The translations under genes were made by a program, and so were the position numbers. The notes beneath the pieces were generated by a model that was not told the DNA's origin, searched no databases, and saw only the letters and a program-made list of their open reading frames with translations. 64,000 nucleotides of DNA. Origin: Fimbriimonadia bacterium. GTDB taxonomy: Bacteria; Armatimonadota; Fimbriimonadia; Fimbriimonadales; JABRVX01. Location of the stretch: assembly GCA_041483895.1 (NCBI GenBank), contig JBGPGO010000012.1, positions 1-64,000 on the forward strand. Direction: 5' to 3'. Shown piece after piece: positions 1 to 64,000 of this stretch; position 1 is the first letter of the stretch, and every line of letters starts with the position of its first letter.

Positions 1-136
1 AAGGGTGACTAATCTACAGAGCAGCCTCCAAAAGGGGCTTAGCCGCGGGACAGACTCTCCCCCCGCCTTGCCTTACTGAGCCAATCCAGACCCATGTATT
101 TTTCTTTACTGGATCTGATACCCCATAAGATACAAG
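1..136 (-). mobile_element. IS110-family (IS621-like) element left end with bridge-RNA non-coding region; recombinase gene lies outside the window
   Basis: Minus strand starts CT-TGTAT at 136, the core plus right-donor motif I recall for IS621. It is followed by a stem-loop (84-114) and a loop with guide CCCGCGGCT (41-49) matching the flank CCTGCGGCT (135-143) at 8/9, plus CTCTGTAG-ATT (11-21). Confidence 0.8.
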
Positions 137-187
137 CCGCAGGCTCTAGCCTGCGCCGCCCGGACGCAAGCTAAAGCGTGCGGCTAC
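135..187. repeat. GTAG-type REP doublet (family A); first copy interrupted by the IS110
   Basis: (gt)AGCCGCAGGCTCTAGCCTGCG at 135-155 and inverted CGCAAGCTAAAGCGTGCGGCTAC at 165-187, which is the exact reverse complement of 6812-6834. Confidence 0.85.
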
Positions 188-239
188 CAACAGTGGCGGA
201 ACGTTGCCTTGTGAAAGGAACGTAGGATACGATGCAATC

Positions 240-908
240 ATGATCCCGCTGATTTTCGCAACCATGCTCTCAACAACGCCGATCGAGATCGCCTTGGATG
301 GCCGGTTGGACGCAACCACAGCACGCGAGGGCGTAACGATTGAGCTAAAGCGGGAGGACGATGGGCCGCAAAGGCTGACCATTCGAGGCAAATTCGAACA
401 GCCCTTAGTAATCCATCTCTATCCCCGCCTGGTGCCCAGCAAAGTCATGTTCAAGGCCCATGCCGTAAGGCGCGTGATTGGCGATTGGATCGACGCGCCG
501 GATCCGCTTTGGAGGACGGACGGCGATGTGCTGCACCTCGATATTCGGGTCCCCGCCGGCCTCAGCGGCAGCGCGCCGACCTTTGCGCTCATCGGACGAA
601 GCAACGCCGACGATGTCGCGCGCGCCGCGGGCCTGATTCGGTTTGTGGCACGAGTGCGCGATTGGATGAATGGGGTAGGGGATCGGCGGCTTTCAACCGA
701 AGCGGCTAGAGATTTGGGCTCGCTCGCCATGCGGCATGCGGTCAAGATCGACGGAGAAGAGGCGAGCAGCGCCGTCTTCCAGGACCTAGCTGTCGATATA
801 CGGCGGTTTTGCGGCGCAGATGCCATGAAGGGCAGCTCTCCATCTACCCGCATCCGGATCGCGATGGAGCTTCTCGGAGCGATTGGGCATGTGCCGTTAC
901 CGCGCTGA
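240..908 (+). CDS. hypothetical protein, probably exported
   Basis: ORF 204-908. ATG at 240 lies 6 nt after TACGAT and gives a hydrophobic N-terminus. Confidence 0.6.
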   Translation: MIPLIFATMLSTTPIEIALDGRLDATTAREGVTIELKREDDGPQRLTIRGKFEQPLVIHLYPRLVPSKVMFKAHAVRRVIGDWIDAPDPLWRTDGDVLHLDIRVPAGLSGSAPTFALIGRSNADDVARAAGLIRFVARVRDWMNGVGDRRLSTEAARDLGSLAMRHAVKIDGEEASSAVFQDLAVDIRRFCGADAMKGSSPSTRIRIAMELLGAIGHVPLPR

Positions 909-985
909 ATCGAATCGTTGAAAAAGTGGTATACCAGTCAAAAGTGAGCCTATGATGGCTCGATCCAAGAAAACGGAGGATCGCA

Positions 986-1633
986 ATGAAATCTTCACAT
1001 ATTTTGCGTGGCCATCTCATCGCACTGGCATTCGTCGGATTGATGCTGGCCCCCGGTCAGACCTTCGCCCAAGCAAAGAAGCCGTTCACCGCGGGGGGAG
1101 TTTGGGTTGAGGGCTGCAGCTGTGCCCCGCCTTGCGCTTGCGAGATGATCGGCCCGAATATGGAGTGCCAAGGCGTCGGGTTTATGGACTTCAAGAGCGG
1201 CAAGTACATGGGGACCAGTCTGGCCGGAGCGAAAATGGCCTACGGCGTCGGCGTGGGCAAATGGGTACGAATCTACATCGACGCCAAGAGCCCGAAGCAA
1301 TATAATGCCGTAAAGGCCCTCTCCACGTCAGTTTTCAAGGGCTTTGGGCCGCTGGAAGGCGTTCGCAAGGCCAAGATTAGCGTAACCGGCTCCAAAGGGA
1401 AATACACTTGCACAGCCGACGGCGGCTCCCTGATGGCGCTGACGACCAAGCCTGTTATCGGAGGAGACAAGAAGACTCCGCTGGTCTATAGCAACATCAA
1501 TAATCCCCTGCACTCCACGGTGATGCAAGGGAAGGTCGTCGGATGCAGCTTCAAGGATGGGGAGCATGAGTTCGACCTTAAGGATACGAACGCATTCTTC
1601 AACCCAGCCGCGAAGGGCAACGGCAAGATCTAA
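986..1633 (+). CDS. DUF1326-family exported protein
   Basis: GGAGG RBS, signal peptide, CSCxxxCxC motif followed by CQG. Confidence 0.75.
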   Translation: MKSSHILRGHLIALAFVGLMLAPGQTFAQAKKPFTAGGVWVEGCSCAPPCACEMIGPNMECQGVGFMDFKSGKYMGTSLAGAKMAYGVGVGKWVRIYIDAKSPKQYNAVKALSTSVFKGFGPLEGVRKAKISVTGSKGKYTCTADGGSLMALTTKPVIGGDKKTPLVYSNINNPLHSTVMQGKVVGCSFKDGEHEFDLKDTNAFFNPAAKGNGKI

Positions 1634-1651
1634 TCGACTCGCAAATATTAC

Positions 1652-1681
1652 GATGCGCCTTCGGTTTTCCGAAGGCGCATC
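1652..1681. terminator. hairpin terminator between convergent genes
   Basis: GATGCGCCTTCGG-TTTT-CCGAAGGCGCATC, perfect 13-bp stem. Confidence 0.75.
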
Positions 1682-1701
1682 ATTTTGTATTCTTATCGAA
1701 A

Positions 1702-2367
1702 CTAGCGGCGGACTTTGCGTCGCAAGAGCCCACCGAATCCAACCAAAAAGGCCGCGACAATACCCGGCTCGGGAACCGGATTAACCAGATCTTGGCTCGG
1801 TTGGTTGCCCGGATCCGAAGGATTGAGCTGATAGTAGTTTGCGACGCTAGAGCCGACGTCGGTGAATAGTGTGCTGGCGTACGACAAATCGGCTGCCGAC
1901 AACGCTGTAGTGTCCAGGTTCAACGCTTGGAAGCTTCCTGCAGTTAGATCGAGGGACGAACTGGTTTCATACAACAACTCCCACATCACCAACTGAAGAA
2001 TCCGGGCCTGTGCATTTGTGCCGGACGAGTTGATGCCTGGCGCATATTTGTTGGTGAGGTAGCCAATCTCCGGACCACTGGGTGACAACGAATTGGTGCC
2101 AAGAAGGCTGACATCCCAACAGTTTCCCGTCAGGTCCATGTCATCGACTACATTGACACAGTAGGTGTAAAATGATCCGGATACGATATCGCATCGCTCG
2201 ACATTGAGTTCGCCGGCAAACCATTCTGCGTAAGTTCCACCGCTGTTGAGACTCACCTGGGCTTTTATTCCTTTCCCAGTACCAAGGTAGTGCAACTGTG
2301 GCGGGCCGGCGTAGGCTGCTCCGGCAAGGATTCCAAACCCCAACAGAATTCCATATTTTGCTCTCAA
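1702..2367 (-). CDS. PEP-CTERM surface protein, possible Cys-Gln thioester domain
   Basis: C-terminal VPEP, TM segment and RRKVRR; signal peptide from TTG 2367; YCV and QLVMW motifs. Confidence 0.85.
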   Translation of the reverse strand: MRAKYGILLGFGILAGAAYAGPPQLHYLGTGKGIKAQVSLNSGGTYAEWFAGELNVERCDIVSGSFYTYCVNVVDDMDLTGNCWDVSLLGTNSLSPSGPEIGYLTNKYAPGINSSGTNAQARILQLVMWELLYETSSSLDLTAGSFQALNLDTTALSAADLSYASTLFTDVGSSVANYYQLNPSDPGNQPSQDLVNPVPEPGIVAAFLVGFGGLLRRKVRR

Positions 2368-2583
2368 TTTATGACCCCAAAATAAGTGTCCACTCAGGGA
2401 GTCAAAGCAACGCAACACACAGGATCGTCTATCTCAGGTGAAAAGCAAGTCAAGGAAGCGGCCGGGCAGAGGCTGCAGCAATGCGATGCGGCACACGAGC
2501 ATTATATACCTGGAAGCGGCAACCGGCCACTTTCTCCCGGCAATTCTTACGATTAACCCGTATTTATGCGTGGCGTCGATTCG

Positions 2584-3201
2584 TCAGAGGTCGCGAACGA
2601 ACATGAGCCGAATGGGAACGCCGATCACAAGATGGTCGCCGAGCGGTATGTCCGGAAAGTGTTGGTTGAGGCTTCGCAGGACTGGGCCGACGGGAGTATC
2701 GTGCCAGATTTTTACCATCGACGCCCCATCGATCTCGACCACTACCGGATGTTCGTTCAGAATTCGATCGGTCTTTTTGACCGCGACCAATGCGCCGTGC
2801 GGATAGTCCGGCTCCATCGATTTTCCCTGAATTTTCAGAAAGAAGTCGGCGTCGCGGGAGAATGCCGCCGGCACGGTCGTTACGACAGGCTCGCGGTCCG
2901 GCTCACCGGCGCCCGCCAGGATTCCGCCGAGCACGGTGATTTCTTGGAAATCTTCTTGCGGAGCGGCAAGATCGGCGAGTTGGTCGTAGCCCGCGAATCG
3001 CAACCATTGAACCGGCGACTCTTTGAGCGCCGCAGCGATGCGCACGATGACCTCCGGTGACGGAATCTGCCCTAGCATCCAGCTCGACACGTAGGAATGA
3101 TTCACTTTGGCCAGCATTGCCAGCTTGCGCTGGGACAGGCCGTACTGGGCCATCGCGCGACTAATCTCTTGGCGAAAAGTGAGAGTTGGATCGTCAACCA
3201 T
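2584..3201 (-). CDS. XRE-HTH / S24 peptidase repressor (LexA/CI-like)
   Basis: N-terminal HTH (LSQRKLA...VNHSYVS), Ala-Gly site (ILAG), catalytic GKSM and VK. Confidence 0.88.
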   Translation of the reverse strand: MVDDPTLTFRQEISRAMAQYGLSQRKLAMLAKVNHSYVSSWMLGQIPSPEVIVRIAAALKESPVQWLRFAGYDQLADLAAPQEDFQEITVLGGILAGAGEPDREPVVTTVPAAFSRDADFFLKIQGKSMEPDYPHGALVAVKKTDRILNEHPVVVEIDGASMVKIWHDTPVGPVLRSLNQHFPDIPLGDHLVIGVPIRLMFVRDL

Positions 3202-3204
3202 CGA

Positions 3205-3243
3205 ATGTAACAATATCCGCAAGCGGTGCGGATATTGTTACAT
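3205..3243. promoter_or_regulatory. perfect 17-bp inverted repeat abutting the repressor start (operator or terminator)
   Basis: ATGTAACAATATCCGCA-agcgg-TGCGGATATTGTTACAT. Confidence 0.6.
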
Positions 3244-3260
3244 GAATTTGGGTTTTGGGG

Positions 3261-4694
3261 TTAGTCTAGTCCGCGAACCGTTGCGGCGGCCTTGATCAGG
3301 TCTTCTTTCGCGACACCGGCGGATCCGATGGCGTACCAGATGAGGCCCGACTTCCAGACCAGCACGTCGCCGGCGGTGTCGGAATGGTAGTACGAAAACT
3401 TCCGGCCGTTGCCATCGATGGTCTCCGGATCGCCGAACGTCGCTTTTGGGGCCAGGGCGTTGGTCGGATCGGATGTATTCGACTGGTAGAACACCATGGA
3501 GCTGCCCGATTTGGGATCGATGAACTCGCTGATCAGAGCGCCGGATGCGCCTGTTCGCGCTTGGCCCGCCATTCCCAATATCCGCCCGATCACGTCGTCA
3601 TTCAGCCATTGACCGCTTTGTAGCTGTTTGATCTGGTTTATGGTCAGCGGGTGAGGAGTAAGCTTGATCCCATCGGGGCCCTGAAATTCAAGGTGCTGAC
3701 CGTCGTCGGTATCGAATGCTATTTTGAGCTCAATCGCGCCCGTCCCTTCCGCGACAGGCAGGTCGTCGGTTGTGGCGGTAACGAATACGATATCGTGCTC
3801 ACCGTCGCCGGATTTGGCCGTGAAGACTCTTGCCTGACCGGGAGGAATGGGGCCGCCGGCGCCATTCGACGCGCCTCCGCCCAAGTTTGATCGGAATATG
3901 GTTCGAAAGTCGCTGTTCGCGTGCTGCAGACCCGCCGGGGGATCGATACGGCTGATCCAGGCCCGCTTATCTTTGTCCTTTTCCTCGATTCCCTTCATCG
4001 CGGCCTGATACGCCGTGGCGTCTTCCAGCTTCGTCAGGTTCTCCACCGCTTGGGTCGAGACCGGGCCGTTGATGTGGAGGGTGCCTAGCGGCAGTTCAAA
4101 ATTCGCGGCTAGGGTGGGCGGATTGAAGGCGACTTCCGTGGTAGCGCGTTCGTAGACCACCTTGCCCGCCTCGATCCGTTGGTACTTCAGGACGAGGCCG
4201 GTTTTGGTGTCGATCCACTGCTTCTCTTGATGGACGTCGCTCTTTGGGTTTGTGGTGGTGAGGACGTAGCAGTCCCGGCCGGCCACTTTTTCCTGCCCTT
4301 CCAGCTTCGCGGGCTTCTTGAGCTCCTTTTCCAGAAGCTCTTTGGGGGCGGCGAAAAGGTCTCGCTTGATTCTTGTCGGGTAGGTCGCGGCGACGCGGTC
4401 CACTCCGGACGGATCGAGGATTCGGAGCGCCGCCTTGAGATCCGGGACGTAGAGAAAGGCGTTCTTGGCGGTGGCGATTTCCACGTGCGGCAGTTTGGCC
4501 AGCGCACCAAACACCGGGTAGGCGCCCTCGATCCGGGAACTGCTGCCCTGACGCAAGACCGTGTAGGTCTTTGAATTCGTAAGGGTGCCTGTTTCGTGAA
4601 TGGACATCCGGACAGTGCCGAAGCCGTCCCAATTCGATTGCGCATGCCCGAGGCTCGCGATGAGAGCGCTGACGCAGATGAGGCTGATTTTCAT
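3261..4694 (-). CDS. exported LolA/RseB-like-fold protein
   Basis: Signal peptide; GQEKVAGRDCYVL...WIDTKTGLVLK motif. Confidence 0.65.
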   Translation of the reverse strand: MKISLICVSALIASLGHAQSNWDGFGTVRMSIHETGTLTNSKTYTVLRQGSSSRIEGAYPVFGALAKLPHVEIATAKNAFLYVPDLKAALRILDPSGVDRVAATYPTRIKRDLFAAPKELLEKELKKPAKLEGQEKVAGRDCYVLTTTNPKSDVHQEKQWIDTKTGLVLKYQRIEAGKVVYERATTEVAFNPPTLAANFELPLGTLHINGPVSTQAVENLTKLEDATAYQAAMKGIEEKDKDKRAWISRIDPPAGLQHANSDFRTIFRSNLGGGASNGAGGPIPPGQARVFTAKSGDGEHDIVFVTATTDDLPVAEGTGAIELKIAFDTDDGQHLEFQGPDGIKLTPHPLTINQIKQLQSGQWLNDDVIGRILGMAGQARTGASGALISEFIDPKSGSSMVFYQSNTSDPTNALAPKATFGDPETIDGNGRKFSYYHSDTAGDVLVWKSGLIWYAIGSAGVAKEDLIKAAATVRGLD

Positions 4695-4758
4695 GCCCGT
4701 CCTCCTATTGCCGCCTATGGAGTGAAGTACGTGGCTCATTGTACACTGGGTTCCGGGT

Positions 4759-5799
4759 TTACGGTTCGTCTGTGCCTGCGGAACGGAGCAGCGTTTCGGC
4801 CTCCGGTTCCTGCGAGGGCGTCCGTAGCAACGTGTCGCGGTCCTGATCGCCTTTTATTGCGGCTCTCAGCAGGCGCGCGTTTTCATTGGCCGTCGAGCAT
4901 CTTCGTTCGATCTCTACAATGCAGGGCCTCACGGCAGCTCTTACCTCGGATGGTGGCTCATAGTGCTTCCAAATGAGGCTCTGCCTGCCGACCAGGGCGC
5001 GGAGGATTGGGATAGCCGGTTGATAGTCCGTCATGGCTAGAATTCTGATGGCGGTACGGATTGCCCGCCAACTTGGCATAGGCCCCCAATCGGCCGGGCG
5101 CAAGAGGTTCGCGATAGCAGTCCTGTCTTGGCCAGTAAGCTGATCGCACTCTTCGGCACTGATACTGTCGCCGATCTCGAAGAACTTTTTTTCGGCTTCC
5201 GATCGCGGTTCGAATTCTAAGGCGTAGCGGGCGAGGAGTCCCAATGATTCGGGTCCGCACTGCGAGAACAGTAGGTTTGTTGCCATTTGCCGCCGTCGCC
5301 GCGGTACTATGTAAGTAATGTTCGCTACGATCAGAAACGGGACGACAATCACTATGAACCAAAAAGGGGTGAAGTTCACCATCCATTCTGGGAAAGTCGG
5401 CAGTGTTGTCAGCGCTTTAATTCCGGCGCACAACAGAAGGCCTAAGAGAATGAGCATCAAAAACAGGATTCTCGGCCTCTGATTTTCGCGAACGATGTCC
5501 ATGAGTACAGTCTTCCACTCCGGTTTTGCCGTTTTGCCAAGGTCGGCCGCAACCTCAACCTGCTCACCGGCATCCAGTTTGGCAAATCCATCGATGAGCT
5601 GGAGAAATCTGTCACGGTTGGGTTCGTACTGACCTTCGTAATGCACGGCGTTGCAGTTGACGCAGATCCATCGATCCCGCTCCCATTCCGGCGACCAGGC
5701 CATCCTTTGGCCGCACTTCGGGCACGTTCTGTGGAGGGACTTGGCATGACCGGGGACAACCACAGTTGGAACGCCAGGAAACAGGAATCGACGCTTCAT
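4759..5799 (-). CDS. Zn-ribbon, two-TM, HEAT-like membrane protein (paralog 2)
   Basis: CxxC...CxxC, two TM helices, repeated LLR tail. Confidence 0.7.
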   Translation of the reverse strand: MKRRFLFPGVPTVVVPGHAKSLHRTCPKCGQRMAWSPEWERDRWICVNCNAVHYEGQYEPNRDRFLQLIDGFAKLDAGEQVEVAADLGKTAKPEWKTVLMDIVRENQRPRILFLMLILLGLLLCAGIKALTTLPTFPEWMVNFTPFWFIVIVVPFLIVANITYIVPRRRRQMATNLLFSQCGPESLGLLARYALEFEPRSEAEKKFFEIGDSISAEECDQLTGQDRTAIANLLRPADWGPMPSWRAIRTAIRILAMTDYQPAIPILRALVGRQSLIWKHYEPPSEVRAAVRPCIVEIERRCSTANENARLLRAAIKGDQDRDTLLRTPSQEPEAETLLRSAGTDEP

Positions 5800-6782
5800 G
5801 GCTGGTCTTCACGGACGAATGGTTCCACTTGGTTTGTGGCTACCGCTCGCAAGAGATTCTGCTCATCGGAATCTTCCGTTGCCACGCGAAGGAGCGAATC
5901 GTGGTCCTGCTCGCCTTCCGTTGCTGCGCGGAGGAGGCGGGAGTTCTCGTCGGTGATCGTTCTTCGCCGAGTGATTTCCGCAATCGCGTGCTTCGCCGCC
6001 TCCCGGATGGAATCCGGCGACCGAGAGCGCTTCCATAGCGGATTCCAACTGCCGATGAGCAACCGAAGCGCGGGAATGGCCTCGGCATAATCTGTTTGCG
6101 AGAGCAGACGCATGGCTTCGGCCACCGCAGACCAATTCGGCCTGCCTCCCCAGTTTTCGGAAGGGAGCAAGCTGGCGATTGCCTTCCGATCTTCGCGGGG
6201 AAGGTTCGAGATTTCCTGCGGCGTCAGTCTTTTGGCAACCTGGATGAATCGGTCCGGTGCGTCGTCGCGCGTCCCGTATTTCACGATGAAGCGGGCGACC
6301 ATTCCAAGGGAAGTTGTGCTCGGATTGGCCAGGAGGAGACTTCTACCGAGTTTCGCTTTGCGACCCGCCTCGGCAGTGATTCGGTCGACGAGTATGGGAC
6401 CGATCATCAGCGGGAGGAACCAGAAAATGACTTTCCACCATCCGTCCGCCAGCTGCAAGCCAAATATGAAGAACACGGCGAATATCGATATCAGGAATCC
6501 GTATCCGACAAGCCCTTGCTCCACTCGATGCCAAGCGGCAGCCTGTAGGGCCGCGATCTGCCATGGTTCTGTGCCGGCATTGCTCAATCTGGCGACGATT
6601 GCGGCCTGGTCCACACTCGGGAGGCTCCGGATGCCGTGGATCAACCGTTCAGCACGCTCTTTCGACGGTGGAAACGCGGCGCTCTCAATGATGTGGCCGC
6701 ATTGTTGGCACGTCCATCGATCGCGATCCCATTCCGGGTACCAGGTCAACCCGGCGCCGCACTGTTCGCAAGTCCGGTGCAT
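5796..6782 (-). CDS. Zn-ribbon, two-TM, HEAT-like membrane protein (paralog 1)
   Basis: Same architecture as 4759-5799, with ATGA overlap; start could be 6782 or 6791. Confidence 0.7.
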   Translation of the reverse strand: MHRTCEQCGAGLTWYPEWDRDRWTCQQCGHIIESAAFPPSKERAERLIHGIRSLPSVDQAAIVARLSNAGTEPWQIAALQAAAWHRVEQGLVGYGFLISIFAVFFIFGLQLADGWWKVIFWFLPLMIGPILVDRITAEAGRKAKLGRSLLLANPSTTSLGMVARFIVKYGTRDDAPDRFIQVAKRLTPQEISNLPREDRKAIASLLPSENWGGRPNWSAVAEAMRLLSQTDYAEAIPALRLLIGSWNPLWKRSRSPDSIREAAKHAIAEITRRRTITDENSRLLRAATEGEQDHDSLLRVATEDSDEQNLLRAVATNQVEPFVREDQP

Positions 6783-6811
6783 AGGTTTCATTATCTCACG
6801 ATTTTCCTCTG

Positions 6812-6992
6812 GTAGCCGCACGCTTTAGCTTGCGCCCGTCGGCACAGGGTCTGCGATCACCGCGGGCCTTGGGAAATGCAAGGAGTGACCGTTTGCTACA
6901 CGGACCCGCGGCCACAGGCCGGACAAGGCGGCGCAAGCTGAAGCTTGCGGCTATCGGAGCGAGCATTTGCGCAAGCTGAAGCTTGCGGCTAC
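6812..6992. repeat. BIME-like cluster of GTAG REPs (family A)
   Basis: Copies at 6812-6834 (+), 6932-6954 and 6970-6992 (-); GACCCGCGGCCAC family-B-like remnant near 6903. Confidence 0.85.
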
Positions 6993-7033
6993 CGGGGGAT
7001 AGCAATATCGGGAATCGGCTACACTTTCCGGCA

Positions 7034-8683
7034 GTGCAAGAGAAAACGACAGTTTCGTTCTGGAAATCGCCCAGGGGCTATGCGCTTGCATGGGCCCTGT
7101 TTACGTTCGTTTTCCTGCTGCTTACCAGCCACTACAACCAGTTGCTCCGCTACGAGCACTATTGGTATCTGCTAAAGGCCTTTGAGATCACGAATGGGAA
7201 CTTCGAGGCCATGCCGTCGCACTCCATCGGCTGGCCGGCGATTCTGGCCGTGTTCTTCAAGCTGTTCGGGATCGGCAATGTGTTCGCCGGCATGGTGGTC
7301 GCCCGCATCGTCGGCAGCCTCTTTCTGGCTCTGTGCGTTCTGCCCTTTGCCAAGCTCGCCTTTCGAGTCCTGGAGGAGCCCGCGGCCAAATTGGCAGTCA
7401 TCGGTTTTGCGCTCTTTGGGCCGTTGCTGCAGCTGGGCTCTTCTGAGGCAGGTACGGAAGCTCCGTTCTTTTTCGCCCAACTGCTGTTCCTCGTCTTACT
7501 TACCGCCCCCGCCAACCCCTCGACAGGGGCTGAGCGGAGCGAATCTTCCGCGCCGCTGGGACTCCGTGCGTTTGCGCGTCCTATCTGGGCCGCCGGGATT
7601 GCCGCGTTGGCCTGGTATGTCCGCCCGAATGGATTGATACTCGGCGCCTTCCTATTAATCGCGCTACTTTGGCGGCGATCCGGGTGGAAGCCGCTTGCGC
7701 TCTGCGCGGCAACGTTCCTGGTTGTTAGCGGACCCCTTATCTACTCCCGGCAGAAGGCGTTTGGGTCGTTCATGGAATACGGTGTCAACTCCAAGTTCCT
7801 GGCGGACAACCACGGAATGGCGCAGGCGTACAACGTTCCGGTTCCGGGAATCGTGGAATATCTGAAAACGCATTCGCCGAAAGATTGGGTACGAAAATTC
7901 GGAAAGGAAGGGGAGTATCGGGCGCTGAAATACGTGCGCCGGGACCTGCTTGGCGACATTTGGCTCATTCCGGTCTTTCTTGGATTGGTTCTCTATGTTT
8001 TTTTCGAGCGCAAACCGTATTTCGGCATGATGCTGGGATTGGCGGGATTGTGGCTGGCCAGTTTCGCACTGACGTTTTCGATCTTCGAATCCGCGCGATA
8101 CGTTCTGGTGCTGGCGTCTATGGTCGTCATCTTCGGCACGGACCTGATTCACCAGTTCGCAAAACGATATGAAAAGGCCCACATTTTGCGGCTGGCTTTC
8201 GTTGTCCTTCTTCTGCCGCAACCTGTTTTGGAGTTGGTGCGCGCCGCGAAGGATCGGGAACGATTCGCAATGCCCTATGTGAAAGACGAGTGGGCGCATT
8301 GGGCGACTGAACAGGGGGGAATGATCGCCCTTGACCACGATTTTGAGCTGATCCACATGTGCTATTCGCCGTCGGTTTTGGACCTTGCGCATGGAGTCTC
8401 CCAGGTTAACGCTCGCGACCCGGACCATCAGTTGAAGCTGGTCGAGAAGCAGGGAATCGGGCTTTTCAAGCCGGGACTGTATGGCTCGGTCGAGGAGCTG
8501 CTTGCGGATTTGAAGAAGTGGCGCGTGAAGTACCTGCTGCTGGATGATGATTACGTTGCGACGCATCCGTTTTGGCAGCAGATTAAAGATGGCAAGAACT
8601 TCTGGAAGGTCAAGGAGTTCGGCGCCGGGGATGATTGGGCCGTGCCGGGCATGGTGGCTTATGCCGTTGTTTACGGCAAGTAG
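7034..8683 (+). CDS. GT-C fold (ArnT/PMT-like) membrane glycosyltransferase
   Basis: Many TM helices; GWP, TE-P, RPNG and RY motifs; GTG start 8 nt after TACACT. Confidence 0.7.
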   Translation: MQEKTTVSFWKSPRGYALAWALFTFVFLLLTSHYNQLLRYEHYWYLLKAFEITNGNFEAMPSHSIGWPAILAVFFKLFGIGNVFAGMVVARIVGSLFLALCVLPFAKLAFRVLEEPAAKLAVIGFALFGPLLQLGSSEAGTEAPFFFAQLLFLVLLTAPANPSTGAERSESSAPLGLRAFARPIWAAGIAALAWYVRPNGLILGAFLLIALLWRRSGWKPLALCAATFLVVSGPLIYSRQKAFGSFMEYGVNSKFLADNHGMAQAYNVPVPGIVEYLKTHSPKDWVRKFGKEGEYRALKYVRRDLLGDIWLIPVFLGLVLYVFFERKPYFGMMLGLAGLWLASFALTFSIFESARYVLVLASMVVIFGTDLIHQFAKRYEKAHILRLAFVVLLLPQPVLELVRAAKDRERFAMPYVKDEWAHWATEQGGMIALDHDFELIHMCYSPSVLDLAHGVSQVNARDPDHQLKLVEKQGIGLFKPGLYGSVEELLADLKKWRVKYLLLDDDYVATHPFWQQIKDGKNFWKVKEFGAGDDWAVPGMVAYAVVYGK

Positions 8684-8689
8684 CTTGGG

Positions 8690-9601
8690 CTAAGCGGCAA
8701 TCATCTCCGCGGCGAACGCGCTTGCTTCCAGTTCCGCCTCATCTTCATCGTTTCCGTCCGAATCAATGAACGCTTGGCGCTTGCCATGCAGCAGGAGGTG
8801 GCCCGCCTCGTGGAATAGCGCAAGCCAAAAACGCCGATTCGAGACGATGTTCGAATTCAGCTGGATGAGGGCTTTTTGAGGCGTCAACCATCGTGCGGAT
8901 CCGTACATGCCGCTTCGTCGGACGACAGGTACCATCACCAACGCAACTCCAGCAGCGGCAAAAACAGATTGCAATCTGTCGTAGCACTCACTAGGCGAAT
9001 GGGCCAGGAGCTTGCGCGCCTTTAGAATGGCATTGCGAAACGCGCCCGAGTCATAATCGGCGCATTCGATCTCGCGCGCCTGTAGTTCTCCTTGTCTCAG
9101 CCAGACCGCAACCGAATATGGATCGTCAACGAATTCCTTGGATAGGAGAAATTGCCCGCCCTGACCGAACCACAAATCTTCCCATTCTCCTGGGGAATTG
9201 ACCCCGAAGTAGCAGAGGCATTCACGCATCAATTCGACGCCGGCTGATTGCGGGATCCAGCCGCGCTTGATCATTAATCTCGCCGGCAGATTATCGATCC
9301 ACGCGATATCCCGCTGAAGATTCTGTTCATCTTTCCGCCTTACAAGCCAGTCGCGATAGTTTGCCTCAAGGCGATTCCAAAATCCGGCAGCAACATTGAG
9401 GACCCGCTCGAGTTGGAAGGCCGTCTCGGGAGTTATGGCCGCACGGCCCTTCACGATTTCATTGATCGTCTTCACCGGCCGTCCCATTCGCCTTGCCAAC
9501 TCCGATTGGGTCATACCGAGCGCGTCGAGCGTTTCCTGCAAAGTAACTCCCGGCCGCGTGATGCTCGTTGGATTGTAGCGAAGCGAATTGCTGTTAGCCA
9601 T
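8690..9601 (-). CDS. higA: HigA-family antitoxin fused to ImmA/IrrE metallopeptidase
   Basis: PGxTL...MTQSELARRMG HTH; HEAGH and downstream E-ASAFA. Confidence 0.88.
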   Translation of the reverse strand: MANSNSLRYNPTSITRPGVTLQETLDALGMTQSELARRMGRPVKTINEIVKGRAAITPETAFQLERVLNVAAGFWNRLEANYRDWLVRRKDEQNLQRDIAWIDNLPARLMIKRGWIPQSAGVELMRECLCYFGVNSPGEWEDLWFGQGGQFLLSKEFVDDPYSVAVWLRQGELQAREIECADYDSGAFRNAILKARKLLAHSPSECYDRLQSVFAAAGVALVMVPVVRRSGMYGSARWLTPQKALIQLNSNIVSNRRFWLALFHEAGHLLLHGKRQAFIDSDGNDEDEAELEASAFAAEMIAA

Positions 9602-9932
9602 GATAGTCCACAATCTCCTGTATCCCTACCTTCGTAATTCTCGTCCAATCCAGGCCCCCGTCATCCTTCTTGGGCAGCGGATCGTCGACGGATTTGAGGA
9701 TCATCCGCTTTGGATGTCTGACGTCAACGGCGATCTGCCCTTTTCGGTTGCCTGTCAGTTCGTGACAGCGAGCCTGAGGAAGAGACCGCAACATCTCTAG
9801 ATCGTCCGCCGCAACAAGTTGATCAAGTCGTCGCCGGATTAGGTTGGCCATCTCCGGTCCAAATCGCTTGGCGCACCGATTGTCGTCATTGCAATCCCTC
9901 GCCAATTTGCTCGTCCTGAATGTGATTTCCAT
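9594..9932 (-). CDS. higB: HigB/RelE-like plasmid-maintenance killer toxin
   Basis: CHELTGNRKGQ motif and C-terminal IVDYH; overlaps the antitoxin start. Confidence 0.88.
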   Translation of the reverse strand: MEITFRTSKLARDCNDDNRCAKRFGPEMANLIRRRLDQLVAADDLEMLRSLPQARCHELTGNRKGQIAVDVRHPKRMILKSVDDPLPKKDDGGLDWTRITKVGIQEIVDYHG

Positions 9933-10012
9933 TTTGTTAACGGAAAAGGTTATAATTATTATACCACGTCAAGTATGAGAGTCCTACGAAGACAAGAGCC
10001 ATAATGTGACTT

Positions 10013-11056
10013 ATGGTAGAACGCCTTCCGCAGAACCCCCTGATCAAGCCCGCCGATGTGCAGCCGTCACGACCGGACTTTGAGGTCATTGGAGCTTTCA
10101 ATGCCGGGGTCGCGCGAGTTGGGGAGGAGACTGTGCTGCTGCTGCGAGTGGCCGAGCGGCCCAGGGAGCGGGACGCAAACTATGCCGTGGCGCCCATCTG
10201 GAACGCGGAGCGGGGGGAGATCGACTTCTTCACGGTCCGGCGGGGCGACCCGGACCTGGTGGAAGAGGACGTTCGTGTTTTTCGGTATCGGGGTGATTTT
10301 TATCTGACCAGCATCTCCCATCTGCGGCTTGCCCGGTCGAAGGACGGAGTCCAGTTTGCGATTGACGAGAAGCCTGCCCTCGCGCCGCTCGCTAAGACCG
10401 AGGCATTTGGGCTGGAGGACCCGCGCATCACCCTGATCGGCCAGGACTATTGGATCACCTATAAGGCTGTAAGCAACCACGGAATCACCACCGCGCTGGC
10501 CTCCACGCGCGACTTCGTAAGCTACGAGCGGCACGGCATCATCTTCTGCCCGGAGAACCTGGACGTGGTGATCTTTCCGGAGAAGATTGGCGGGCAGTAC
10601 GCGGCGTGGACGCGGCCGGTAGGCAAGCACCTGGGCTCGCCGTCCATCTGGCTGGCGCGCAGCCCGGACCTGCTGCACTGGGGGGCGCACGAGCCGGTGC
10701 TGACGCCGCGGCCCGGCCTATGGGACGGCGCGCGAGTTGGGTCGAGCTGTGTCCCGTTCAAGACCGAGCGCGGGTGGGTCGAGATCTATCACGGCGCGGA
10801 CGAGGCTAACCGGTATTGTTGCGGGGTGGCGCTGATCGACCTCGACGACCCATCGCGGGTGCTTGCGCGCTCCGACCGACCGTTGATGCAGCCGGAAGCG
10901 CCGTACGAGGTAGAGGGTTTCTTTGGCGGCGTGGTATTTGCCTGCGGTGCGGATATGCGGCCGGATGGGCAGGTGTTCATCTATTACGGCGCTTCTGACG
11001 AGACGACGTGCGCCGCCGCGACGACGGTGGATGAACTGCTAACACACGTCGAATAA
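10013..11056 (+). CDS. GH130 glycosidase / mannoside phosphorylase
   Basis: FNAG, EDPRIT, IYHG and YYGASD motifs. Confidence 0.9.
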   Translation: MVERLPQNPLIKPADVQPSRPDFEVIGAFNAGVARVGEETVLLLRVAERPRERDANYAVAPIWNAERGEIDFFTVRRGDPDLVEEDVRVFRYRGDFYLTSISHLRLARSKDGVQFAIDEKPALAPLAKTEAFGLEDPRITLIGQDYWITYKAVSNHGITTALASTRDFVSYERHGIIFCPENLDVVIFPEKIGGQYAAWTRPVGKHLGSPSIWLARSPDLLHWGAHEPVLTPRPGLWDGARVGSSCVPFKTERGWVEIYHGADEANRYCCGVALIDLDDPSRVLARSDRPLMQPEAPYEVEGFFGGVVFACGADMRPDGQVFIYYGASDETTCAAATTVDELLTHVE

Positions 11057-11107
11057 CCGGTTTTGGCTGCCGGTCGGCTCCACTGGGGGCAGGCCATGCG
11101 TATCTGC

Positions 11108-11217
11108 CCAGGAACGAGACTCACCCCTCGAACGGCAAACCCCGGTACGGTTGCCGTGGTGTAGGCAGGCAGTTTGAACCGAAAACGGGGCTAGGGGCGG
11201 AGTCTCTCTGATCCTGG
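11108..11217. ncRNA. candidate structured RNA or miniature element (long nested hairpin)
   Basis: Five nested stems visible; no family recognised. Confidence 0.35.
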
Positions 11218-11225
11218 AGGTATCT

Positions 11226-12236
11226 ATGCTGAAGCGTTGGATGGTTCTTTTGGCGTTTGGATGCGTGTTGGCGGGCTGGGCGGTCCCCGATCTCGGACAT
11301 CCCAGAGCGGTGGGAGCAATCCCGAAGCTGTACCCGGACACGGTCAACCCGCGCATCTTCTACTATCCGCCTGAACCCCTGACCCTTGTCAAAGATTTGG
11401 ATCTGGCGCCGGCCGTATCATTCCTCCAGATCATGCGTCCCGCCACTGTCGGCGCCACTGCGGACCCCGTCGCCCGAACCGGCCGCTCGCTCATCACCCT
11501 GCACGTCCAGATGCCGAGCCCAAAGGGACGGGAGATCGGCGATGCGACGAAGCTCTTGCCTCCTGGTTCCCAAATCCGGCCCATGCCGTTCCTCCATACA
11601 AAGGCAACTCTTTCCTGGGCGGGAAGTGGCGGAGCGCCACTCGAGCTGGGGCAGGCCCGATTCGAGCGTCCTGACCCACAGCGACCGCTGCCCAGAATAA
11701 TCGACAGTTGGTCGGATCGCGTTGTCGTGTGCGATCTAGAACCCATCGCGGCACAGGAGCTTTGGCGCGGTATCCAGGACGGGGCCGTTTCTCTTACGCT
11801 GACCTATTCGATACTTGTGCAAGCGATAGCAACTGGAGAATCGACACCCCAACCGGTGGCGATATTGACTGGCGGACTAACGACAGTGCTCGATGCCGCG
11901 CAGTGGCCGACGCATTTCCGCCGGGTTGAAAAGACCATCCCCGACCGGTTCCCGGCCCTGGCAATCCGTTGCGATAAGATGAAACCGGACGTTATCGAAT
12001 TGAAGGTCGAGGTCGAGGTGCAGATGCCGGGCGGGAAAACCTTATCGGCGTCCATAATATTCGATCCGAGGCTGCCGTCCCAAAATACTGCTGCCTTCAC
12101 GTTCGAAGCGTCGATCCCACTCGATACACCGTTCAAGACCCGAACGATTGAGGTTATGAAAGACGGAAAGCGCGTCCTGGGTGAGTGGACGGAGCGGACC
12201 GACTGGTTCCAACCCATCGATATAAGCTTTCGATAG
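11226..12236 (+). CDS. exported hypothetical protein
   Basis: GGAGG RBS, signal peptide, 336 aa. Confidence 0.7.
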   Translation: MLKRWMVLLAFGCVLAGWAVPDLGHPRAVGAIPKLYPDTVNPRIFYYPPEPLTLVKDLDLAPAVSFLQIMRPATVGATADPVARTGRSLITLHVQMPSPKGREIGDATKLLPPGSQIRPMPFLHTKATLSWAGSGGAPLELGQARFERPDPQRPLPRIIDSWSDRVVVCDLEPIAAQELWRGIQDGAVSLTLTYSILVQAIATGESTPQPVAILTGGLTTVLDAAQWPTHFRRVEKTIPDRFPALAIRCDKMKPDVIELKVEVEVQMPGGKTLSASIIFDPRLPSQNTAAFTFEASIPLDTPFKTRTIEVMKDGKRVLGEWTERTDWFQPIDISFR

Positions 12237-13258
12237 TCATGCGTCGCGGCGACGCCAATGAACGAATCCGCCGTGCCGTAGTAGAGCAGCCAGCCGCCGT
12301 GGAAATGCGCGAGGCCCTCAATGAAGACGGTGCCCGCGGTGTATTGGCCGGTCTTTTCATAGTCTCGTTCCGGCTTCAGGAACGGCTTATCGGTTCTTTG
12401 CAGGAGCTTTGCCGGATTTTTGGCGTCAAAGAGCGCCTGGCCTGCCGCGTAGGTATCGGCGGGCAGATCGGGATCGCCGCCTTTGCCCGAGTTCTTTCCG
12501 TTATAGAGCAGCAGAACGCCGTTGGGCGTGATGATCGCGGGCGGTCCGGGTTCGGTAAGGGTGCTGTCGAACTTCCCTGGACGCGGGGAGATCGGGTGAA
12601 CGTTGGGAATGGTCTTCCAATGGACCAGGTCCGGTGACGTAGCGATGCTGACCGAAGTGTCGCCCCAATACATCCAGTACTTGCCCCTAACTTTCGTCGC
12701 GATCAGATGATCCCCGTTGCGATGGCAGACGATCGAGCCGGATTTCGACCATGTCGAAACCTTGAACGCTGGACCGTATTTCGTCCAATGGACCAGATCG
12801 CGTGATGTGGCCACCGCTAGGCGCGCTACTTTGCGATTCCATTGTGTGTAGGTCATTACGTAGCGGCCATCCGAAGTTTCAACGACGCGGGGATCTTCGC
12901 ATCCGCCCGTCCATTCATTGGTTTTTTGACGATCAGCCTTCGGAAATAGAACTGGTTTCGGATTCTTCGTAAAATGTATTCCGTCCTTGCTTGTCGCGAG
13001 GCCGATGCGAGAGGTGTGCATGCCGATGCCTTTTCCGGAAGCATCTTCGGCCCGATAGAGCAGAAAGACGATGCCTTTTCGAACGACCGCGGCGGGATTG
13101 AAGACATGATCTTCTTCCCACTTGACCGTTTCCTTCCGCATCGGGCAATCGAAGACTTGGCCCGTATCCGGTTTTAGGATGGCCTCATTCGTCGGCCGAT
13201 CGAACGGTCCGAGCAGCCAGGTTGCCGGGACGAGAGCGAAAAGGATGGCGATTTGCAT
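11804..13258 (-). CDS. exported GH130 glycosidase (homology ends near 12240; ORF reads on)
   Basis: FNPAA, CEDPRV, EPGPP and YYGTAD motifs. Confidence 0.88.
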   Translation of the reverse strand: MQIAILFALVPATWLLGPFDRPTNEAILKPDTGQVFDCPMRKETVKWEEDHVFNPAAVVRKGIVFLLYRAEDASGKGIGMHTSRIGLATSKDGIHFTKNPKPVLFPKADRQKTNEWTGGCEDPRVVETSDGRYVMTYTQWNRKVARLAVATSRDLVHWTKYGPAFKVSTWSKSGSIVCHRNGDHLIATKVRGKYWMYWGDTSVSIATSPDLVHWKTIPNVHPISPRPGKFDSTLTEPGPPAIITPNGVLLLYNGKNSGKGGDPDLPADTYAAGQALFDAKNPAKLLQRTDKPFLKPERDYEKTGQYTAGTVFIEGLAHFHGGWLLYYGTADSFIGVAATHDYRKLISMGWNQSVRSVHSPRTRFPSFITSIVRVLNGVSSGIDASNVKAAVFWDGSLGSNIMDADKVFPPGICTSTSTFNSITSGFILSQRIARAGNRSGMVFSTRRKCVGHCAASSTVVSPPVNIATGWGVDSPVAIACTSIE

Positions 13259-13264
13259 GCGACC

Positions 13265-13272
13265 AGTATACT
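13265..13272. promoter_or_regulatory. palindromic bidirectional -10 element AGTATACT
   Basis: TATACT on both strands, 6 and 7 nt before divergent ATGs at 13258 and 13280. Confidence 0.6.
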
Positions 13273-13279
13273 GGGGGAG

Positions 13280-14293
13280 ATGATCGCATTTCTCATGGCG
13301 CTCGTGATGGCCGGGCCGGTATCGCTGTCGGCGGAGGGCAAGCAGCCCGTGATTGCCTGCGGCCAGGGAGGCCGTTTGGCGGTGGCGTACGGCGTCGGCG
13401 AAACCGTTTTTTGCCGCGTCTCCGGTGATGGCGGGCGGTCGTTCGATGCCGAGGTCCGCGTGGGTTCGGTTCCGAAGCTGATGCTTGGTATGAGGCGGGG
13501 TCCGCAGATTGCCATTGGTGCGAATGGGATTGTCGTGACCGCGGTCGGAAAAGAGGGCGACCTGCTGGCTTGGCGATCGGCGAATGGCAAGTCGTGGCAG
13601 GGGCCGACCGCGATCAATGACACGCCGCGATCGGCGGAAGAGGGCCTCACAGATATTTGCGCGGCATTGAACGGAACCTTTTGGGCAGTTTGGCTCGATG
13701 ATCGATCCAAGCGGAAGGAGATCTATGCCGCGCGGTCAATGGATGGCGGGAAAACTTGGCAGCCCAATCAACTCGTGTATGCGTCCCCAGGCGGGAGTGT
13801 TTGCGAGTGCTGCAAACCATCCATTGTTCCCAGGCCCGACGGCGTTAATATCATGTTCCGCAACTCCATCAACGGCTATCGAGATATGTATCTCTGTCGG
13901 CTGGCAGACGGCAAGGTTGGCCCGTCGTCGAAGTTGGGCGACGGAACATGGAAGCTCGGCGCGTGCCCGATGGACGGCGGTGGAATCGCTTGCGACAGCC
14001 GGGGCAAGGCGACAACGGTTTGGCGGCGGGAAGGCATAGTGTATGTCGCGGAACCGGATAAGGCGGAGTGGCGGCTGGGGGACGGCAGTCAGGCCGTCGT
14101 ATGCGCCACGCCTGCCGGTCCGTGCATTCTCTGGCAACAGGGATCGGATATCTCCGGAAGGATGCCGGACGGGACGATTCGCTCCTACGGCCCCGGCTCC
14201 TGGTCACGGATTTGCGGTATGGACGGCGCGGTCTTCGCGGTCTGGGAAGCGGCGAGTGGTGTTGCGTTTTCCGTCATTCGGATGGAGAAGTAA
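13280..14293 (+). CDS. BNR/Asp-box sialidase-like exported protein
   Basis: SxDGGxxF/W boxes, CECC and CPMDGG motifs. Confidence 0.75.
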   Translation: MIAFLMALVMAGPVSLSAEGKQPVIACGQGGRLAVAYGVGETVFCRVSGDGGRSFDAEVRVGSVPKLMLGMRRGPQIAIGANGIVVTAVGKEGDLLAWRSANGKSWQGPTAINDTPRSAEEGLTDICAALNGTFWAVWLDDRSKRKEIYAARSMDGGKTWQPNQLVYASPGGSVCECCKPSIVPRPDGVNIMFRNSINGYRDMYLCRLADGKVGPSSKLGDGTWKLGACPMDGGGIACDSRGKATTVWRREGIVYVAEPDKAEWRLGDGSQAVVCATPAGPCILWQQGSDISGRMPDGTIRSYGPGSWSRICGMDGAVFAVWEAASGVAFSVIRMEK

Positions 14294-14308
14294 TCGCAAA
14301 AAAACGAA

Positions 14309-14333
14309 ATGCCCCGGTTTTGGGCCGGGGCAT
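14309..14333 (-). terminator. rho-independent terminator
   Basis: ATGCCCCGG/CCGGGGCAT stem with adjacent A-run. Confidence 0.65.
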
Positions 14334-14342
14334 GAATCGTTG

Positions 14343-15560
14343 CTACGGAACGCAGCGAACGAGCGCCTGCAGCGCTTTGGGAATGATCGGCTTTTTCGGA
14401 CCATGCGGTGGAGGCGTGCATCCCACCAACGCAAAGTTGATAAATACTGCGTTGAGGTCGTCTATCGAAACCATGTCGTCGCCGGTCACATCGCCCGAGA
14501 TAAGGGAGAAGTCCCAGCACATCATGGAGAACGGAATTGGACGAATATTCTTCACGCATTGTCCCGTATAGCCTTTGAATCCATAGAGATAAATGTCATA
14601 TATGCCGGCGGTCGCACAATCGAACGGGATTGTGAACCACCCCGGTCCCGCGGGATCATCGCGCGTGGTAACACGCACAATTTCCTCTGAGAAAAAGGAG
14701 AGGTTCGCGTCGGTAATCTGCAGTTTTATGTAATTGTCGGGGAACTCCAGCAAGGGTCCTGGTCCTCCATAGTCACCTGTGAGATGGCCTATGAAGCTAA
14801 ACCATCCGCGGATACCGACACAGAAGTTGGCTATCGGCCGGCCGCCGAACCAAAGGCAGGTTGTAGACATGAAGAACCCGTTGGCGCTATCCCCAGGCGA
14901 AGACTGATAGCCGCGGGTCAGCCCGTTGGCGTCGGCTGGGTACAGGTTGCGAAGAAGTGAGATCGGATGCCCGACCACGAGGCCTTGCGCGCTTCCCTCC
15001 GCAATGAGCATTCCCGCGAGGGGACCGCCCGGGAGAGGTGATAGCTGCGTGCAGATCGAGATATCCGAGCACCTGGTAGCGCACGGAGCGGCGGCAAAGC
15101 TGACGGTCGTGATCACAAGGCCACTTGGGATCGTCACGGAGCCTGCGCACAACTGCGCCCCAACAGGCTGACATGGTATTTCATAGATGTCCGTGGGCAT
15201 GGTCGGATAATCGAAAACGGCCCAAGACAGGACTGCGCCCGGTCCGCCGGGCTGAAAGGTGTAGAAGGTTAGACTGCTGATCAACGCCGGCCCGCCAAGC
15301 GGGTAAGAATCCCAGGCCTGACCCTGTGTGGGGAAGTAGTACTGGGACGGGACCGTCTGATCGTAAATGGGAACAGGCGGGCATGGCGCAAAGGCCGTGG
15401 TTCCCGTTCCAGCGGGCAGCTTCGATACGCTTCCGTCGGCGTTGACGATAACCTCGATGTGCATGACGGGGGTGCCGGATGGGATGCTAGACTGGGCGAA
15501 GGTCGTGGCGGCTATTAATCCCGCCAGGATCCCTAGTAAGATTGCTCGAAGACAAAACAT
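14343..15560 (-). CDS. secreted Cys-rich protein with C-terminal dockerin-like motif
   Basis: Signal peptide; GDVTGDDMVSIDDLNAVFINF. Confidence 0.7.
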   Translation of the reverse strand: MFCLRAILLGILAGLIAATTFAQSSIPSGTPVMHIEVIVNADGSVSKLPAGTGTTAFAPCPPVPIYDQTVPSQYYFPTQGQAWDSYPLGGPALISSLTFYTFQPGGPGAVLSWAVFDYPTMPTDIYEIPCQPVGAQLCAGSVTIPSGLVITTVSFAAAPCATRCSDISICTQLSPLPGGPLAGMLIAEGSAQGLVVGHPISLLRNLYPADANGLTRGYQSSPGDSANGFFMSTTCLWFGGRPIANFCVGIRGWFSFIGHLTGDYGGPGPLLEFPDNYIKLQITDANLSFFSEEIVRVTTRDDPAGPGWFTIPFDCATAGIYDIYLYGFKGYTGQCVKNIRPIPFSMMCWDFSLISGDVTGDDMVSIDDLNAVFINFALVGCTPPPHGPKKPIIPKALQALVRCVP

Positions 15561-15896
15561 TGGAAGGGCTCCTTTTCCTCTCCCGTTTCGGGAGGATTGT
15601 TTGTCCCGATAGGACTACCAGGATTGTAACACGGGTTTTTCCAATTGCCAAGAGCAAACGGCCAGTAATCGGGACCAATTGAAATTGCATAGACCTTGCC
15701 CTCGACCAAGTTGCTCCTCCCGCGCCTGCTGATCGGCGCCAGTCAAAGGGTTCGCCACCAGCGCCGTCATGCGTCAATCCGACTCCGTACGAGTGGCCTA
15801 GGAAACAATTCTGTGATAAACTGATTCAATTCGGCCCCTCTCTGTTCTGCGAGGGGTGATCGCTTTGCGTACTTGATTTTCGAAGGAGAGTGTTCA

Positions 15897-18800
15897 GTGG
15901 TTGCAATCCCTAAGTGCCCGTTTGGTTTCTCCCGCGCCTATGCGCTGTTTGCCGTCGTCGCCATGTTGGCGCTTGCACCGGTAGGCGTTGGACAGCCTTT
16001 TACCGGGCGGGGAAATAAAGTACCCAGCCAACTCAACGTGCCAGTTGGCCTGTCCAGTGCAAATGCGATTGCCGTGATGGCATGGAGCTCTCGCGACCTA
16101 GTCACGCTCGATGACCCTCCGACCGCGAACATTACTTCTCCAACGGAAGGGCAGTGCTTTCTTGAGGGCGCCGATGTAACGGTTTCTTATTCGGTGGCGG
16201 ACGACTCTCCGGGCGATCTGTCTTCCTGCCAGGTATTTCTGGATGGAGGCCTCGTGGACACTCAGAGCCCATGTCCGCAAGGAGACCATTCGTTCGGACC
16301 ATTTTCACCTGCAAACGGCCATCATACTGTCCAGATTTTCGTTACCGATGCCGCAGGGAACAACGGATCGTCGGCTGTCGTTCACTTCACTCTCGACTCG
16401 ACGAAACCCACCGCCACCATTAATTCCCCGAAGAACAGCGACTGCCTACCGGACTCCGGCGTGACCATTGACTACAAGGTCGCAGACAATCTCACGGGCG
16501 ATTTGGCGAAGTGCGAGGTCCTGATCGACACGGTCGTCGTGGACACGATGGCCCCTTGCCCGCAAGGGAATCATACTTCCGGACCCCACACGCTTACGGA
16601 CGGTACTCATAAAGTGCAGATACGGGTGACCGATGCCTGTGGCAACGTGGGTACCTCTGCTCTCATCGTCTTCACGGTGGACACCACTGCGCCAACGGCC
16701 TCGATCAACTCGCCCAAGGAAGGCGACTGTGTCTTCGTTTCCGAGGACGATGACGATGATCTTATCATTTTCTACACGGTTGCGGACAACCTGCCGGGCA
16801 GTCTGAAGAAGTGCGAGATATTGATCGATGGGTTCGTCGTCTTTGTAGACTCATCGTGCCCGCAGGGGCTTCACGACAATGGCGGCTTTTTCCCCTTGGA
16901 CGGGCCGCACACCGTCCAGATACGCGTCACGGACAATTGTGACAATGTCGGTATGTCAGCTCTTGTTAACTTTACTGTGGACTCCACACCGCCAACGGTC
17001 TTCATCACAGCCCCCAGGCAGAACGACTGTGTCGGCGGTCCCGTAACGATTAAGTTCAACGTCACAGACACTCCGCTGACCGATCTCAAGAACTGCGAAA
17101 TTCGGATCGATGGTGTCGTAAAGGACACGTTTGCCCCTTGCGCGCAAGGGGATCACACGGCTGGTCCATATACACTACCCGACGGTCCTCACAACGTGAG
17201 GGTGACGGCGATGGACAACTGCGACAACATCGGGTTCTCCGATACCATCCAATTCACCGTGGACGCGACCGCCCCGACCGCCACGATCACTTCGCCCAAG
17301 GAGGGCGACTGTTCGAAGAATTCAAGCCTGAGCGTTTCTTACACGGTCGATGACAACATCCACGACGACCTGAATAGGTGTGAGGTCCTTGTTGATGGGG
17401 TCGTGAAGACGACTCAGTCTCCGTGTTCCCGGGGGTTTCACACATCAGGCCCGTACACTCTGGCAGACGGGCTCCACACCTTCCAGATTCGGGTGAGGGA
17501 TGACTGCGGCAACGTTGGGACCTCGACCATCATTAACTTCAAGGTCGATACGGCAAAACCGACCGTCTCGATCACTTCCCCCACCGAGGGCGCGTGCATG
17601 GACGGTACCAACGCGATGATCTCCTACGCCGCTGCGGACAACCTGCCCGGCGACCTCCAGAAGTGCGAAATAACGATCGACGGAACGTTGAAGGAGACAA
17701 AATCGCCTTGCCCTCAGGGCGATGAGATCGCCGGTCCGTTCAGCTTGACAGATGGCCCTCATACGGTCCAAATCCGTGTTACGGATGACTGCGGCAACGT
17801 GGGCCAATCGGTGCTCGTTCACTTCACTGTGGATAACAGCCCGCCCACATGTTCGATACAGTTCCCGAAGAATGGCGATACGATCGCCGGCCCGGTGACG
17901 GTCAAATTTACGATCGGCGACAACGTGCCTGGAAATATTTCTTGGAGCATACTGGCCGATGGCGGAGTCGTTGAACATAATGAAGACTCGCCGCAGGGCC
18001 CGCAAACAAGCACCCCGATATTCCTGCCCCTCGGCCCGCATCAGATTTCGGTCGTGGTTCACGACGCGTGCGGAAACGAGACCACCTGCGGACCGCTGAC
18101 CGTGACAATCTCCGACGGAGGATGCGTGGGGACGCTGCTCCCGAATCTGATCGTTGGGCCTTCAGCAGCCAAGGATCCGTTCAGCGGCGGTCCGGTGAGA
18201 GTGTTCCGGCCCGCGACGCTGAATATCGACACCCTGACACTGCGCGACGTTTTGATCGGAAATAACGTGACAATCGATCAGAACCTGATCGTGCAAGACG
18301 TGCGCGTTTCGAAGTTGACTTCGGCTCTCAAGTGCACGGTATTCGGGTCTGGACCTGGGTCCGGTTACAACACAAACTTTAATAGCGGCTTAGTGGCGGC
18401 CTCCAGCGCGAGTCTCGACGTATCCGTTTGCCTCATCGCCCTGCATCGTGCGATTGATGAGCGATGCCTTGGCGATCGCTGCCTGTTGTTCTCGCCGCCT
18501 TGCACGACGTATACGCTGAGCGTTGTGTACGTCGTGCGGGACCCGAAGACGGGCCGGACCGGTTCGCCGATCACTTCGTCCTTGTCATGGGTGATCAAGA
18601 ATCCGACGCGGCAGGATATTCGGGACAATATCGAGTACTTCGGCACGGTTGCCGCGGGATTCACCCAGAAGTGCAAGATCGACGATAGCGTGATGGAGGC
18701 GTTGAACGCTGCGCTGGACAACCCGAACGACCTCGAGGCATTGTTGGAGTTTGAGACGGTCATCGCGTTCGCGGCAACGGACTTCCAGACACTGCGGGAC

Positions 18801-18920
18801 GCGAAAGACGCCAAGGGTAACTTCGACGCCCGCCTGCTCCACGATTACCTCATCGATTCCGATGAGGAGCCGATTGGGTGTTTGCTGATCGAAATGGCCA
18901 ACTTCGCTTTGTGGAACTAA
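15897..18920 (+). CDS. large secreted protein with seven Cys-containing bacterial Ig-like repeats
   Basis: About 95-aa repeats TVDxxxPT..SP..G..H.VQI.VTD.CGN; AAGGAG RBS before GTG 15897. Confidence 0.85.
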   Translation: MVAIPKCPFGFSRAYALFAVVAMLALAPVGVGQPFTGRGNKVPSQLNVPVGLSSANAIAVMAWSSRDLVTLDDPPTANITSPTEGQCFLEGADVTVSYSVADDSPGDLSSCQVFLDGGLVDTQSPCPQGDHSFGPFSPANGHHTVQIFVTDAAGNNGSSAVVHFTLDSTKPTATINSPKNSDCLPDSGVTIDYKVADNLTGDLAKCEVLIDTVVVDTMAPCPQGNHTSGPHTLTDGTHKVQIRVTDACGNVGTSALIVFTVDTTAPTASINSPKEGDCVFVSEDDDDDLIIFYTVADNLPGSLKKCEILIDGFVVFVDSSCPQGLHDNGGFFPLDGPHTVQIRVTDNCDNVGMSALVNFTVDSTPPTVFITAPRQNDCVGGPVTIKFNVTDTPLTDLKNCEIRIDGVVKDTFAPCAQGDHTAGPYTLPDGPHNVRVTAMDNCDNIGFSDTIQFTVDATAPTATITSPKEGDCSKNSSLSVSYTVDDNIHDDLNRCEVLVDGVVKTTQSPCSRGFHTSGPYTLADGLHTFQIRVRDDCGNVGTSTIINFKVDTAKPTVSITSPTEGACMDGTNAMISYAAADNLPGDLQKCEITIDGTLKETKSPCPQGDEIAGPFSLTDGPHTVQIRVTDDCGNVGQSVLVHFTVDNSPPTCSIQFPKNGDTIAGPVTVKFTIGDNVPGNISWSILADGGVVEHNEDSPQGPQTSTPIFLPLGPHQISVVVHDACGNETTCGPLTVTISDGGCVGTLLPNLIVGPSAAKDPFSGGPVRVFRPATLNIDTLTLRDVLIGNNVTIDQNLIVQDVRVSKLTSALKCTVFGSGPGSGYNTNFNSGLVAASSASLDVSVCLIALHRAIDERCLGDRCLLFSPPCTTYTLSVVYVVRDPKTGRTGSPITSSLSWVIKNPTRQDIRDNIEYFGTVAAGFTQKCKIDDSVMEALNAALDNPNDLEALLEFETVIAFAATDFQTLRDAKDAKGNFDARLLHDYLIDSDEEPIGCLLIEMANFALWN

Positions 18921-18928
18921 TCGGTCTC

Positions 18929-18961
18929 CTATCCCTTGACGTTTAGAGCGTCAAGGGATAG
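18929..18961. terminator. hairpin between convergent genes
   Basis: CTATCCCTTGACG/CGTCAAGGGATAG, 13-bp stem. Confidence 0.7.
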
Positions 18962-18971
18962 TTAGACATCG

Positions 18972-20054
18972 TTACCGTTTCCCGGAATCTTTCGAATAGG
19001 TTCCGTGGACCAGACCTTCCGCAGCGCCGCCCGCCGTGGCATCGGACTTCATGGCGCCGTCCCGAAGTTCCACGCCCTTCATATCCGCCTCGCCCGACGC
19101 ATCGTATAGGTAGGCGCCATTGGCCTTGCTGTGTAGCTGGCGCCGTTGGTTGAGGGAGTCCTTCACAAACCCGCCGCAGGTCTTCAGAGAGACGTCATTC
19201 TTGGCATTCTCTGGGGCGACGGCCGCGTCCGCCAGGAATCCCTTGAGCAGTCCATCCACCGACGCATCGAACAGCCTCGAACTGCCAAACATCTCCAGCG
19301 TCTGGATTTGACCGTCTATCACAAACATGACGCCGACGACATTGTTCTGCTTTTTGAGTCCATCCCGAAGCACTTTCAGACCTTTCTGGACCCTTTCTTG
19401 CACGGCTTTTTGGCTAATGCCGGCCTGAAGCGTCGAAGCGCCGGCCGACGCCTTAGCTTCCGAATTGTAGCCACGGACGTTTGCCCACACTTCCTGCTGC
19501 TCGCCGTAGGTGGCAGCCTTTTTCACACGCGTAGGAACGGTCGTATCGCCATACTCGAAGTGCATGCTGGAACCGGTCCATCGGCCTGGCTCCACACAAA
19601 AAACGGGAACATCCACCGTCTTACCCGGCGGAACGATCGTGTCCTTGGCGACGACTCGGTCCTGCTTGCCGCCGAGCAGCAGTTCGCCGGCGAGCAGCAG
19701 GAGCGGCTTCGGGCCGGAGTTGCGGACCTGCAGCGTGTCCACCTGCTCATCGCCGGGCACCTCGACAATTTCAATCCAGCCTTGCTTCTTGGCTTCGCCA
19801 AGCGTAATGTATTGGTCGGTGTCCGGCGCCTGTTTTCTCAGGACCACCGGCACGATCGCCATGTTGCCGGAGCGAATCGGATCGCCGAGGGCGTACATGG
19901 ACATGCCTTCGATGTCTTTCGAGCCGCTCGTAGTGCCGACGGATGTCGTCGGATTCGGACCCGATTCCGTGGGGTTGTGGGTCGTTTGCTTCTTGTTGCT
20001 CGCGCAACCGGCCAGCAGTATCAGTGATATGCTGAGGATTCCAATTGTTTTCAT
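18972..20054 (-). CDS. ARPP-1/DUF6569-domain lipoprotein
   Basis: Lipobox LAGC; GELLLGGKQDR...CVEPGRW motif. Confidence 0.75.
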   Translation of the reverse strand: MKTIGILSISLILLAGCASNKKQTTHNPTESGPNPTTSVGTTSGSKDIEGMSMYALGDPIRSGNMAIVPVVLRKQAPDTDQYITLGEAKKQGWIEIVEVPGDEQVDTLQVRNSGPKPLLLLAGELLLGGKQDRVVAKDTIVPPGKTVDVPVFCVEPGRWTGSSMHFEYGDTTVPTRVKKAATYGEQQEVWANVRGYNSEAKASAGASTLQAGISQKAVQERVQKGLKVLRDGLKKQNNVVGVMFVIDGQIQTLEMFGSSRLFDASVDGLLKGFLADAAVAPENAKNDVSLKTCGGFVKDSLNQRRQLHSKANGAYLYDASGEADMKGVELRDGAMKSDATAGGAAEGLVHGTYSKDSGKR

Positions 20055-20177
20055 CGTAGCCCCCTTTGTGATTGTTTAGTGTGATTCCAGGGTCGAGATG
20101 GTTCATTTGCGCCGGGAAGCAACTGGTGTTTCCCAATCTATTAATGCGATCCGGGGCCTGAGCGGTACTATATAGAT

Positions 20178-21566
20178 ATGCAAATAGGGATTCCACTTGC
20201 GTTCGTTGGCTGCATTTGCCTGGCGGCAGGTTGCTCACACCAAGCACCACGCACAGAGACATCCAGAGCCGAAGAACTCATCGCATCGCTAACATCACTC
20301 AAGGGAACTGGCGTGGATGCGTATTTCATGACGGAGGCGCGTGGGTTCATGCCGGTACCTTGGGAACCCAGATGGCTGCGTTGGTCGCGAACAGCGGTCC
20401 CGCAACCGTCCAAGGAATTGACCGAGCTGGTCAAGATGGGTGTAGATGCCCTTCCCGTCCTGCTGAATCATGTAGACGATCCGCGGAAAACCGGCATGAC
20501 TGTACATGGATACGTTGGGGAGTACTACGACGGGAGATACCCGACGACGGCAAAGGAGATTTTCTCTGCGCGTCAAAAGGCGCCGGTCGATCATACGGTG
20601 CGCGTCGGAGATATGTGCTATTTTGTCATTGGTCAGATCGTCAACCGTGACCTGCAGCCAATCCCGGCGGCATTTCCTCTGGGCACTCCAATGGGGGGCG
20701 AAATGGGGCCGCCTGAAATCCATTCACCGATCCTTACGCCAAATTTGGCCGCTCACGTGAGGAAGGATTGGTCGGGGCTGACCAAGGAGCAACACATCGA
20801 GTCATTGCTTGCTGACTATCATGCTGTTGATTACACGATGAGGCCCCTAGAAGGCTTGAAGCGGTTTGCCTTCTATTATCCCAAAGAGAGCGAAGCAATT
20901 CTAACTCAGATGCTTGATCGGCAATTGATTGGGTGGACAGGGTACACGCGCGTCTTCGACTTTGTGCATAAGGAACTGTTGCGTAACGCGGATTCGTCGA
21001 AGTGGGCGGAGATGATTACCATGTTCAGCAGGTCAAATCCGACACTTGCAGATTATGTGCCGATGCTACTGCGACGACGGTACTTGGAACTGCGTATAAC
21101 ACTGGACAAAAGTAATTGGCCGAAAAAAGCAAAGGAGGTGGTTGATTGGCAACGCAATCGCGATGAGTGCCAACGGGCTCTGACGATCCTTCAGACCTGC
21201 TTTCCGAAATACAACATTACAAGTCCGCCAGCGGGTCAATCCGCCGAGATGTTTGCGCAACAGGGAATTGTGGAAGCTCTAAGCAATAATCTGTCCCCTT
21301 CGCTTCGTGAGGCATGCCGTAATTTATTCAAAAGGTTGGATCCGGATCTGCCAAATGCCGATGATCGATTGCAACAAGATCTCCTTGCCATCGCTCTCAT
21401 GCCAAAACTCGCTGGACATGGCCACGACAACGAATACCTTCCGTATTTTCGCAAACGCGTCGAATTCATCGAAAAGCGCGTCGATCCGAGCGCTCAGCAG
21501 TACGCCCAGCTACCGGACCTGAAGGAGTGGATGCAGCGTTTGGCTTCACAACCAAGTACCGAATAG
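20178..21566 (+). CDS. hypothetical lipoprotein
   Basis: Lipobox AAGC; 462 aa; TACTAT 6 nt before ATG. Confidence 0.7.
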   Translation: MQIGIPLAFVGCICLAAGCSHQAPRTETSRAEELIASLTSLKGTGVDAYFMTEARGFMPVPWEPRWLRWSRTAVPQPSKELTELVKMGVDALPVLLNHVDDPRKTGMTVHGYVGEYYDGRYPTTAKEIFSARQKAPVDHTVRVGDMCYFVIGQIVNRDLQPIPAAFPLGTPMGGEMGPPEIHSPILTPNLAAHVRKDWSGLTKEQHIESLLADYHAVDYTMRPLEGLKRFAFYYPKESEAILTQMLDRQLIGWTGYTRVFDFVHKELLRNADSSKWAEMITMFSRSNPTLADYVPMLLRRRYLELRITLDKSNWPKKAKEVVDWQRNRDECQRALTILQTCFPKYNITSPPAGQSAEMFAQQGIVEALSNNLSPSLREACRNLFKRLDPDLPNADDRLQQDLLAIALMPKLAGHGHDNEYLPYFRKRVEFIEKRVDPSAQQYAQLPDLKEWMQRLASQPSTE

Positions 21567-24500
21567 TCATTCCTCCTTCCACTCCGGCACGCGTCCGGGC
21601 GTGTGGACGACGCCTGCCGCGTCCAAGTGTTTGTCTAGTTGCGGCATGTCTTTCGTGGCGATGGCGCGCAGCTTCGGGAGGACCTCGGCGAATTCATCGG
21701 AAGCGATCGAAACGGAATCCACGCGAGTTTTGGTGGGCGGAACCGGGTTGGCAAGCTGCGAAAACGTGACGTCGTTGACGCGGCTGACGATCGTTGGGGG
21801 TTGGGGGCGGCCGAGGATGTTCCCTGTGCTATCGCCGCGCATCGAACGGTCAATCTCTTGCAATCGATCTTGTATGGCGAGGGCCTCCTTCCGAAGGCTC
21901 GGCGGCGCGGTCGGGGTTGCCTCGATGGCGCCGAGGATTACGGTCAGACGGGCGTTGAGGCTATCAAGAATCTCGAGCGCGCCGACCACCGCCCGCTGCA
22001 GTTTTGTCACCTTCTCCCGATACGCCTCCATTGCTGCGCGGTCCGTCGCGGTCACCTTGCCGTCGAACTCCCCAACAATGCGGAATGGTGTCGGTGGGAC
22101 AAGCTCCGTCACCACGCCGTTTTCGCGTTTGGCCAGCGAGACCTTGTAGTCCCCCGGCATCGCTTGGAAACCTCCGCCACCACCGCCGCGACGCCTGCCG
22201 CGACGACCGACAGGTTCCGCGCCGGGCGCCGAGAAGCCGGGTCCGCGCATGTCCCATTCGGCGCGATGGAAACCGCCGGTAGCGGCCTCGGAAATCGTTC
22301 TGATCGGGTTGCCCTTTGCATCGGTGATCGTAAGCAGGAAGGACGCCGGGTCCTCGTCCGCTTCCGCGCGCAGTTGCTCCGGAGTGGGGAACGGGAGCGG
22401 CTTGCCCGCCTTCTCGGCTTCACGCTCCGCATCCTCCCGTTTCTGCTTTAGGCTCTTCACCCCGTCCTTGGCATAGTAGGCAATGCTAACGCCCGACGGA
22501 GGATTTGCCGCGGAGTAGGCGGTCTCCCCTTGCTCCGGATGGCCACCGTACGGAACAAATTCGTATGTGTCGCGGATGGGTAGGATGGCCGCGGTCCTGT
22601 CGCTCAGCGTTGCCTCTTCGCGCAAGGCGGCATAGTTGTCCAAAATATAGATGCCGCGGCCGAAGGTGCCCACAACGAGGTCGCATTCGCGTTTTTGGAT
22701 GACCAAATCTCGGACCGCGATCGTGGGAAGTCCGCCGTGCAGCCGCTTCCATTTCTGCCCGCCGTCGACGGTGTAATAGAGTCCAAATTCCGTGCCGACG
22801 AATAGCAGATTTGGATCGACAAAATCTTCCGCGATCGATAGCACGGGTTCGGTCTTGGGCAGGTCTCCATTGATCGATGTCCAAGTGAAGCCACGGTCAA
22901 TGCTTTTCATCAAGTAGGGCGCATAGTCGGCATTCTTGTGATTGTCGAAGAGGGCATAGACAACGTTGGCGTCGTGTTGGGATGCCAGCAGCCTGCCGAC
23001 GTAGGTCATCGCCGGCACACCCTCCACCTTCTCGACTTTTCGCCAACTGGCGCCGCCGTCTTCCGTTACCTGGATCAGGCCGTCGTCGGTGCCAACGTAG
23101 ATCAGTCCCTCTTTCTTGGGCGATTCGGTCAGTGAGATGATGTTGCCGTAATAGGATGTGGATTGGCCTCGCGCGATGTCGTCCAGCTTTGGCAATTTGC
23201 CAAATACTTTCAGGGTGTTCGGGTCGATTTTTCGCGTCAAGTCGGGGCTGATCGCATGCCACGAATCCCCGCGATCATCGCTCCGAAAAAGAATGTTAGA
23301 GCCGAAGTAGATGCGCGTGTGCGAGTGGGGGCTGATGAGCAAGGGTGTGTCCCAATACCAGTGCAGCGCCGGCTCGCCCTTGCCCGGCTGCGGTTGAATG
23401 TCAACCGATAATTTGGTGGTGCGATCGAATCGAACCAGGCCGCCATCTTGCGCTTCGGAGTACACCGTGTTGGGGTCGGTCGGGTCCACCTGTTGGTGAA
23501 AACCGTCGCCTCCCGTCGTGATGAACCAGTCGGGGCTGAGCACTCCTTCCGGGTTTTTCGATCGCGACGGGCCGCCGATGCTGTTGTTGTCCTGCGTGCC
23601 GCCATACACATAATAGAACGGCTCCGAATTGTCCACGGCGATGCGATAGAACTGTGCGATTGGCAGATTGGTTTTGAAAATCCACGTCGCGCCCTGATCG
23701 AAACTTTCGTACGCGCCGCCATCGCAACCTGCTAACAGGTGGCGCGGGTCGGACGGATCCACCCAGAGCGCGTGATTGTCGACGTGCTTGTTACGTTCGC
23801 CGAGCGGGATGGTCGTCTTGCCGCCATCGGTAGAGACCATGTTGATGCCGCTAGGGATGTACACGCGCTCCGAGTCTTTCGGATCGCAGACGATCTGTCC
23901 GTAGTACATGCCTTGCGCCACAAAGTCACCGCGCTTCTCCCAAGAGGCGCCGTAGTTCGTCGATCGGTAGGTGCCTCCGCCGCCTTCTCCGGCCTCGATC
24001 GTTGCGTAGAGATAGTCGGGATTTGCGGGCGAGATGGCGAGGCCGATCCGGCCCATCTCGCCCGGAAGGCCGCCTCCCAATTTCGTCCATGTTTCGCCGC
24101 CGTCGGTTGATTTATGGATGCCGCTTTCCGGTCCGCCGCCGATATAGGTGTACTCATGCCTTCGCCGTTGCCACGACGCCGCATACATGACATTGCTGTC
24201 TCGCGGATCCAGCACCACGTCGGTCACGCCGGTGTTCTCGCTGATTGATAGGACGTTTTTCCAGGTCTTGCCGCCGTCCGTGGTCTTGAACAGCCCGCGC
24301 TCGCCGCCGGGACCCCAAATGGGTCCCTGCGCCGCGACGAAGACGGTGGTCGGGTGGTCGGGATTGATGGCGATGCGGCCGATATGCTCGCTGGTCTTTA
24401 GACCCATGTTTTTCCAAGATTTGCCGCCGTCTTCCGACTTGTACACCCCGTCGCCCCATCCCACGCTGCGTTGGCCGTTGCACTCTCCTGTTCCGACCCA

Positions 24501-24818
24501 GACGATGTTCGGATTCTTTGGATCGATTGTGATCGCTCCGATGGAGGCGGTCCGCTGGTCGTCGAAGATGGGGGTGAAGGTTGTGCCGTTGTTGGTCGTT
24601 TTCCACACGCCACCATAGGCCGCGGCGACAAAGTAGCGCTTGGAATCCGTCGGATCGACGGCGAAGGCGATTACCCGGCCTGATGTGACCGCCGGGCCGA
24701 TGGACCGAAATGTGATGTGGTCGCCAATCGAGACGGATTCGGATTTGCCGTGCTTTTGCGCGAAGCAGGGCGTGATGAGGAGGATAATGGCGATTCGGGC
24801 GAACGTGGGCAGGTTCAT
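21567..24818 (-). CDS. VPS10/sortilin-like BNR-repeat beta-propeller (glycosyl hydrolase-like)
   Basis: Many S/T-xDGGxxW boxes; GPxxxSGR and GGTQDN motifs. Confidence 0.88.
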   Translation of the reverse strand: MNLPTFARIAIILLITPCFAQKHGKSESVSIGDHITFRSIGPAVTSGRVIAFAVDPTDSKRYFVAAAYGGVWKTTNNGTTFTPIFDDQRTASIGAITIDPKNPNIVWVGTGECNGQRSVGWGDGVYKSEDGGKSWKNMGLKTSEHIGRIAINPDHPTTVFVAAQGPIWGPGGERGLFKTTDGGKTWKNVLSISENTGVTDVVLDPRDSNVMYAASWQRRRHEYTYIGGGPESGIHKSTDGGETWTKLGGGLPGEMGRIGLAISPANPDYLYATIEAGEGGGGTYRSTNYGASWEKRGDFVAQGMYYGQIVCDPKDSERVYIPSGINMVSTDGGKTTIPLGERNKHVDNHALWVDPSDPRHLLAGCDGGAYESFDQGATWIFKTNLPIAQFYRIAVDNSEPFYYVYGGTQDNNSIGGPSRSKNPEGVLSPDWFITTGGDGFHQQVDPTDPNTVYSEAQDGGLVRFDRTTKLSVDIQPQPGKGEPALHWYWDTPLLISPHSHTRIYFGSNILFRSDDRGDSWHAISPDLTRKIDPNTLKVFGKLPKLDDIARGQSTSYYGNIISLTESPKKEGLIYVGTDDGLIQVTEDGGASWRKVEKVEGVPAMTYVGRLLASQHDANVVYALFDNHKNADYAPYLMKSIDRGFTWTSINGDLPKTEPVLSIAEDFVDPNLLFVGTEFGLYYTVDGGQKWKRLHGGLPTIAVRDLVIQKRECDLVVGTFGRGIYILDNYAALREEATLSDRTAAILPIRDTYEFVPYGGHPEQGETAYSAANPPSGVSIAYYAKDGVKSLKQKREDAEREAEKAGKPLPFPTPEQLRAEADEDPASFLLTITDAKGNPIRTISEAATGGFHRAEWDMRGPGFSAPGAEPVGRRGRRRGGGGGGFQAMPGDYKVSLAKRENGVVTELVPPTPFRIVGEFDGKVTATDRAAMEAYREKVTKLQRAVVGALEILDSLNARLTVILGAIEATPTAPPSLRKEALAIQDRLQEIDRSMRGDSTGNILGRPQPPTIVSRVNDVTFSQLANPVPPTKTRVDSVSIASDEFAEVLPKLRAIATKDMPQLDKHLDAAGVVHTPGRVPEWKEE

Positions 24819-24899
24819 CGTACTCTCCATTGCGTGGGGTGTTGTTAAGTAATGGTACGGAGCGGGTCGGGGGAGTCCTTTTTTGTAAGGATGTTGCTC

Positions 24900-26009
24900 C
24901 TAGACCATGCCCTCGTGCGGGTCGCGGGCGGCATGCGCGGGAAGCTCCGCGGGCAACCGCAAACTGGCCGACCCGATCCGAACATCATCGACACCGAAAT
25001 AGATGTCGAAACGATCCGGCTGGCCGATGTCGGTGCGCTGATCCATTCCGGTTGGGAAGATCACCCGATCCGCGATCTTGTGGTTGATATGCAATACCGG
25101 CCGCTCGGAACGGAACACAATCTTCTGTGGCTGGTCCTTGTCGAGAATCATGAGACCGGCGGAATATTCGAGGCGATTATGCTCCCGCCCGACACCGTGG
25201 TAGAGCAAGAGCCAACCGAAACGCGTCAACACGGGGGGAGTGCCGCCGCCTACCTTGATCCGTTCCCAACGCTCAACCGGCGCCGCCAGACGGTGATGCT
25301 CCTGGAAGCTCCGCAAGTGCGGCAAAGAGTCTTCGCAATGAGTTCCTTGGGGCGCGCAAGCAGAATAGGATATCCAGAGGCTTTCGCGATGCAGGTCCAT
25401 CTGCCGATATTCCGGGTGGTTATCGATTTTATCGATGGCTGTCTCCGGAAATAGCGGCCGGTGGATGATTGGAAAGGATGGCTTGCAGGACACGTTCGGC
25501 AATGCTTGCGGGAAGATCAAAGCGTCCTTGTTGTCCAGGCCTGCGAAGTGGACGCCGTAGAACTCGTGAAACTTCGCCAAACCTATGCGTTCCCACTTCA
25601 TTAGGTCGTACGAAGCCGCTAGCGCGATGCGGGGGCCGATGGGAGAGAACGCAGTATAGGTCATGATGTATGTGTCCAGCGGTTCCACGAAGGTGACCCG
25701 CGGATCCTCGCAGCCGCCTCCGTCAGATCGCAATTCATAGTCCGCTTCCGGTTCCAGCGCGAATCCCAAACGCTCTACGCCGATCGGATCGCCCGCCCCG
25801 TTGAACAGAACGCGGGATATCCCGATGCGAGAAAAGTTGGGCGGCTCGACGATGCGAGGGAAGATGTAAAGTTCGCCATCTCGGCCCCGAGCGGCGGCGG
25901 GGTTCAGCACGCCTGCGGCCTCTTGCCGCTCGCCCGGAAGCGGCTCCATCAGCGTTCCATGGCGGCGGACCTGGAAGATGGTGCTTAGTCGCGGTCCCTC
26001 GCTACTCAT
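24900..26009 (-). CDS. GH130 glycosidase
   Basis: LNPAA, CEDPRV, NKD, GGGTPP and YHGV motifs. Confidence 0.88.
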
Positions 26010-27522
26010 CGCCATCCTCTTCGGCGATAAGCGGCGGCAGCCAACTCCGGCCGTCGCGCGCAATCAGACCCTCAGCCTCTTCCGGCCCCCAGCTTCCGGC
26101 GGGATAGTTCGGGTAGTCCGGCGCCGGCAACTCCTCCCACGCCTCGAGAATCGGCGTCACGATGTTCCATGCCGCCTCTTCCTGATCCGCGCGCATGAAG
26201 AGCGTCGCGTCACCCTCCATGATGTCGGACAGCAGTGTTTCATACGCCTCCGGCGGCTGGGCTTTGAATGCGTCTTTATAGCTAAACTCCATGTTCACCG
26301 CATCCAGAATCATCTTCGGTCCCGGCCGCTTCGCCTGCATGCGTAAAATGATTCCCTCTCGCGGCTGGATGTTCACGGTCATTCGGTTGGGAACCCAATG
26401 CGCCGCTGCGGCCGCCGGAAACGAGCGATGCGGCACGTCTCTGAACTGTATGGATACTTCCGCGACCTTCATAGGAAGCCGCTTGCCCGTACGGAGATAG
26501 AACGGGACGCCTTGCCACCGCCAATTGTCAATATGCAGCACCAATGCGGCAAATGTTTCCGTCTCCGATTCGGTACTCACGTTCTCCTCATCCCGATAGG
26601 CAGGCGCCTTTTCTCCCCGAACCCAACCCGCTCCATACTGACCCCGGACGGCATAGTGCTGCACCTGTTCCACCTGCATCGGCCGGACAGCCCGCAGCAC
26701 GTCGTTCTTGCGATTCCGGATTTCGGTGGCGTCGAAGGCGATTGGCGGTTCCATCGCGGTGAGGCAGAGCACCTGCAGCAGATGGTTTTGCACCATGTCG
26801 CGCAGCGCACCCGCCTTTTCATAGTAGTTGCCCCGGTGCTCCACGCCGATGCGTTCCGCCATCGTGATCTGCACGTGGTCCACATAACGCCGATTCCAGA
26901 TCGGCTCGAAGAGCGCGTTGGCAAATCGAAAGGCGAGGATGTTCTGAACCGTCTCTTTGCCGAGATAGTGATCGATCCGGAAGATCTGTTCTTCGTCGAA
27001 TACGGTGAGCAGGCAGCGATTCAGTTCTTGGGCCGATGCCAAATCGTGTCCGAACGGTTTTTCGACCACGATGCGGCTATGCTCCCGGTCTTCCGCCAAT
27101 TTTGCCGCGCCGATCCTCTGGACGATCTCTTCGATCATTGACGGCCCGACCGCCAGATAATAGACCCTCTCGGAAGCGCCACCGGCATCCTTTTCAAAAG
27201 CCTCCAGCCTACTGCGAATCTCTTTGAAACAGCCGTCATCCGAATAGTCGCCGGCCATGAATGCCAGGCGCCGGGCGAAATCCTGCCATGAATCATCCGT
27301 GCTTTTCGCTTTCGAGAAGGTGTCCACCCCGTTGCGCAAGTGGGATGCAAACTCCTCCTCCGAAAACACCTTGTGGTCTGTGCCAAGTAGGAGAAAACGG
27401 TCCGGCATTCTGCCGGAAGTGAACAGCTTGTAGAGCGCCGGGGCGATCATGCGCCAAGTTAGATCTCCACCCGCGCCGAAGATGACAAATCCCGTGGGAT
27501 GCTTATCGTTGTTCTTCAGCAT
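26002..27522 (-). CDS. zwf: glucose-6-phosphate 1-dehydrogenase
   Basis: GAGGDL, EKPFG and RIDHYLGKE motifs. Confidence 0.97.
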
Positions 27523-27524
27523 CG

Positions 27525-28940
27525 TTATGCGCCCGCCGACCAGTCCGTGTGGACCGGCCCTTTCGCGTCGATTCGCTCATAAGTATGCGAGCCGAAGTAG
27601 TCCCGCTGCGCCTGGATCAGATTCGCGGGCAGCCACCCGCTGCGGTAGGAGTCGTAATACGCGAGCGAGGCGGAGTGCGCGGCAACCGGCAGGCCACGCT
27701 CGATGGCAAACGCGATGACAGAGCGCAAGTCCGGGATGTTTTCCTGGAGCCGTCGGGAGAACGCCGGATCCAGCATCAGGTTGACGAGATCGGGCCGGCG
27801 AACGAAGGCGGCCTCCACGTCGGTCAGCATCGCCGCGCGGATGATGCATCCCCCTTGCCAAATCCGTGCGATGCTCTCCATGCGCAATTCGTAGCCATAT
27901 GCCTTCGAAGCCGCTTGCAGAAGGCACATCCCTTGCGCCAACGTCGCAACCATGCATGCCTGCAGCGCATTCTCCAGCCGCCCGACCCACTCATGTCCGC
28001 CCTGACCGACCGCCGGGCCGGACAGAATCTTACTCGCGTTCTCGCGCTCCGACTTGAGCCCGGACATATCTCTTAGGGAAACGGCGGCGTCAATGGTTGG
28101 AGACGGCACTTGCAGGTCCAGGGCGCTTTGCGCGGTCCACTTGCCGGTGCCTCTTTGCTTGGCCTCATCGAGGATATGGTCGACGAGTCTTCCGCCGGTC
28201 ACTTCGTCCACTTTTTGAAAAATCTCTGAAGTTATCTCGATCAAGAATCCTGCGATTGGCCCGGCGTTCCATTGCTGGTAGATGGTGGCCAGCTCGTCAT
28301 CCGAAAGGCCCAGACCGCGCGATAGGATGTCGTACGATTCCGCGATCATCTGGATCAGGCCGTACTCGATGCCGTTGTGCACCATCTTCACGTAGTGCCC
28401 GGCGGAACCGGGGCCCATGTAGTCCACGCAGATGACGTCGCCTGCGCGCGCGGCAATCGATTCCAGAATCGGTCGTATTCGCTCGTAGGCATCGCGGTCG
28501 CCGCCCGGCATCATGCTCGGGCCGTGCCGCGCGCCGTACTCGCCGCCGGAAACGCCCATGCCGACAAAGTGCAGACCCTTGCGGGTAAGCGCCGACACGC
28601 GCCGATCCGTATCGATGAAATGGGAATTCCCGGCATCGATAATCAGATCGCCCGGTTCGAACAGGGGAGTCAATTCATCAATGACGGCGTCCACTGGCCG
28701 GCCCGCGGGGACCAAGAGCATGACCGCGCGGGGCTTTTTCAATGCGGTTGCCAACTCTTCTGGCGTCCGGACTCCAAGCAAAGGCTTTCCCCGGCCCTCC
28801 ACCGCCAGCGCCGTCACCTTGGCTTCGTCCGTGTCGAGCCCCACACCCGAGAAGCCATGGTCAGCGATGTTGAGCAGAAGATTTCGACCCATCACTCCAA
28901 GGCCGACCATGCCGATATCGTATGTACCCGCGTCTGGCAT
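27525..28940 (-). CDS. gndA: NADP-dependent 6-phosphogluconate dehydrogenase
   Basis: [17 protein letters not shown] and [12 protein letters not shown] motifs. Confidence 0.97.
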
Positions 28941-28984
28941 TAGAACATCCCCTTTGCGCCTACCGTTCGATCCTACCTTGGCGG

Positions 28985-31303
28985 CTACAGCTTTGTCTTT
29001 GCCAATCGCAAAGCGTTGGTGATGACGGAAACGGAGCTGAAGCTCATGGCCAACGCGGCGAAAACAGGACTGAGGAGAAGGCCGAACACGGGATAGAGGA
29101 CACCGGCGGCGATGGGCACTCCTAAAGCATTGTAAATGAACGCAAAGAACAGGTTTTGACGGATGTTGCGCATCACGAGGCCGCTGAGCCGCCGTGCCCG
29201 GACGATTCCACGAAGGTCGCCTTTTACGAGCGTAATCCCCGCACTCTCGATTGCGATATCCGTGCCCGTGCCCATCGCGATCCCGACATTGGCCTGCGAT
29301 AGAGCCGGAGCGTCGTTGATTCCGTCCCCCGCCATCGCGACAATTCGGCCTTCCTGTTGGAAACGCTTGACAATTTCGGTCTTTCGGTTCGGCAACACCT
29401 CGGCCTCCACTTCCGAAATGCCGAGCTGGGACGCCACCGCCTCCGCCGTCGTTCGGCTATCGCCCGTGAGCATGACGATTCGCAGTCCCGCCGCTCGGAG
29501 ATCTTCCAGCGCTTTGGGCGTCGTCTCCTTGATTGGGTCGGCGATGCCAATAAGACCCGCGATTGCTCCGCCGCTAACGACGAACACGACCGTCTGGGCC
29601 TCCTTTCGCAGCATCTCCGCTTGGGTCCCAAATTCCTGTGCGTCAATCCCCATCTGACGGAGCAGCTCCCGGTTCCCGATGGCGACGTCCGTCGCGTTTT
29701 GGATCGCTTGCACCCCTTTGCCGGTGATCGACTGGAATTCCGACGTTGGCAACGGGGCGATCGAGCGCTCCTTCGCGGCGGCGAGAATGGCGGCGGACAA
29801 TGGATGCTCGCTGCCCTGCTCCATGCCTGTGGCGACCGAAAGCAGCTCTTGTTCGGAAACACCTGACGCCAGCCGAATCGTGACCACCTTGGGCTTCCCT
29901 TCGGTGAGCGTTCCCGTCTTGTCCATCACGAGCGTATCGACCTTCTCGAACGTTTCCAGCGCCTCCGCGTTCTTGATCAGGACTCCCTCATGGGCTCCCC
30001 GCCCCGTGCCGACCATGATCGACATCGGAGTCGCGAGCCCAAGGGCGCAAGGGCAAGCGATGATCAGGACCGCGACGGCGTTGATCACAGCGTATGCCAT
30101 TGAGGGCGCGGGCCCAAAAACCGCCCACACAACGAAGGTGACGACGGCCGCGAGGATCACGGTGGGAACGAAATAGGCGGAGACTTGGTCGGCGAGTCGT
30201 TGGATGGGCGCGCGACTGCGCTGGGCCTCGCTTACCATCTTGACAATCTGCGCCAGCAGTGTGTCGGTCCCGACTCGTTCGGCACGCATAATCAACGAGC
30301 CCGTGCCGTTGACCGTTGCCCCAATTACCCGATCGCCGACTGCCTTTCCAACCGGCATCGCCTCGCCGGTCACCATCGATTCGTCCACGTTGCTTCGGCC
30401 CTCATTCACGATGCCGTCCACGGGGACCTTCTCTCCGGGACGAACCCGGAGCAGGTCTCCGACATGGATGTGCTCGATCGGCACATCTTCTTCCGTGCCG
30501 TCCGGATTGACGCGCCGTGCGGTCTTTGGGGCGAGGCCAAGAAGCATCTTGATGGCCATGCTTGTCCGGCTTCTCGCGCGCAGTTCGAGCACTTGGCCGA
30601 GAAGGACGAGCGTGGTAATGACGGCGGCGGCCTCGAAATACAGATCAACCCCACCAGCCTCGTTTCGGAACGAACCTGGGAAAATCTCGGGCGCCAGTAC
30701 ACCAACGATGCTGTAAAGCCATGCGACACCGGTTCCGATTGCAATCAGAGTGAACATGTTGGCGCTGCGATGAACGAGGGAGGCCCAAGCACGCTGAAAG
30801 AACGGCCATCCTCCCCAAAGAACAACCGGGGTGCCCAGCGCCAATTCCGCCCAACCCAAGACTTTGGGACTAAGGTGCATCGTGGTTTCCATGCCGAACA
30901 CGTGCGGCATAATTGCGGCGAGCAATGGCAGCGTCAAGGCGGTGCTAATCCAAAACCGACGGGTCATTTGCGTCAGTTCCGGATCCGGCTGGTCGTCGAG
31001 GCTAACGGTTTCTGGTTCAAGCGCCATTCCGCAAATGGGACACGATCCTGGACCGCGTTGCCGAATCTGGGGATGCATTGGGCAAATGTACCAAGCTTCA
31101 GAATCTTCGGGCGCAGCCGCTTTGGACGTCAAGAAGGATTCGGGATTGGCCGAAAAGCGTTCCAGGCAACTCTTGCCGCAAAAATAGTACGTTTGGCCCT
31201 TGTAGTCGAAGGAGCCGGCGCTGCCCGTGGAATCAATGCCCATCCCGCAGACGGGATCAATCACTTGGTTCGCTTCGGAAGAATCTTCGTTCGCTTGGAT
31301 CAT
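28985..31303 (-). CDS. copA: Cu(I)-translocating P1B-type ATPase with YHS domain
   Basis: DPVCGM/YYFC, CPMHP, TGE, CPC, DKTGT, GDGIND, YN and MxxSS motifs. Confidence 0.95.
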
Positions 31304-31306
31304 CGT

Positions 31307-31996
31307 TTATGGCCCCCTCGGTGCTTGAGATTGGTTCTTTCCCGGCCTTCTCCCGGTTAGGCCTCCGAATCCGGGAACAAAGGCGGGCACACGCTTGGCA
31401 TAATCGTCATACTCTTTACCGAATTCCGCGCGAACTTCGGTCTCCTCGCGCCGCGCCAGCCGGAGGTACATGGTCACCAGGACCGGGAACATCAGTACTG
31501 TGATGATCGTTGGCCATTGAAGAAGGAAACCAAGCATGACCAGGATAAAACCAATGTACTGCGGGTGTCGGACTACAGCGTACGACCCCGTGGTGGCCAA
31601 CCGATGTTGCCTCTGCGCCTTAAAGAGTACGCTCCACGCGCTGGCAACGATCCAAAAGCCGGCGACTATGAAGATGTTGCTCAATATGTGAAATGGAGCC
31701 ATGTGCGGATCGCCTTTCCACCCGAGCAGCGAATACCAGAGATGACCCATATCATGAGAATACAAGTTTCTGCCCGGGAACTTCGATTGCAGCCATGGAG
31801 CGAGGAAGTAGATCGTAAGTGGAAAGCCGTACATTTCCGTGAAGAGCGCGACGATGAAGGCCGCAAACGCGCCAAAGGATCGCCAGTCGCGGTTTGTCTT
31901 CGGATGAGAGAAACTGAACGCAAACATGAGGAAGATGGCGCTGTTTATGATGACCAATGGCCAGAGGCCATACGCGGGAGCTGAGCTATGATCCAT
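31307..31996 (-). CDS. isoprenylcysteine carboxylmethyltransferase-family membrane protein
   Basis: EMYGFPLT, VRHPQY, EE...FG.EY motifs. Confidence 0.88.
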   Translation of the reverse strand: MDHSSAPAYGLWPLVIINSAIFLMFAFSFSHPKTNRDWRSFGAFAAFIVALFTEMYGFPLTIYFLAPWLQSKFPGRNLYSHDMGHLWYSLLGWKGDPHMAPFHILSNIFIVAGFWIVASAWSVLFKAQRQHRLATTGSYAVVRHPQYIGFILVMLGFLLQWPTIITVLMFPVLVTMYLRLARREETEVRAEFGKEYDDYAKRVPAFVPGFGGLTGRRPGKNQSQAPRGP

Positions 31997-32240
31997 GATT
32001 GTGCTCCTCTTGAGTATCGTCCGTCGTCGAACTATGTTGGTCCCCCGAATCTCCTTTATGTCCTCCATGCCCACGATGCATGAAAATATGAAGAAGTGGA
32101 CAGATCAAGAAGATTGCGTACGGCAGGACGCCGAAGAAGTGCGCAGTATGCTCGGTTACGAGGAAAAAAAGAAGCGCGGCGAGGAGCATGATTGCGCAGA
32201 ATCCCGGCCACGTGCGCCAGAAGCTCAGAGTATTGTTCAT
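31986..32240 (-). CDS. DUF2933 membrane protein
   Basis: EHxxH, CPLLHIFMHRGHGGH. Confidence 0.88.
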   Translation of the reverse strand: MNNTLSFWRTWPGFCAIMLLAALLFFLVTEHTAHFFGVLPYAIFLICPLLHIFMHRGHGGHKGDSGDQHSSTTDDTQEEHNHGS

Positions 32241-32524
32241 GATGTCTCCCTGCCTCGAACCGAGGCGTTGTAGATCGTGCCCAAGAGCCAGCCGAATATC
32301 CACACATATGCACTAATGGAGACCCAGCCAAGTGCAAAGCGGCCGAATTCGAACGACTGATTCTGCGCAGGGATCAGGGGGGTCAGGTCCAGAACGTGGA
32401 CGAACGACCAGGCGAGCGAAACGACAAGGTCAGTCGCCGTGTAAGCGAAGATAGCGCAGATCGCGAAGAGAATCGCGATCGCTCCTCCAAGAGCATTGCC
32501 TATCGCAGTGGGGTGCAACTTCAT
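32237..32524 (-). CDS. DUF5676-like membrane protein
   Basis: C in TM1, FVH, C-terminal YN; copper-cluster context. Confidence 0.75.
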   Translation of the reverse strand: MKLHPTAIGNALGGAIAILFAICAIFAYTATDLVVSLAWSFVHVLDLTPLIPAQNQSFEFGRFALGWVSISAYVWIFGWLLGTIYNASVRGRETS

Positions 32525-32621
32525 TTGAGTTTCCTCGTTGGCCGGATTGATGGCTCCTCCCAGGCCAAATCGTCGATCGGTTAAAGCTGGTTTCATGACG
32601 CTCCCTAACCCAGTTCCTCCA

Positions 32622-33389
32622 CTACCATTTGAGTTCCAATTGCACGATGAACTCCGATCCGAAATCCTTGCGAGCACTGATCGGCGTCTCGTAGGCGACA
32701 CCAACAATTGCGTTCTTGCTTACCTTCACTTTCGGTCCGAATAATGCGTTCAGGGTCGGCATCTCGCCTTTGGCCGCCATGCCTAACAGTTCAACGACCG
32801 GATAGAAGCCCTTGGAGTGCTCACAGACATAAGCGATGCTTCCTTCCAGCATCTTTTCCTTAGGGTCGTAGTGAATGACCTGGTTGATGGCGGCGCGCTT
32901 CATCGTTAGCGTTGACGAGAAGCCGTAGAGCGTCTTGATTCCGCTTCCCGCTTGGCGGGTGGGAAACTCGAATTCGATCAACGGCGCGATGCCGCTCATT
33001 CCGTCTTTGCTGCGAATCAGCGCGTATTGGAACATAGCCTCGGTAAAGGGGTCGGTGGTAAAAGCATCGCTTCGCAAATGGAATCCGATGAGCTTCGTGA
33101 GCCCGGTTTCGTAATGAAATGCAAAATCCCCGCGTGACCTCCCGTCCGCGCTCGTGGTCAAACCTGAAAGCCGGAGACTGTTCGTCCCGACGGCTTCTGG
33201 CATCCCCATGTGCGTGAAAAACGGGTGAGCCACTTCTTCATCTTCGCCCATGCCCATCGAACCTTGCGGCATGGTTTGGTGGTCTTGTTCTTGCAGACTC
33301 ATTCTCGCGGCGGGCGAAGCTGAGCCCGAGGCAAATCCGGTGGCTGTCACGAGCAGCAAAGACCATAGTAATGGTTGTTGTAGTTTCAT
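32622..33389 (-). CDS. exported, probably outer-membrane beta-barrel protein with Met/His-rich N-terminus
   Basis: Signal peptide, HPFFTHMGMPE, amphipathic strands, terminal W. Confidence 0.7.
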   Translation of the reverse strand: MKLQQPLLWSLLLVTATGFASGSASPAARMSLQEQDHQTMPQGSMGMGEDEEVAHPFFTHMGMPEAVGTNSLRLSGLTTSADGRSRGDFAFHYETGLTKLIGFHLRSDAFTTDPFTEAMFQYALIRSKDGMSGIAPLIEFEFPTRQAGSGIKTLYGFSSTLTMKRAAINQVIHYDPKEKMLEGSIAYVCEHSKGFYPVVELLGMAAKGEMPTLNALFGPKVKVSKNAIVGVAYETPISARKDFGSEFIVQLELKW

Positions 33390-33399
33390 TTGGAATCTC

Positions 33400-33516
33400 C
33401 TAACATTGGGGCCGGCGTGGCGAAAGATTGAGAGTATGTACAAACGACTGCGCCAAATAGAACAGAGCCAGCGCTCCGCCTTGGGCATTCGCATATGCAA
33501 CAGGGTCGAGCCCCAT
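33400..33516 (-). pseudogene. deleted remnant of a DUF5676-like paralog
   Basis: GGAGG RBS; MGLDPVAYANAQGGALALFY-LAQSFVHTLNLSP aligns with the 32237-32524 product. Confidence 0.65.
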
Positions 33517-33597
33517 GTTGTCCTCCCGGTGTTCTTGGGGTTGGCCTATGGAGTTTGATTGTTCGACTACATTTCGCCAGGATACTGCTCCGGGTAT

Positions 33598-33888
33598 TCA
33601 TCGCATCAGCCTCGATAGAGTTACCTGCAGCTCTTCCAGAAGATCGTCGGGCGACATGGGCTTCGAGTGTGCGTGTTCGGTGCTTGTGCCGTGGCCGAGA
33701 ATGCAGGTTTTGACGTGACTCGTCGCCAATTCCGCTCCGACTTGGTCCAATGCCGAGCGGACGGCTGCCAGCTGCGTTAGGATGTCCAGGCAGTACTGGT
33801 CCTGAGCTATCATTCGGCGCAGACCACCCACCTGGCCTTCGATTCGAGCTAGTCGGCGGTCAATCGCTTGCTTGGTTTCACTTTCCAC
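33598..33888 (-). CDS. csoR: CsoR/RcnR-family metal-sensing repressor
   Basis: RLARIEGQV, YC, HxxxC motifs. Confidence 0.92.
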   Translation of the reverse strand: MESETKQAIDRRLARIEGQVGGLRRMIAQDQYCLDILTQLAAVRSALDQVGAELATSHVKTCILGHGTSTEHAHSKPMSPDDLLEELQVTLSRLMR

Positions 33889-33894
33889 ATCGCC

Positions 33895-33913
33895 ATTATA
33901 CCCTATGGGGTAT
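33895..33913 (-). promoter_or_regulatory. CsoR-type operator overlapping the -10 box
   Basis: ATACCCTATGGGGTAT (33898-33913); TATAAT on the minus strand 6 nt before GTG. Confidence 0.8.
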
Positions 33914-35292
33914 CAGGCCGGGAAAAATCGTGGCAGAAGGTCCCGATTGGCCTCCAACAGCTCGTCCGCCAACCTCGGGATCTCACGAAATTCGACCATG
34001 TGGGTATGGTGATCGAGGTAGAGGGCATCGAGCAGCTTGCGGCGATTCCCCTCTAAAGCGGCCTGGACGGCCAGCTCTTGCACCTCCACGTGGGAGCGGC
34101 AGATGCCGGCGATCGGCTGGGGGAGCGGACCGGCGGCCTCATATCCAAACCCATCCGCCGTCAGCGTTGAAATCGATTCCACGACCACTTCACTCGGGAG
34201 CTCTGCGATCTGTCCGCGGTTCGGCACGTTCATCACGAACCGTTCCTTCCCCTTGGTGAGGACCGTCTCGATGATATCTGTCGCCTGTTCCGAACTGCGC
34301 CGCCACGGGATATCCTCTTCGCCGCTGACCCATCGTTGGACGCGTTCCGTGGCTTTCTTCTTCAGTTCATAGCGTTCCCGCATCGTGGTCTTCCGAATGC
34401 CGTAATCCATCGCGTACCGATTCGCTTGGCTGCACATGCTCGGCATGAATTCGACGAGATGGCGATCGCCGGCCATGGGAAGGGAGCCAAACGCCTTGCA
34501 CAGGGCGAGCTTGGCCTCCTTGTTGTTGGACCAACTGCTGGCAAAGTTGCCGGCCGCGGGATCGCCACCCTTGAACCACGCTTCGTGACTTTCCGCGAAT
34601 GCCCTCAGTTCCGGGTACCTGTCTTTGCCGCCGGTGAAAATGCGTGTAAGCCAGATAAAGTGATTGAGGCCGGCAACCTGCAGATCGAAGTCGCGCATCA
34701 GATAGTCCTGCCCGCGCTTTCCTTCCGGCCACGGCACGCCGAGGATGTCGCCGACGAATCCGATCTGCCCTTCCAGTTCATGGCACAGCCCAACCACCTT
34801 GCAATTGGGCGCTCCCAGGTTGATTGCCCGAGTGACACAGGTCAGCGGGTTAACGACATTGATGATCCAGCTTCCGGGCGCATGCTTTGACACGGCCTGA
34901 CCGACCTCGTGGGCGACCGAGCAGGTCCGGAGAGCCGCCGAAATCCCGCACGGTCCTGCCGTCATAGAGACGGGCTGCCGGACGCCGTAGGGAATCGGCA
35001 CTTCGAGGTCCCAATAGAAGGCATCGAGCGAACCCGGCGAGAAGGTGCAAAGCGTGAAATCCGCCCCGGAAACACACTCGTCCAGTGAATGTACCGGGAT
35101 GAATTTGAACTCCTTGCCGGATAGCCGATTGTATGGGCCTTCCAGGGACGCGATGAGCCGAAGCGCGGCGTCATCAGGATCGAGCAGGCGTATCTCGCCG
35201 CCCTCCAACGCATCGATATGATAAACATCCCGTATTAGTCCGGGGCACCAGTTGACGCTGCCTCCGCCCACGATACCAATGACCGTTTTCAT
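33913..35292 (-). CDS. GH4 NAD-dependent glycoside hydrolase
   Basis: GGGS, NP, GLCH and GLNHF motifs. Confidence 0.9.
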   Translation of the reverse strand: MKTVIGIVGGGSVNWCPGLIRDVYHIDALEGGEIRLLDPDDAALRLIASLEGPYNRLSGKEFKFIPVHSLDECVSGADFTLCTFSPGSLDAFYWDLEVPIPYGVRQPVSMTAGPCGISAALRTCSVAHEVGQAVSKHAPGSWIINVVNPLTCVTRAINLGAPNCKVVGLCHELEGQIGFVGDILGVPWPEGKRGQDYLMRDFDLQVAGLNHFIWLTRIFTGGKDRYPELRAFAESHEAWFKGGDPAAGNFASSWSNNKEAKLALCKAFGSLPMAGDRHLVEFMPSMCSQANRYAMDYGIRKTTMRERYELKKKATERVQRWVSGEEDIPWRRSSEQATDIIETVLTKGKERFVMNVPNRGQIAELPSEVVVESISTLTADGFGYEAAGPLPQPIAGICRSHVEVQELAVQAALEGNRRKLLDALYLDHHTHMVEFREIPRLADELLEANRDLLPRFFPA

Positions 35293-35403
35293 ACTAGGTC
35301 CTTTTCGCTTGACTTCACGATTTCCTGCACAGATTGTTTCTCATGCCGTGCGCGCGGTATGGAATACCGTACGAAAGTAGGCACTCATGACAGGAGGAAA
35401 CCT

Positions 35404-35949
35404 ATGGTTGCGCTAGCAGTAATGGGGTTGATCGTTACAACCGGAACGACTGTTTCAGGCGCGGTGATCGAGGGCCACACCAAAGTCGCCGGAGCGGTGG
35501 TGTTCATCGAGGGGCTACGCTCTGCGCCGGCGCCGAAGAGCCCGAAAATCGACCAGCGCAACATGAAGTTTGTTCCGAATCTATTGGTCGTGCCATCCGG
35601 AACCACCGTCACTTTCCCTAACAGTGACACAGTGTTTCATAACGTTTTCTCGTTCTACAACAACGACCGTTTCGATCTTGGCATGTATCCAAATGGAACC
35701 AAGAAGACCTGGAAATTCAGCAAGCCCGGAATCTGCGAACTATATTGCAACGTGCATCCGAGCATGAGAGCGCGGATTGTCATTGTAGACAGCACGGTGT
35801 ATGCAACTACCGACAAGAATGGAAGTTTCCAGTTAAAAGACGTGCCTGACGGCGACTATACGCTTGTGGTGATGCACGACAAGACTCCGACTAGACATAA
35901 GCTTTCGGTGAGGGGTGGTAAGTATGCGACGATTAATATTAATCTTTAG
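35404..35949 (+). CDS. exported cupredoxin plus carboxypeptidase-regulatory-like domain protein
   Basis: AGGAGG RBS; HNVFS and CNVHPSM copper-ligand motifs. Confidence 0.82.
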   Translation: MVALAVMGLIVTTGTTVSGAVIEGHTKVAGAVVFIEGLRSAPAPKSPKIDQRNMKFVPNLLVVPSGTTVTFPNSDTVFHNVFSFYNNDRFDLGMYPNGTKKTWKFSKPGICELYCNVHPSMRARIVIVDSTVYATTDKNGSFQLKDVPDGDYTLVVMHDKTPTRHKLSVRGGKYATININL

Positions 35950-36835
35950 CTTTCTCCCACTCATGGCGGTGGGACAAAACTTTCGGCTTCATGCTGAGCA
36001 GTACTTCGATCATGCTCCGGCTCTGTTCGGCGATCGTGTAAAAGATCGTACACGGTGGTACTCCGCCGACTGGCTCCCGATTGATAAGGTCAAGGTGGTC
36101 GGCGGGTTCTTCGAGATGGAAACGCAGCACCGGCAAGTGATCGACGACACATACTTGCAGCTTGGTGACTCCAACATCAACGTCAGCTATGGGCGATTCC
36201 GCCCGGCATTCGGCATCAACTCATGGACAGATTTGTGGTACAGCGGATTGAACCAACTGCCCATGTTCAGGAAGATGCTGCCCATGCCGTCATTGCATCG
36301 CAGCGCCACAGGCGCGCAGGTATCCGGGTCCAAAGGTCCGTTCCAATTGACGGTGGCTTCCTTCGATCGAAGCAGCGAGGATTGGCAGCTTGCTCCGGTC
36401 AGCGTCGACGATTGGGTGACGCGTGTCCAATATTACACTCCGGGCCTGGTGCTTGGGCTGAACAACTATCAGGGCAACAATGGCTCCAGCGTTATCAATC
36501 TGGGCGGCGTGGATGCCATTTGGACTCGCAAGAACTGGCAGGTGCGCGGTGAGTATTTCGGCGGCAAAATATCCGGCGGCCGAAACACAATGTATAACTT
36601 CGAGACGTTCTACCATCCGACAATGCTGCCGCACACGACGTTTGTCGGCCGCGCGGAGGGCCTCCAGACTGGAGGGGGCACAACTTGGGGACAGGCATAT
36701 CGTCTAGGCATCAAGCAGAACCTTGCCAGCTTCGCGGCCGTGTATATCAATTACGGTTTCAGCAACGATAATGCTTTGGCATATATCGCGAATGGCTGGG
36801 ATCTCCAGGTTGTCCTCTTTGGCATTGGTCCCTAA
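35924..36835 (+). CDS. putative outer-membrane beta-barrel protein
   Basis: Signal peptide, GRF..AFG, alternating aromatic strands. Confidence 0.6.
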   Translation: MRRLILIFSFLPLMAVGQNFRLHAEQYFDHAPALFGDRVKDRTRWYSADWLPIDKVKVVGGFFEMETQHRQVIDDTYLQLGDSNINVSYGRFRPAFGINSWTDLWYSGLNQLPMFRKMLPMPSLHRSATGAQVSGSKGPFQLTVASFDRSSEDWQLAPVSVDDWVTRVQYYTPGLVLGLNNYQGNNGSSVINLGGVDAIWTRKNWQVRGEYFGGKISGGRNTMYNFETFYHPTMLPHTTFVGRAEGLQTGGGTTWGQAYRLGIKQNLASFAAVYINYGFSNDNALAYIANGWDLQVVLFGIGP

Positions 36836-38969
36836 GCTGCAGCTAGGCATCCGGGGCAGGATGATCGCTGTGCTGCTCGGCAGCTTGGCGCTATTCGCCG
36901 TTGTCGTTTTGGTATTTGGAGACGCGATCACCGGGCCGGTTGTGCGTCGCCAATTGACATTTTCTACTGAGCGCGCGAAGGATTTCGTTGAGCAGTCCAT
37001 TCTGGAACGGGCAGCATTGCAGGAGAGAACTGTTCGGGCGCTGGCCAATCAGTCCGTCCTTCGAGCGGCGATGAGCAGCAACGATCCAGGCACGATTGCA
37101 CAGGCATTCGGAACGGAAACAAATCGGTTTGGCATTACCGAATTCGAGATCCGCGATGCAACCGGACGTTTGATTGGCGGCAACGGGCCCGAAATCCCGG
37201 TCACAGCGCCAACTGTATCCCAGAATCACAGTTGTTCGATGATTGAAAAGTTCGACGGAAAGTACTTCCTGAGCGCGTTTGTGTGGGTATATGACTATGA
37301 TTCCGGTTCGGTTTTTGCCGACGAGCATGCGAAGGAATCCATTGTTGGAAGCATCCGCATTCGTACGCCGTTGGATCAAGGTTGGTCCGATTCGCTCAAT
37401 CGAGCGACGAACTCCGAAGTAGCGTTTGTCTGGAACGATTCCGTAATTGCCCGGACAGCCGGCATAACGATGTCCGATGCTCTCTACCTTTCGCACCATC
37501 ACACGGCCGGCGCAACGGAGTCTCGTGTCCACGGCGCGGATTTTCTCTACGCCATAGCCAAGAGTCCGTTTGATCTGCAAGTCTTGATTGCAAGAGACGT
37601 AAATAACGCAATGCCGGGCTGGCGAACCGCGCGCCGAGCTATCGCCTGCGTAGCGTTGGTGGCGATGATTCTTTCCGTCTTCATCGGCATGGCGTTATCC
37701 CGATCGATCACGCAACCACTCAGCATGTTCGTACGCGCGGCAGACGCCGTTCGACACGGAAGCTGGCCGGAGCCATTGCCCAAAAGCGGACCGACCGAAA
37801 TCGAATTCCTTGCTGACACATTTAACGAAATGGTGCAATCGTTGCGGGCGCAAGAGGAAAAGCTGCTTGCGCTTGCCTACGTCGATCCGCTGACGGACCT
37901 GTACAACCATCGCTATTTTCAGGATCGGTTGATCGAAAAAGTTACGTCGGGTTCCTCCTGCGGGCTGATCATGATCGATTGTGACAATTTTCATCGCTAC
38001 AACGAACGCCACGGTCATAAAATGGGTGATGAGGCGCTGGTAAAGATTGCGAACGTGATTGCCCGGCACATCTCCAACGGTGTGGATGCGTGCCGGTATG
38101 GCGGTGAGCAGTTTGCCGTTCTGCTGACGGACTGTCTTCCCGCGCGAGCGCAGGCGGTGGCGGAAGCGATTCGCAGTGGTGTGCAAACAGAGATGAGCGA
38201 CGTCGAATTGACGGTCAGCGCCGGAACAGGGATGTTTCCTGCCGACACCAGCTCGCATCAGGGGCTGCTCATGGCGGCGGAGCTCGCGCTGTTGCACTCC
38301 AAGAACAGCGGCCGCAACTGCGTGACCTCATACAGCGAGGTACCGGCAGCGACCACATTGGAAGACCCCGCCAATCTATACAGCACGTTGCGGAGCGGCG
38401 ACCTTACGACGATCACGGCGTTGGCGGCGGCAGTGGACGCAAAGGACAACTATACGCATGGCCACTCGGCCAACGTGAGCCGGCTCTCGGTGATGCTGGG
38501 GCAGGCGCTTGGGATGGAAAGCCAGGAGCTGGAACGGCTGCGAATGTCCGCGTTGATGCACGACGTCGGCAAGATTGGCGTTCCGGACGCGGTTCTCAAG
38601 AAGGACGGAAAGCTGACCGACGAGGAGTTCGAGCAAATGAAGACCCATACGACAATTGGGCATGCCATCGCGATGCAGGCAAATCTTAACCACCTCGCGG
38701 CCGGGATCCGGAGCCATCACGAGCGATGGGACGGCAAGGGATATCCCGACCGGGCGGCCGGCGACAAGATCCCGTTCATGGCCCGAATCATCGGCTTGGC
38801 GGATTCATTCGACGCGATGACGAGCGATCGCTGCTATCGTAAAGCGCCGGGGATCGATTTCGCGTTGGAGCAGATCGAGAAGGGGATCGGGTTGCAATTC
38901 GACCCCGAATTGGCCCCAGTGTTCATCCAGCTCATTCGGGAACGGGAAGATATTCAACAGGCGGCCTAG
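36825..38969 (+). CDS. membrane sensor with HAMP, GGDEF (GGEQF) and HD-GYP domains
   Basis: Two TMs, DPLTDLYN, RYGGEQF, HDVGK, HHERWDGKGYP; start uncertain. Confidence 0.9.
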   Translation: MVPKLQLGIRGRMIAVLLGSLALFAVVVLVFGDAITGPVVRRQLTFSTERAKDFVEQSILERAALQERTVRALANQSVLRAAMSSNDPGTIAQAFGTETNRFGITEFEIRDATGRLIGGNGPEIPVTAPTVSQNHSCSMIEKFDGKYFLSAFVWVYDYDSGSVFADEHAKESIVGSIRIRTPLDQGWSDSLNRATNSEVAFVWNDSVIARTAGITMSDALYLSHHHTAGATESRVHGADFLYAIAKSPFDLQVLIARDVNNAMPGWRTARRAIACVALVAMILSVFIGMALSRSITQPLSMFVRAADAVRHGSWPEPLPKSGPTEIEFLADTFNEMVQSLRAQEEKLLALAYVDPLTDLYNHRYFQDRLIEKVTSGSSCGLIMIDCDNFHRYNERHGHKMGDEALVKIANVIARHISNGVDACRYGGEQFAVLLTDCLPARAQAVAEAIRSGVQTEMSDVELTVSAGTGMFPADTSSHQGLLMAAELALLHSKNSGRNCVTSYSEVPAATTLEDPANLYSTLRSGDLTTITALAAAVDAKDNYTHGHSANVSRLSVMLGQALGMESQELERLRMSALMHDVGKIGVPDAVLKKDGKLTDEEFEQMKTHTTIGHAIAMQANLNHLAAGIRSHHERWDGKGYPDRAAGDKIPFMARIIGLADSFDAMTSDRCYRKAPGIDFALEQIEKGIGLQFDPELAPVFIQLIREREDIQQAA

Positions 38970-39014
38970 GTCCTCTAACAGCCCCGCTCCGGTACAATAG
39001 GGCGCAACGCACCC

Positions 39015-41753
39015 ATGGACTATCGAAGCACCCTCAACCTACCCAACCAGGAATTCACCATCCCCATGCGCGCGGGTCTGCCGACCTTGGAGCCCGAGTT
39101 GCAGGCGCGTTGGGATGAGATGGGCTTGTACGCCCGCATTCAGGAGCACACGAAGGAGCGGCCACCCTATATTTTCCACGACGGCCCCCCATACACGAAC
39201 TACCCGCTCCACATGGGAACGGCTCTCAACCGCATTCTCAAGGATTTTGTGGTCCGGTACCGATCGATGGCGGGATTCCACGTGCCGTATGTGCCGGGAT
39301 TTGATAATCACGGGATGCCGATCGAACTGGCGGTGCTCAAGAAGTTTCGCGAAAAGGGCGAAACCCCCACCAAGCCGGAGCTATGCAAAGCCTGCCGGGA
39401 ACACGCATCGTTTTATATTGACTTGCAAATCAAGCAGTGCAAGCGGCTGGGGCAGATCGCCGACTGGGAACACCGATACGCCAGCATGGATCCGCAGTAC
39501 GAGGGCGACCTACTCCGCCAATTCGGCGTACTGCTGGAAAAAGGATACATTTATCGCGGCCTGCGGCCGGTTGTCTGGTGCACGACCTGCACTACAGCGC
39601 TGGCCGAAGCCGAGATTGAATACGACGAGCACGCGAGCGATTCGATCCTCGTCGCCTTTCCGCTGCGCGAGGATCCGAACGGTGTCTTTGCTGGCCGCCC
39701 CCATGCTCATGCGGTGATCTGGACGACCACACCGTGGACGATACCGGCCAATCTCGCCATCGCCGCGTCGCCCGATTTGGACTATTCGTTCGTCGAAGCC
39801 GGGAGAAGGACCTATCTGATATCGAGCGGGCTGGTCGAATCCGTGATGAATGAGGCGGGCCTGTCGGGCTACTCGGTGGCAGGCACCGTGCATGGTTCGG
39901 AGCTGGACGGTCTGGTTTTCTCGCACCCGATTTTCGACCGTCCGTCGCCTATCTTAATGGTGGACTACGTGCGGGAAGAGGAGGGAACCGGTCTTGTTCA
40001 TACCGCGCCGGGCCATGGTGCAGAGGACTTCCTAACGGGAAAAAAGTACGGGCTGCAAATCCTGTGCCCGGTCGATGCGAACGGCGTGTTCACGAAAGAT
40101 GCCGGGGAGTTCGCAGGCCTTCCCATCGCGCCGGAAGGAAACACGCGAGTGATCGAGCGGCTGAAGGAGGAAGGGCTGCTGCTAGACCACCGGCCGTATC
40201 AGCACCAATACCCGCACTGCTGGCGCTGCCACGGCCCGCTCATCTTCCGCGCCACTAACCAGTGGTTCCTCAGCATCGATCACGACGGATTGCGGGAGAG
40301 GATGCTGCATGAGGTCGGCAAGGTGCGATGGGTCCCCGCCCATGGCGTCAATCGGATCGGCTCGATGGTGGAAAATCGGCCGGACTGGTGTCTCAGCCGC
40401 CAGCGCGCCTGGGGAATCCCGATCCCGGCCTTCTATGCCCCCGGCGATCCGGAACCGCTCATTACTACTGATATCATCGATGCCGCAGCCAAGATTATCG
40501 ATAAAGAAGGCGTCGAGGGCTGGTACACGGCGACATCGGAGCGGGTGCTCGGCGCCGACTTCCGATACAAAGGCGTGCCGGCTGCCAAGTTGGAAAAAGA
40601 GACCGATATTTTGGACGTCTGGTTCGATTCGGGCTGTAGCCACCTGCTGGTACTGGATAAACGGCCGGAACTATCGTGGCCCGCGGACCTCTATCTGGAA
40701 GGGTCGGACCAACATCGGGGATGGTTCAACACCTCCCTGGTCACGGGGTGCGCGATCAAGGGCTCGGCCCCCTATCGCACGGTGGTCACGCACGGATGGG
40801 TATTGGACGCGAACTATAAAAAAATGTCCAAGTCGCTCGGCAACGTGCTGGAGCCGATGGAGATGGCGGACAAACTTGGGGCGGATATGCTGCGTCTTTG
40901 GGCGGCCAACATCACCTATTTCGAAGACGTCGCGGCGTCGGAAGGTCTGATCCAGCAGCACGCGGACGCATTCCGCCGCGTCTGGAACACTCTGCGATTC
41001 CTGCTGGCAAATCTGTCCGATTACTCACCAGACCATGGGGGCAGGATGGGCGAACTGGATCGCTGGACCTGCGATCAATGGCATGGCGTTTTGGAGAACA
41101 GCCGCAAGTACTATGACGCCTTCGAATTCCACAAGGCTTGGGATGAGGTGCAGCTTTTCTGCACGAACCAGATGAGCTCGTTCCATATGGATGTAACGAA
41201 GGACCTGATGTATTGTGACGTGGAGGACCCGGCTGCCCGGCGGGGAGCGCAGGCCGCTTACTTCTATCTGGCCTCCGGCATCTGCCGGTCTGTTGCGCCA
41301 ATCCTGCCGCATGCGATGGAGCGCGTGTGGGACAAGCTGAGAGAGTTGGACCCGTCGCTGCCGGGGAGCGTCCATCTGGCTGACTTTCCGACGGCGGATG
41401 CGGCAGGATTGACGGACGAAGAGCGTGATCGCTGGGTGGCACTGATGAAGTTGCGGGAGGAGATCAACCAGGAATTTGAGAAGCGGAAGGCCGAGGGGGG
41501 CTTCAAGGACAGCTTCGACGCCTGCCTCAGCCTGAAGCCTCCGGCCGAACTCGGCCCGCTGGCGGAGCCGGAGACGCTCGCGATGCTGCTCAAGTTCTCC
41601 GCCGTTCAGTTGGGCGGCGAAGTGGCGTTTTCTGCCGCGCCGGGACAGAAATGCGAGCGTTGCAGATTGTGGCGGCAGGATGTCGGCTCCGACTCGGGGC
41701 ACCCCACTGTTTGCGCCCGATGCGCCACCGTTGTGAGAAGGAAACCGGCTTGA
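39015..41753 (+). CDS. ileS: isoleucine--tRNA ligase
   Basis: HDGPPY..HMG, WTTTPWT, GSDQHRGWF, KMSKS, C-terminal Zn finger. Confidence 0.97.
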   Translation: MDYRSTLNLPNQEFTIPMRAGLPTLEPELQARWDEMGLYARIQEHTKERPPYIFHDGPPYTNYPLHMGTALNRILKDFVVRYRSMAGFHVPYVPGFDNHGMPIELAVLKKFREKGETPTKPELCKACREHASFYIDLQIKQCKRLGQIADWEHRYASMDPQYEGDLLRQFGVLLEKGYIYRGLRPVVWCTTCTTALAEAEIEYDEHASDSILVAFPLREDPNGVFAGRPHAHAVIWTTTPWTIPANLAIAASPDLDYSFVEAGRRTYLISSGLVESVMNEAGLSGYSVAGTVHGSELDGLVFSHPIFDRPSPILMVDYVREEEGTGLVHTAPGHGAEDFLTGKKYGLQILCPVDANGVFTKDAGEFAGLPIAPEGNTRVIERLKEEGLLLDHRPYQHQYPHCWRCHGPLIFRATNQWFLSIDHDGLRERMLHEVGKVRWVPAHGVNRIGSMVENRPDWCLSRQRAWGIPIPAFYAPGDPEPLITTDIIDAAAKIIDKEGVEGWYTATSERVLGADFRYKGVPAAKLEKETDILDVWFDSGCSHLLVLDKRPELSWPADLYLEGSDQHRGWFNTSLVTGCAIKGSAPYRTVVTHGWVLDANYKKMSKSLGNVLEPMEMADKLGADMLRLWAANITYFEDVAASEGLIQQHADAFRRVWNTLRFLLANLSDYSPDHGGRMGELDRWTCDQWHGVLENSRKYYDAFEFHKAWDEVQLFCTNQMSSFHMDVTKDLMYCDVEDPAARRGAQAAYFYLASGICRSVAPILPHAMERVWDKLRELDPSLPGSVHLADFPTADAAGLTDEERDRWVALMKLREEINQEFEKRKAEGGFKDSFDACLSLKPPAELGPLAEPETLAMLLKFSAVQLGGEVAFSAAPGQKCERCRLWRQDVGSDSGHPTVCARCATVVRRKPA

Positions 41754-42229
41754 CCCGGCACCGCCTGTTCCTGCTGTTTTGTTTCGTCGTGCTGGTCTTG
41801 GACCGATTGACAAAACTGTGGGCGGCGGGCTCTTTGGCGGAGCATCAATCCATGGCGGCCATCCCCGGATTCCTGTATTTCACGCTTACGTACAACACGG
41901 GCATCGCGTTCGGGCTGCTACAAAACCTGCAATGGCTCACAATTCCCGTCTCCGTATTGATCATCTTTGGGGCCATGATCTTGCACTTTCGATCGGATCA
42001 CGAGGATCGTTGGACCGGGTCGGCGTTGGGGCTGCTGGTCGGTGGTGCCATCGCGAATCTGTTCGATCGCATTGCCTATGGGCGGGTCACAGACTTTCTC
42101 GATCTGCGCTGGTGGCCGGTGTTCAATCTGGCGGATTCCGCGATCGTCATCGCGGTGTTCATCCTCGCCTTGCACGGCCTTTTCACCCCCGGCCATCGCC
42201 CGACGCCCGCCGAACAGGTGTCCGAATAG
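41750..42229 (+). CDS. lspA: signal peptidase II
   Basis: NTGIAFG, N..DR, V.DF, FNLAD motifs. Confidence 0.95.
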   Translation: MTRHRLFLLFCFVVLVLDRLTKLWAAGSLAEHQSMAAIPGFLYFTLTYNTGIAFGLLQNLQWLTIPVSVLIIFGAMILHFRSDHEDRWTGSALGLLVGGAIANLFDRIAYGRVTDFLDLRWWPVFNLADSAIVIAVFILALHGLFTPGHRPTPAEQVSE

Positions 42230-42234
42230 TTCCC

Positions 42235-43014
42235 ATGACACCCGAGGAGACCATCGGCCTGGGTCTCGTCGCGTTTGGGGCGGGGGCGTTCGGCGGCATG
42301 TTCGGATTGGGAGGCGGGATTATCCTGGTCCCGGCCATGAAAGAGTGGTTTCACCTTCCCACTGAGAAGGTGGTCGCCGCCAGCCTGATCGGCATCGTGG
42401 CCACCTCCATCGCCTCGTCTCTGGTCTATCTTAAACGCGATTTGGTGGATCTTTCGCTCGCGAACCGGCTCTTGTTGATGACCGTGATCGGATCTGTGGC
42501 GGGCGCATGGATCGGGAAGATGCTGTTCAATCAGGCTGCGGGGGAGCGCGTTCTGGCAGGTCTGTTTGCCGTCATCATCATAGCGGCCATGTTCTTTCTG
42601 TTCCGGCGAAAGGAGGCCGACGATGGGAACGCAAGCGATGATCTTCGCGTACAGCCCGCCGCGTACGGCTCGGTCTTTGGTGGCGGCGTGATCTCATCCC
42701 TGCTGGGCGTCGGCGGGGGAATCATCAACGTTCCTACGATCACGATTCTTGTCGGCGCGCCGGTCCGGGTTTCGATGGCCACCAGCGCGTTCATGATCGG
42801 CGTAACGGCGGCTTCGGGCTCGGCAATCTACCTGATGCACGGGAGTGTGGACCCAACGGTTGCCGGTCCAACCCTGCTTGGTCTGTTTTTGGGCGCCCAG
42901 GTCGGGGCGCGCACCTCCCGCTATGTCAGCGGCAAAGGGCTGCGACTTAGTTTCTGCGTTGTCCTGCTCTATATGCTCTTTTTGCAGGGAAGGCGGGCGC
43001 TCGGTGTCGGCTGA
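42235..43014 (+). CDS. TSUP (TauE/SafE) transporter
   Basis: Duplicated GxGGG...VP motif. Confidence 0.88.
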   Translation: MTPEETIGLGLVAFGAGAFGGMFGLGGGIILVPAMKEWFHLPTEKVVAASLIGIVATSIASSLVYLKRDLVDLSLANRLLLMTVIGSVAGAWIGKMLFNQAAGERVLAGLFAVIIIAAMFFLFRRKEADDGNASDDLRVQPAAYGSVFGGGVISSLLGVGGGIINVPTITILVGAPVRVSMATSAFMIGVTAASGSAIYLMHGSVDPTVAGPTLLGLFLGAQVGARTSRYVSGKGLRLSFCVVLLYMLFLQGRRALGVG

Positions 43015-43273
43015 GTCGAAGGCGAGCCGGGTCATCTTGCTCATCGGGTTGGCTGCGGGGTTGTTGGTTTTTCTGATTGGCGGAGGATTGGCTCACACCG
43101 GCCATCTCGGACCGGGAACGGCCGTGGCGTTTGTGGGACTATGGGTCCTCGTATGCACGCCGCTCGCCGCATTGGTCGCCGGCGCATTCAAAACCAATCG
43201 ATTGGAATTTCGGAGGGCGGTATTCACGCTGCTCGTGCTGGCCGCCGGCCTCTTCCTGGGATTGAAGAAGTGA
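43004..43273 (+). CDS. DUF1634-like small membrane protein
   Basis: Three TMs, GL..L..TP; follows TSUP. Confidence 0.6.
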   Translation: MSAESKASRVILLIGLAAGLLVFLIGGGLAHTGHLGPGTAVAFVGLWVLVCTPLAALVAGAFKTNRLEFRRAVFTLLVLAAGLFLGLKK

Positions 43274-44064
43274 TTCTTCGTCCTCCGGCAAAAATCAATT
43301 TTACGCTGGATGTCGGATTGCCGCGTACGGACGGCTACCATGACATCGACTCCATTTTCGTCGCCGTCGACCTGCGGGACGAGCTGGAGATCGAGCTCGG
43401 CGAAGGTCCCGTGCTGCCAGAGGACGACCTCGTGATGGGCGCATTGCGCCTGCTGGATCTTACGCAGGCATGGACGGTGCGGTTGACCAAGAACATTCCT
43501 TCGCAAGCAGGCCTGGGAGGGGGGAGCAGCGACGCGGCCGCCGCGCTGATTGCTGGGTCTCATTTGCTTGGCCGCTCACGTGACATCCTCCCCGACCTGG
43601 CCCTTCAGCTTGGCAGCGACGTGCCGTTTTTTCTGACCGGCGGCGCGGCTCGATGCCAGGGCCGCGGCGAACAGATAACGTCCTTGCCGGACCTGCCAGA
43701 GACCTGGTTCTGTCTCGGAAAGCCGGACGTTGGCGTCGCGACCCCGGAGGCTTTCGAGCTTCTGGACGCCAAGCCAGACAGAATACCGGGTTCAACCACG
43801 CCTCAACTGCTGGACATTTTGCCCGATCTGCAGTTCTCCAACGACTTTCTGCCCTTCATCTTTACGCGCTATCCCGCTGTAGCCAGGACCGCACGTCTGT
43901 TGATGAGCGCCGGCGCCAACGCTATCCTCCTCTGTGGCAGCGGCTCGGCGGTAGCAGGCCTTTGCAATAACCAAGGGCATGCGGAAGGGTTGGCCCAGGC
44001 CGTGGCGAACGCTGGGCTATGGTCGGCGCCCGTGCGTACCCTCAAGAGAAGCGAGTGGCCATAG
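43270..44064 (+). CDS. ispE: 4-diphosphocytidyl-2-C-methyl-D-erythritol kinase
   Basis: PAKIN, DGYH, AGLGGGSSDAA, GSDVPFF motifs. Confidence 0.95.
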   Translation: MILRPPAKINFTLDVGLPRTDGYHDIDSIFVAVDLRDELEIELGEGPVLPEDDLVMGALRLLDLTQAWTVRLTKNIPSQAGLGGGSSDAAAALIAGSHLLGRSRDILPDLALQLGSDVPFFLTGGAARCQGRGEQITSLPDLPETWFCLGKPDVGVATPEAFELLDAKPDRIPGSTTPQLLDILPDLQFSNDFLPFIFTRYPAVARTARLLMSAGANAILLCGSGSAVAGLCNNQGHAEGLAQAVANAGLWSAPVRTLKRSEWP

Positions 44065-44822
44065 CGCCTCGGTCCGTTTCCGCCTTGGTTTTGGCCGGCG
44101 GCCGTTGCCCGCCGGATCTGCAACTGGCGGCGGGGGTGGAAAAACGGGCGCATCTTCCGTTCCGCGGGCGGTTGCTGATTGACTGGGTTCTCGACGCGCT
44201 GACCGGCTCGGCATGCATCGGCGAGATCGTTGTTGTTGGCGATCTTCCGGCGCGCGATTCCTACGTTTTGGCACCGGAAGGCGACACGTTTTTGGAGAGT
44301 ATCCGGAACGGATTGGAGAAAGTGAGCGGCGAGAATGTGCTGCTGGTTTCCGGCGATATTCCGTTCCTGACAGTCCAAGCGGTCGAACAGTTCTGCGAGG
44401 AGGCGGTGGCGAGCGGCGCGGATATGTGCTATGCCATCGTCCCGCGCGAGGTCTGCCAGGCGGAGTTCCCCACCGTCAAGCGGACATACGTGAAACTGCG
44501 AGAGGGCGTTTTCACTGGCGGCAACATCGTCTATGGCCGGGTCGAGTTTTTCCGATCCAATTGGGAGCGATTGCAGGCGGCATACGGAGCGCGTAAGAAG
44601 CCGATCAAATTGGCCTCGATCATGGGGTTTGGCACGCTGTTGCGATTTGGCATCGGCCAGCTTCTTCCCTATGTCTTCCCGCTTCGATCTGCGGAAAAGG
44701 CGGTTAGCCGACTGCTCGGTGGGCGCGTGCAAGCAATAATCTCTCCCCACTCCGGGGTTGGAACGGATATCGATTCGATGGAGCATTGGGCGGCGCTAGG
44801 CGGTAAATCGGCTACGATCTAG
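44055..44822 (+). CDS. MobA-like nucleotidyltransferase-family protein
   Basis: LAGG, GDIP, TGGN, DID motifs. Confidence 0.82.
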   Translation: MAIAPRSVSALVLAGGRCPPDLQLAAGVEKRAHLPFRGRLLIDWVLDALTGSACIGEIVVVGDLPARDSYVLAPEGDTFLESIRNGLEKVSGENVLLVSGDIPFLTVQAVEQFCEEAVASGADMCYAIVPREVCQAEFPTVKRTYVKLREGVFTGGNIVYGRVEFFRSNWERLQAAYGARKKPIKLASIMGFGTLLRFGIGQLLPYVFPLRSAEKAVSRLLGGRVQAIISPHSGVGTDIDSMEHWAALGGKSATI

Positions 44823-44823
44823 C

Positions 44824-45195
44824 ATGGAAGTTGAAAAGAGGACGTCAGTCCGAAGAAGGGTTCTCTTCTGTGGGTTGGTCCTGTTTGCCATGTTTGTCGG
44901 GTACTTGGTGGGGCTCAGTCAAGCGATGCAAGGCATGCCCTGGATCATCTTTGGATTTGAGCGGCAGTATGCAGGGGACAAGATCATTCTTGGGCCAGAG
45001 CCTTTTTTCGCTGTCGATCGGCTGGAGGTAGCCAAATTCACCAGGAAAACCTATCCGTTCGTTCCGAAGGGCGCAGAGGGCAATGTGCTCATCCAAGGCG
45101 GTACGCGCCTGATCTTCTCAGACGGTTCGGTCCGGGTATACCCACGTGTAGTCCTCACTTTCAAGAACGGCACAGTGGTTGTATATCCATATTGA
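44824..45195 (+). CDS. hypothetical membrane-anchored protein
   Basis: N-terminal TM; follows the operon. Confidence 0.55.
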   Translation: MEVEKRTSVRRRVLFCGLVLFAMFVGYLVGLSQAMQGMPWIIFGFERQYAGDKIILGPEPFFAVDRLEVAKFTRKTYPFVPKGAEGNVLIQGGTRLIFSDGSVRVYPRVVLTFKNGTVVVYPY

Positions 45196-45303
45196 CCGAA
45201 GGCAACGACCCTCTTCGAGGCGACAGCTGGCTCGTGAACCAGGCAAGGATATCAGGTTGACGGTGAATATGAATTTTGCCCGCTAACTGAGGGGCTTCTC
45301 AGG

Positions 45304-45332
45304 TTGAAATAATGCCGGAACCGCGTTATACT
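45304..45332 (+). promoter_or_regulatory. sigma70-type promoter
   Basis: TTGAAA-N17-TATACT. Confidence 0.6.
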
Positions 45333-45371
45333 GTATGTTAGCAAGTTGGGAATTGCAAAGGGAGTAGAGTC

Positions 45372-46478
45372 ATGAAATTCCGCTGGATCGCGGCGTTGGT
45401 TGTCTGTGCCGGTAGCTCGTTCGCTACAGAAGTTGGGACGTTCTCGAATTATCGCCTGTATTTTTCCGCTTACAACCTCGTAACAAGCCCAGATATGAGT
45501 ACGTACGGGAACATGTGGTTGGCCGGCGGAACCGTATGGCATCAGACGGATACGCTCACGCCGGAATTCCTATCTACGGTCACCGTATTCGTCACCAGCA
45601 AGATCGGGACGATCAACTACACGCAGGCCGAGGTCGACGCGCTTGCCGACTGGGTCCGCAACGGCGGCACGCTTGTTATGATGGGTGAGTGCGCGTGCTA
45701 CGCCACGCATCCCATGTACAACACATTGCTCGCCCCCTATCAGATTTCGCTCTGGGGCGCCGACGTGATCGGGACGGGCACAGTGATCGCGTCGCACAGG
45801 TTGACCCAGGGGCTCAGCCAGGTCTATATCGCCAAGAACGGCCAGGTGACCGCTCCCGCGGAAGCAACCCGATTGGTCAACGATTCCAGTGGGTATCTCG
45901 CATCGATCGTCATGGAACAGACTCCGATCGTCGGGAAGGGCCGCCTGTTTCTCATCGCCGACTGCGACATGTTCGACAACAACCATCAGGGTTGGGAGCC
46001 GACGGCGAACGCCTACGCGCAGAACATCGTCAACTGGGCTTTGCATCCAGGGGCGAGCCTGTCCGGCACCGTCAGCGCGGAGAACATTTCAGGCAGCTTG
46101 GCCGGCGTGCCGATGACTCTCGATTGCTACCAGAACCAGCAGGTCGTGGACACGAAGACCGTTGCGCTGGACGCGAGTGGTCACTATTCCGTGAGCTTTG
46201 ATCAGCCGAGTACTTGCACGATCGTCGCGAAACTTCCGCAGTGGTTGTCTGTCCGCGCCAGCGATGTGGTCGTGGCAGAGGGAACAAACCTGGATTGGTA
46301 TTTCCCGATCAACGGCGATGCCACGCATGACAATTCTGTGGACCTGTTTGATTTCAACACAATCGTGACGAACTTCGGCAGTACCGGCCCGAACGATGCG
46401 GACCTGGACATGGACGACATCGTCAGCATGTTTGATCTCAATCTGATCTTCCTCAACTTCGGTTCCACCGGCGAGTAA
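45372..46478 (+). CDS. secreted DUF4350/GATase-like protein with C-terminal dockerin-like domain
   Basis: Signal peptide; L..WV..GG.L; two DxxxDxxVxxxD...NFG repeats. Confidence 0.72.
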   Translation: MKFRWIAALVVCAGSSFATEVGTFSNYRLYFSAYNLVTSPDMSTYGNMWLAGGTVWHQTDTLTPEFLSTVTVFVTSKIGTINYTQAEVDALADWVRNGGTLVMMGECACYATHPMYNTLLAPYQISLWGADVIGTGTVIASHRLTQGLSQVYIAKNGQVTAPAEATRLVNDSSGYLASIVMEQTPIVGKGRLFLIADCDMFDNNHQGWEPTANAYAQNIVNWALHPGASLSGTVSAENISGSLAGVPMTLDCYQNQQVVDTKTVALDASGHYSVSFDQPSTCTIVAKLPQWLSVRASDVVVAEGTNLDWYFPINGDATHDNSVDLFDFNTIVTNFGSTGPNDADLDMDDIVSMFDLNLIFLNFGSTGE

Positions 46479-46494
46479 TTCGCCTCGCAGAAGT

Positions 46495-46533
46495 AATTCC
46501 TCCGCACGAACGTGCGGAGGAATTGTCTTTTTT
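46495..46533 (+). terminator. rho-independent terminator
   Basis: AATTCCTCCGCACG/CGTGCGGAGGAATT followed by a T-run. Confidence 0.8.
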
Positions 46534-46560
46534 GCACTCGCCTAGCCCCACCAACCACGC

Positions 46561-46759
46561 TGTCATTCCGAAGGAGCGAAGCGACTGAGGAATCTTTCAG
46601 AACTTCCCGTCATCCGCAAACGATATTGGATGGCAGAGACTCTTGAAAGGGATTCCTCGCTCCGCTTCGGAATGACAACCTTGCCTGCCGAGACCGGGAT
46701 TCCTGGCTTCGCTGCGGAACGACAGCCTTGCTCCTGGCGGAACAAGGACCTGCGGCTAC
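46561..46759. repeat. GTCATTCCG-type REP cluster (family C) plus a family-B REP end
   Basis: TGTCATTCCG...CGGAATGACA at 46561-46677; 46645-46676 identical to 53791-53822; 46741-46759 matches 50065-50083 at 17/19. Confidence 0.82.
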
Positions 46760-48459
46760 GGGTCCGTCGGATTTACGTGCAGCGTCTTTTCATTCGAGTA
46801 GGTAACGGCGCCCGGCGGGGCCGACCGCGGTTTGCGAACGTATTTCTTTAACATGTAGTCCACCGCGACCATCGAAGAGTGTTTCGCCGGACTGTTGCGT
46901 GCCACCAACCGCGCCGCAGCCTGCAACACCGTCGGCGGAACGCGCTCCGGGTGATTGTTCGTCGGTATCACGGCGTGCGCGCTGGTCCCACCCCGTACAT
47001 GCAGCCATAGATCATTGGGCCTCGCCACTTTTTGCGTCAGGTGGTCGTTCGAGGTGGCGTTCTCCCCATATAGGATTAGGAAGCCCTCCGCCGTGCGAAC
47101 CTCCCGGATTCGGAAGCCCTGGTACGGCCGATCCTCTCTGTCGCGCGCGACGGCCTCTTGCCGGTGCAGCCATCCGCGGCGGGTTGCGACGGCTCGCATT
47201 TCAGCCAGGCCGTGCTCATCCATCTGGTCCATTCTTTCGATCATCGATTCCAGGTCGGCAATGTCGCTCAAAAGAATCGCCCGCCGATCGGTCCTCGATT
47301 GCGCCGCGCCCTTTGCTTTCTTCGCCCTTCCAAAATAGGATTCTGCGTTCTCCACAGCGGACAGCTCCGAGTCCAGCGGAATCTCGACGGGCTTCTGTTC
47401 TGGGTCCGAGTAGTCCGGCGCAACGAGGCGCTCCGATTTTGGCGGGAGCGAGTGTCCGTATGCCAGAATCAGATCACCAAATATCTGGTATCGATCCGCA
47501 AGCGCGGACTCCCCCAGCGCCCTGTCCAAATCGTCCACCGCGTGCTGGAACGAGTCCCGTGCCTTGCCGAGAGCGGCCGCCAACTGGGTCCTAATCGCAG
47601 TGGCGCGCGCCCGAGGAATTGCGGCAAGATAGTAGGCATCCAACGCCGCGCTCGTCGAGGCCTGGCGATGGGCAGTGATGGGCTCCGGCGCGGCGACCGG
47701 AAACGGGTAGGCGCCAACTGCCAAACCCTGTTCATCCCGAAACAGCACCGGTTCCCAACGGCCGTTCGCAATCGTGTCCCGCCATTCCATGTATGCGGCG
47801 CGCAGTCCGGGCCGGGACTGACCGGCGCGATCCCAAAGCTGGCCGGCCAAAAACGGGCTCATGCCCACGACATTTTCCACCAACCACTTTGGACCGACCT
47901 CTTCCGCGTCGCGGACCAGCGCCTCGAATTCGTCCACGTCCATCGCCAGCGGATTGAAACCGGAAGGAGCGGGAGGCGGTTGATATTTGAGACCCGGCCT
48001 CACCTGCCTCCGCGACTGCTTGCTGCCAACGATCTTTGCCGCCGCCAGGATCTCCTCGGAAGAATCGAGGAGCATGATGTTCGAATGCTTGCCCATCAGC
48101 TCCACCAAATAAGTAAACACCCGGCCGCCGTCGCCCCGAACGGCAATCTCCAAGACCCGATCGAACCCCAGTTGGATGATGGATTCGATAAAGCCATTCT
48201 CCGTCCAACGGCGGGCGGTCATACAGAAGGTTGGTGGCTCCGGAGGGTTCGCGGGCCGCACAGAAGTCAAATGGGCGCGGGGAAATTCCGGATCGCACGA
48301 GAGAATCAGATGGTGGTTGACCCCGCGGCCATGCACCTGCAAGATCAGCGTGCGCTCCTCCGGCTGGGTGATCTTCTGCAGCCTTCCACCAATGAGCGCC
48401 TGGCAATCGGAGGTGACGGCTGCCAACGTTGTGCTGTCAAATGGGACCTTGTAGGCCAT
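46756..48459 (-). CDS. rqcH: Rqc2/RqcH (NFACT/FbpA) ribosome quality-control factor
   Basis: FD, DR, ELMGKHSN, G.N...ND and WLH motifs. Confidence 0.9.
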   Translation of the reverse strand: MAYKVPFDSTTLAAVTSDCQALIGGRLQKITQPEERTLILQVHGRGVNHHLILSCDPEFPRAHLTSVRPANPPEPPTFCMTARRWTENGFIESIIQLGFDRVLEIAVRGDGGRVFTYLVELMGKHSNIMLLDSSEEILAAAKIVGSKQSRRQVRPGLKYQPPPAPSGFNPLAMDVDEFEALVRDAEEVGPKWLVENVVGMSPFLAGQLWDRAGQSRPGLRAAYMEWRDTIANGRWEPVLFRDEQGLAVGAYPFPVAAPEPITAHRQASTSAALDAYYLAAIPRARATAIRTQLAAALGKARDSFQHAVDDLDRALGESALADRYQIFGDLILAYGHSLPPKSERLVAPDYSDPEQKPVEIPLDSELSAVENAESYFGRAKKAKGAAQSRTDRRAILLSDIADLESMIERMDQMDEHGLAEMRAVATRRGWLHRQEAVARDREDRPYQGFRIREVRTAEGFLILYGENATSNDHLTQKVARPNDLWLHVRGGTSAHAVIPTNNHPERVPPTVLQAAARLVARNSPAKHSSMVAVDYMLKKYVRKPRSAPPGAVTYSNEKTLHVNPTDP

Positions 48460-48502
48460 ACGGCTGCGATTATACGATCCCATGGTACTATTAGGAACGT
48501 CA

Positions 48503-49906
48503 ATGGCCTCGGTACGCGTACTTCGCGAGAGGCGGAGCGCCCACGCCGAGAGCGTCCCGCTAATCTTGTCCCCGAAACCCCTGTCGCATATTGTGTGGGG
48601 GCTTGCTTGGCCTGCCGTCACGGTCAACCTGATTCAGACCGTCAACATGTTCGTGGACCGGAGCTTTGTCAGCTCGCTCGGCACCGGCGCGCTGGCGGGT
48701 CATGGGACGGCAACCTCGGTTCTGTTCCTGATGTTTGGGGTTGCGATGGCCCTCGCCCAGGCGGCCACCGCCTTCGTATCCCGGTTCCACGGCGCACAGG
48801 ATGAGGAGCAGACGCAACGGTCCCTTTCCGAATGCCTATCTCTCGCGATGGTGCTGGCGGTGGTTTCCCTCGTATTGGGGTTCCTGCTCATGCATCCGCT
48901 TGTCAATTCCCTACTGGATGCGAAGAGCGCGGGGGCCAGGCTGGCGGCGATCTCTTTTCTTGGGGTGGCGCTGCTCGGGATCCCTGCCACTTACCTTAGC
49001 AATGTGATGGCGGGCGCGCTGCGCGGGGTCGGCGATACGAAGACGCCTATGTACGTGATGACGATCATGGTGTTCATCCACATGTCGGTGTCCTGGATCT
49101 TTATTTTTGGCCACTTTGGCGCGCCGAGGCTGGGGATCGCCGGCGCGGGAGTCGGGCTTGCGGCGTCCCAATGGTCCAGCGTGCTGATGTACGTGCCGCT
49201 GATGGCGCATAGGAATCTGGGACGCATGCGATTTCTGCGCCTGCCGACCAAGGAGTGGGTGCTTCGCATCCTTCGCATCGCCACTCCAACGATGATCCAG
49301 ACGATGTCGCGCAGCATCGGCTTTCTGATCTATATCGCCTTTTTGGACCGCACCCTTGAGGGCGCGAATGCTGTGGCCGCGTTGAACATCGGGACCGTGG
49401 CGGAGAGCATCGCGTTTATGCCGGCGTTCGGATACGCGATGGCGGCGAGCGCGCTGATCGGCCAGTCGCTGGGCGCCGGAGTGCCGGAGCGTGGCGAGCG
49501 GGCCACCTGGATCGCGGCATGGCAGGCGTGCCTCATCCTGACCGTTATGGGCGCGGCCATGTTCTTTTTCGCGCACGTATTCACGTCGATGTTTCCGGTG
49601 CAGGACAAGGCCGTTACGGGCCTTGTCGTTCGGTATCTGCAGATCGCCGCAGTGTGCGAACCCGCTTTCGCATATTCGATGGTGATGACGATGGCGCTCA
49701 ACGGGGCTGGGGACGTGATCCGGTCGGCCTGGATCGTGATCGCCTCGATGTGGTTTGTGCGTTTGCCGCTGGCGTTCGTCTGGGGTCTGCATTATGGCGG
49801 CGGCGCATCGGCTGTCTTTTGGTCAATGACGATCGCTGTGTTCACCGGGGCGATTCAGTCCGTCTGGGTGTTCCGTAGCGGTAAGTGGAAAACGGCGCGG
49901 GTCTAA
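48503..49906 (+). CDS. MATE efflux transporter
   Basis: D..FVS.LG, RGVGDTKTP, LGIAGAG motifs; many TMs. Confidence 0.92.
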   Translation: MASVRVLRERRSAHAESVPLILSPKPLSHIVWGLAWPAVTVNLIQTVNMFVDRSFVSSLGTGALAGHGTATSVLFLMFGVAMALAQAATAFVSRFHGAQDEEQTQRSLSECLSLAMVLAVVSLVLGFLLMHPLVNSLLDAKSAGARLAAISFLGVALLGIPATYLSNVMAGALRGVGDTKTPMYVMTIMVFIHMSVSWIFIFGHFGAPRLGIAGAGVGLAASQWSSVLMYVPLMAHRNLGRMRFLRLPTKEWVLRILRIATPTMIQTMSRSIGFLIYIAFLDRTLEGANAVAALNIGTVAESIAFMPAFGYAMAASALIGQSLGAGVPERGERATWIAAWQACLILTVMGAAMFFFAHVFTSMFPVQDKAVTGLVVRYLQIAAVCEPAFAYSMVMTMALNGAGDVIRSAWIVIASMWFVRLPLAFVWGLHYGGGASAVFWSMTIAVFTGAIQSVWVFRSGKWKTARV

Positions 49907-49919
49907 TCATGCGTTTTCG

Positions 49920-50083
49920 GTAGCCGCAGTTTCTCATTGCAATATCCCCGGCACTGCAGCCCCAAAACCTGCGTGACCACGGTGGACGTTTATGTACGGT
50001 TGGTTTCAAGCAATTCCGAACCTCCCACGCGGGTCTTGTGGTCGTCAATCCGCCACCGATTCAGAACGAGGACCCGCGGCTAC
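49920..50083. repeat. REPIN-like element GTAG...CTAC (family B)
   Basis: Termini GTAGCCGC/GCGGCTAC; shares TGACCACG.TGGACGTT and CTCCCACGCGGGTCTTG with 57614-57882. Confidence 0.75.
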
Positions 50084-50136
50084 GACTCATTCGAGCTTTC
50101 AGCAGGGCATGCGCCAAGAAAAGAGAATGAATCTCC

Positions 50137-51561
50137 ATGGCGCGGATGTTGGCTATCGATATCGGGGCGGAGAGCGGGCGCGGGATTGTGGGGACGCTGG
50201 AAAGCGACCGGCTGACCATTGAAGAGGTCCACCGCTTCCCCAACGGCCCTGTGCAGGAAGCCGACGGCCTGCATTGGGACGGCCGCCGGTTGTTCGAAGA
50301 CGCGCAGGCGGCGATCCGGAAGGCGGGCCCGATCGATAGCATCGGAATCGATACCTGGGGTCTTGATCATGGCTTCATCGACAAGAATGGTGAGTTGCTG
50401 GCAAACCCATTCCATTACCGCGACGCGCGCACGGACGGCGTGATGGAGCAGGTGTTACGGATTGTGCCGAAGGATGAGATTTTCGCCATCACCGGCATCC
50501 AGTTCATGGGGATCAACACGCTGTACCAACTGTATGCGCAGCGCAACGATCCGATGTTGCACAATGCCGACGCGATGCTGCTCATGCCCAACTTGCTGGG
50601 CTATTGGCTGACCGGCGAGGTTTGCAACGAATTCTCTGATGCGACGACGACGCAATGCTATGATCCGCACGCAAAGGACTGGGCTTGGGGATTATTGAAG
50701 CGGCTCGGCATTCCGTCGCATTTTCTCGGAAAGGTTGTTTCGGCAGGCTCTTCGCTGGGTCGCCTGAAACCCGATCTAGGTCTCGGCGATACGATGGTGA
50801 TCAACGTCGCCACGCATGATACAGGCTCCGCGTTCGTTGCCGCGCCGGTCACGTCGCCCAACACCGGCGTAATCAGCTCCGGCACTTGGTCCATCATCGG
50901 CGTGGAATCCGCCGAGCCGGTGATCACGCCGGAAGCTCTTGAGGGCAACCTGTCCAACGAGGGCGGATACGGCAATCGGTTCCGTCTCATCAAGAACATT
51001 ACCGGCCTCTGGATCGTTCAAGAGCTTCGCCGCGAGTGGGGAGACCACACATACGAGGAGCTGACGAAGATGGCGGCGGAGGCCGAGCCGTTCCAGGCCG
51101 TCATCGATCCCGACTATCCGGCTTTCCTCGCGCCGGGCCCGATGGAGGGACGCATCGCCGAATTTTGCCGCGCCACGAATCAAACGATGCCGGTGACGAA
51201 AGGCGCATTGGTTCGGTCCGTGCTGGAAGGTCTTGCGATGAAGTACCGGTATGTGATCGAGCGGTTGGAACATGCGACCGGCCGCCGGATGGAGTGCATC
51301 CAGATCGTCGGGGGAGGCTCCAAGAACCGGCTGCTGTGTCAACTGACCGCCAACGCAACCGGCCGTCCCGTCGCCGCCGGGCCGATAGAGGCGACCGCCA
51401 TCGGCAACCTGATCGTGCAGGCAATATCACTGGGGTTGGTGAACGACCAGGAAGCGGGCAGGCAGATCGTCCGCCGATGCTTCGAGGACGAGCATTATGA
51501 TCCGATCAGGCCGGATGATTGGCAGCAGCCGTATCGGCGGTTGTGTGAACTGAGCGGCTGA
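50137..51561 (+). CDS. rhaB: rhamnulokinase (FGGY family)
   Basis: DIGAESGR, DTWG, YRD, HDT, SGTWS, NEGG motifs. Confidence 0.88.
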   Translation: MARMLAIDIGAESGRGIVGTLESDRLTIEEVHRFPNGPVQEADGLHWDGRRLFEDAQAAIRKAGPIDSIGIDTWGLDHGFIDKNGELLANPFHYRDARTDGVMEQVLRIVPKDEIFAITGIQFMGINTLYQLYAQRNDPMLHNADAMLLMPNLLGYWLTGEVCNEFSDATTTQCYDPHAKDWAWGLLKRLGIPSHFLGKVVSAGSSLGRLKPDLGLGDTMVINVATHDTGSAFVAAPVTSPNTGVISSGTWSIIGVESAEPVITPEALEGNLSNEGGYGNRFRLIKNITGLWIVQELRREWGDHTYEELTKMAAEAEPFQAVIDPDYPAFLAPGPMEGRIAEFCRATNQTMPVTKGALVRSVLEGLAMKYRYVIERLEHATGRRMECIQIVGGGSKNRLLCQLTANATGRPVAAGPIEATAIGNLIVQAISLGLVNDQEAGRQIVRRCFEDEHYDPIRPDDWQQPYRRLCELSG

Positions 51562-53632
51562 TCAATGTATTATCTCCCGGCTGCAGGCTGACGCGGAAGC
51601 GCCATTTGTCCACAAAATCGTCCAAATCCCCAAGCGAAGCCAACGCCTCTTCGGAGACGAGCGACTTGGGAATCTCAAATGCCACGGGTTGGGGCACCTC
51701 GGAATGGAAGGCGAGGCAGACCAGTTTCCCCTTTTCCATCTCGACATCCACGGTGATCCCCGCGATGCCGGCGAGGCCCCGGACTTTGAAATCCGTCATC
51801 GACTTCGGGATGGCGGGCAAAATGTGCATCCCCCCGTCGTCCACTCGCACAAACATCCAGTGCAGCGCGGTCAGCCAAGCCCCGCAGCCGGTCGTAAACC
51901 ACGGCACGATCGGCTCGCCCTTTGCATTAAGACGCTCGTTGGGGGAAAGGAACTGCCCGGCCGCTTCCACACTGGTCCGCACGCACTCCCACGCCCCCGC
52001 GCCATCGCCCAGCGCCGAGTGGCACATGCCGAGGTGCCCGGCGGTCCACATCCAGGATGTATCCTCGAAGCCGTCATTGAATCCCGGTTTCCACCCATGG
52101 TGTGATTTTGCGGCGGCGTGAATAAATCGAACGGTGTTCTTCGCAAATTCGCTCGTCGTGTCCACGGCGAACGGCATGATCAGGCCGGCCACGGATGAAT
52201 GCTGCGGCACGCCGCCGGGGATCACATACTGCTTTGCCGTCGTATCCACCGCCACGGAATCTCGCAGCCGGTGGGCCAAGCGTTCCCATTTTCGGCAGCG
52301 ATCTCGGTCCTTGCCCAATCGCCGGGCGGCCTCCGCCGCGCGCTCCAAGCAGAAGATCGCGGCCCCCATCGTCATCGGACCGCCCGCCACCTCGCCGACC
52401 GATTCGTCGAAATCGGTGCAGGGCTTCGTTCGCAATCTGCCGCCCACCTCTTCCAGCAGGTGATGCTCGAAATAGCGGGCGAGCTCGCGAACCAATGGGT
52501 AGAGATCGTCCAGTTCGTTAAGGTCCTCGCTGTAGAGCCAGAGCCACCAGGCGCTCGCCGCGATCTGACCCAAGTGGAACCGCTCCGTGTACCAATGTCC
52601 GTGCGGGTCCCGCTCTTCCCCGGTCTCCGTCGCGCTCCACGGGAACAACGCTCCGCGGCCCATTGCCCTTTCGATCGCCTTCGGCAGTGTCGTCAACCGA
52701 TAGTAGGGAACGTGCCGCGCAAGCTCTTTATGGCCGCCCGATAACAGGGCAAGAAACGGATACATCTCGTCGTGGAACGTTCCCGCGTCCCAATACGGCT
52801 TGCTCACCGTCGGCGGAATGGACCAGGGAGTCGTTTGGCATCGAATCGTATAGAGGGAGATGGATCGGAATCGGTCCACATCGGGGTCACCAGTCTCGAC
52901 GGACGACCTTGCCCAGAACGCCCGCCAATCCGCCCGATGGCGGCGCAACACTTCATCGAGTCCGTTCGCATCGACGTCGAGTTGGAAGGCGATCCTGCTG
53001 CTAAAGCTGATCCATGTCCGAACAGTTATCGTTTCGCTCGCGGCAAGGTTCCAAAAATGCAGCGCCTCCGCCCCATCGGATCCGATATGGACATCGCCCG
53101 GTCCATCGCTATGGAATGTGATTTTGCCCAGATTGTCATGCGTTTCGAAGTTCAGACCCTCCGAGATGTGCAAGCCGGGATTTGAGCGGCCCCGGCGATC
53201 CGTGAGGCGGTAATCGATCTCGAAGTTGACCGGCAGGGCATCGGAGGATTGGTTGGTCAGCGTGGTTTCGACGAGGAACAGATTTCTTTGAAGGGCGATC
53301 AGCGTTCGGGTGCTCTCCAGAATCGGTCCCTTCAGGGTCTTGCTGCGGACCTCTCCAAGATCGAGATGGAGTATCTGTTCCTGAATCGTTTCTTTCGCAT
53401 CGGAACCGGGATAGTTGAGGGTCCGGCTGATGACGCCGAAGTCGATGAGCGGATGGCGCGCGCCCTCCAACCGGTGGCCGGCCATGACGAAGGACTGAGT
53501 CGCGGTAACCCGCGTGTCCTCGCCTCGGATCGGGGAGTGATAGCCGTATCGGTTGAGAGTTGTGACGAGTTGACCGTTGCCGATCAGGACCGGCACCGGC
53601 CTGTCGGGTCGATCCGTCGAGGAAACCTGCAA
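51506..53632 (-). CDS. GH65-like glycoside hydrolase/phosphorylase
   Basis: IGNG, GALFPW, DE, F.TG.G motifs; TTG start after GGAGG. Confidence 0.7.
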   Translation of the reverse strand: MQVSSTDRPDRPVPVLIGNGQLVTTLNRYGYHSPIRGEDTRVTATQSFVMAGHRLEGARHPLIDFGVISRTLNYPGSDAKETIQEQILHLDLGEVRSKTLKGPILESTRTLIALQRNLFLVETTLTNQSSDALPVNFEIDYRLTDRRGRSNPGLHISEGLNFETHDNLGKITFHSDGPGDVHIGSDGAEALHFWNLAASETITVRTWISFSSRIAFQLDVDANGLDEVLRRHRADWRAFWARSSVETGDPDVDRFRSISLYTIRCQTTPWSIPPTVSKPYWDAGTFHDEMYPFLALLSGGHKELARHVPYYRLTTLPKAIERAMGRGALFPWSATETGEERDPHGHWYTERFHLGQIAASAWWLWLYSEDLNELDDLYPLVRELARYFEHHLLEEVGGRLRTKPCTDFDESVGEVAGGPMTMGAAIFCLERAAEAARRLGKDRDRCRKWERLAHRLRDSVAVDTTAKQYVIPGGVPQHSSVAGLIMPFAVDTTSEFAKNTVRFIHAAAKSHHGWKPGFNDGFEDTSWMWTAGHLGMCHSALGDGAGAWECVRTSVEAAGQFLSPNERLNAKGEPIVPWFTTGCGAWLTALHWMFVRVDDGGMHILPAIPKSMTDFKVRGLAGIAGITVDVEMEKGKLVCLAFHSEVPQPVAFEIPKSLVSEEALASLGDLDDFVDKWRFRVSLQPGDNTLISRSVHTTADTAAANHPA

Positions 53633-53683
53633 GCGAGCCCTCCGTAGTTCGCGAGTCCCCCGATGATACCCCGCGTCGAAGGC

Positions 53684-53823
53684 CGTCATTCCGAGCCGGT
53701 CGAGGAATCGCTTTCTTGTTGAACATGGCTGTCTTTCCGAAGCGAAGCGAGGAATCCCTTTCAGAAGCCTCCAACCATTGACAATCTTCGGAAAGGGATT
53801 CCTCGCTCCGCTTCGGAATGACG
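53684..53823. repeat. GTCATTCCG-type REP cluster (family C)
   Basis: Two forward units and one inverted unit; 32-nt identity with 46645-46676. Confidence 0.85.
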
Positions 53824-53831
53824 ATCCCAAT

Positions 53832-55184
53832 TTATACCGCGAACAGACCCAATAACTCGCAGATATTCTCTTCGTCTTCCAGCGACCATAGGCGGGACAG
53901 GGCCTCGTCAATTTGCCAGGACGACAGCATCTTCTCCGCCATCGAAAGGAACTTGGCATTGACCTCGTCATCGGTCATGGGGTTCAGCGCATGGCCACGC
54001 GGAGCCGCTACTTCGGACACCAGCTTCTCGCCACTTTTCAGAGTGATGGTAACGCGGTTCGGGATGCCGCGCTCGGGGTACATCTCGTTCAGAGACGCAT
54101 CTCCGACGACTTTGACCTTTGCGACGATGTCCAACAGCCTCTCATCCATAAAGCGCGAAGGCGCGAAGCTCTCCTGCGTCACCTCGCCATCGACCAGCGC
54201 GACTACCGTGCAATAGGGCAGGCTGTGGTCGGCGGTCTCCCGGCTCTGCGGACGCCACTTCTCCGGCTCGCCTCCGATGATCTCGACAGCCGCGGTGAAG
54301 GTCTCAATCAGGATGCTTTCTATCTGCGAAGGGTCCGGCACGCGGGGCCGGAGCTCCAACGCGGCATCGATTGCGCTCTGGCTGTGGTATTCGGCGGGAT
54401 ATTTCTTAATATAGGTGCGGTTGATCATGTACCCGTCGCCACCCAGCTTTGCGACGGTGAACGGCTCCCGCGAAACCTCGGCAAAGAACCCCATCTCGCC
54501 CTCGAACACGGGCGCCGGCCCGGTCATCCCTTCCACCGCCAGCAGGGAGGCGAAGACGCCATTTCGGCAGGCATTGGCAAACGCGCAGCCCTTCCACATC
54601 GATAGCTCCCCTACCCGGGTCTGCCGCATCGCGTTATTCGGCACGCCGGCAAGTCCGAACGCATGAACGTACTGATCATGAGAGAAACCCAGTAAATGAC
54701 CGCAGCCAGCAACGGTCGAGAAGCTGCCGTACGTCACATGATCCCAACCCTTGCTCCGAATGGAGTAGGCGTCGCACAGGCGGCACTGCACCTCGTATGC
54801 CGCCACAATCGAGGCAATCAGGTCTTCGCCGTCATTCCCGTTGATCTCCGCGATGGCCAGCACGGCAGCGATGTTGTCGCTCGGATGGGCCGGCTCTTTT
54901 GACAGGTATGTGTCGTTGTAGTCCAGATACCGGAACAGGACTCCATTGGCAAACGCCGCCAAATCCGGGCTGGTGCGATGGTATGTCCCGATAACAGTCG
55001 CTTCCCCAAAGACGGAATGGGCCAGCCGCCTCGCAATTTTCGGAGGTTCGTCGAGATACGCGCCCATCGCGCAGCCCAGCGAATCGATCAGGCGGCGCTT
55101 CGCCTCGTGGGTCGCCTCCTTCGGCAGGTCCTCAAAATCAAGATTCACGCAAAACTCAGCAAATTGATCGGCAAGTGTCGCCAC
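53832..55184 (-). CDS. prpD: MmgE/PrpD-family 2-methylcitrate dehydratase
   Basis: RYLDYND, HPSDN, GWDH, LSMWKG, RETADHSLPY motifs. Confidence 0.9.
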   Translation of the reverse strand: MATLADQFAEFCVNLDFEDLPKEATHEAKRRLIDSLGCAMGAYLDEPPKIARRLAHSVFGEATVIGTYHRTSPDLAAFANGVLFRYLDYNDTYLSKEPAHPSDNIAAVLAIAEINGNDGEDLIASIVAAYEVQCRLCDAYSIRSKGWDHVTYGSFSTVAGCGHLLGFSHDQYVHAFGLAGVPNNAMRQTRVGELSMWKGCAFANACRNGVFASLLAVEGMTGPAPVFEGEMGFFAEVSREPFTVAKLGGDGYMINRTYIKKYPAEYHSQSAIDAALELRPRVPDPSQIESILIETFTAAVEIIGGEPEKWRPQSRETADHSLPYCTVVALVDGEVTQESFAPSRFMDERLLDIVAKVKVVGDASLNEMYPERGIPNRVTITLKSGEKLVSEVAAPRGHALNPMTDDEVNAKFLSMAEKMLSSWQIDEALSRLWSLEDEENICELLGLFAV

Positions 55185-55359
55185 GGGTTTCTCTTCCTCT
55201 CTCGCTGTGAAAATTCTCGCAATTAAGGATACCCGTCCCCGCCGAGTTGCCTGCTTTTGAACCGAAACTCGCAAATTCCGATGGGCCGAACAGTCGCCCG
55301 ATGTGGCTTAAGCCGATTGGCGGATTGCCGCCCCACTGCTTTTTCTTGGAAGGTGAACA

Positions 55360-55566
55360 ATGCAGGTATCTCAGGCGAAGTCCTACGTCGGGCAACGGTG
55401 TGAGATCGTTTCCAGCGATCGACGCGGCGCGGAAGTCCACACGGTTGCCCAGGTTCTCGACGTTATTTACATTCCCATGTACGGTGCGACACTCCTAACC
55501 GACGCAGGGGAAATCTTCTTGGATCGAGTCAGACTCATCAACTCGGAAGTGGCCGCGGCTGCTTGA
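55360..55566 (+). CDS. small hypothetical protein (68 aa)
   Basis: AAGGTG RBS, followed by a terminator-like hairpin. Confidence 0.65.
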   Translation: MQVSQAKSYVGQRCEIVSSDRRGAEVHTVAQVLDVIYIPMYGATLLTDAGEIFLDRVRLINSEVAAAA

Positions 55567-55595
55567 CAGTTTCTCGGCACGCACCTCCTAATGGC

Positions 55596-55623
55596 AGCAG
55601 TCCCGGTGGATACCGGGACTGCT
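55596..55623 (+). terminator. hairpin terminator
   Basis: AGCAGTCCCGGT/ACCGGGACTGCT stem. Confidence 0.6.
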
Positions 55624-55666
55624 TCACTCTTGCAGGTCCCTTGCCATCGCACGCGAATGATAAGGC

Positions 55667-56605
55667 GTGCTTCAAGGAGTGTGGCCTGTTGTCGCGACGC
55701 CGTTTCTTGATGACGGCTCGATCGACGAAGAGTCTCTGATTTCCGAGGTCCGGTTCATGGCCGGTCTCGGCGTTTGCGGTCTCGTGCTTGGCGGGATCAC
55801 GAGCGAGGTGCACAAGCTGTCGACAGAGGAGAAGCGTTCGATTGTTTCACTCACTGCTTCGGAGTTCGGCGGCCGGATGCCACTGGTCGCGGGGTGTGGC
55901 GAGGCTTCGTTTGAGCTGACGCGGGATTCGGTTCATCACGCGGCGTCTTGCGGGGCTTTCGCGGCGATGATTTTTCCTGCCTTCGCGGTCGCCGCCGGTC
56001 CGGGGATGGTGCGGTCACTTTTCGAGTTCTGCTCCGGCTCTCTCCCCTTGATCTTGCAGGACGCTTCCTTTTTTGGCGGCCAACCGTTGGAGCCGTCGAG
56101 CATCGCATCCATCGTCAATGACAATCCTGCGATTGCGGCCATCAAGATCGAGTCGCCGCCATCCGCCACTCGGATGCGCGCCGTCTCCCGGCTTCTCGCG
56201 CGGCCAGTCTCTTTGATTTCCGGTCAGGGCGGGCAGTATCTGACGTACGAGCTTTCTGCGGGCGCGACCGCGCTTTTCCCCGGTCCGGCGTTTCCTCAGA
56301 TCTATTTGCAGTTCTTCCCCCACCCCAGCCCTCCCCCGCAAGCAGGGGAGGGAGTCTCGGAGCCAGATGCGACCGGTCTCCTGACCGAGTCGCAAGCTGT
56401 TTTCCGGTCTCCCGACCGCTCGGAGCTGCCGCTCGGATTGTTGCGATTCATGTTCCAATCCGCCGAGTTTGCCATCGCGTGCTACAAACAGATTTTAGTG
56501 GATAAATCTGTGATTTCGTCGGCGCGCACGAGGCAGCCGGGAGTGGAGTTGGATGCCGAATCGGTGGAGACGCTGCGGCGTCTGGCGCGGGAGGCCGGAG
56601 TATGA
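55667..56605 (+). CDS. dihydrodipicolinate synthase-family aldolase with in-frame palindrome insertion
   Basis: GV.P...TPF..DG.ID, G..SE, catalytic IKIE. Confidence 0.85.
   Translation: MLQGVWPVVATPFLDDGSIDEESLISEVRFMAGLGVCGLVLGGITSEVHKLSTEEKRSIVSLTASEFGGRMPLVAGCGEASFELTRDSVHHAASCGAFAAMIFPAFAVAAGPGMVRSLFEFCSGSLPLILQDASFFGGQPLEPSSIASIVNDNPAIAAIKIESPPSATRMRAVSRLLARPVSLISGQGGQYLTYELSAGATALFPGPAFPQIYLQFFPHPSPPPQAGEGVSEPDATGLLTESQAVFRSPDRSELPLGLLRFMFQSAEFAIACYKQILVDKSVISSARTRQPGVELDAESVETLRRLAREAGV
56317..56354 (+). repeat. C-rich palindromic element (family D) inside a CDS
   Basis: CCCCCACCCCAG-CCCTCCCC-CGCAAGCA-GGGGAGGG-AG. Confidence 0.7.
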
Positions 56606-57606
56606 AAGAGCGCGGCGTGTGGGCCTATCCCTGGGACATGGAGGCCGACCCCGACGCGGGCCGCCGCATGGTGGATTTGGGCCTTACCTACGTTTCGCTG
56701 GCGGTCAAATACCATGCCGTCCGCGCGCTGGCCTATCTGCCTTCCAGACCGAAGATCACGACGCATCGGTCCGGCGGCGACTTTCTAGATTTAGCCACAG
56801 ACATCGCAGAACAAAACGCCAAGATCGGTCTTGCAACGGATGCCTGGACCGTCTGCTTCCACGAGGACCCGCCGCCGGAGGGCCAGCGGATGATCAACTG
56901 TTTCGGCGATGAGTATCCGTGGGCCTCGTGCCCCGCCAACCCCGCCGCCGCCGTACGCATCATCGGTTACATCGAGAATGTTGCGCGCAAAGGAGTCTTT
57001 CGGACGCTGGAGTTGGAGGCGTTTGGCTTCTACGGCCTTGCCCACGGCAGCGAGCATGACAAGGTGGCGCTCACCGACCCGCGTCAGCCGGTGGCGCTAT
57101 CAATCTGCTGCTGCCCATACTGTCAAACATCCCTTGGTGTAAAGCCTGAACATATCCACGATCTGTTTGTTACGACCGATGGACTAGCAACGTACTTGCG
57201 AGATCACGTCGCCCGGCGCTCTGAGGTCGTCAAGAAGAATCTGGGTGTGTTGCGCGGCAGCGTCGGCAAAAGCGTCTGCCTTCGCATGGCGGTCAGCGCG
57301 GACCCACTTCGATTTGGGGCCGAATGCCCAATCTCCCACGTATCGGATGACCTTGACGAACTATCGCTTCCGGTCTGGACGCACAATCCACAGGAGATCG
57401 TTGAGGCGATCCAGTTCGTTGCCTCGCAATCCAATCTTCCGATGACCGCCGGTTTCCAAACCGTTCCACCGTTTTGTCCTGATCCAGTTGCGATTCCCGC
57501 GATAGTAGGTCTCATCAAAGCGGAAAACCCGCACGGAATTTGCGCCTATCACGGCGGCATGATGACGCCGGCCGCAAGAGATTCTTACGCGGCATCACTC
57601 CGATAA
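56602..57606 (+). CDS. hypothetical TIM-barrel-like protein
   Basis: ATGA overlap; YPWD, YH..R, CP.NP, CCCxxC motifs. Confidence 0.7.
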   Translation: MKERGVWAYPWDMEADPDAGRRMVDLGLTYVSLAVKYHAVRALAYLPSRPKITTHRSGGDFLDLATDIAEQNAKIGLATDAWTVCFHEDPPPEGQRMINCFGDEYPWASCPANPAAAVRIIGYIENVARKGVFRTLELEAFGFYGLAHGSEHDKVALTDPRQPVALSICCCPYCQTSLGVKPEHIHDLFVTTDGLATYLRDHVARRSEVVKKNLGVLRGSVGKSVCLRMAVSADPLRFGAECPISHVSDDLDELSLPVWTHNPQEIVEAIQFVASQSNLPMTAGFQTVPPFCPDPVAIPAIVGLIKAENPHGICAYHGGMMTPAARDSYAASLR

Positions 57607-57613
57607 GGTGCCG

Positions 57614-57882
57614 GTAGACGCGGGTCGTCTTTCCGACAACATGGCGAATCGCCGACGCCAAGACCCGCGTGGGAGGCTGGGCAAAGGCGATTCCCATCGA
57701 TATTGCAACATCCACCGTGGTCAAACGCGGGACTTGGAATCGGCAGATGATAAGTTCCGGCAAGACGACCCGCGCCTACGAAGCGCGAATGAATACCCGA
57801 CGACATTGCAACGTCCAACGTGGTCAAACGCGGGTCTTGGAATCGGCAGATGAGAGGTTCCGGCAAAACGACCCGCGTCTAC
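57614..57882. repeat. GTAG REP/REPIN array (family B), three units
   Basis: Forward unit 57614-57670; two inverted 78-bp near-identical units at 57702-57779 and 57805-57882. Confidence 0.88.
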
Positions 57883-58757
57883 ACTTGAACCACGAACTGT
57901 TCCAGATGCCGGAGGGAGTTGATTAGACCCTCGTCCTCCATCTGCTTTGCGTCCTTGTGGTTGCGATACACCGCATCGTGCCAGCCCTCGATGTTCAGGT
58001 CCCCGGTATAGCCCTGTCGGTGCAATTCTTTGATGCAGGCGCCCCAATCGGTATCTCCCAGCCCGGCGAAACAGTGCTCGATGACACCGCGCGCCCAGAT
58101 CCCCTCGCGCTCCAGCAGGAACCGATGCACCTTCGCATCCTTGGCATGGACGTGATAGACGCGGGAGCCGAAACGCGTCAGATTTTGCAGCGGATCGATG
58201 AACATGCAGACCAGGTGGCTAGGGTCCCATTCGAGCCCCAGCGCGTCGCTCCCCACCGCGTCGAAGCAGGCCTCCCACATCCACGGCGTCGCCACGCAGT
58301 TCATCCCGCCCGGCGGCTGATTGTACGGGCCCATGGGGCAGTGCTCGAAGGCGATCTTGATGCCGTTGTCCTCCGCCGCTTTGGCATGGCCGGTCCAGAC
58401 ATCTTTGAACAGGGGCACGCTTTCTTCCAGCGGCGCGTCCAATTTCCGCCCCGCGAAGCCGGCGACCACCCGAACGCCCATCTCCTTGGCCAACGCGATC
58501 GTATCCCTGACCACTTTGTGGTTCTTCTCCACATCCGGGCCGTCCAGATGATTGACGTAAAAAGACGCAATGCAAGAAATGCGAAGGCCGAAGGAGTCGA
58601 ACTCACCCTTCGCGTCTCTCGCCTTCTGCTGCCAGTCCGGCTTTCCGGGCCAAAACTCGTTGTCTGGGTTCACCATGAACTCCACCGAACGGAATCCCGC
58701 CTTCTTCGCGAACTCCATCCGCTCCCTGTCGTGCCGCATCATGAAACCGATTCGCAT
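57879..58757 (-). CDS. sugar phosphate isomerase/epimerase (AP endonuclease 2 barrel)
   Basis: E, DPSH, H.HAKD, E metal ligands. Confidence 0.88.
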   Translation of the reverse strand: MRIGFMMRHDRERMEFAKKAGFRSVEFMVNPDNEFWPGKPDWQQKARDAKGEFDSFGLRISCIASFYVNHLDGPDVEKNHKVVRDTIALAKEMGVRVVAGFAGRKLDAPLEESVPLFKDVWTGHAKAAEDNGIKIAFEHCPMGPYNQPPGGMNCVATPWMWEACFDAVGSDALGLEWDPSHLVCMFIDPLQNLTRFGSRVYHVHAKDAKVHRFLLEREGIWARGVIEHCFAGLGDTDWGACIKELHRQGYTGDLNIEGWHDAVYRNHKDAKQMEDEGLINSLRHLEQFVVQV

Positions 58758-58802
58758 GTCGCTCTCCTCGCTCGTGGATAGTCAAAGTATACTAGCGCCA
58801 CC

Positions 58803-59144
58803 ATGGTGATTCGCTTCAGCTATATCGAACTGCACTCGGATCAGCCCGAACGGTCGCTGGAATTTTACGGAAAGCTGTTGGAGAAAAAGCCGCAGTTCGG
58901 GCCAGACGGCGGAGGGATGGGCGTTGGGGAGGCCTATTTTGCCGTCACCCGCACCCCGGAAGGCGGCCCTCCTGAGTTCGGGATGGATGTCGTCAATCTC
59001 GAACCGTATATGGAACGGCTGACGAATCTAGGCGTTGAGTTCGAGGAGCCGTCGGAAGTGGACAGCGACGGGCAGAAATTCCGGCAGATCACCTTCGTGG
59101 ACCCGGACGGCCGGACGGTCTGCCTGTTCCAGCCTCTCAATTGA
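58803..59144 (+). CDS. VOC/glyoxalase-family protein
   Basis: S.EFY..LL and F.DPDG motifs. Confidence 0.82.
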   Translation: MVIRFSYIELHSDQPERSLEFYGKLLEKKPQFGPDGGGMGVGEAYFAVTRTPEGGPPEFGMDVVNLEPYMERLTNLGVEFEEPSEVDSDGQKFRQITFVDPDGRTVCLFQPLN

Positions 59145-59170
59145 CAGGCAGCTTGGCCGGATGCTACAAT
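59141..59170 (+). promoter_or_regulatory. sigma70-type promoter
   Basis: TTGACA-N18-TACAAT. Confidence 0.65.
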
Positions 59171-59205
59171 TTCCACTCTCGCTAGGTTCAGCGGGGTATT
59201 AAATT

Positions 59206-60159
59206 ATGGCTACATCTTCAACTCCCCGATTCCTATTGAAGTGGTTGACCTGGGCTGTCATTTGCGGGTTCGCGCTTGGCGCAGGCATCTTGGCCGGCCG
59301 GGATGAGCTCATTCGGACCTTCGTGGCGGACTACATCACCGGTGGCACTCCAGAACGTGCATACGGGAAGGGCGCTGTCACCATCCTCGCCCTCGGGGTT
59401 GACGCCACCTATCACGGCAAGAAGCGATCGTACGAGCACACACGAAGCGACGCCATGATGGTCGCCCGCTTAGATTTCGACAGGAATCGCGCGTTCATCA
59501 TTTCCATTCCCCGCGACACCTACGTGGCAATCCCCGGATACCGGAGCCTGCAGAAGATCAACGCAGCGCATGCTTTGGGTGGCGCGGAGCTTGCCCAGCG
59601 AACTGTGGAAAACATGCTGGGCATCGAAATCGACCAGACGATTGTGATGAATTTTGATGGGTTTTCCCGCCTGGTGGACGAGGTCGGCGGCGTGCCGGTG
59701 GACGTCGACAAGAACATGAACTACGACGACAACGCCGGCAACCTGCACATTCACATTCGTGCGGGCCATCAGGTCCTCGACGGCAAGGACGCAATGGGCT
59801 ATGTCCGGTTCCGTCACACGGATGACGATTTCCGCCGGAGCAAGCGGCAGCGGATGTTCCTGGTCGCGTTCCTCCAGCAGGCACAGAAGCAAGGACTGAC
59901 CGCTGTTCCTCGATTGTCGAAGGAGATCCAGGAGAATCTGGACGGCGTCAGCGGCCAACAGCTGGCCGCGCTGATGCGATGGGGGATGAAGCTTCAACCG
60001 GACACCGATGTCAAATCGGTTCTGTTGCCGACACGGTACATTGGCAGCGCCGACTTCGGACCGGATGCGGACCAGATCAACCGCCTGCTGTCCCTCATCG
60101 AGTGGCCACGGACCTCCAGCTCCGCTTCGATCAAGCCCAAACCGAACCGGACCTCCTAA
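59206..60159 (+). CDS. LytR-CpsA-Psr (LCP) family protein
   Basis: LGVD, RSD, SIPRD, KINAA, RFRH, R..RQ motifs. Confidence 0.92.
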   Translation: MATSSTPRFLLKWLTWAVICGFALGAGILAGRDELIRTFVADYITGGTPERAYGKGAVTILALGVDATYHGKKRSYEHTRSDAMMVARLDFDRNRAFIISIPRDTYVAIPGYRSLQKINAAHALGGAELAQRTVENMLGIEIDQTIVMNFDGFSRLVDEVGGVPVDVDKNMNYDDNAGNLHIHIRAGHQVLDGKDAMGYVRFRHTDDDFRRSKRQRMFLVAFLQQAQKQGLTAVPRLSKEIQENLDGVSGQQLAALMRWGMKLQPDTDVKSVLLPTRYIGSADFGPDADQINRLLSLIEWPRTSSSASIKPKPNRTS

Positions 60160-60160
60160 C

Positions 60161-60931
60161 ATGTCCAGTGAGCCGCGCGATTGGTCCGAGGAGGCCGAGC
60201 GGCGTTCTGAGGCCCGCACCTACGCGGATAAACCCGTGCTCATAGTCGGCGGCCTTTTCATTGGCGCGATCCTGCTATTCGTGTTCCTTAATCTGCGGGA
60301 GAACGCGCGGCATCAGACCTGCATCTCCAACATGAAGCAGATCGGCCAGGCGATGCAGCTTTATCTCGTGGATAACGGGGATCGGTTTCCTCCAACCTAT
60401 TATTACAGCGGCAAGCATCTCAGCACATGGGTTCTGGTTGCTGGTCCGCGGGTCAACCGGCCCGACGTGTTCTCCTGTCCGTCCGCCCGGCCGGACGAGC
60501 AGACTCAGGTGGATAATCCGGTGATCGGTTGGAAGGGAAAGACCATCGAACTGTCCTACGGAATGTTCCTCGCCATGTCCACGGCGGACAAGAACGCTCT
60601 CGACAACCCTGGGGCCACCGCGCTTATCGCCGAGACGATAGCGGGCGGACATTTCGCCAGTTACGATCCCGACCCGATTGCTGGTGGCAACGACGGATTT
60701 TCGATTGATTTCGACAAGAAGGGGACGAAGATGACCCGGCTCGCGGTCAGCCTCCGGGATGAGTCCAAGGGATGGGTGCCGGGGAATACTGTACCGAGGC
60801 ATGTGAATCGGGGTGTGGTGGTGCTGTTTGTGGACGGCCATGCGGAAACTCTGGGCCCGGACCTGATGTTCCTCAACACGATGGGCCCGATCCGCCCAGA
60901 CCTGTGGGCCGTGCCGAGGCGGGAGAGATAG
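60161..60931 (+). CDS. DUF1559 / H-X9-DG-like pilin-associated protein
   Basis: AR...C.SNMKQIG.A..LY..D; RH...LFVDGH. Confidence 0.8.
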   Translation: MSSEPRDWSEEAERRSEARTYADKPVLIVGGLFIGAILLFVFLNLRENARHQTCISNMKQIGQAMQLYLVDNGDRFPPTYYYSGKHLSTWVLVAGPRVNRPDVFSCPSARPDEQTQVDNPVIGWKGKTIELSYGMFLAMSTADKNALDNPGATALIAETIAGGHFASYDPDPIAGGNDGFSIDFDKKGTKMTRLAVSLRDESKGWVPGNTVPRHVNRGVVVLFVDGHAETLGPDLMFLNTMGPIRPDLWAVPRRER

Positions 60932-60933
60932 GG

Positions 60934-61371
60934 TTAAGGTTGCAAAGTTTGGTCTGCGCTATGCACTTCAAATGTGAGGATTTCGAAAATCGGATCGTAC
61001 GTCATTTTCCAACGCGAAAGAATATCTCTTCCCAACAACGAAGGCATCTGAGGGAGCTGTGTCGGTGCCGGCGCCATAATTGCGAGTGGCGTTGAGTAAG
61101 AGTGCAGCCGGTTGTCGTCGTCTTCAAACATTAGAACGGCAGGTTCTCGATACGTTTTCGATGATCCGCCAACACCGAAGACATTTTGACCACCCCTGAG
61201 TTGGCTCCAGTCGATACCAAGCATGTCACAATCCGCGGGCATTAGAATGCAGTTGTCGGCGCCCGTGTCCACAAGAAGTTTGACCGTCCCGGAGATTTGC
61301 AAACGCGGAAAATCGATCTTTGATTCAATGAATGGCCGCCCGGAAGCCTTGCCAAAACTGCCTTTCAACAT
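60934..61371 (-). CDS. retropepsin-like aspartic protease
   Basis: LVDTGA and LLGRD motifs. Confidence 0.85.
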   Translation of the reverse strand: MLKGSFGKASGRPFIESKIDFPRLQISGTVKLLVDTGADNCILMPADCDMLGIDWSQLRGGQNVFGVGGSSKTYREPAVLMFEDDDNRLHSYSTPLAIMAPAPTQLPQMPSLLGRDILSRWKMTYDPIFEILTFEVHSADQTLQP

Positions 61372-61375
61372 AAAA

Positions 61376-61669
61376 TCACAAAATGAGCTTCGTTTGCTCA
61401 GTATCCATGAACTGGACCACGACGTTCCCTTTCGGCAAACCTAGGTCAGCCATTGCCACAAGCAATGATTGGAGTGATTCTGCGGCTGCTTTTACCTCGC
61501 TGTCATAAATCGCTATCCATTGCTTCGGGTAATCCTTGAGAAGCCGATCTTCATTCGAGAGCAAGAACTCCATGTCCCTCCGGTACTCTCGCAATTGGCG
61601 AACGGTCTCCTTTGGATCCCCAATCGCTTCATCGATTTCCCGCAGCTGTTGTTCGGTGAGTCGGGCCAT
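61376..61669 (-). CDS. DUF5678-like small protein
   Basis: L...YP.QWIAI....V motif; upstream of the protease. Confidence 0.72.
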   Translation of the reverse strand: MARLTEQQLREIDEAIGDPKETVRQLREYRRDMEFLLSNEDRLLKDYPKQWIAIYDSEVKAAAESLQSLLVAMADLGLPKGNVVVQFMDTEQTKLIL

Positions 61670-61732
61670 ACGGATATTCTACGTCCTGTATCCTATGGTG
61701 CAACCCATGTAAATATACTTGCTTCGCGCCTA

Positions 61733-61997
61733 TTGACCTCGCGGCATCCACCGCGCTACACTCTCTGGCTTGTACTTTTGGCCAATTAGTTTCGTAGGCG
61801 CGGGCCGACTTGGCGAAATCGGTGCAAATTCCGACCCCAGGGGCCCGCGTTGCAGCTAGGAGAACAGACCTTCAATCCTATGAGCGACGACGAGAATAGG
61901 CGCCGACTTCTGAGCGCGTGGAGGTACGCCCCCCGGGCGTAACGCGGCCGCACCGGCCTCCCCGCGCGAATTCGTCTGCGCGGGAAGGAGACCCAGG
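61733..61997 (+). promoter_or_regulatory. mgtE promoter and about 230-nt structured leader (candidate riboswitch or attenuator)
   Basis: TTGACC-N18-TACACT; several stems; last hairpin covers the RBS. Confidence 0.55.
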
Positions 61998-63350
61998 ATG
62001 CGGTTCGATCGAGAAACCCTGGTCGAGAATATTCGGCGGCTCGCCACCGTGCGGGACCGACGCTCGATTCGCCGCGCCTTGGCCACCGCCCAGCCGATCG
62101 ACATCGCCGAAGCCATTCAGCGCTCGAAAAACCCGGAAGCCGCCCGCATTCTCCAGGCCCTGGAGCCGGCGAAGGCGTCGGAAGTTCTCGTCGAGCTGCC
62201 GCCCCAGACCGCCCGCGCGCTCGTCGTGGCGATGCCCGCTGAAGTGATAGCCGCCTACTTGGACGTGCTGGAAATGGACGACGCGACGGCGCTGATCGAC
62301 GACCTGCCGCTGGAGGACAGGGAGACGCTACTGCAGGCGATCCCACCGCAAGATGCGGCGGAAATCCGCCGCCTGCTGGGCTATCCGCCGGACACCGCCG
62401 GCCGCGTCATGACGGAAAACTTTCCGTGGGTGATGCCGGATTGGACCGCCGCGCAGACCCTTCAGTTTTTGCGGGACCAAAAGGGAAAGTTCGAGCAGAC
62501 CTACTACCTGTATGTGACCGAAGAGGCGGGCGCACTGCTCGGCGTGTGCACGCTGCGCCAGGTGGTGGAGGCCGATCAGGACGATCACATTGGGGAGCTG
62601 ATGACCCGCGACCTGGTCACCGTCGCGCCGGAGACCGACCAGGAAGAGGTTGCGCAACTTATTGCCCGCTATGATTTTCTATCTCTGCCGGTTGTCGATC
62701 GCGATGACCGTCTGCTCGGCATCGTCATGGTGGACGACGTCATCGATATTTTGAAGGAAGAAGAGACGGAGGACGTGTACAAGCAGGCAGCGGTCACTGG
62801 CGGACCGGAGCCGTATCTGTCGCTGGGCATTTGGCAGTTGGCGCGTCGGCGGTTCGGCTGGCTGGTATTGTTGGAGGTCGCCAGTTTCCTCACAGCCTTG
62901 GTGCTGCAGGCCTACCAGCGCGAGGTTGGCGAGATGGTGGCGCTTTCATTCTTTATCCCGATGCTGATCGGAACCGGTGGCAATGCCGGATCGCAGGCCG
63001 CGACGATGGCAACGCGCGCGATCGCGCTGGGGGAGCTGAAATTCCGCGACTTTTGGCAGGTCCTCGGCCGGGAGCTGGTGACGGGGCTGATGGTCGGCGT
63101 GTTGCTGGGAGGCGTTGGGTTTTTGCGCGCAAATACCATGCACGTTCCCGCGACGCTGCCTTTAGTGGTCATGATGTCGCAGGTGTCGATTGTGGTGTGG
63201 GCGACGACTGTGGGGGCGCTGCTGCCGCTGTTCGCGCACCGCGTGGGCTTCGACCCGGCGCTGATGAGCTCCCCGGCGCTGGCGACATTGGTGGACGCGA
63301 CGGGCCTGCTGATCTACTTCCAGATCGCGCGATATGCGTTGGGATTGTGA
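61998..63350 (+). CDS. mgtE: magnesium transporter MgtE
   Basis: Y..DTAG..M, CBS pair, GGNAGSQ, DPA..S.P...T.VD motifs. Confidence 0.95.
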   Translation: MRFDRETLVENIRRLATVRDRRSIRRALATAQPIDIAEAIQRSKNPEAARILQALEPAKASEVLVELPPQTARALVVAMPAEVIAAYLDVLEMDDATALIDDLPLEDRETLLQAIPPQDAAEIRRLLGYPPDTAGRVMTENFPWVMPDWTAAQTLQFLRDQKGKFEQTYYLYVTEEAGALLGVCTLRQVVEADQDDHIGELMTRDLVTVAPETDQEEVAQLIARYDFLSLPVVDRDDRLLGIVMVDDVIDILKEEETEDVYKQAAVTGGPEPYLSLGIWQLARRRFGWLVLLEVASFLTALVLQAYQREVGEMVALSFFIPMLIGTGGNAGSQAATMATRAIALGELKFRDFWQVLGRELVTGLMVGVLLGGVGFLRANTMHVPATLPLVVMMSQVSIVVWATTVGALLPLFAHRVGFDPALMSSPALATLVDATGLLIYFQIARYALGL

Positions 63351-63357
63351 TAATTCT

Positions 63358-63544
63358 CCCTTCACAGTCCCTACTGTGAAGGGGTCAAAATCCCTCAATA
63401 ATCACATTATTGAGGGGCTTCTGTTTTCACCTTGGCCCAGCAAGCGTGGAGGGAAAATCTCCGCCGCGAGAGCCGACGGCAACTTCCCATTGCGGTTCGT
63501 CAATGGCAATGCCGACCTCTCCTCAACAAATTGATTGTTGAGGA
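63358..63544. repeat. three related hairpins between convergent genes
   Basis: 63358-63383, 63392-63416 and 63520-63544. Confidence 0.6.
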
Positions 63545-63551
63545 ATTGCAC

Positions 63552-64000
63552 TCACCACTTGTACGGGTTGTCACCGCGAAACCAAAGGTAGGAAACAAGT
63601 TGGCCAACGTGATACCACTCGTGAGCCGCTAGGCTGCGAAACGCCTCCGATGGTGGGACAGCCGGGAGGCGCAGCGATTCGAACCACTTTGGCGGAAATG
63701 GGATCGGCATGGACAGATCGGTCTCACTCAGCGAGTCTAGGTAGGCTAGAGTTTTGGCTCGTGTTGAGGCGAGGACGGATCTCAACCCCTCCAGCGTTTT
63801 GAGCGCGTCGCCAAAGTCGGACGCCTCCTCGTATGGCACGTGCCGCTTGTCCCGCATCCAGCCCACGATCTGAACCTCGGTGGCCGCAATCTCCTCCAGT
63901 TGCCCACCCACGGTCCGCATCCCTTCGCTAGGCGCCCACGCAAGCATCTCGTCGCTCAGCCGCCCCAACACATCATCCAAGTCCTCTCGCACCAGGGAGA
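63552..64000 (-). CDS. DinB-family protein (probably 5'-truncated by the window edge)
   Basis: W.P...MRT, HE.YH.GQ motifs. Confidence 0.82.
   Translation of the reverse strand, partial: SLVREDLDDVLGRLSDEMLAWAPSEGMRTVGGQLEEIAATEVQIVGWMRDKRHVPYEEASDFGDALKTLEGLRSVLASTRAKTLAYLDSLSETDLSMPIPFPPKWFESLRLPAVPPSEAFRSLAAHEWYHVGQLVSYLWFRGDNPYKW

Follow-up and report, generated by a model that had tools for sequence, protein, structure and literature searches.

The locus

The window analyzed here is a stretch of 64,000 nt that forms the beginning of contig C12 in a 3.95 Mb, 43-contig genome assembly (G000) from the Fimbriimonadales. For one housekeeping protein, the best named relatives are from the Fimbriimonadales/Fimbriimonadia at 67% identity, with the other 78 of the 80 matches listed at 54–58%, and the host is accordingly placed in the Armatimonadota. 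The first 134 nt of the window, read on the minus strand, are the portion of an insertion sequence that lies inside it, and they align in register with the left ends of intact homologues (Table 1). No transposase gene is present among the open reading frames of the window. Elsewhere in the assembly, six contig ends carry the C-terminus of a transposase followed by a short right end, which extends approximately 16 nt beyond the stop codon and finishes in CT. With four left and six right ends seen, the element is present in at least six copies, two of which have no visible left flank, so that 2/6 sites are unplaced; the body of this multi-copy element was collapsed and dropped by the assembler. 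Apart from the copy at the start of C22, all right ends are identical to each other, which points to recent spread. The C22 copy (L007) differs by one base, which replaces Gln with His, and is assembled over a longer distance.

Searches meant to recover the interior of the element were negative: the left-end sequence had no match outside G000 in 60 relatives and no exact match among metagenome contigs, and a 78-aa fragment of the right end gave no tblastn-confirmed locus in metagenome or genome contigs. On contigs from four runs aligned to 1–7200, neither interior sequence nor an empty allele was found among the 22 of 39 loose ends listed, one loose end repeating the flank seen at C14; read depth over the same interval is higher in the first bin, a value that is not a copy number. 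A single Rfam match to positions 1–400 was judged to be chance. The donor-binding loop, which would lie beyond the contig start, was not recovered in relatives, metagenome or genome contigs. Further into the window, six in-frame repeats of ~285–300 nt each occupy 16179–17683 within a 1015-aa open reading frame (15873–18920), and probably encode repeated protein domains.

Two families of REP ends

The element adjoins two REP families of unlike construction. In family A, 23 nt form a hairpin around a loop of 2 nt; the genome has 62–64 copies, and a search of 20 relatives yielded none. The family-B unit is ~55 nt long, and its terminal bases are complementary to an arm lying ~35 nt upstream. A narrow profile detects 83 family-B copies and a broad profile 172; the target bases were kept out of either profile, and of 9,384 background sites they match 0 (narrow) and 2 (broad). 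Only ~9 terminal bases are common to the two families. Inverted copies of family B flank two RAYT genes (C20:36303, whose protein passes NF047646, and C3:72185), which marks it as a true REP family; the 8 Y1-like genes that were inspected all lack flanking family-A copies. Six more Y1/RAYT-like genes (C5:229772, C6:19541, C6:123302, C12:73445, C21:32397, and C27:26518) each have inverted repeats of other types at their flanks, and at least five further repeat families in the genome come with tyrosine transposases of their own. Predicted genes cover 0–4% of the five REP clusters of the window that were tested.

A preliminary description of this DNA had listed six vacant target 11-mers, and all six are indeed present at the coordinates it gave. 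Five of them are REP ends. The sixth, at 46749–46759, is doubtful as such: only its last dozen bases resemble family B, and it is classed as neither A nor B by either profile. A seventh match to GCGGCTAC, at 28978–28988, had been omitted; it has three mismatches to the guide and is not classed as a REP. The near matches described at 57779 and 57882 exist, together with two more that had escaped notice, and all of them have their mismatch beside the core, in a subfamily that shows no insertion. The seven copies of GCGGCTAC in the window compare with 1.30 ± 1.04 in 100 shuffles, none of which reaches seven. Genome-wide, 304 copies stand against 281 expected under the highest-order Markov model, a comparison that is uninformative since the repeats themselves inflate the expectation.

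Table 1. Element, guide, and repeat features of the 64,000-nt window
Feature	Position	Strand	Basis or remark
Left end of IS621-type IS110 element	1..134	-	identical at contig ends C12, C14, C15, C25
Right target guide, 4-nt core GTAG (reads CT-AC)	14..17	-	right flanks 6/6 AC
Possible extended right guide, reads CT-ACAG	14..19	-	2/6 right flanks start ACAG
Left target guide CCCGCGGCT	41..49	-	same position as flank-matching guides of homologues
Predicted 5' stem-loop, bridge RNA	87..117	-	fold of 1-134; whole-fold z-score only -1.48, weak alone
CT core dinucleotide, left junction	135..136	-	sequence; six right ends also finish in CT
Family-A REP split by element; left target CCTGCGG (minus strand), 1 mismatch	135..155	+	sequence, junction
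Family-A REP, inverted partner of 135..155 in one doublet; vacant site 177-187, 2 mismatches	165..187	+	
Intact family-A REP; vacant site 6812-6822, 2 mismatches	6812..6834	-	
Family-A REP ending CTAT, not CTAC; right target unmatched	6932..6954	+	
Family-A REP; vacant site 6982-6992, 2 mismatches	6970..6992	+	
Vacant target of second IS110	46646..46656	-	
Vacant 1-mismatch site; degenerate family-B end at most	46749..46759	+	unscored by narrow and broad profiles
Family-B REP end; vacant, 2 mismatches	49920..49930	-	
Family-B REP end; vacant perfect match, 11/11	50073..50083	+	
Vacant target of second IS110	53751..53761	+	
Vacant target of second IS110	53792..53802	-	
Family-B subfamily end, mismatch adjoining core	57614..57624	-	absent from preliminary description
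Family-B subfamily end, mismatch adjoining core	57769..57779	+	
Family-B subfamily end, mismatch adjoining core	57872..57882	+	
Family-B subfamily end, mismatch adjoining core	61794..61804	-	absent from preliminary description

Junctions and pairing of the ends

Insertion takes place at a fixed base with a CT core at 4/4 left and 6/6 right junctions, and AC directly follows the right end in all six cases, extending to ACAG in two. At the left junction of the window, positions 135–155 equal a family-A REP minus its first GT, as the intact copy at 6812–6834 attests, in agreement with the split at GT^AG that had been described. Since the AG at 135–136 on the plus strand is the CT core found at both ends of the element, GT^AG and GTAG^ are equivalent. 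The four visible left junctions all map to the CT core in the end of a GTAG REP, two in family A (C12 and C25) and two in family B (C14 and C15), which bears out the proposal that one guide serves both families; with two of the at least six copies unplaced, the visible copies do not lie mostly outside REPs. The occupied left targets read CCTGCGG (C12) and CGTGCGG (C25) in family A, and ACCGCGG (C14) and CCCGCGG (C15) in family B. Their mismatches to the guide number 1, 1, 0, and 2 in the order C12, C14, C15, and C25, every one at positions 1–3 and none a G:T wobble. At all four, the left target has a complementary arm upstream of it, across loops of 2, 34, 35, and 2 nt.

The left end, the transposase gene and the right end are probably parts of one element, a conclusion for which gene order offers support at one copy. 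In two genomes of the same family (G001 and G002), the two genes beside the C4 right end directly precede, in the same direction, the gene beside the C25 left end; when joined, the C25 and C4 flanks would reconstitute the commonest intact family-A REP (27/64 copies). The query for a partner of C12 was not found in five genomes, and no partner emerged for the C14, C15, C21, C22, C31, and C33 starts in a search that excepted the gene flanking the right end on C14. Gene order thus joins one of the four left ends, and no contig holds left end, transposase, and right end together.

The recombinase and its IS110 membership

Among longer proteins, P0002 (325 aa) was the only match of 108 candidates for the 78-aa right-end fragment, to which it is 99% identical, and it is through this fragment, not directly, that the protein is tied to the element in the window. 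P0002 combines an N-terminal DEDD domain (PF01548) with a C-terminal serine domain (PF02371) and scores 176.9 bits against NF033542, for which the cut-off is 140. Its residues 6–319 align to the IS621 transposase (E 2.3e-40), and it also aligns to the ISCro4 recombinase across nearly its whole length. The conserved motif residues D13, E60, D102, D105, and S242 are aligned with the same letters in IS621. The layout of the element is that of the IS110 (IS621) group, consisting of a left end of at least 134 nt that carries the guides and a short right end. The element does not fit the IS1111 group, in which the guide RNA lies in a long right end; here the guides are in the left end and the right end is short.

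Guides in the predicted bridge RNA

In IS621, the left guide of the bridge RNA base-pairs to the target's bottom strand and the right guide to its top strand, each guide including the core (Durrant et al., 2024; PMC11208160). The corresponding guides of the present element together spell the target CCCGCGG-CT-AC. The vacant site at 50073–50083, which had been described as a perfect match to the left guide, agrees at 11/11 positions once the right guide at 14–17 is included. The target loop, when folded without constraint, adopts a fold different from the model (−22.4 vs. −15.4 kcal/mol constrained). A TTGACA motif is located 14 nt ahead of the right core, and 2 nt past the left core a −10-like TATCTT begins; across the joined right and left ends these would give a candidate promoter with a spacing of 18 nt, by pattern only.

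Homologues at 30–38% identity provide comparative support for this assignment. Both junctions are visible in 16 of 26 loci, the other 10 having been left out for want of a printed alignment (4), a left junction (4), or a right end (2). At all 16, which represent only 10 genomes and 11 different guides, the left guide fits its own flank with 0–1 mismatch and the right guide also fits; the left half of this check is partly built in, since the left junction was chosen by the best guide match. The guides of the window fall in the same alignment columns as those of the homologues.

The guide against the REP ends of the genome

REP ends make up only 236 of the 14,609 CTAC sites in the genome, so that four of four junctions in REP ends is far from chance. 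When compared with these 236 ends, the guide matches 8 exactly (rank 9), 146 with at most one mismatch, and 219 with at most two; among all 16,384 heptamers it ranks first at both of the relaxed thresholds. It is thus the consensus of the REP ends of this genome and not the commonest end. Because the families had been seeded near the guide, the ranking was repeated with repeats defined solely by the 14 bases that precede the target, and among the resulting 252 sites the guide again ranked first, covering 116 within one mismatch and 187 within two.

Vacant GCGG-CT-AC sites with up to two mismatches total 241, namely, 125 REP ends, 103 sites in predicted genes, and 13 intergenic sites, the intragenic/intergenic split relying on a crude gene model. 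A further 94 REP ends, including those at 57779 and 57882, have a mismatch within the four core-proximal bases and hold no insertion (P ~0.11, with four events). This lack is consistent with the strictness of the core-adjacent position described for ISPpu10 in a preprint (10.64898/2026.03.19.712850). Another preprint reports half-match insertions (10.64898/2026.08.31.748434), so the two unplaced copies need not be in repeats.

Proposed mechanism and alternative explanations

The junctions, the match between guide and target, the REP context, and the catalytic motifs, intact in the matching protein P0002, are direct observations. The reading that we favor, with a probability of about 0.88, is that an IS621-type IS110 element has multiplied recently in this member of the Fimbriimonadales, reaching at least six copies, directed by its guide into the GTAG ends of both REP families. 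By analogy with IS621, excision would yield a circle in which the joined ends of the element form a promoter, and the bridge RNA would be transcribed from the left end. Its target loop would then pair with CCCGCGG-CT-AC, and the DEDD/serine recombinase would insert the element at the CT core. The guide would represent the consensus of the GTAG ends common to the two differently built families, and mismatches would be tolerated at the three core-distal positions, a tolerance that would bring both families within reach.

It is very improbable that the REP context is an artefact of contigs breaking at repeats, with left and right ends that come from different elements. All junctions do lie at contig ends, where four left ends face six right ends; however, all four left junctions fall at one and the same base, the flanks differ past the REP end, and gene order pairs C25 with C4. 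Moreover, the right end of the other IS110 of this genome is followed by TT, as the guide of the other left end predicts. Another alternative is that the recombinase also reads the REP hairpin through its upstream arm and prefers REP ends over equal guide matches. The complementary arm at every occupied site speaks for such dual recognition, as do the occupation of a 2-mismatch REP (C25) while five perfect non-REP matches stand empty, and a stem-loop effect measured for ISPpu10 (bioRxiv 10.64898/2026.03.19.712850). Under guide pairing alone, with no selection, the chance of four REP junctions in four is ~0.07 (125/241). Yet 103 of the 116 non-REP sites are intragenic by the crude gene model, and if insertions there are purged the probability rises to ~0.67; in addition, the size of the hairpin loop is very different between the two families. 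As guide pairing together with the loss of intragenic insertions explains all four junctions, an extra preference for the hairpin does not follow from them, and we regard it as unlikely. The safe-harbor role proposed in the preliminary description holds as an outcome, and the four junctions do not demonstrate that REPs are actively chosen over and above guide pairing.

The guide could instead be set on one type of site, either the perfect family-B end or the REP of a former host, with family A being a tolerated off-target and the consensus rank a product of descent. Perfect matches do exist (8/236 REP ends), three sites match the extended 13 nt, the extended right guide fits 2/6 right flanks, and a column consensus is a centroid by definition. 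Against this, the match is perfect at only one of the four occupied sites, and family A holds two of them, in line with its share of 52/125. We consider such a history a serious contender at somewhat less than even odds; it would alter the history of the element and not the mechanism. The wider idea that the guide is tuned to the GTAG consensus of its host, and so serves two unlike REP families, is put forward only tentatively. With it goes a partition of the repeat families among the three most spread insertion sequences, in which this IS110 would use A and B, a second IS110 the GTCATTCC-type repeats, and a third element a G/C-run hairpin; we hold this combined view to be improbable on balance. 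Under the favored reading of guide-directed insertion, two unlike families under one consensus guide is the single feature worth following up.

Other elements and homologues

The second IS110 has its own guide, GGAATCC-CT-TT, aimed at GTCATTCC-type hairpin repeats. It occurs at contig ends as left ends (C3, C7, and C34) and right ends (both ends of C13 and the end of C4), with the left end in its repeat family at 5/5 places and TT after the right end at 3/3. Among repeat ends of its kind, GGAATCC is the most frequent (39/219), and it heads the ranking at 0 and 1 mismatch. The two IS110s are identical in the seven bases preceding the right core and differ by one in the four after the left core; such near-identity beside the cores makes cross-talk between donors possible. 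A scar of the second IS110 (L234; C16:14674–14711, minus strand) consists of 24 nt of the left end between two CT cores in the target repeat, with both flanks of the target on one contig, and looks as if excision had used an internal CT. The only assembled IS110 (L008; C15:85979–87060) was considered as a complete copy of the present element and rejected on the grounds of a different left end and 28% protein identity. Its left end is 97% like that of the second element, its 285-aa transposase is without ~40 residues of the DEDD domain, and its right end and C-terminus resemble neither element's; it is possibly a chimera.

The third element, with TGT...ACA ends, lies with 12/12 ends in the center of a G/C-run hairpin repeat of ~51 copies and is seen at the ends of contigs C1, C2, C5, C8, C9, C18, C24, C26, C27, C28, and C32. 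From its ends and N-terminus we take it to be an IS481 element; its 27-aa fragment matched no NCBIfam family. Among the homologues of the present element, 5/5 copies in one genome (G183) are inserted in a repeat that occurs 141 times, and a copy in another (G158) is inserted in one that occurs 20 times. Five homologous IS110 copies in four genomes (L109, L112, L113, L114, and L122) have targets ending AAG/CAG-CT-CA, and their flanks, as we presume, resemble integron attC sites. Targeting of attC has been described for the IS1111 group (PMC11187229).

Implications

These observations extend REP homing by bridge recombinases to the Armatimonadota, where it recurs (G183), and leave the known mechanism unchanged. 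A natural mismatch-tolerant guide facing ~125 scored REP sites in one genome may help to learn the mismatch rules and the role of the target hairpin, both of which bear on off-target insertion by bridge-RNA editors. If the consensus-tuned guide were true, natural targets with 2-nt vs. 34–35-nt loops would test whether hairpin reading by IS110 elements depends on loop size.

Comparison with known systems

The closest parallel is IS621 of E. coli, with which the present element has in common a bridge RNA in the left end, a 9-nt left and a 4-nt right guide, a CT core, an 11-bp target ending CT-AC, and insertion in REPs, where 144/173 IS621 sites lie (Durrant et al., 2024; PMC11208160). The IS621 guide likewise is not the commonest REP end, since it codes ATCGGGCCTAC whereas 129 sites read ATCAGGCCTAC (PMC11208160). 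The two elements differ in guide and host phylum. Furthermore, the occupied targets described here contain 0–2 non-wobble mismatches at positions 1–3 and belong to two families, whereas the three E. coli REP queries of the IS621 paper are close variants of one kind (PMC11208160).

Other IS110 relatives offer partial parallels. In Pseudomonas putida, ISPpu9 and ISPpu10 insert at a fixed REP base (Tobes & Pareja, 2006; PMC1525189). According to the ISPpu10 preprint (bioRxiv 10.64898/2026.03.19.712850), the left target is likewise the 3′ arm of a hairpin, guide mismatches are tolerated at distal but not at core-adjacent positions, and the upstream arm raised insertion; in contrast to the loops of 2 nt (A) or 34–35 nt (B) found here, it deals with one conserved target with a loop of ~4 nt. 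ISPa11, of the IS1111 group, also combines a DEDD recombinase with an RNA-guided REP target (Siddiquee et al., 2024; PMC11187229), but its guide RNA resides in the right end, whereas the present element has its guides in the left end and a short right end. The repeats themselves resemble the GTAG REPs and RAYTs of Di Nocera et al. (2013; PMC3733652) in their GTAG hairpins, opposite-orientation dimers, and repeat-flanked RAYT genes; the main text of that paper contains no mention of "armatimon," and "armatimonad" was absent from the papers listed in a search of the literature, which is no proof that the subject is missing from the published record.

That IS110 elements target REPs is already known from IS621, ISPpu9, ISPpu10, and ISPa11, and the likeness to the IS621 strategy that had been proposed for this locus is in keeping with that literature. 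Set against the main texts of these papers, what is new here is the Armatimonadota host and the reach of one guide across two differently built REP families.
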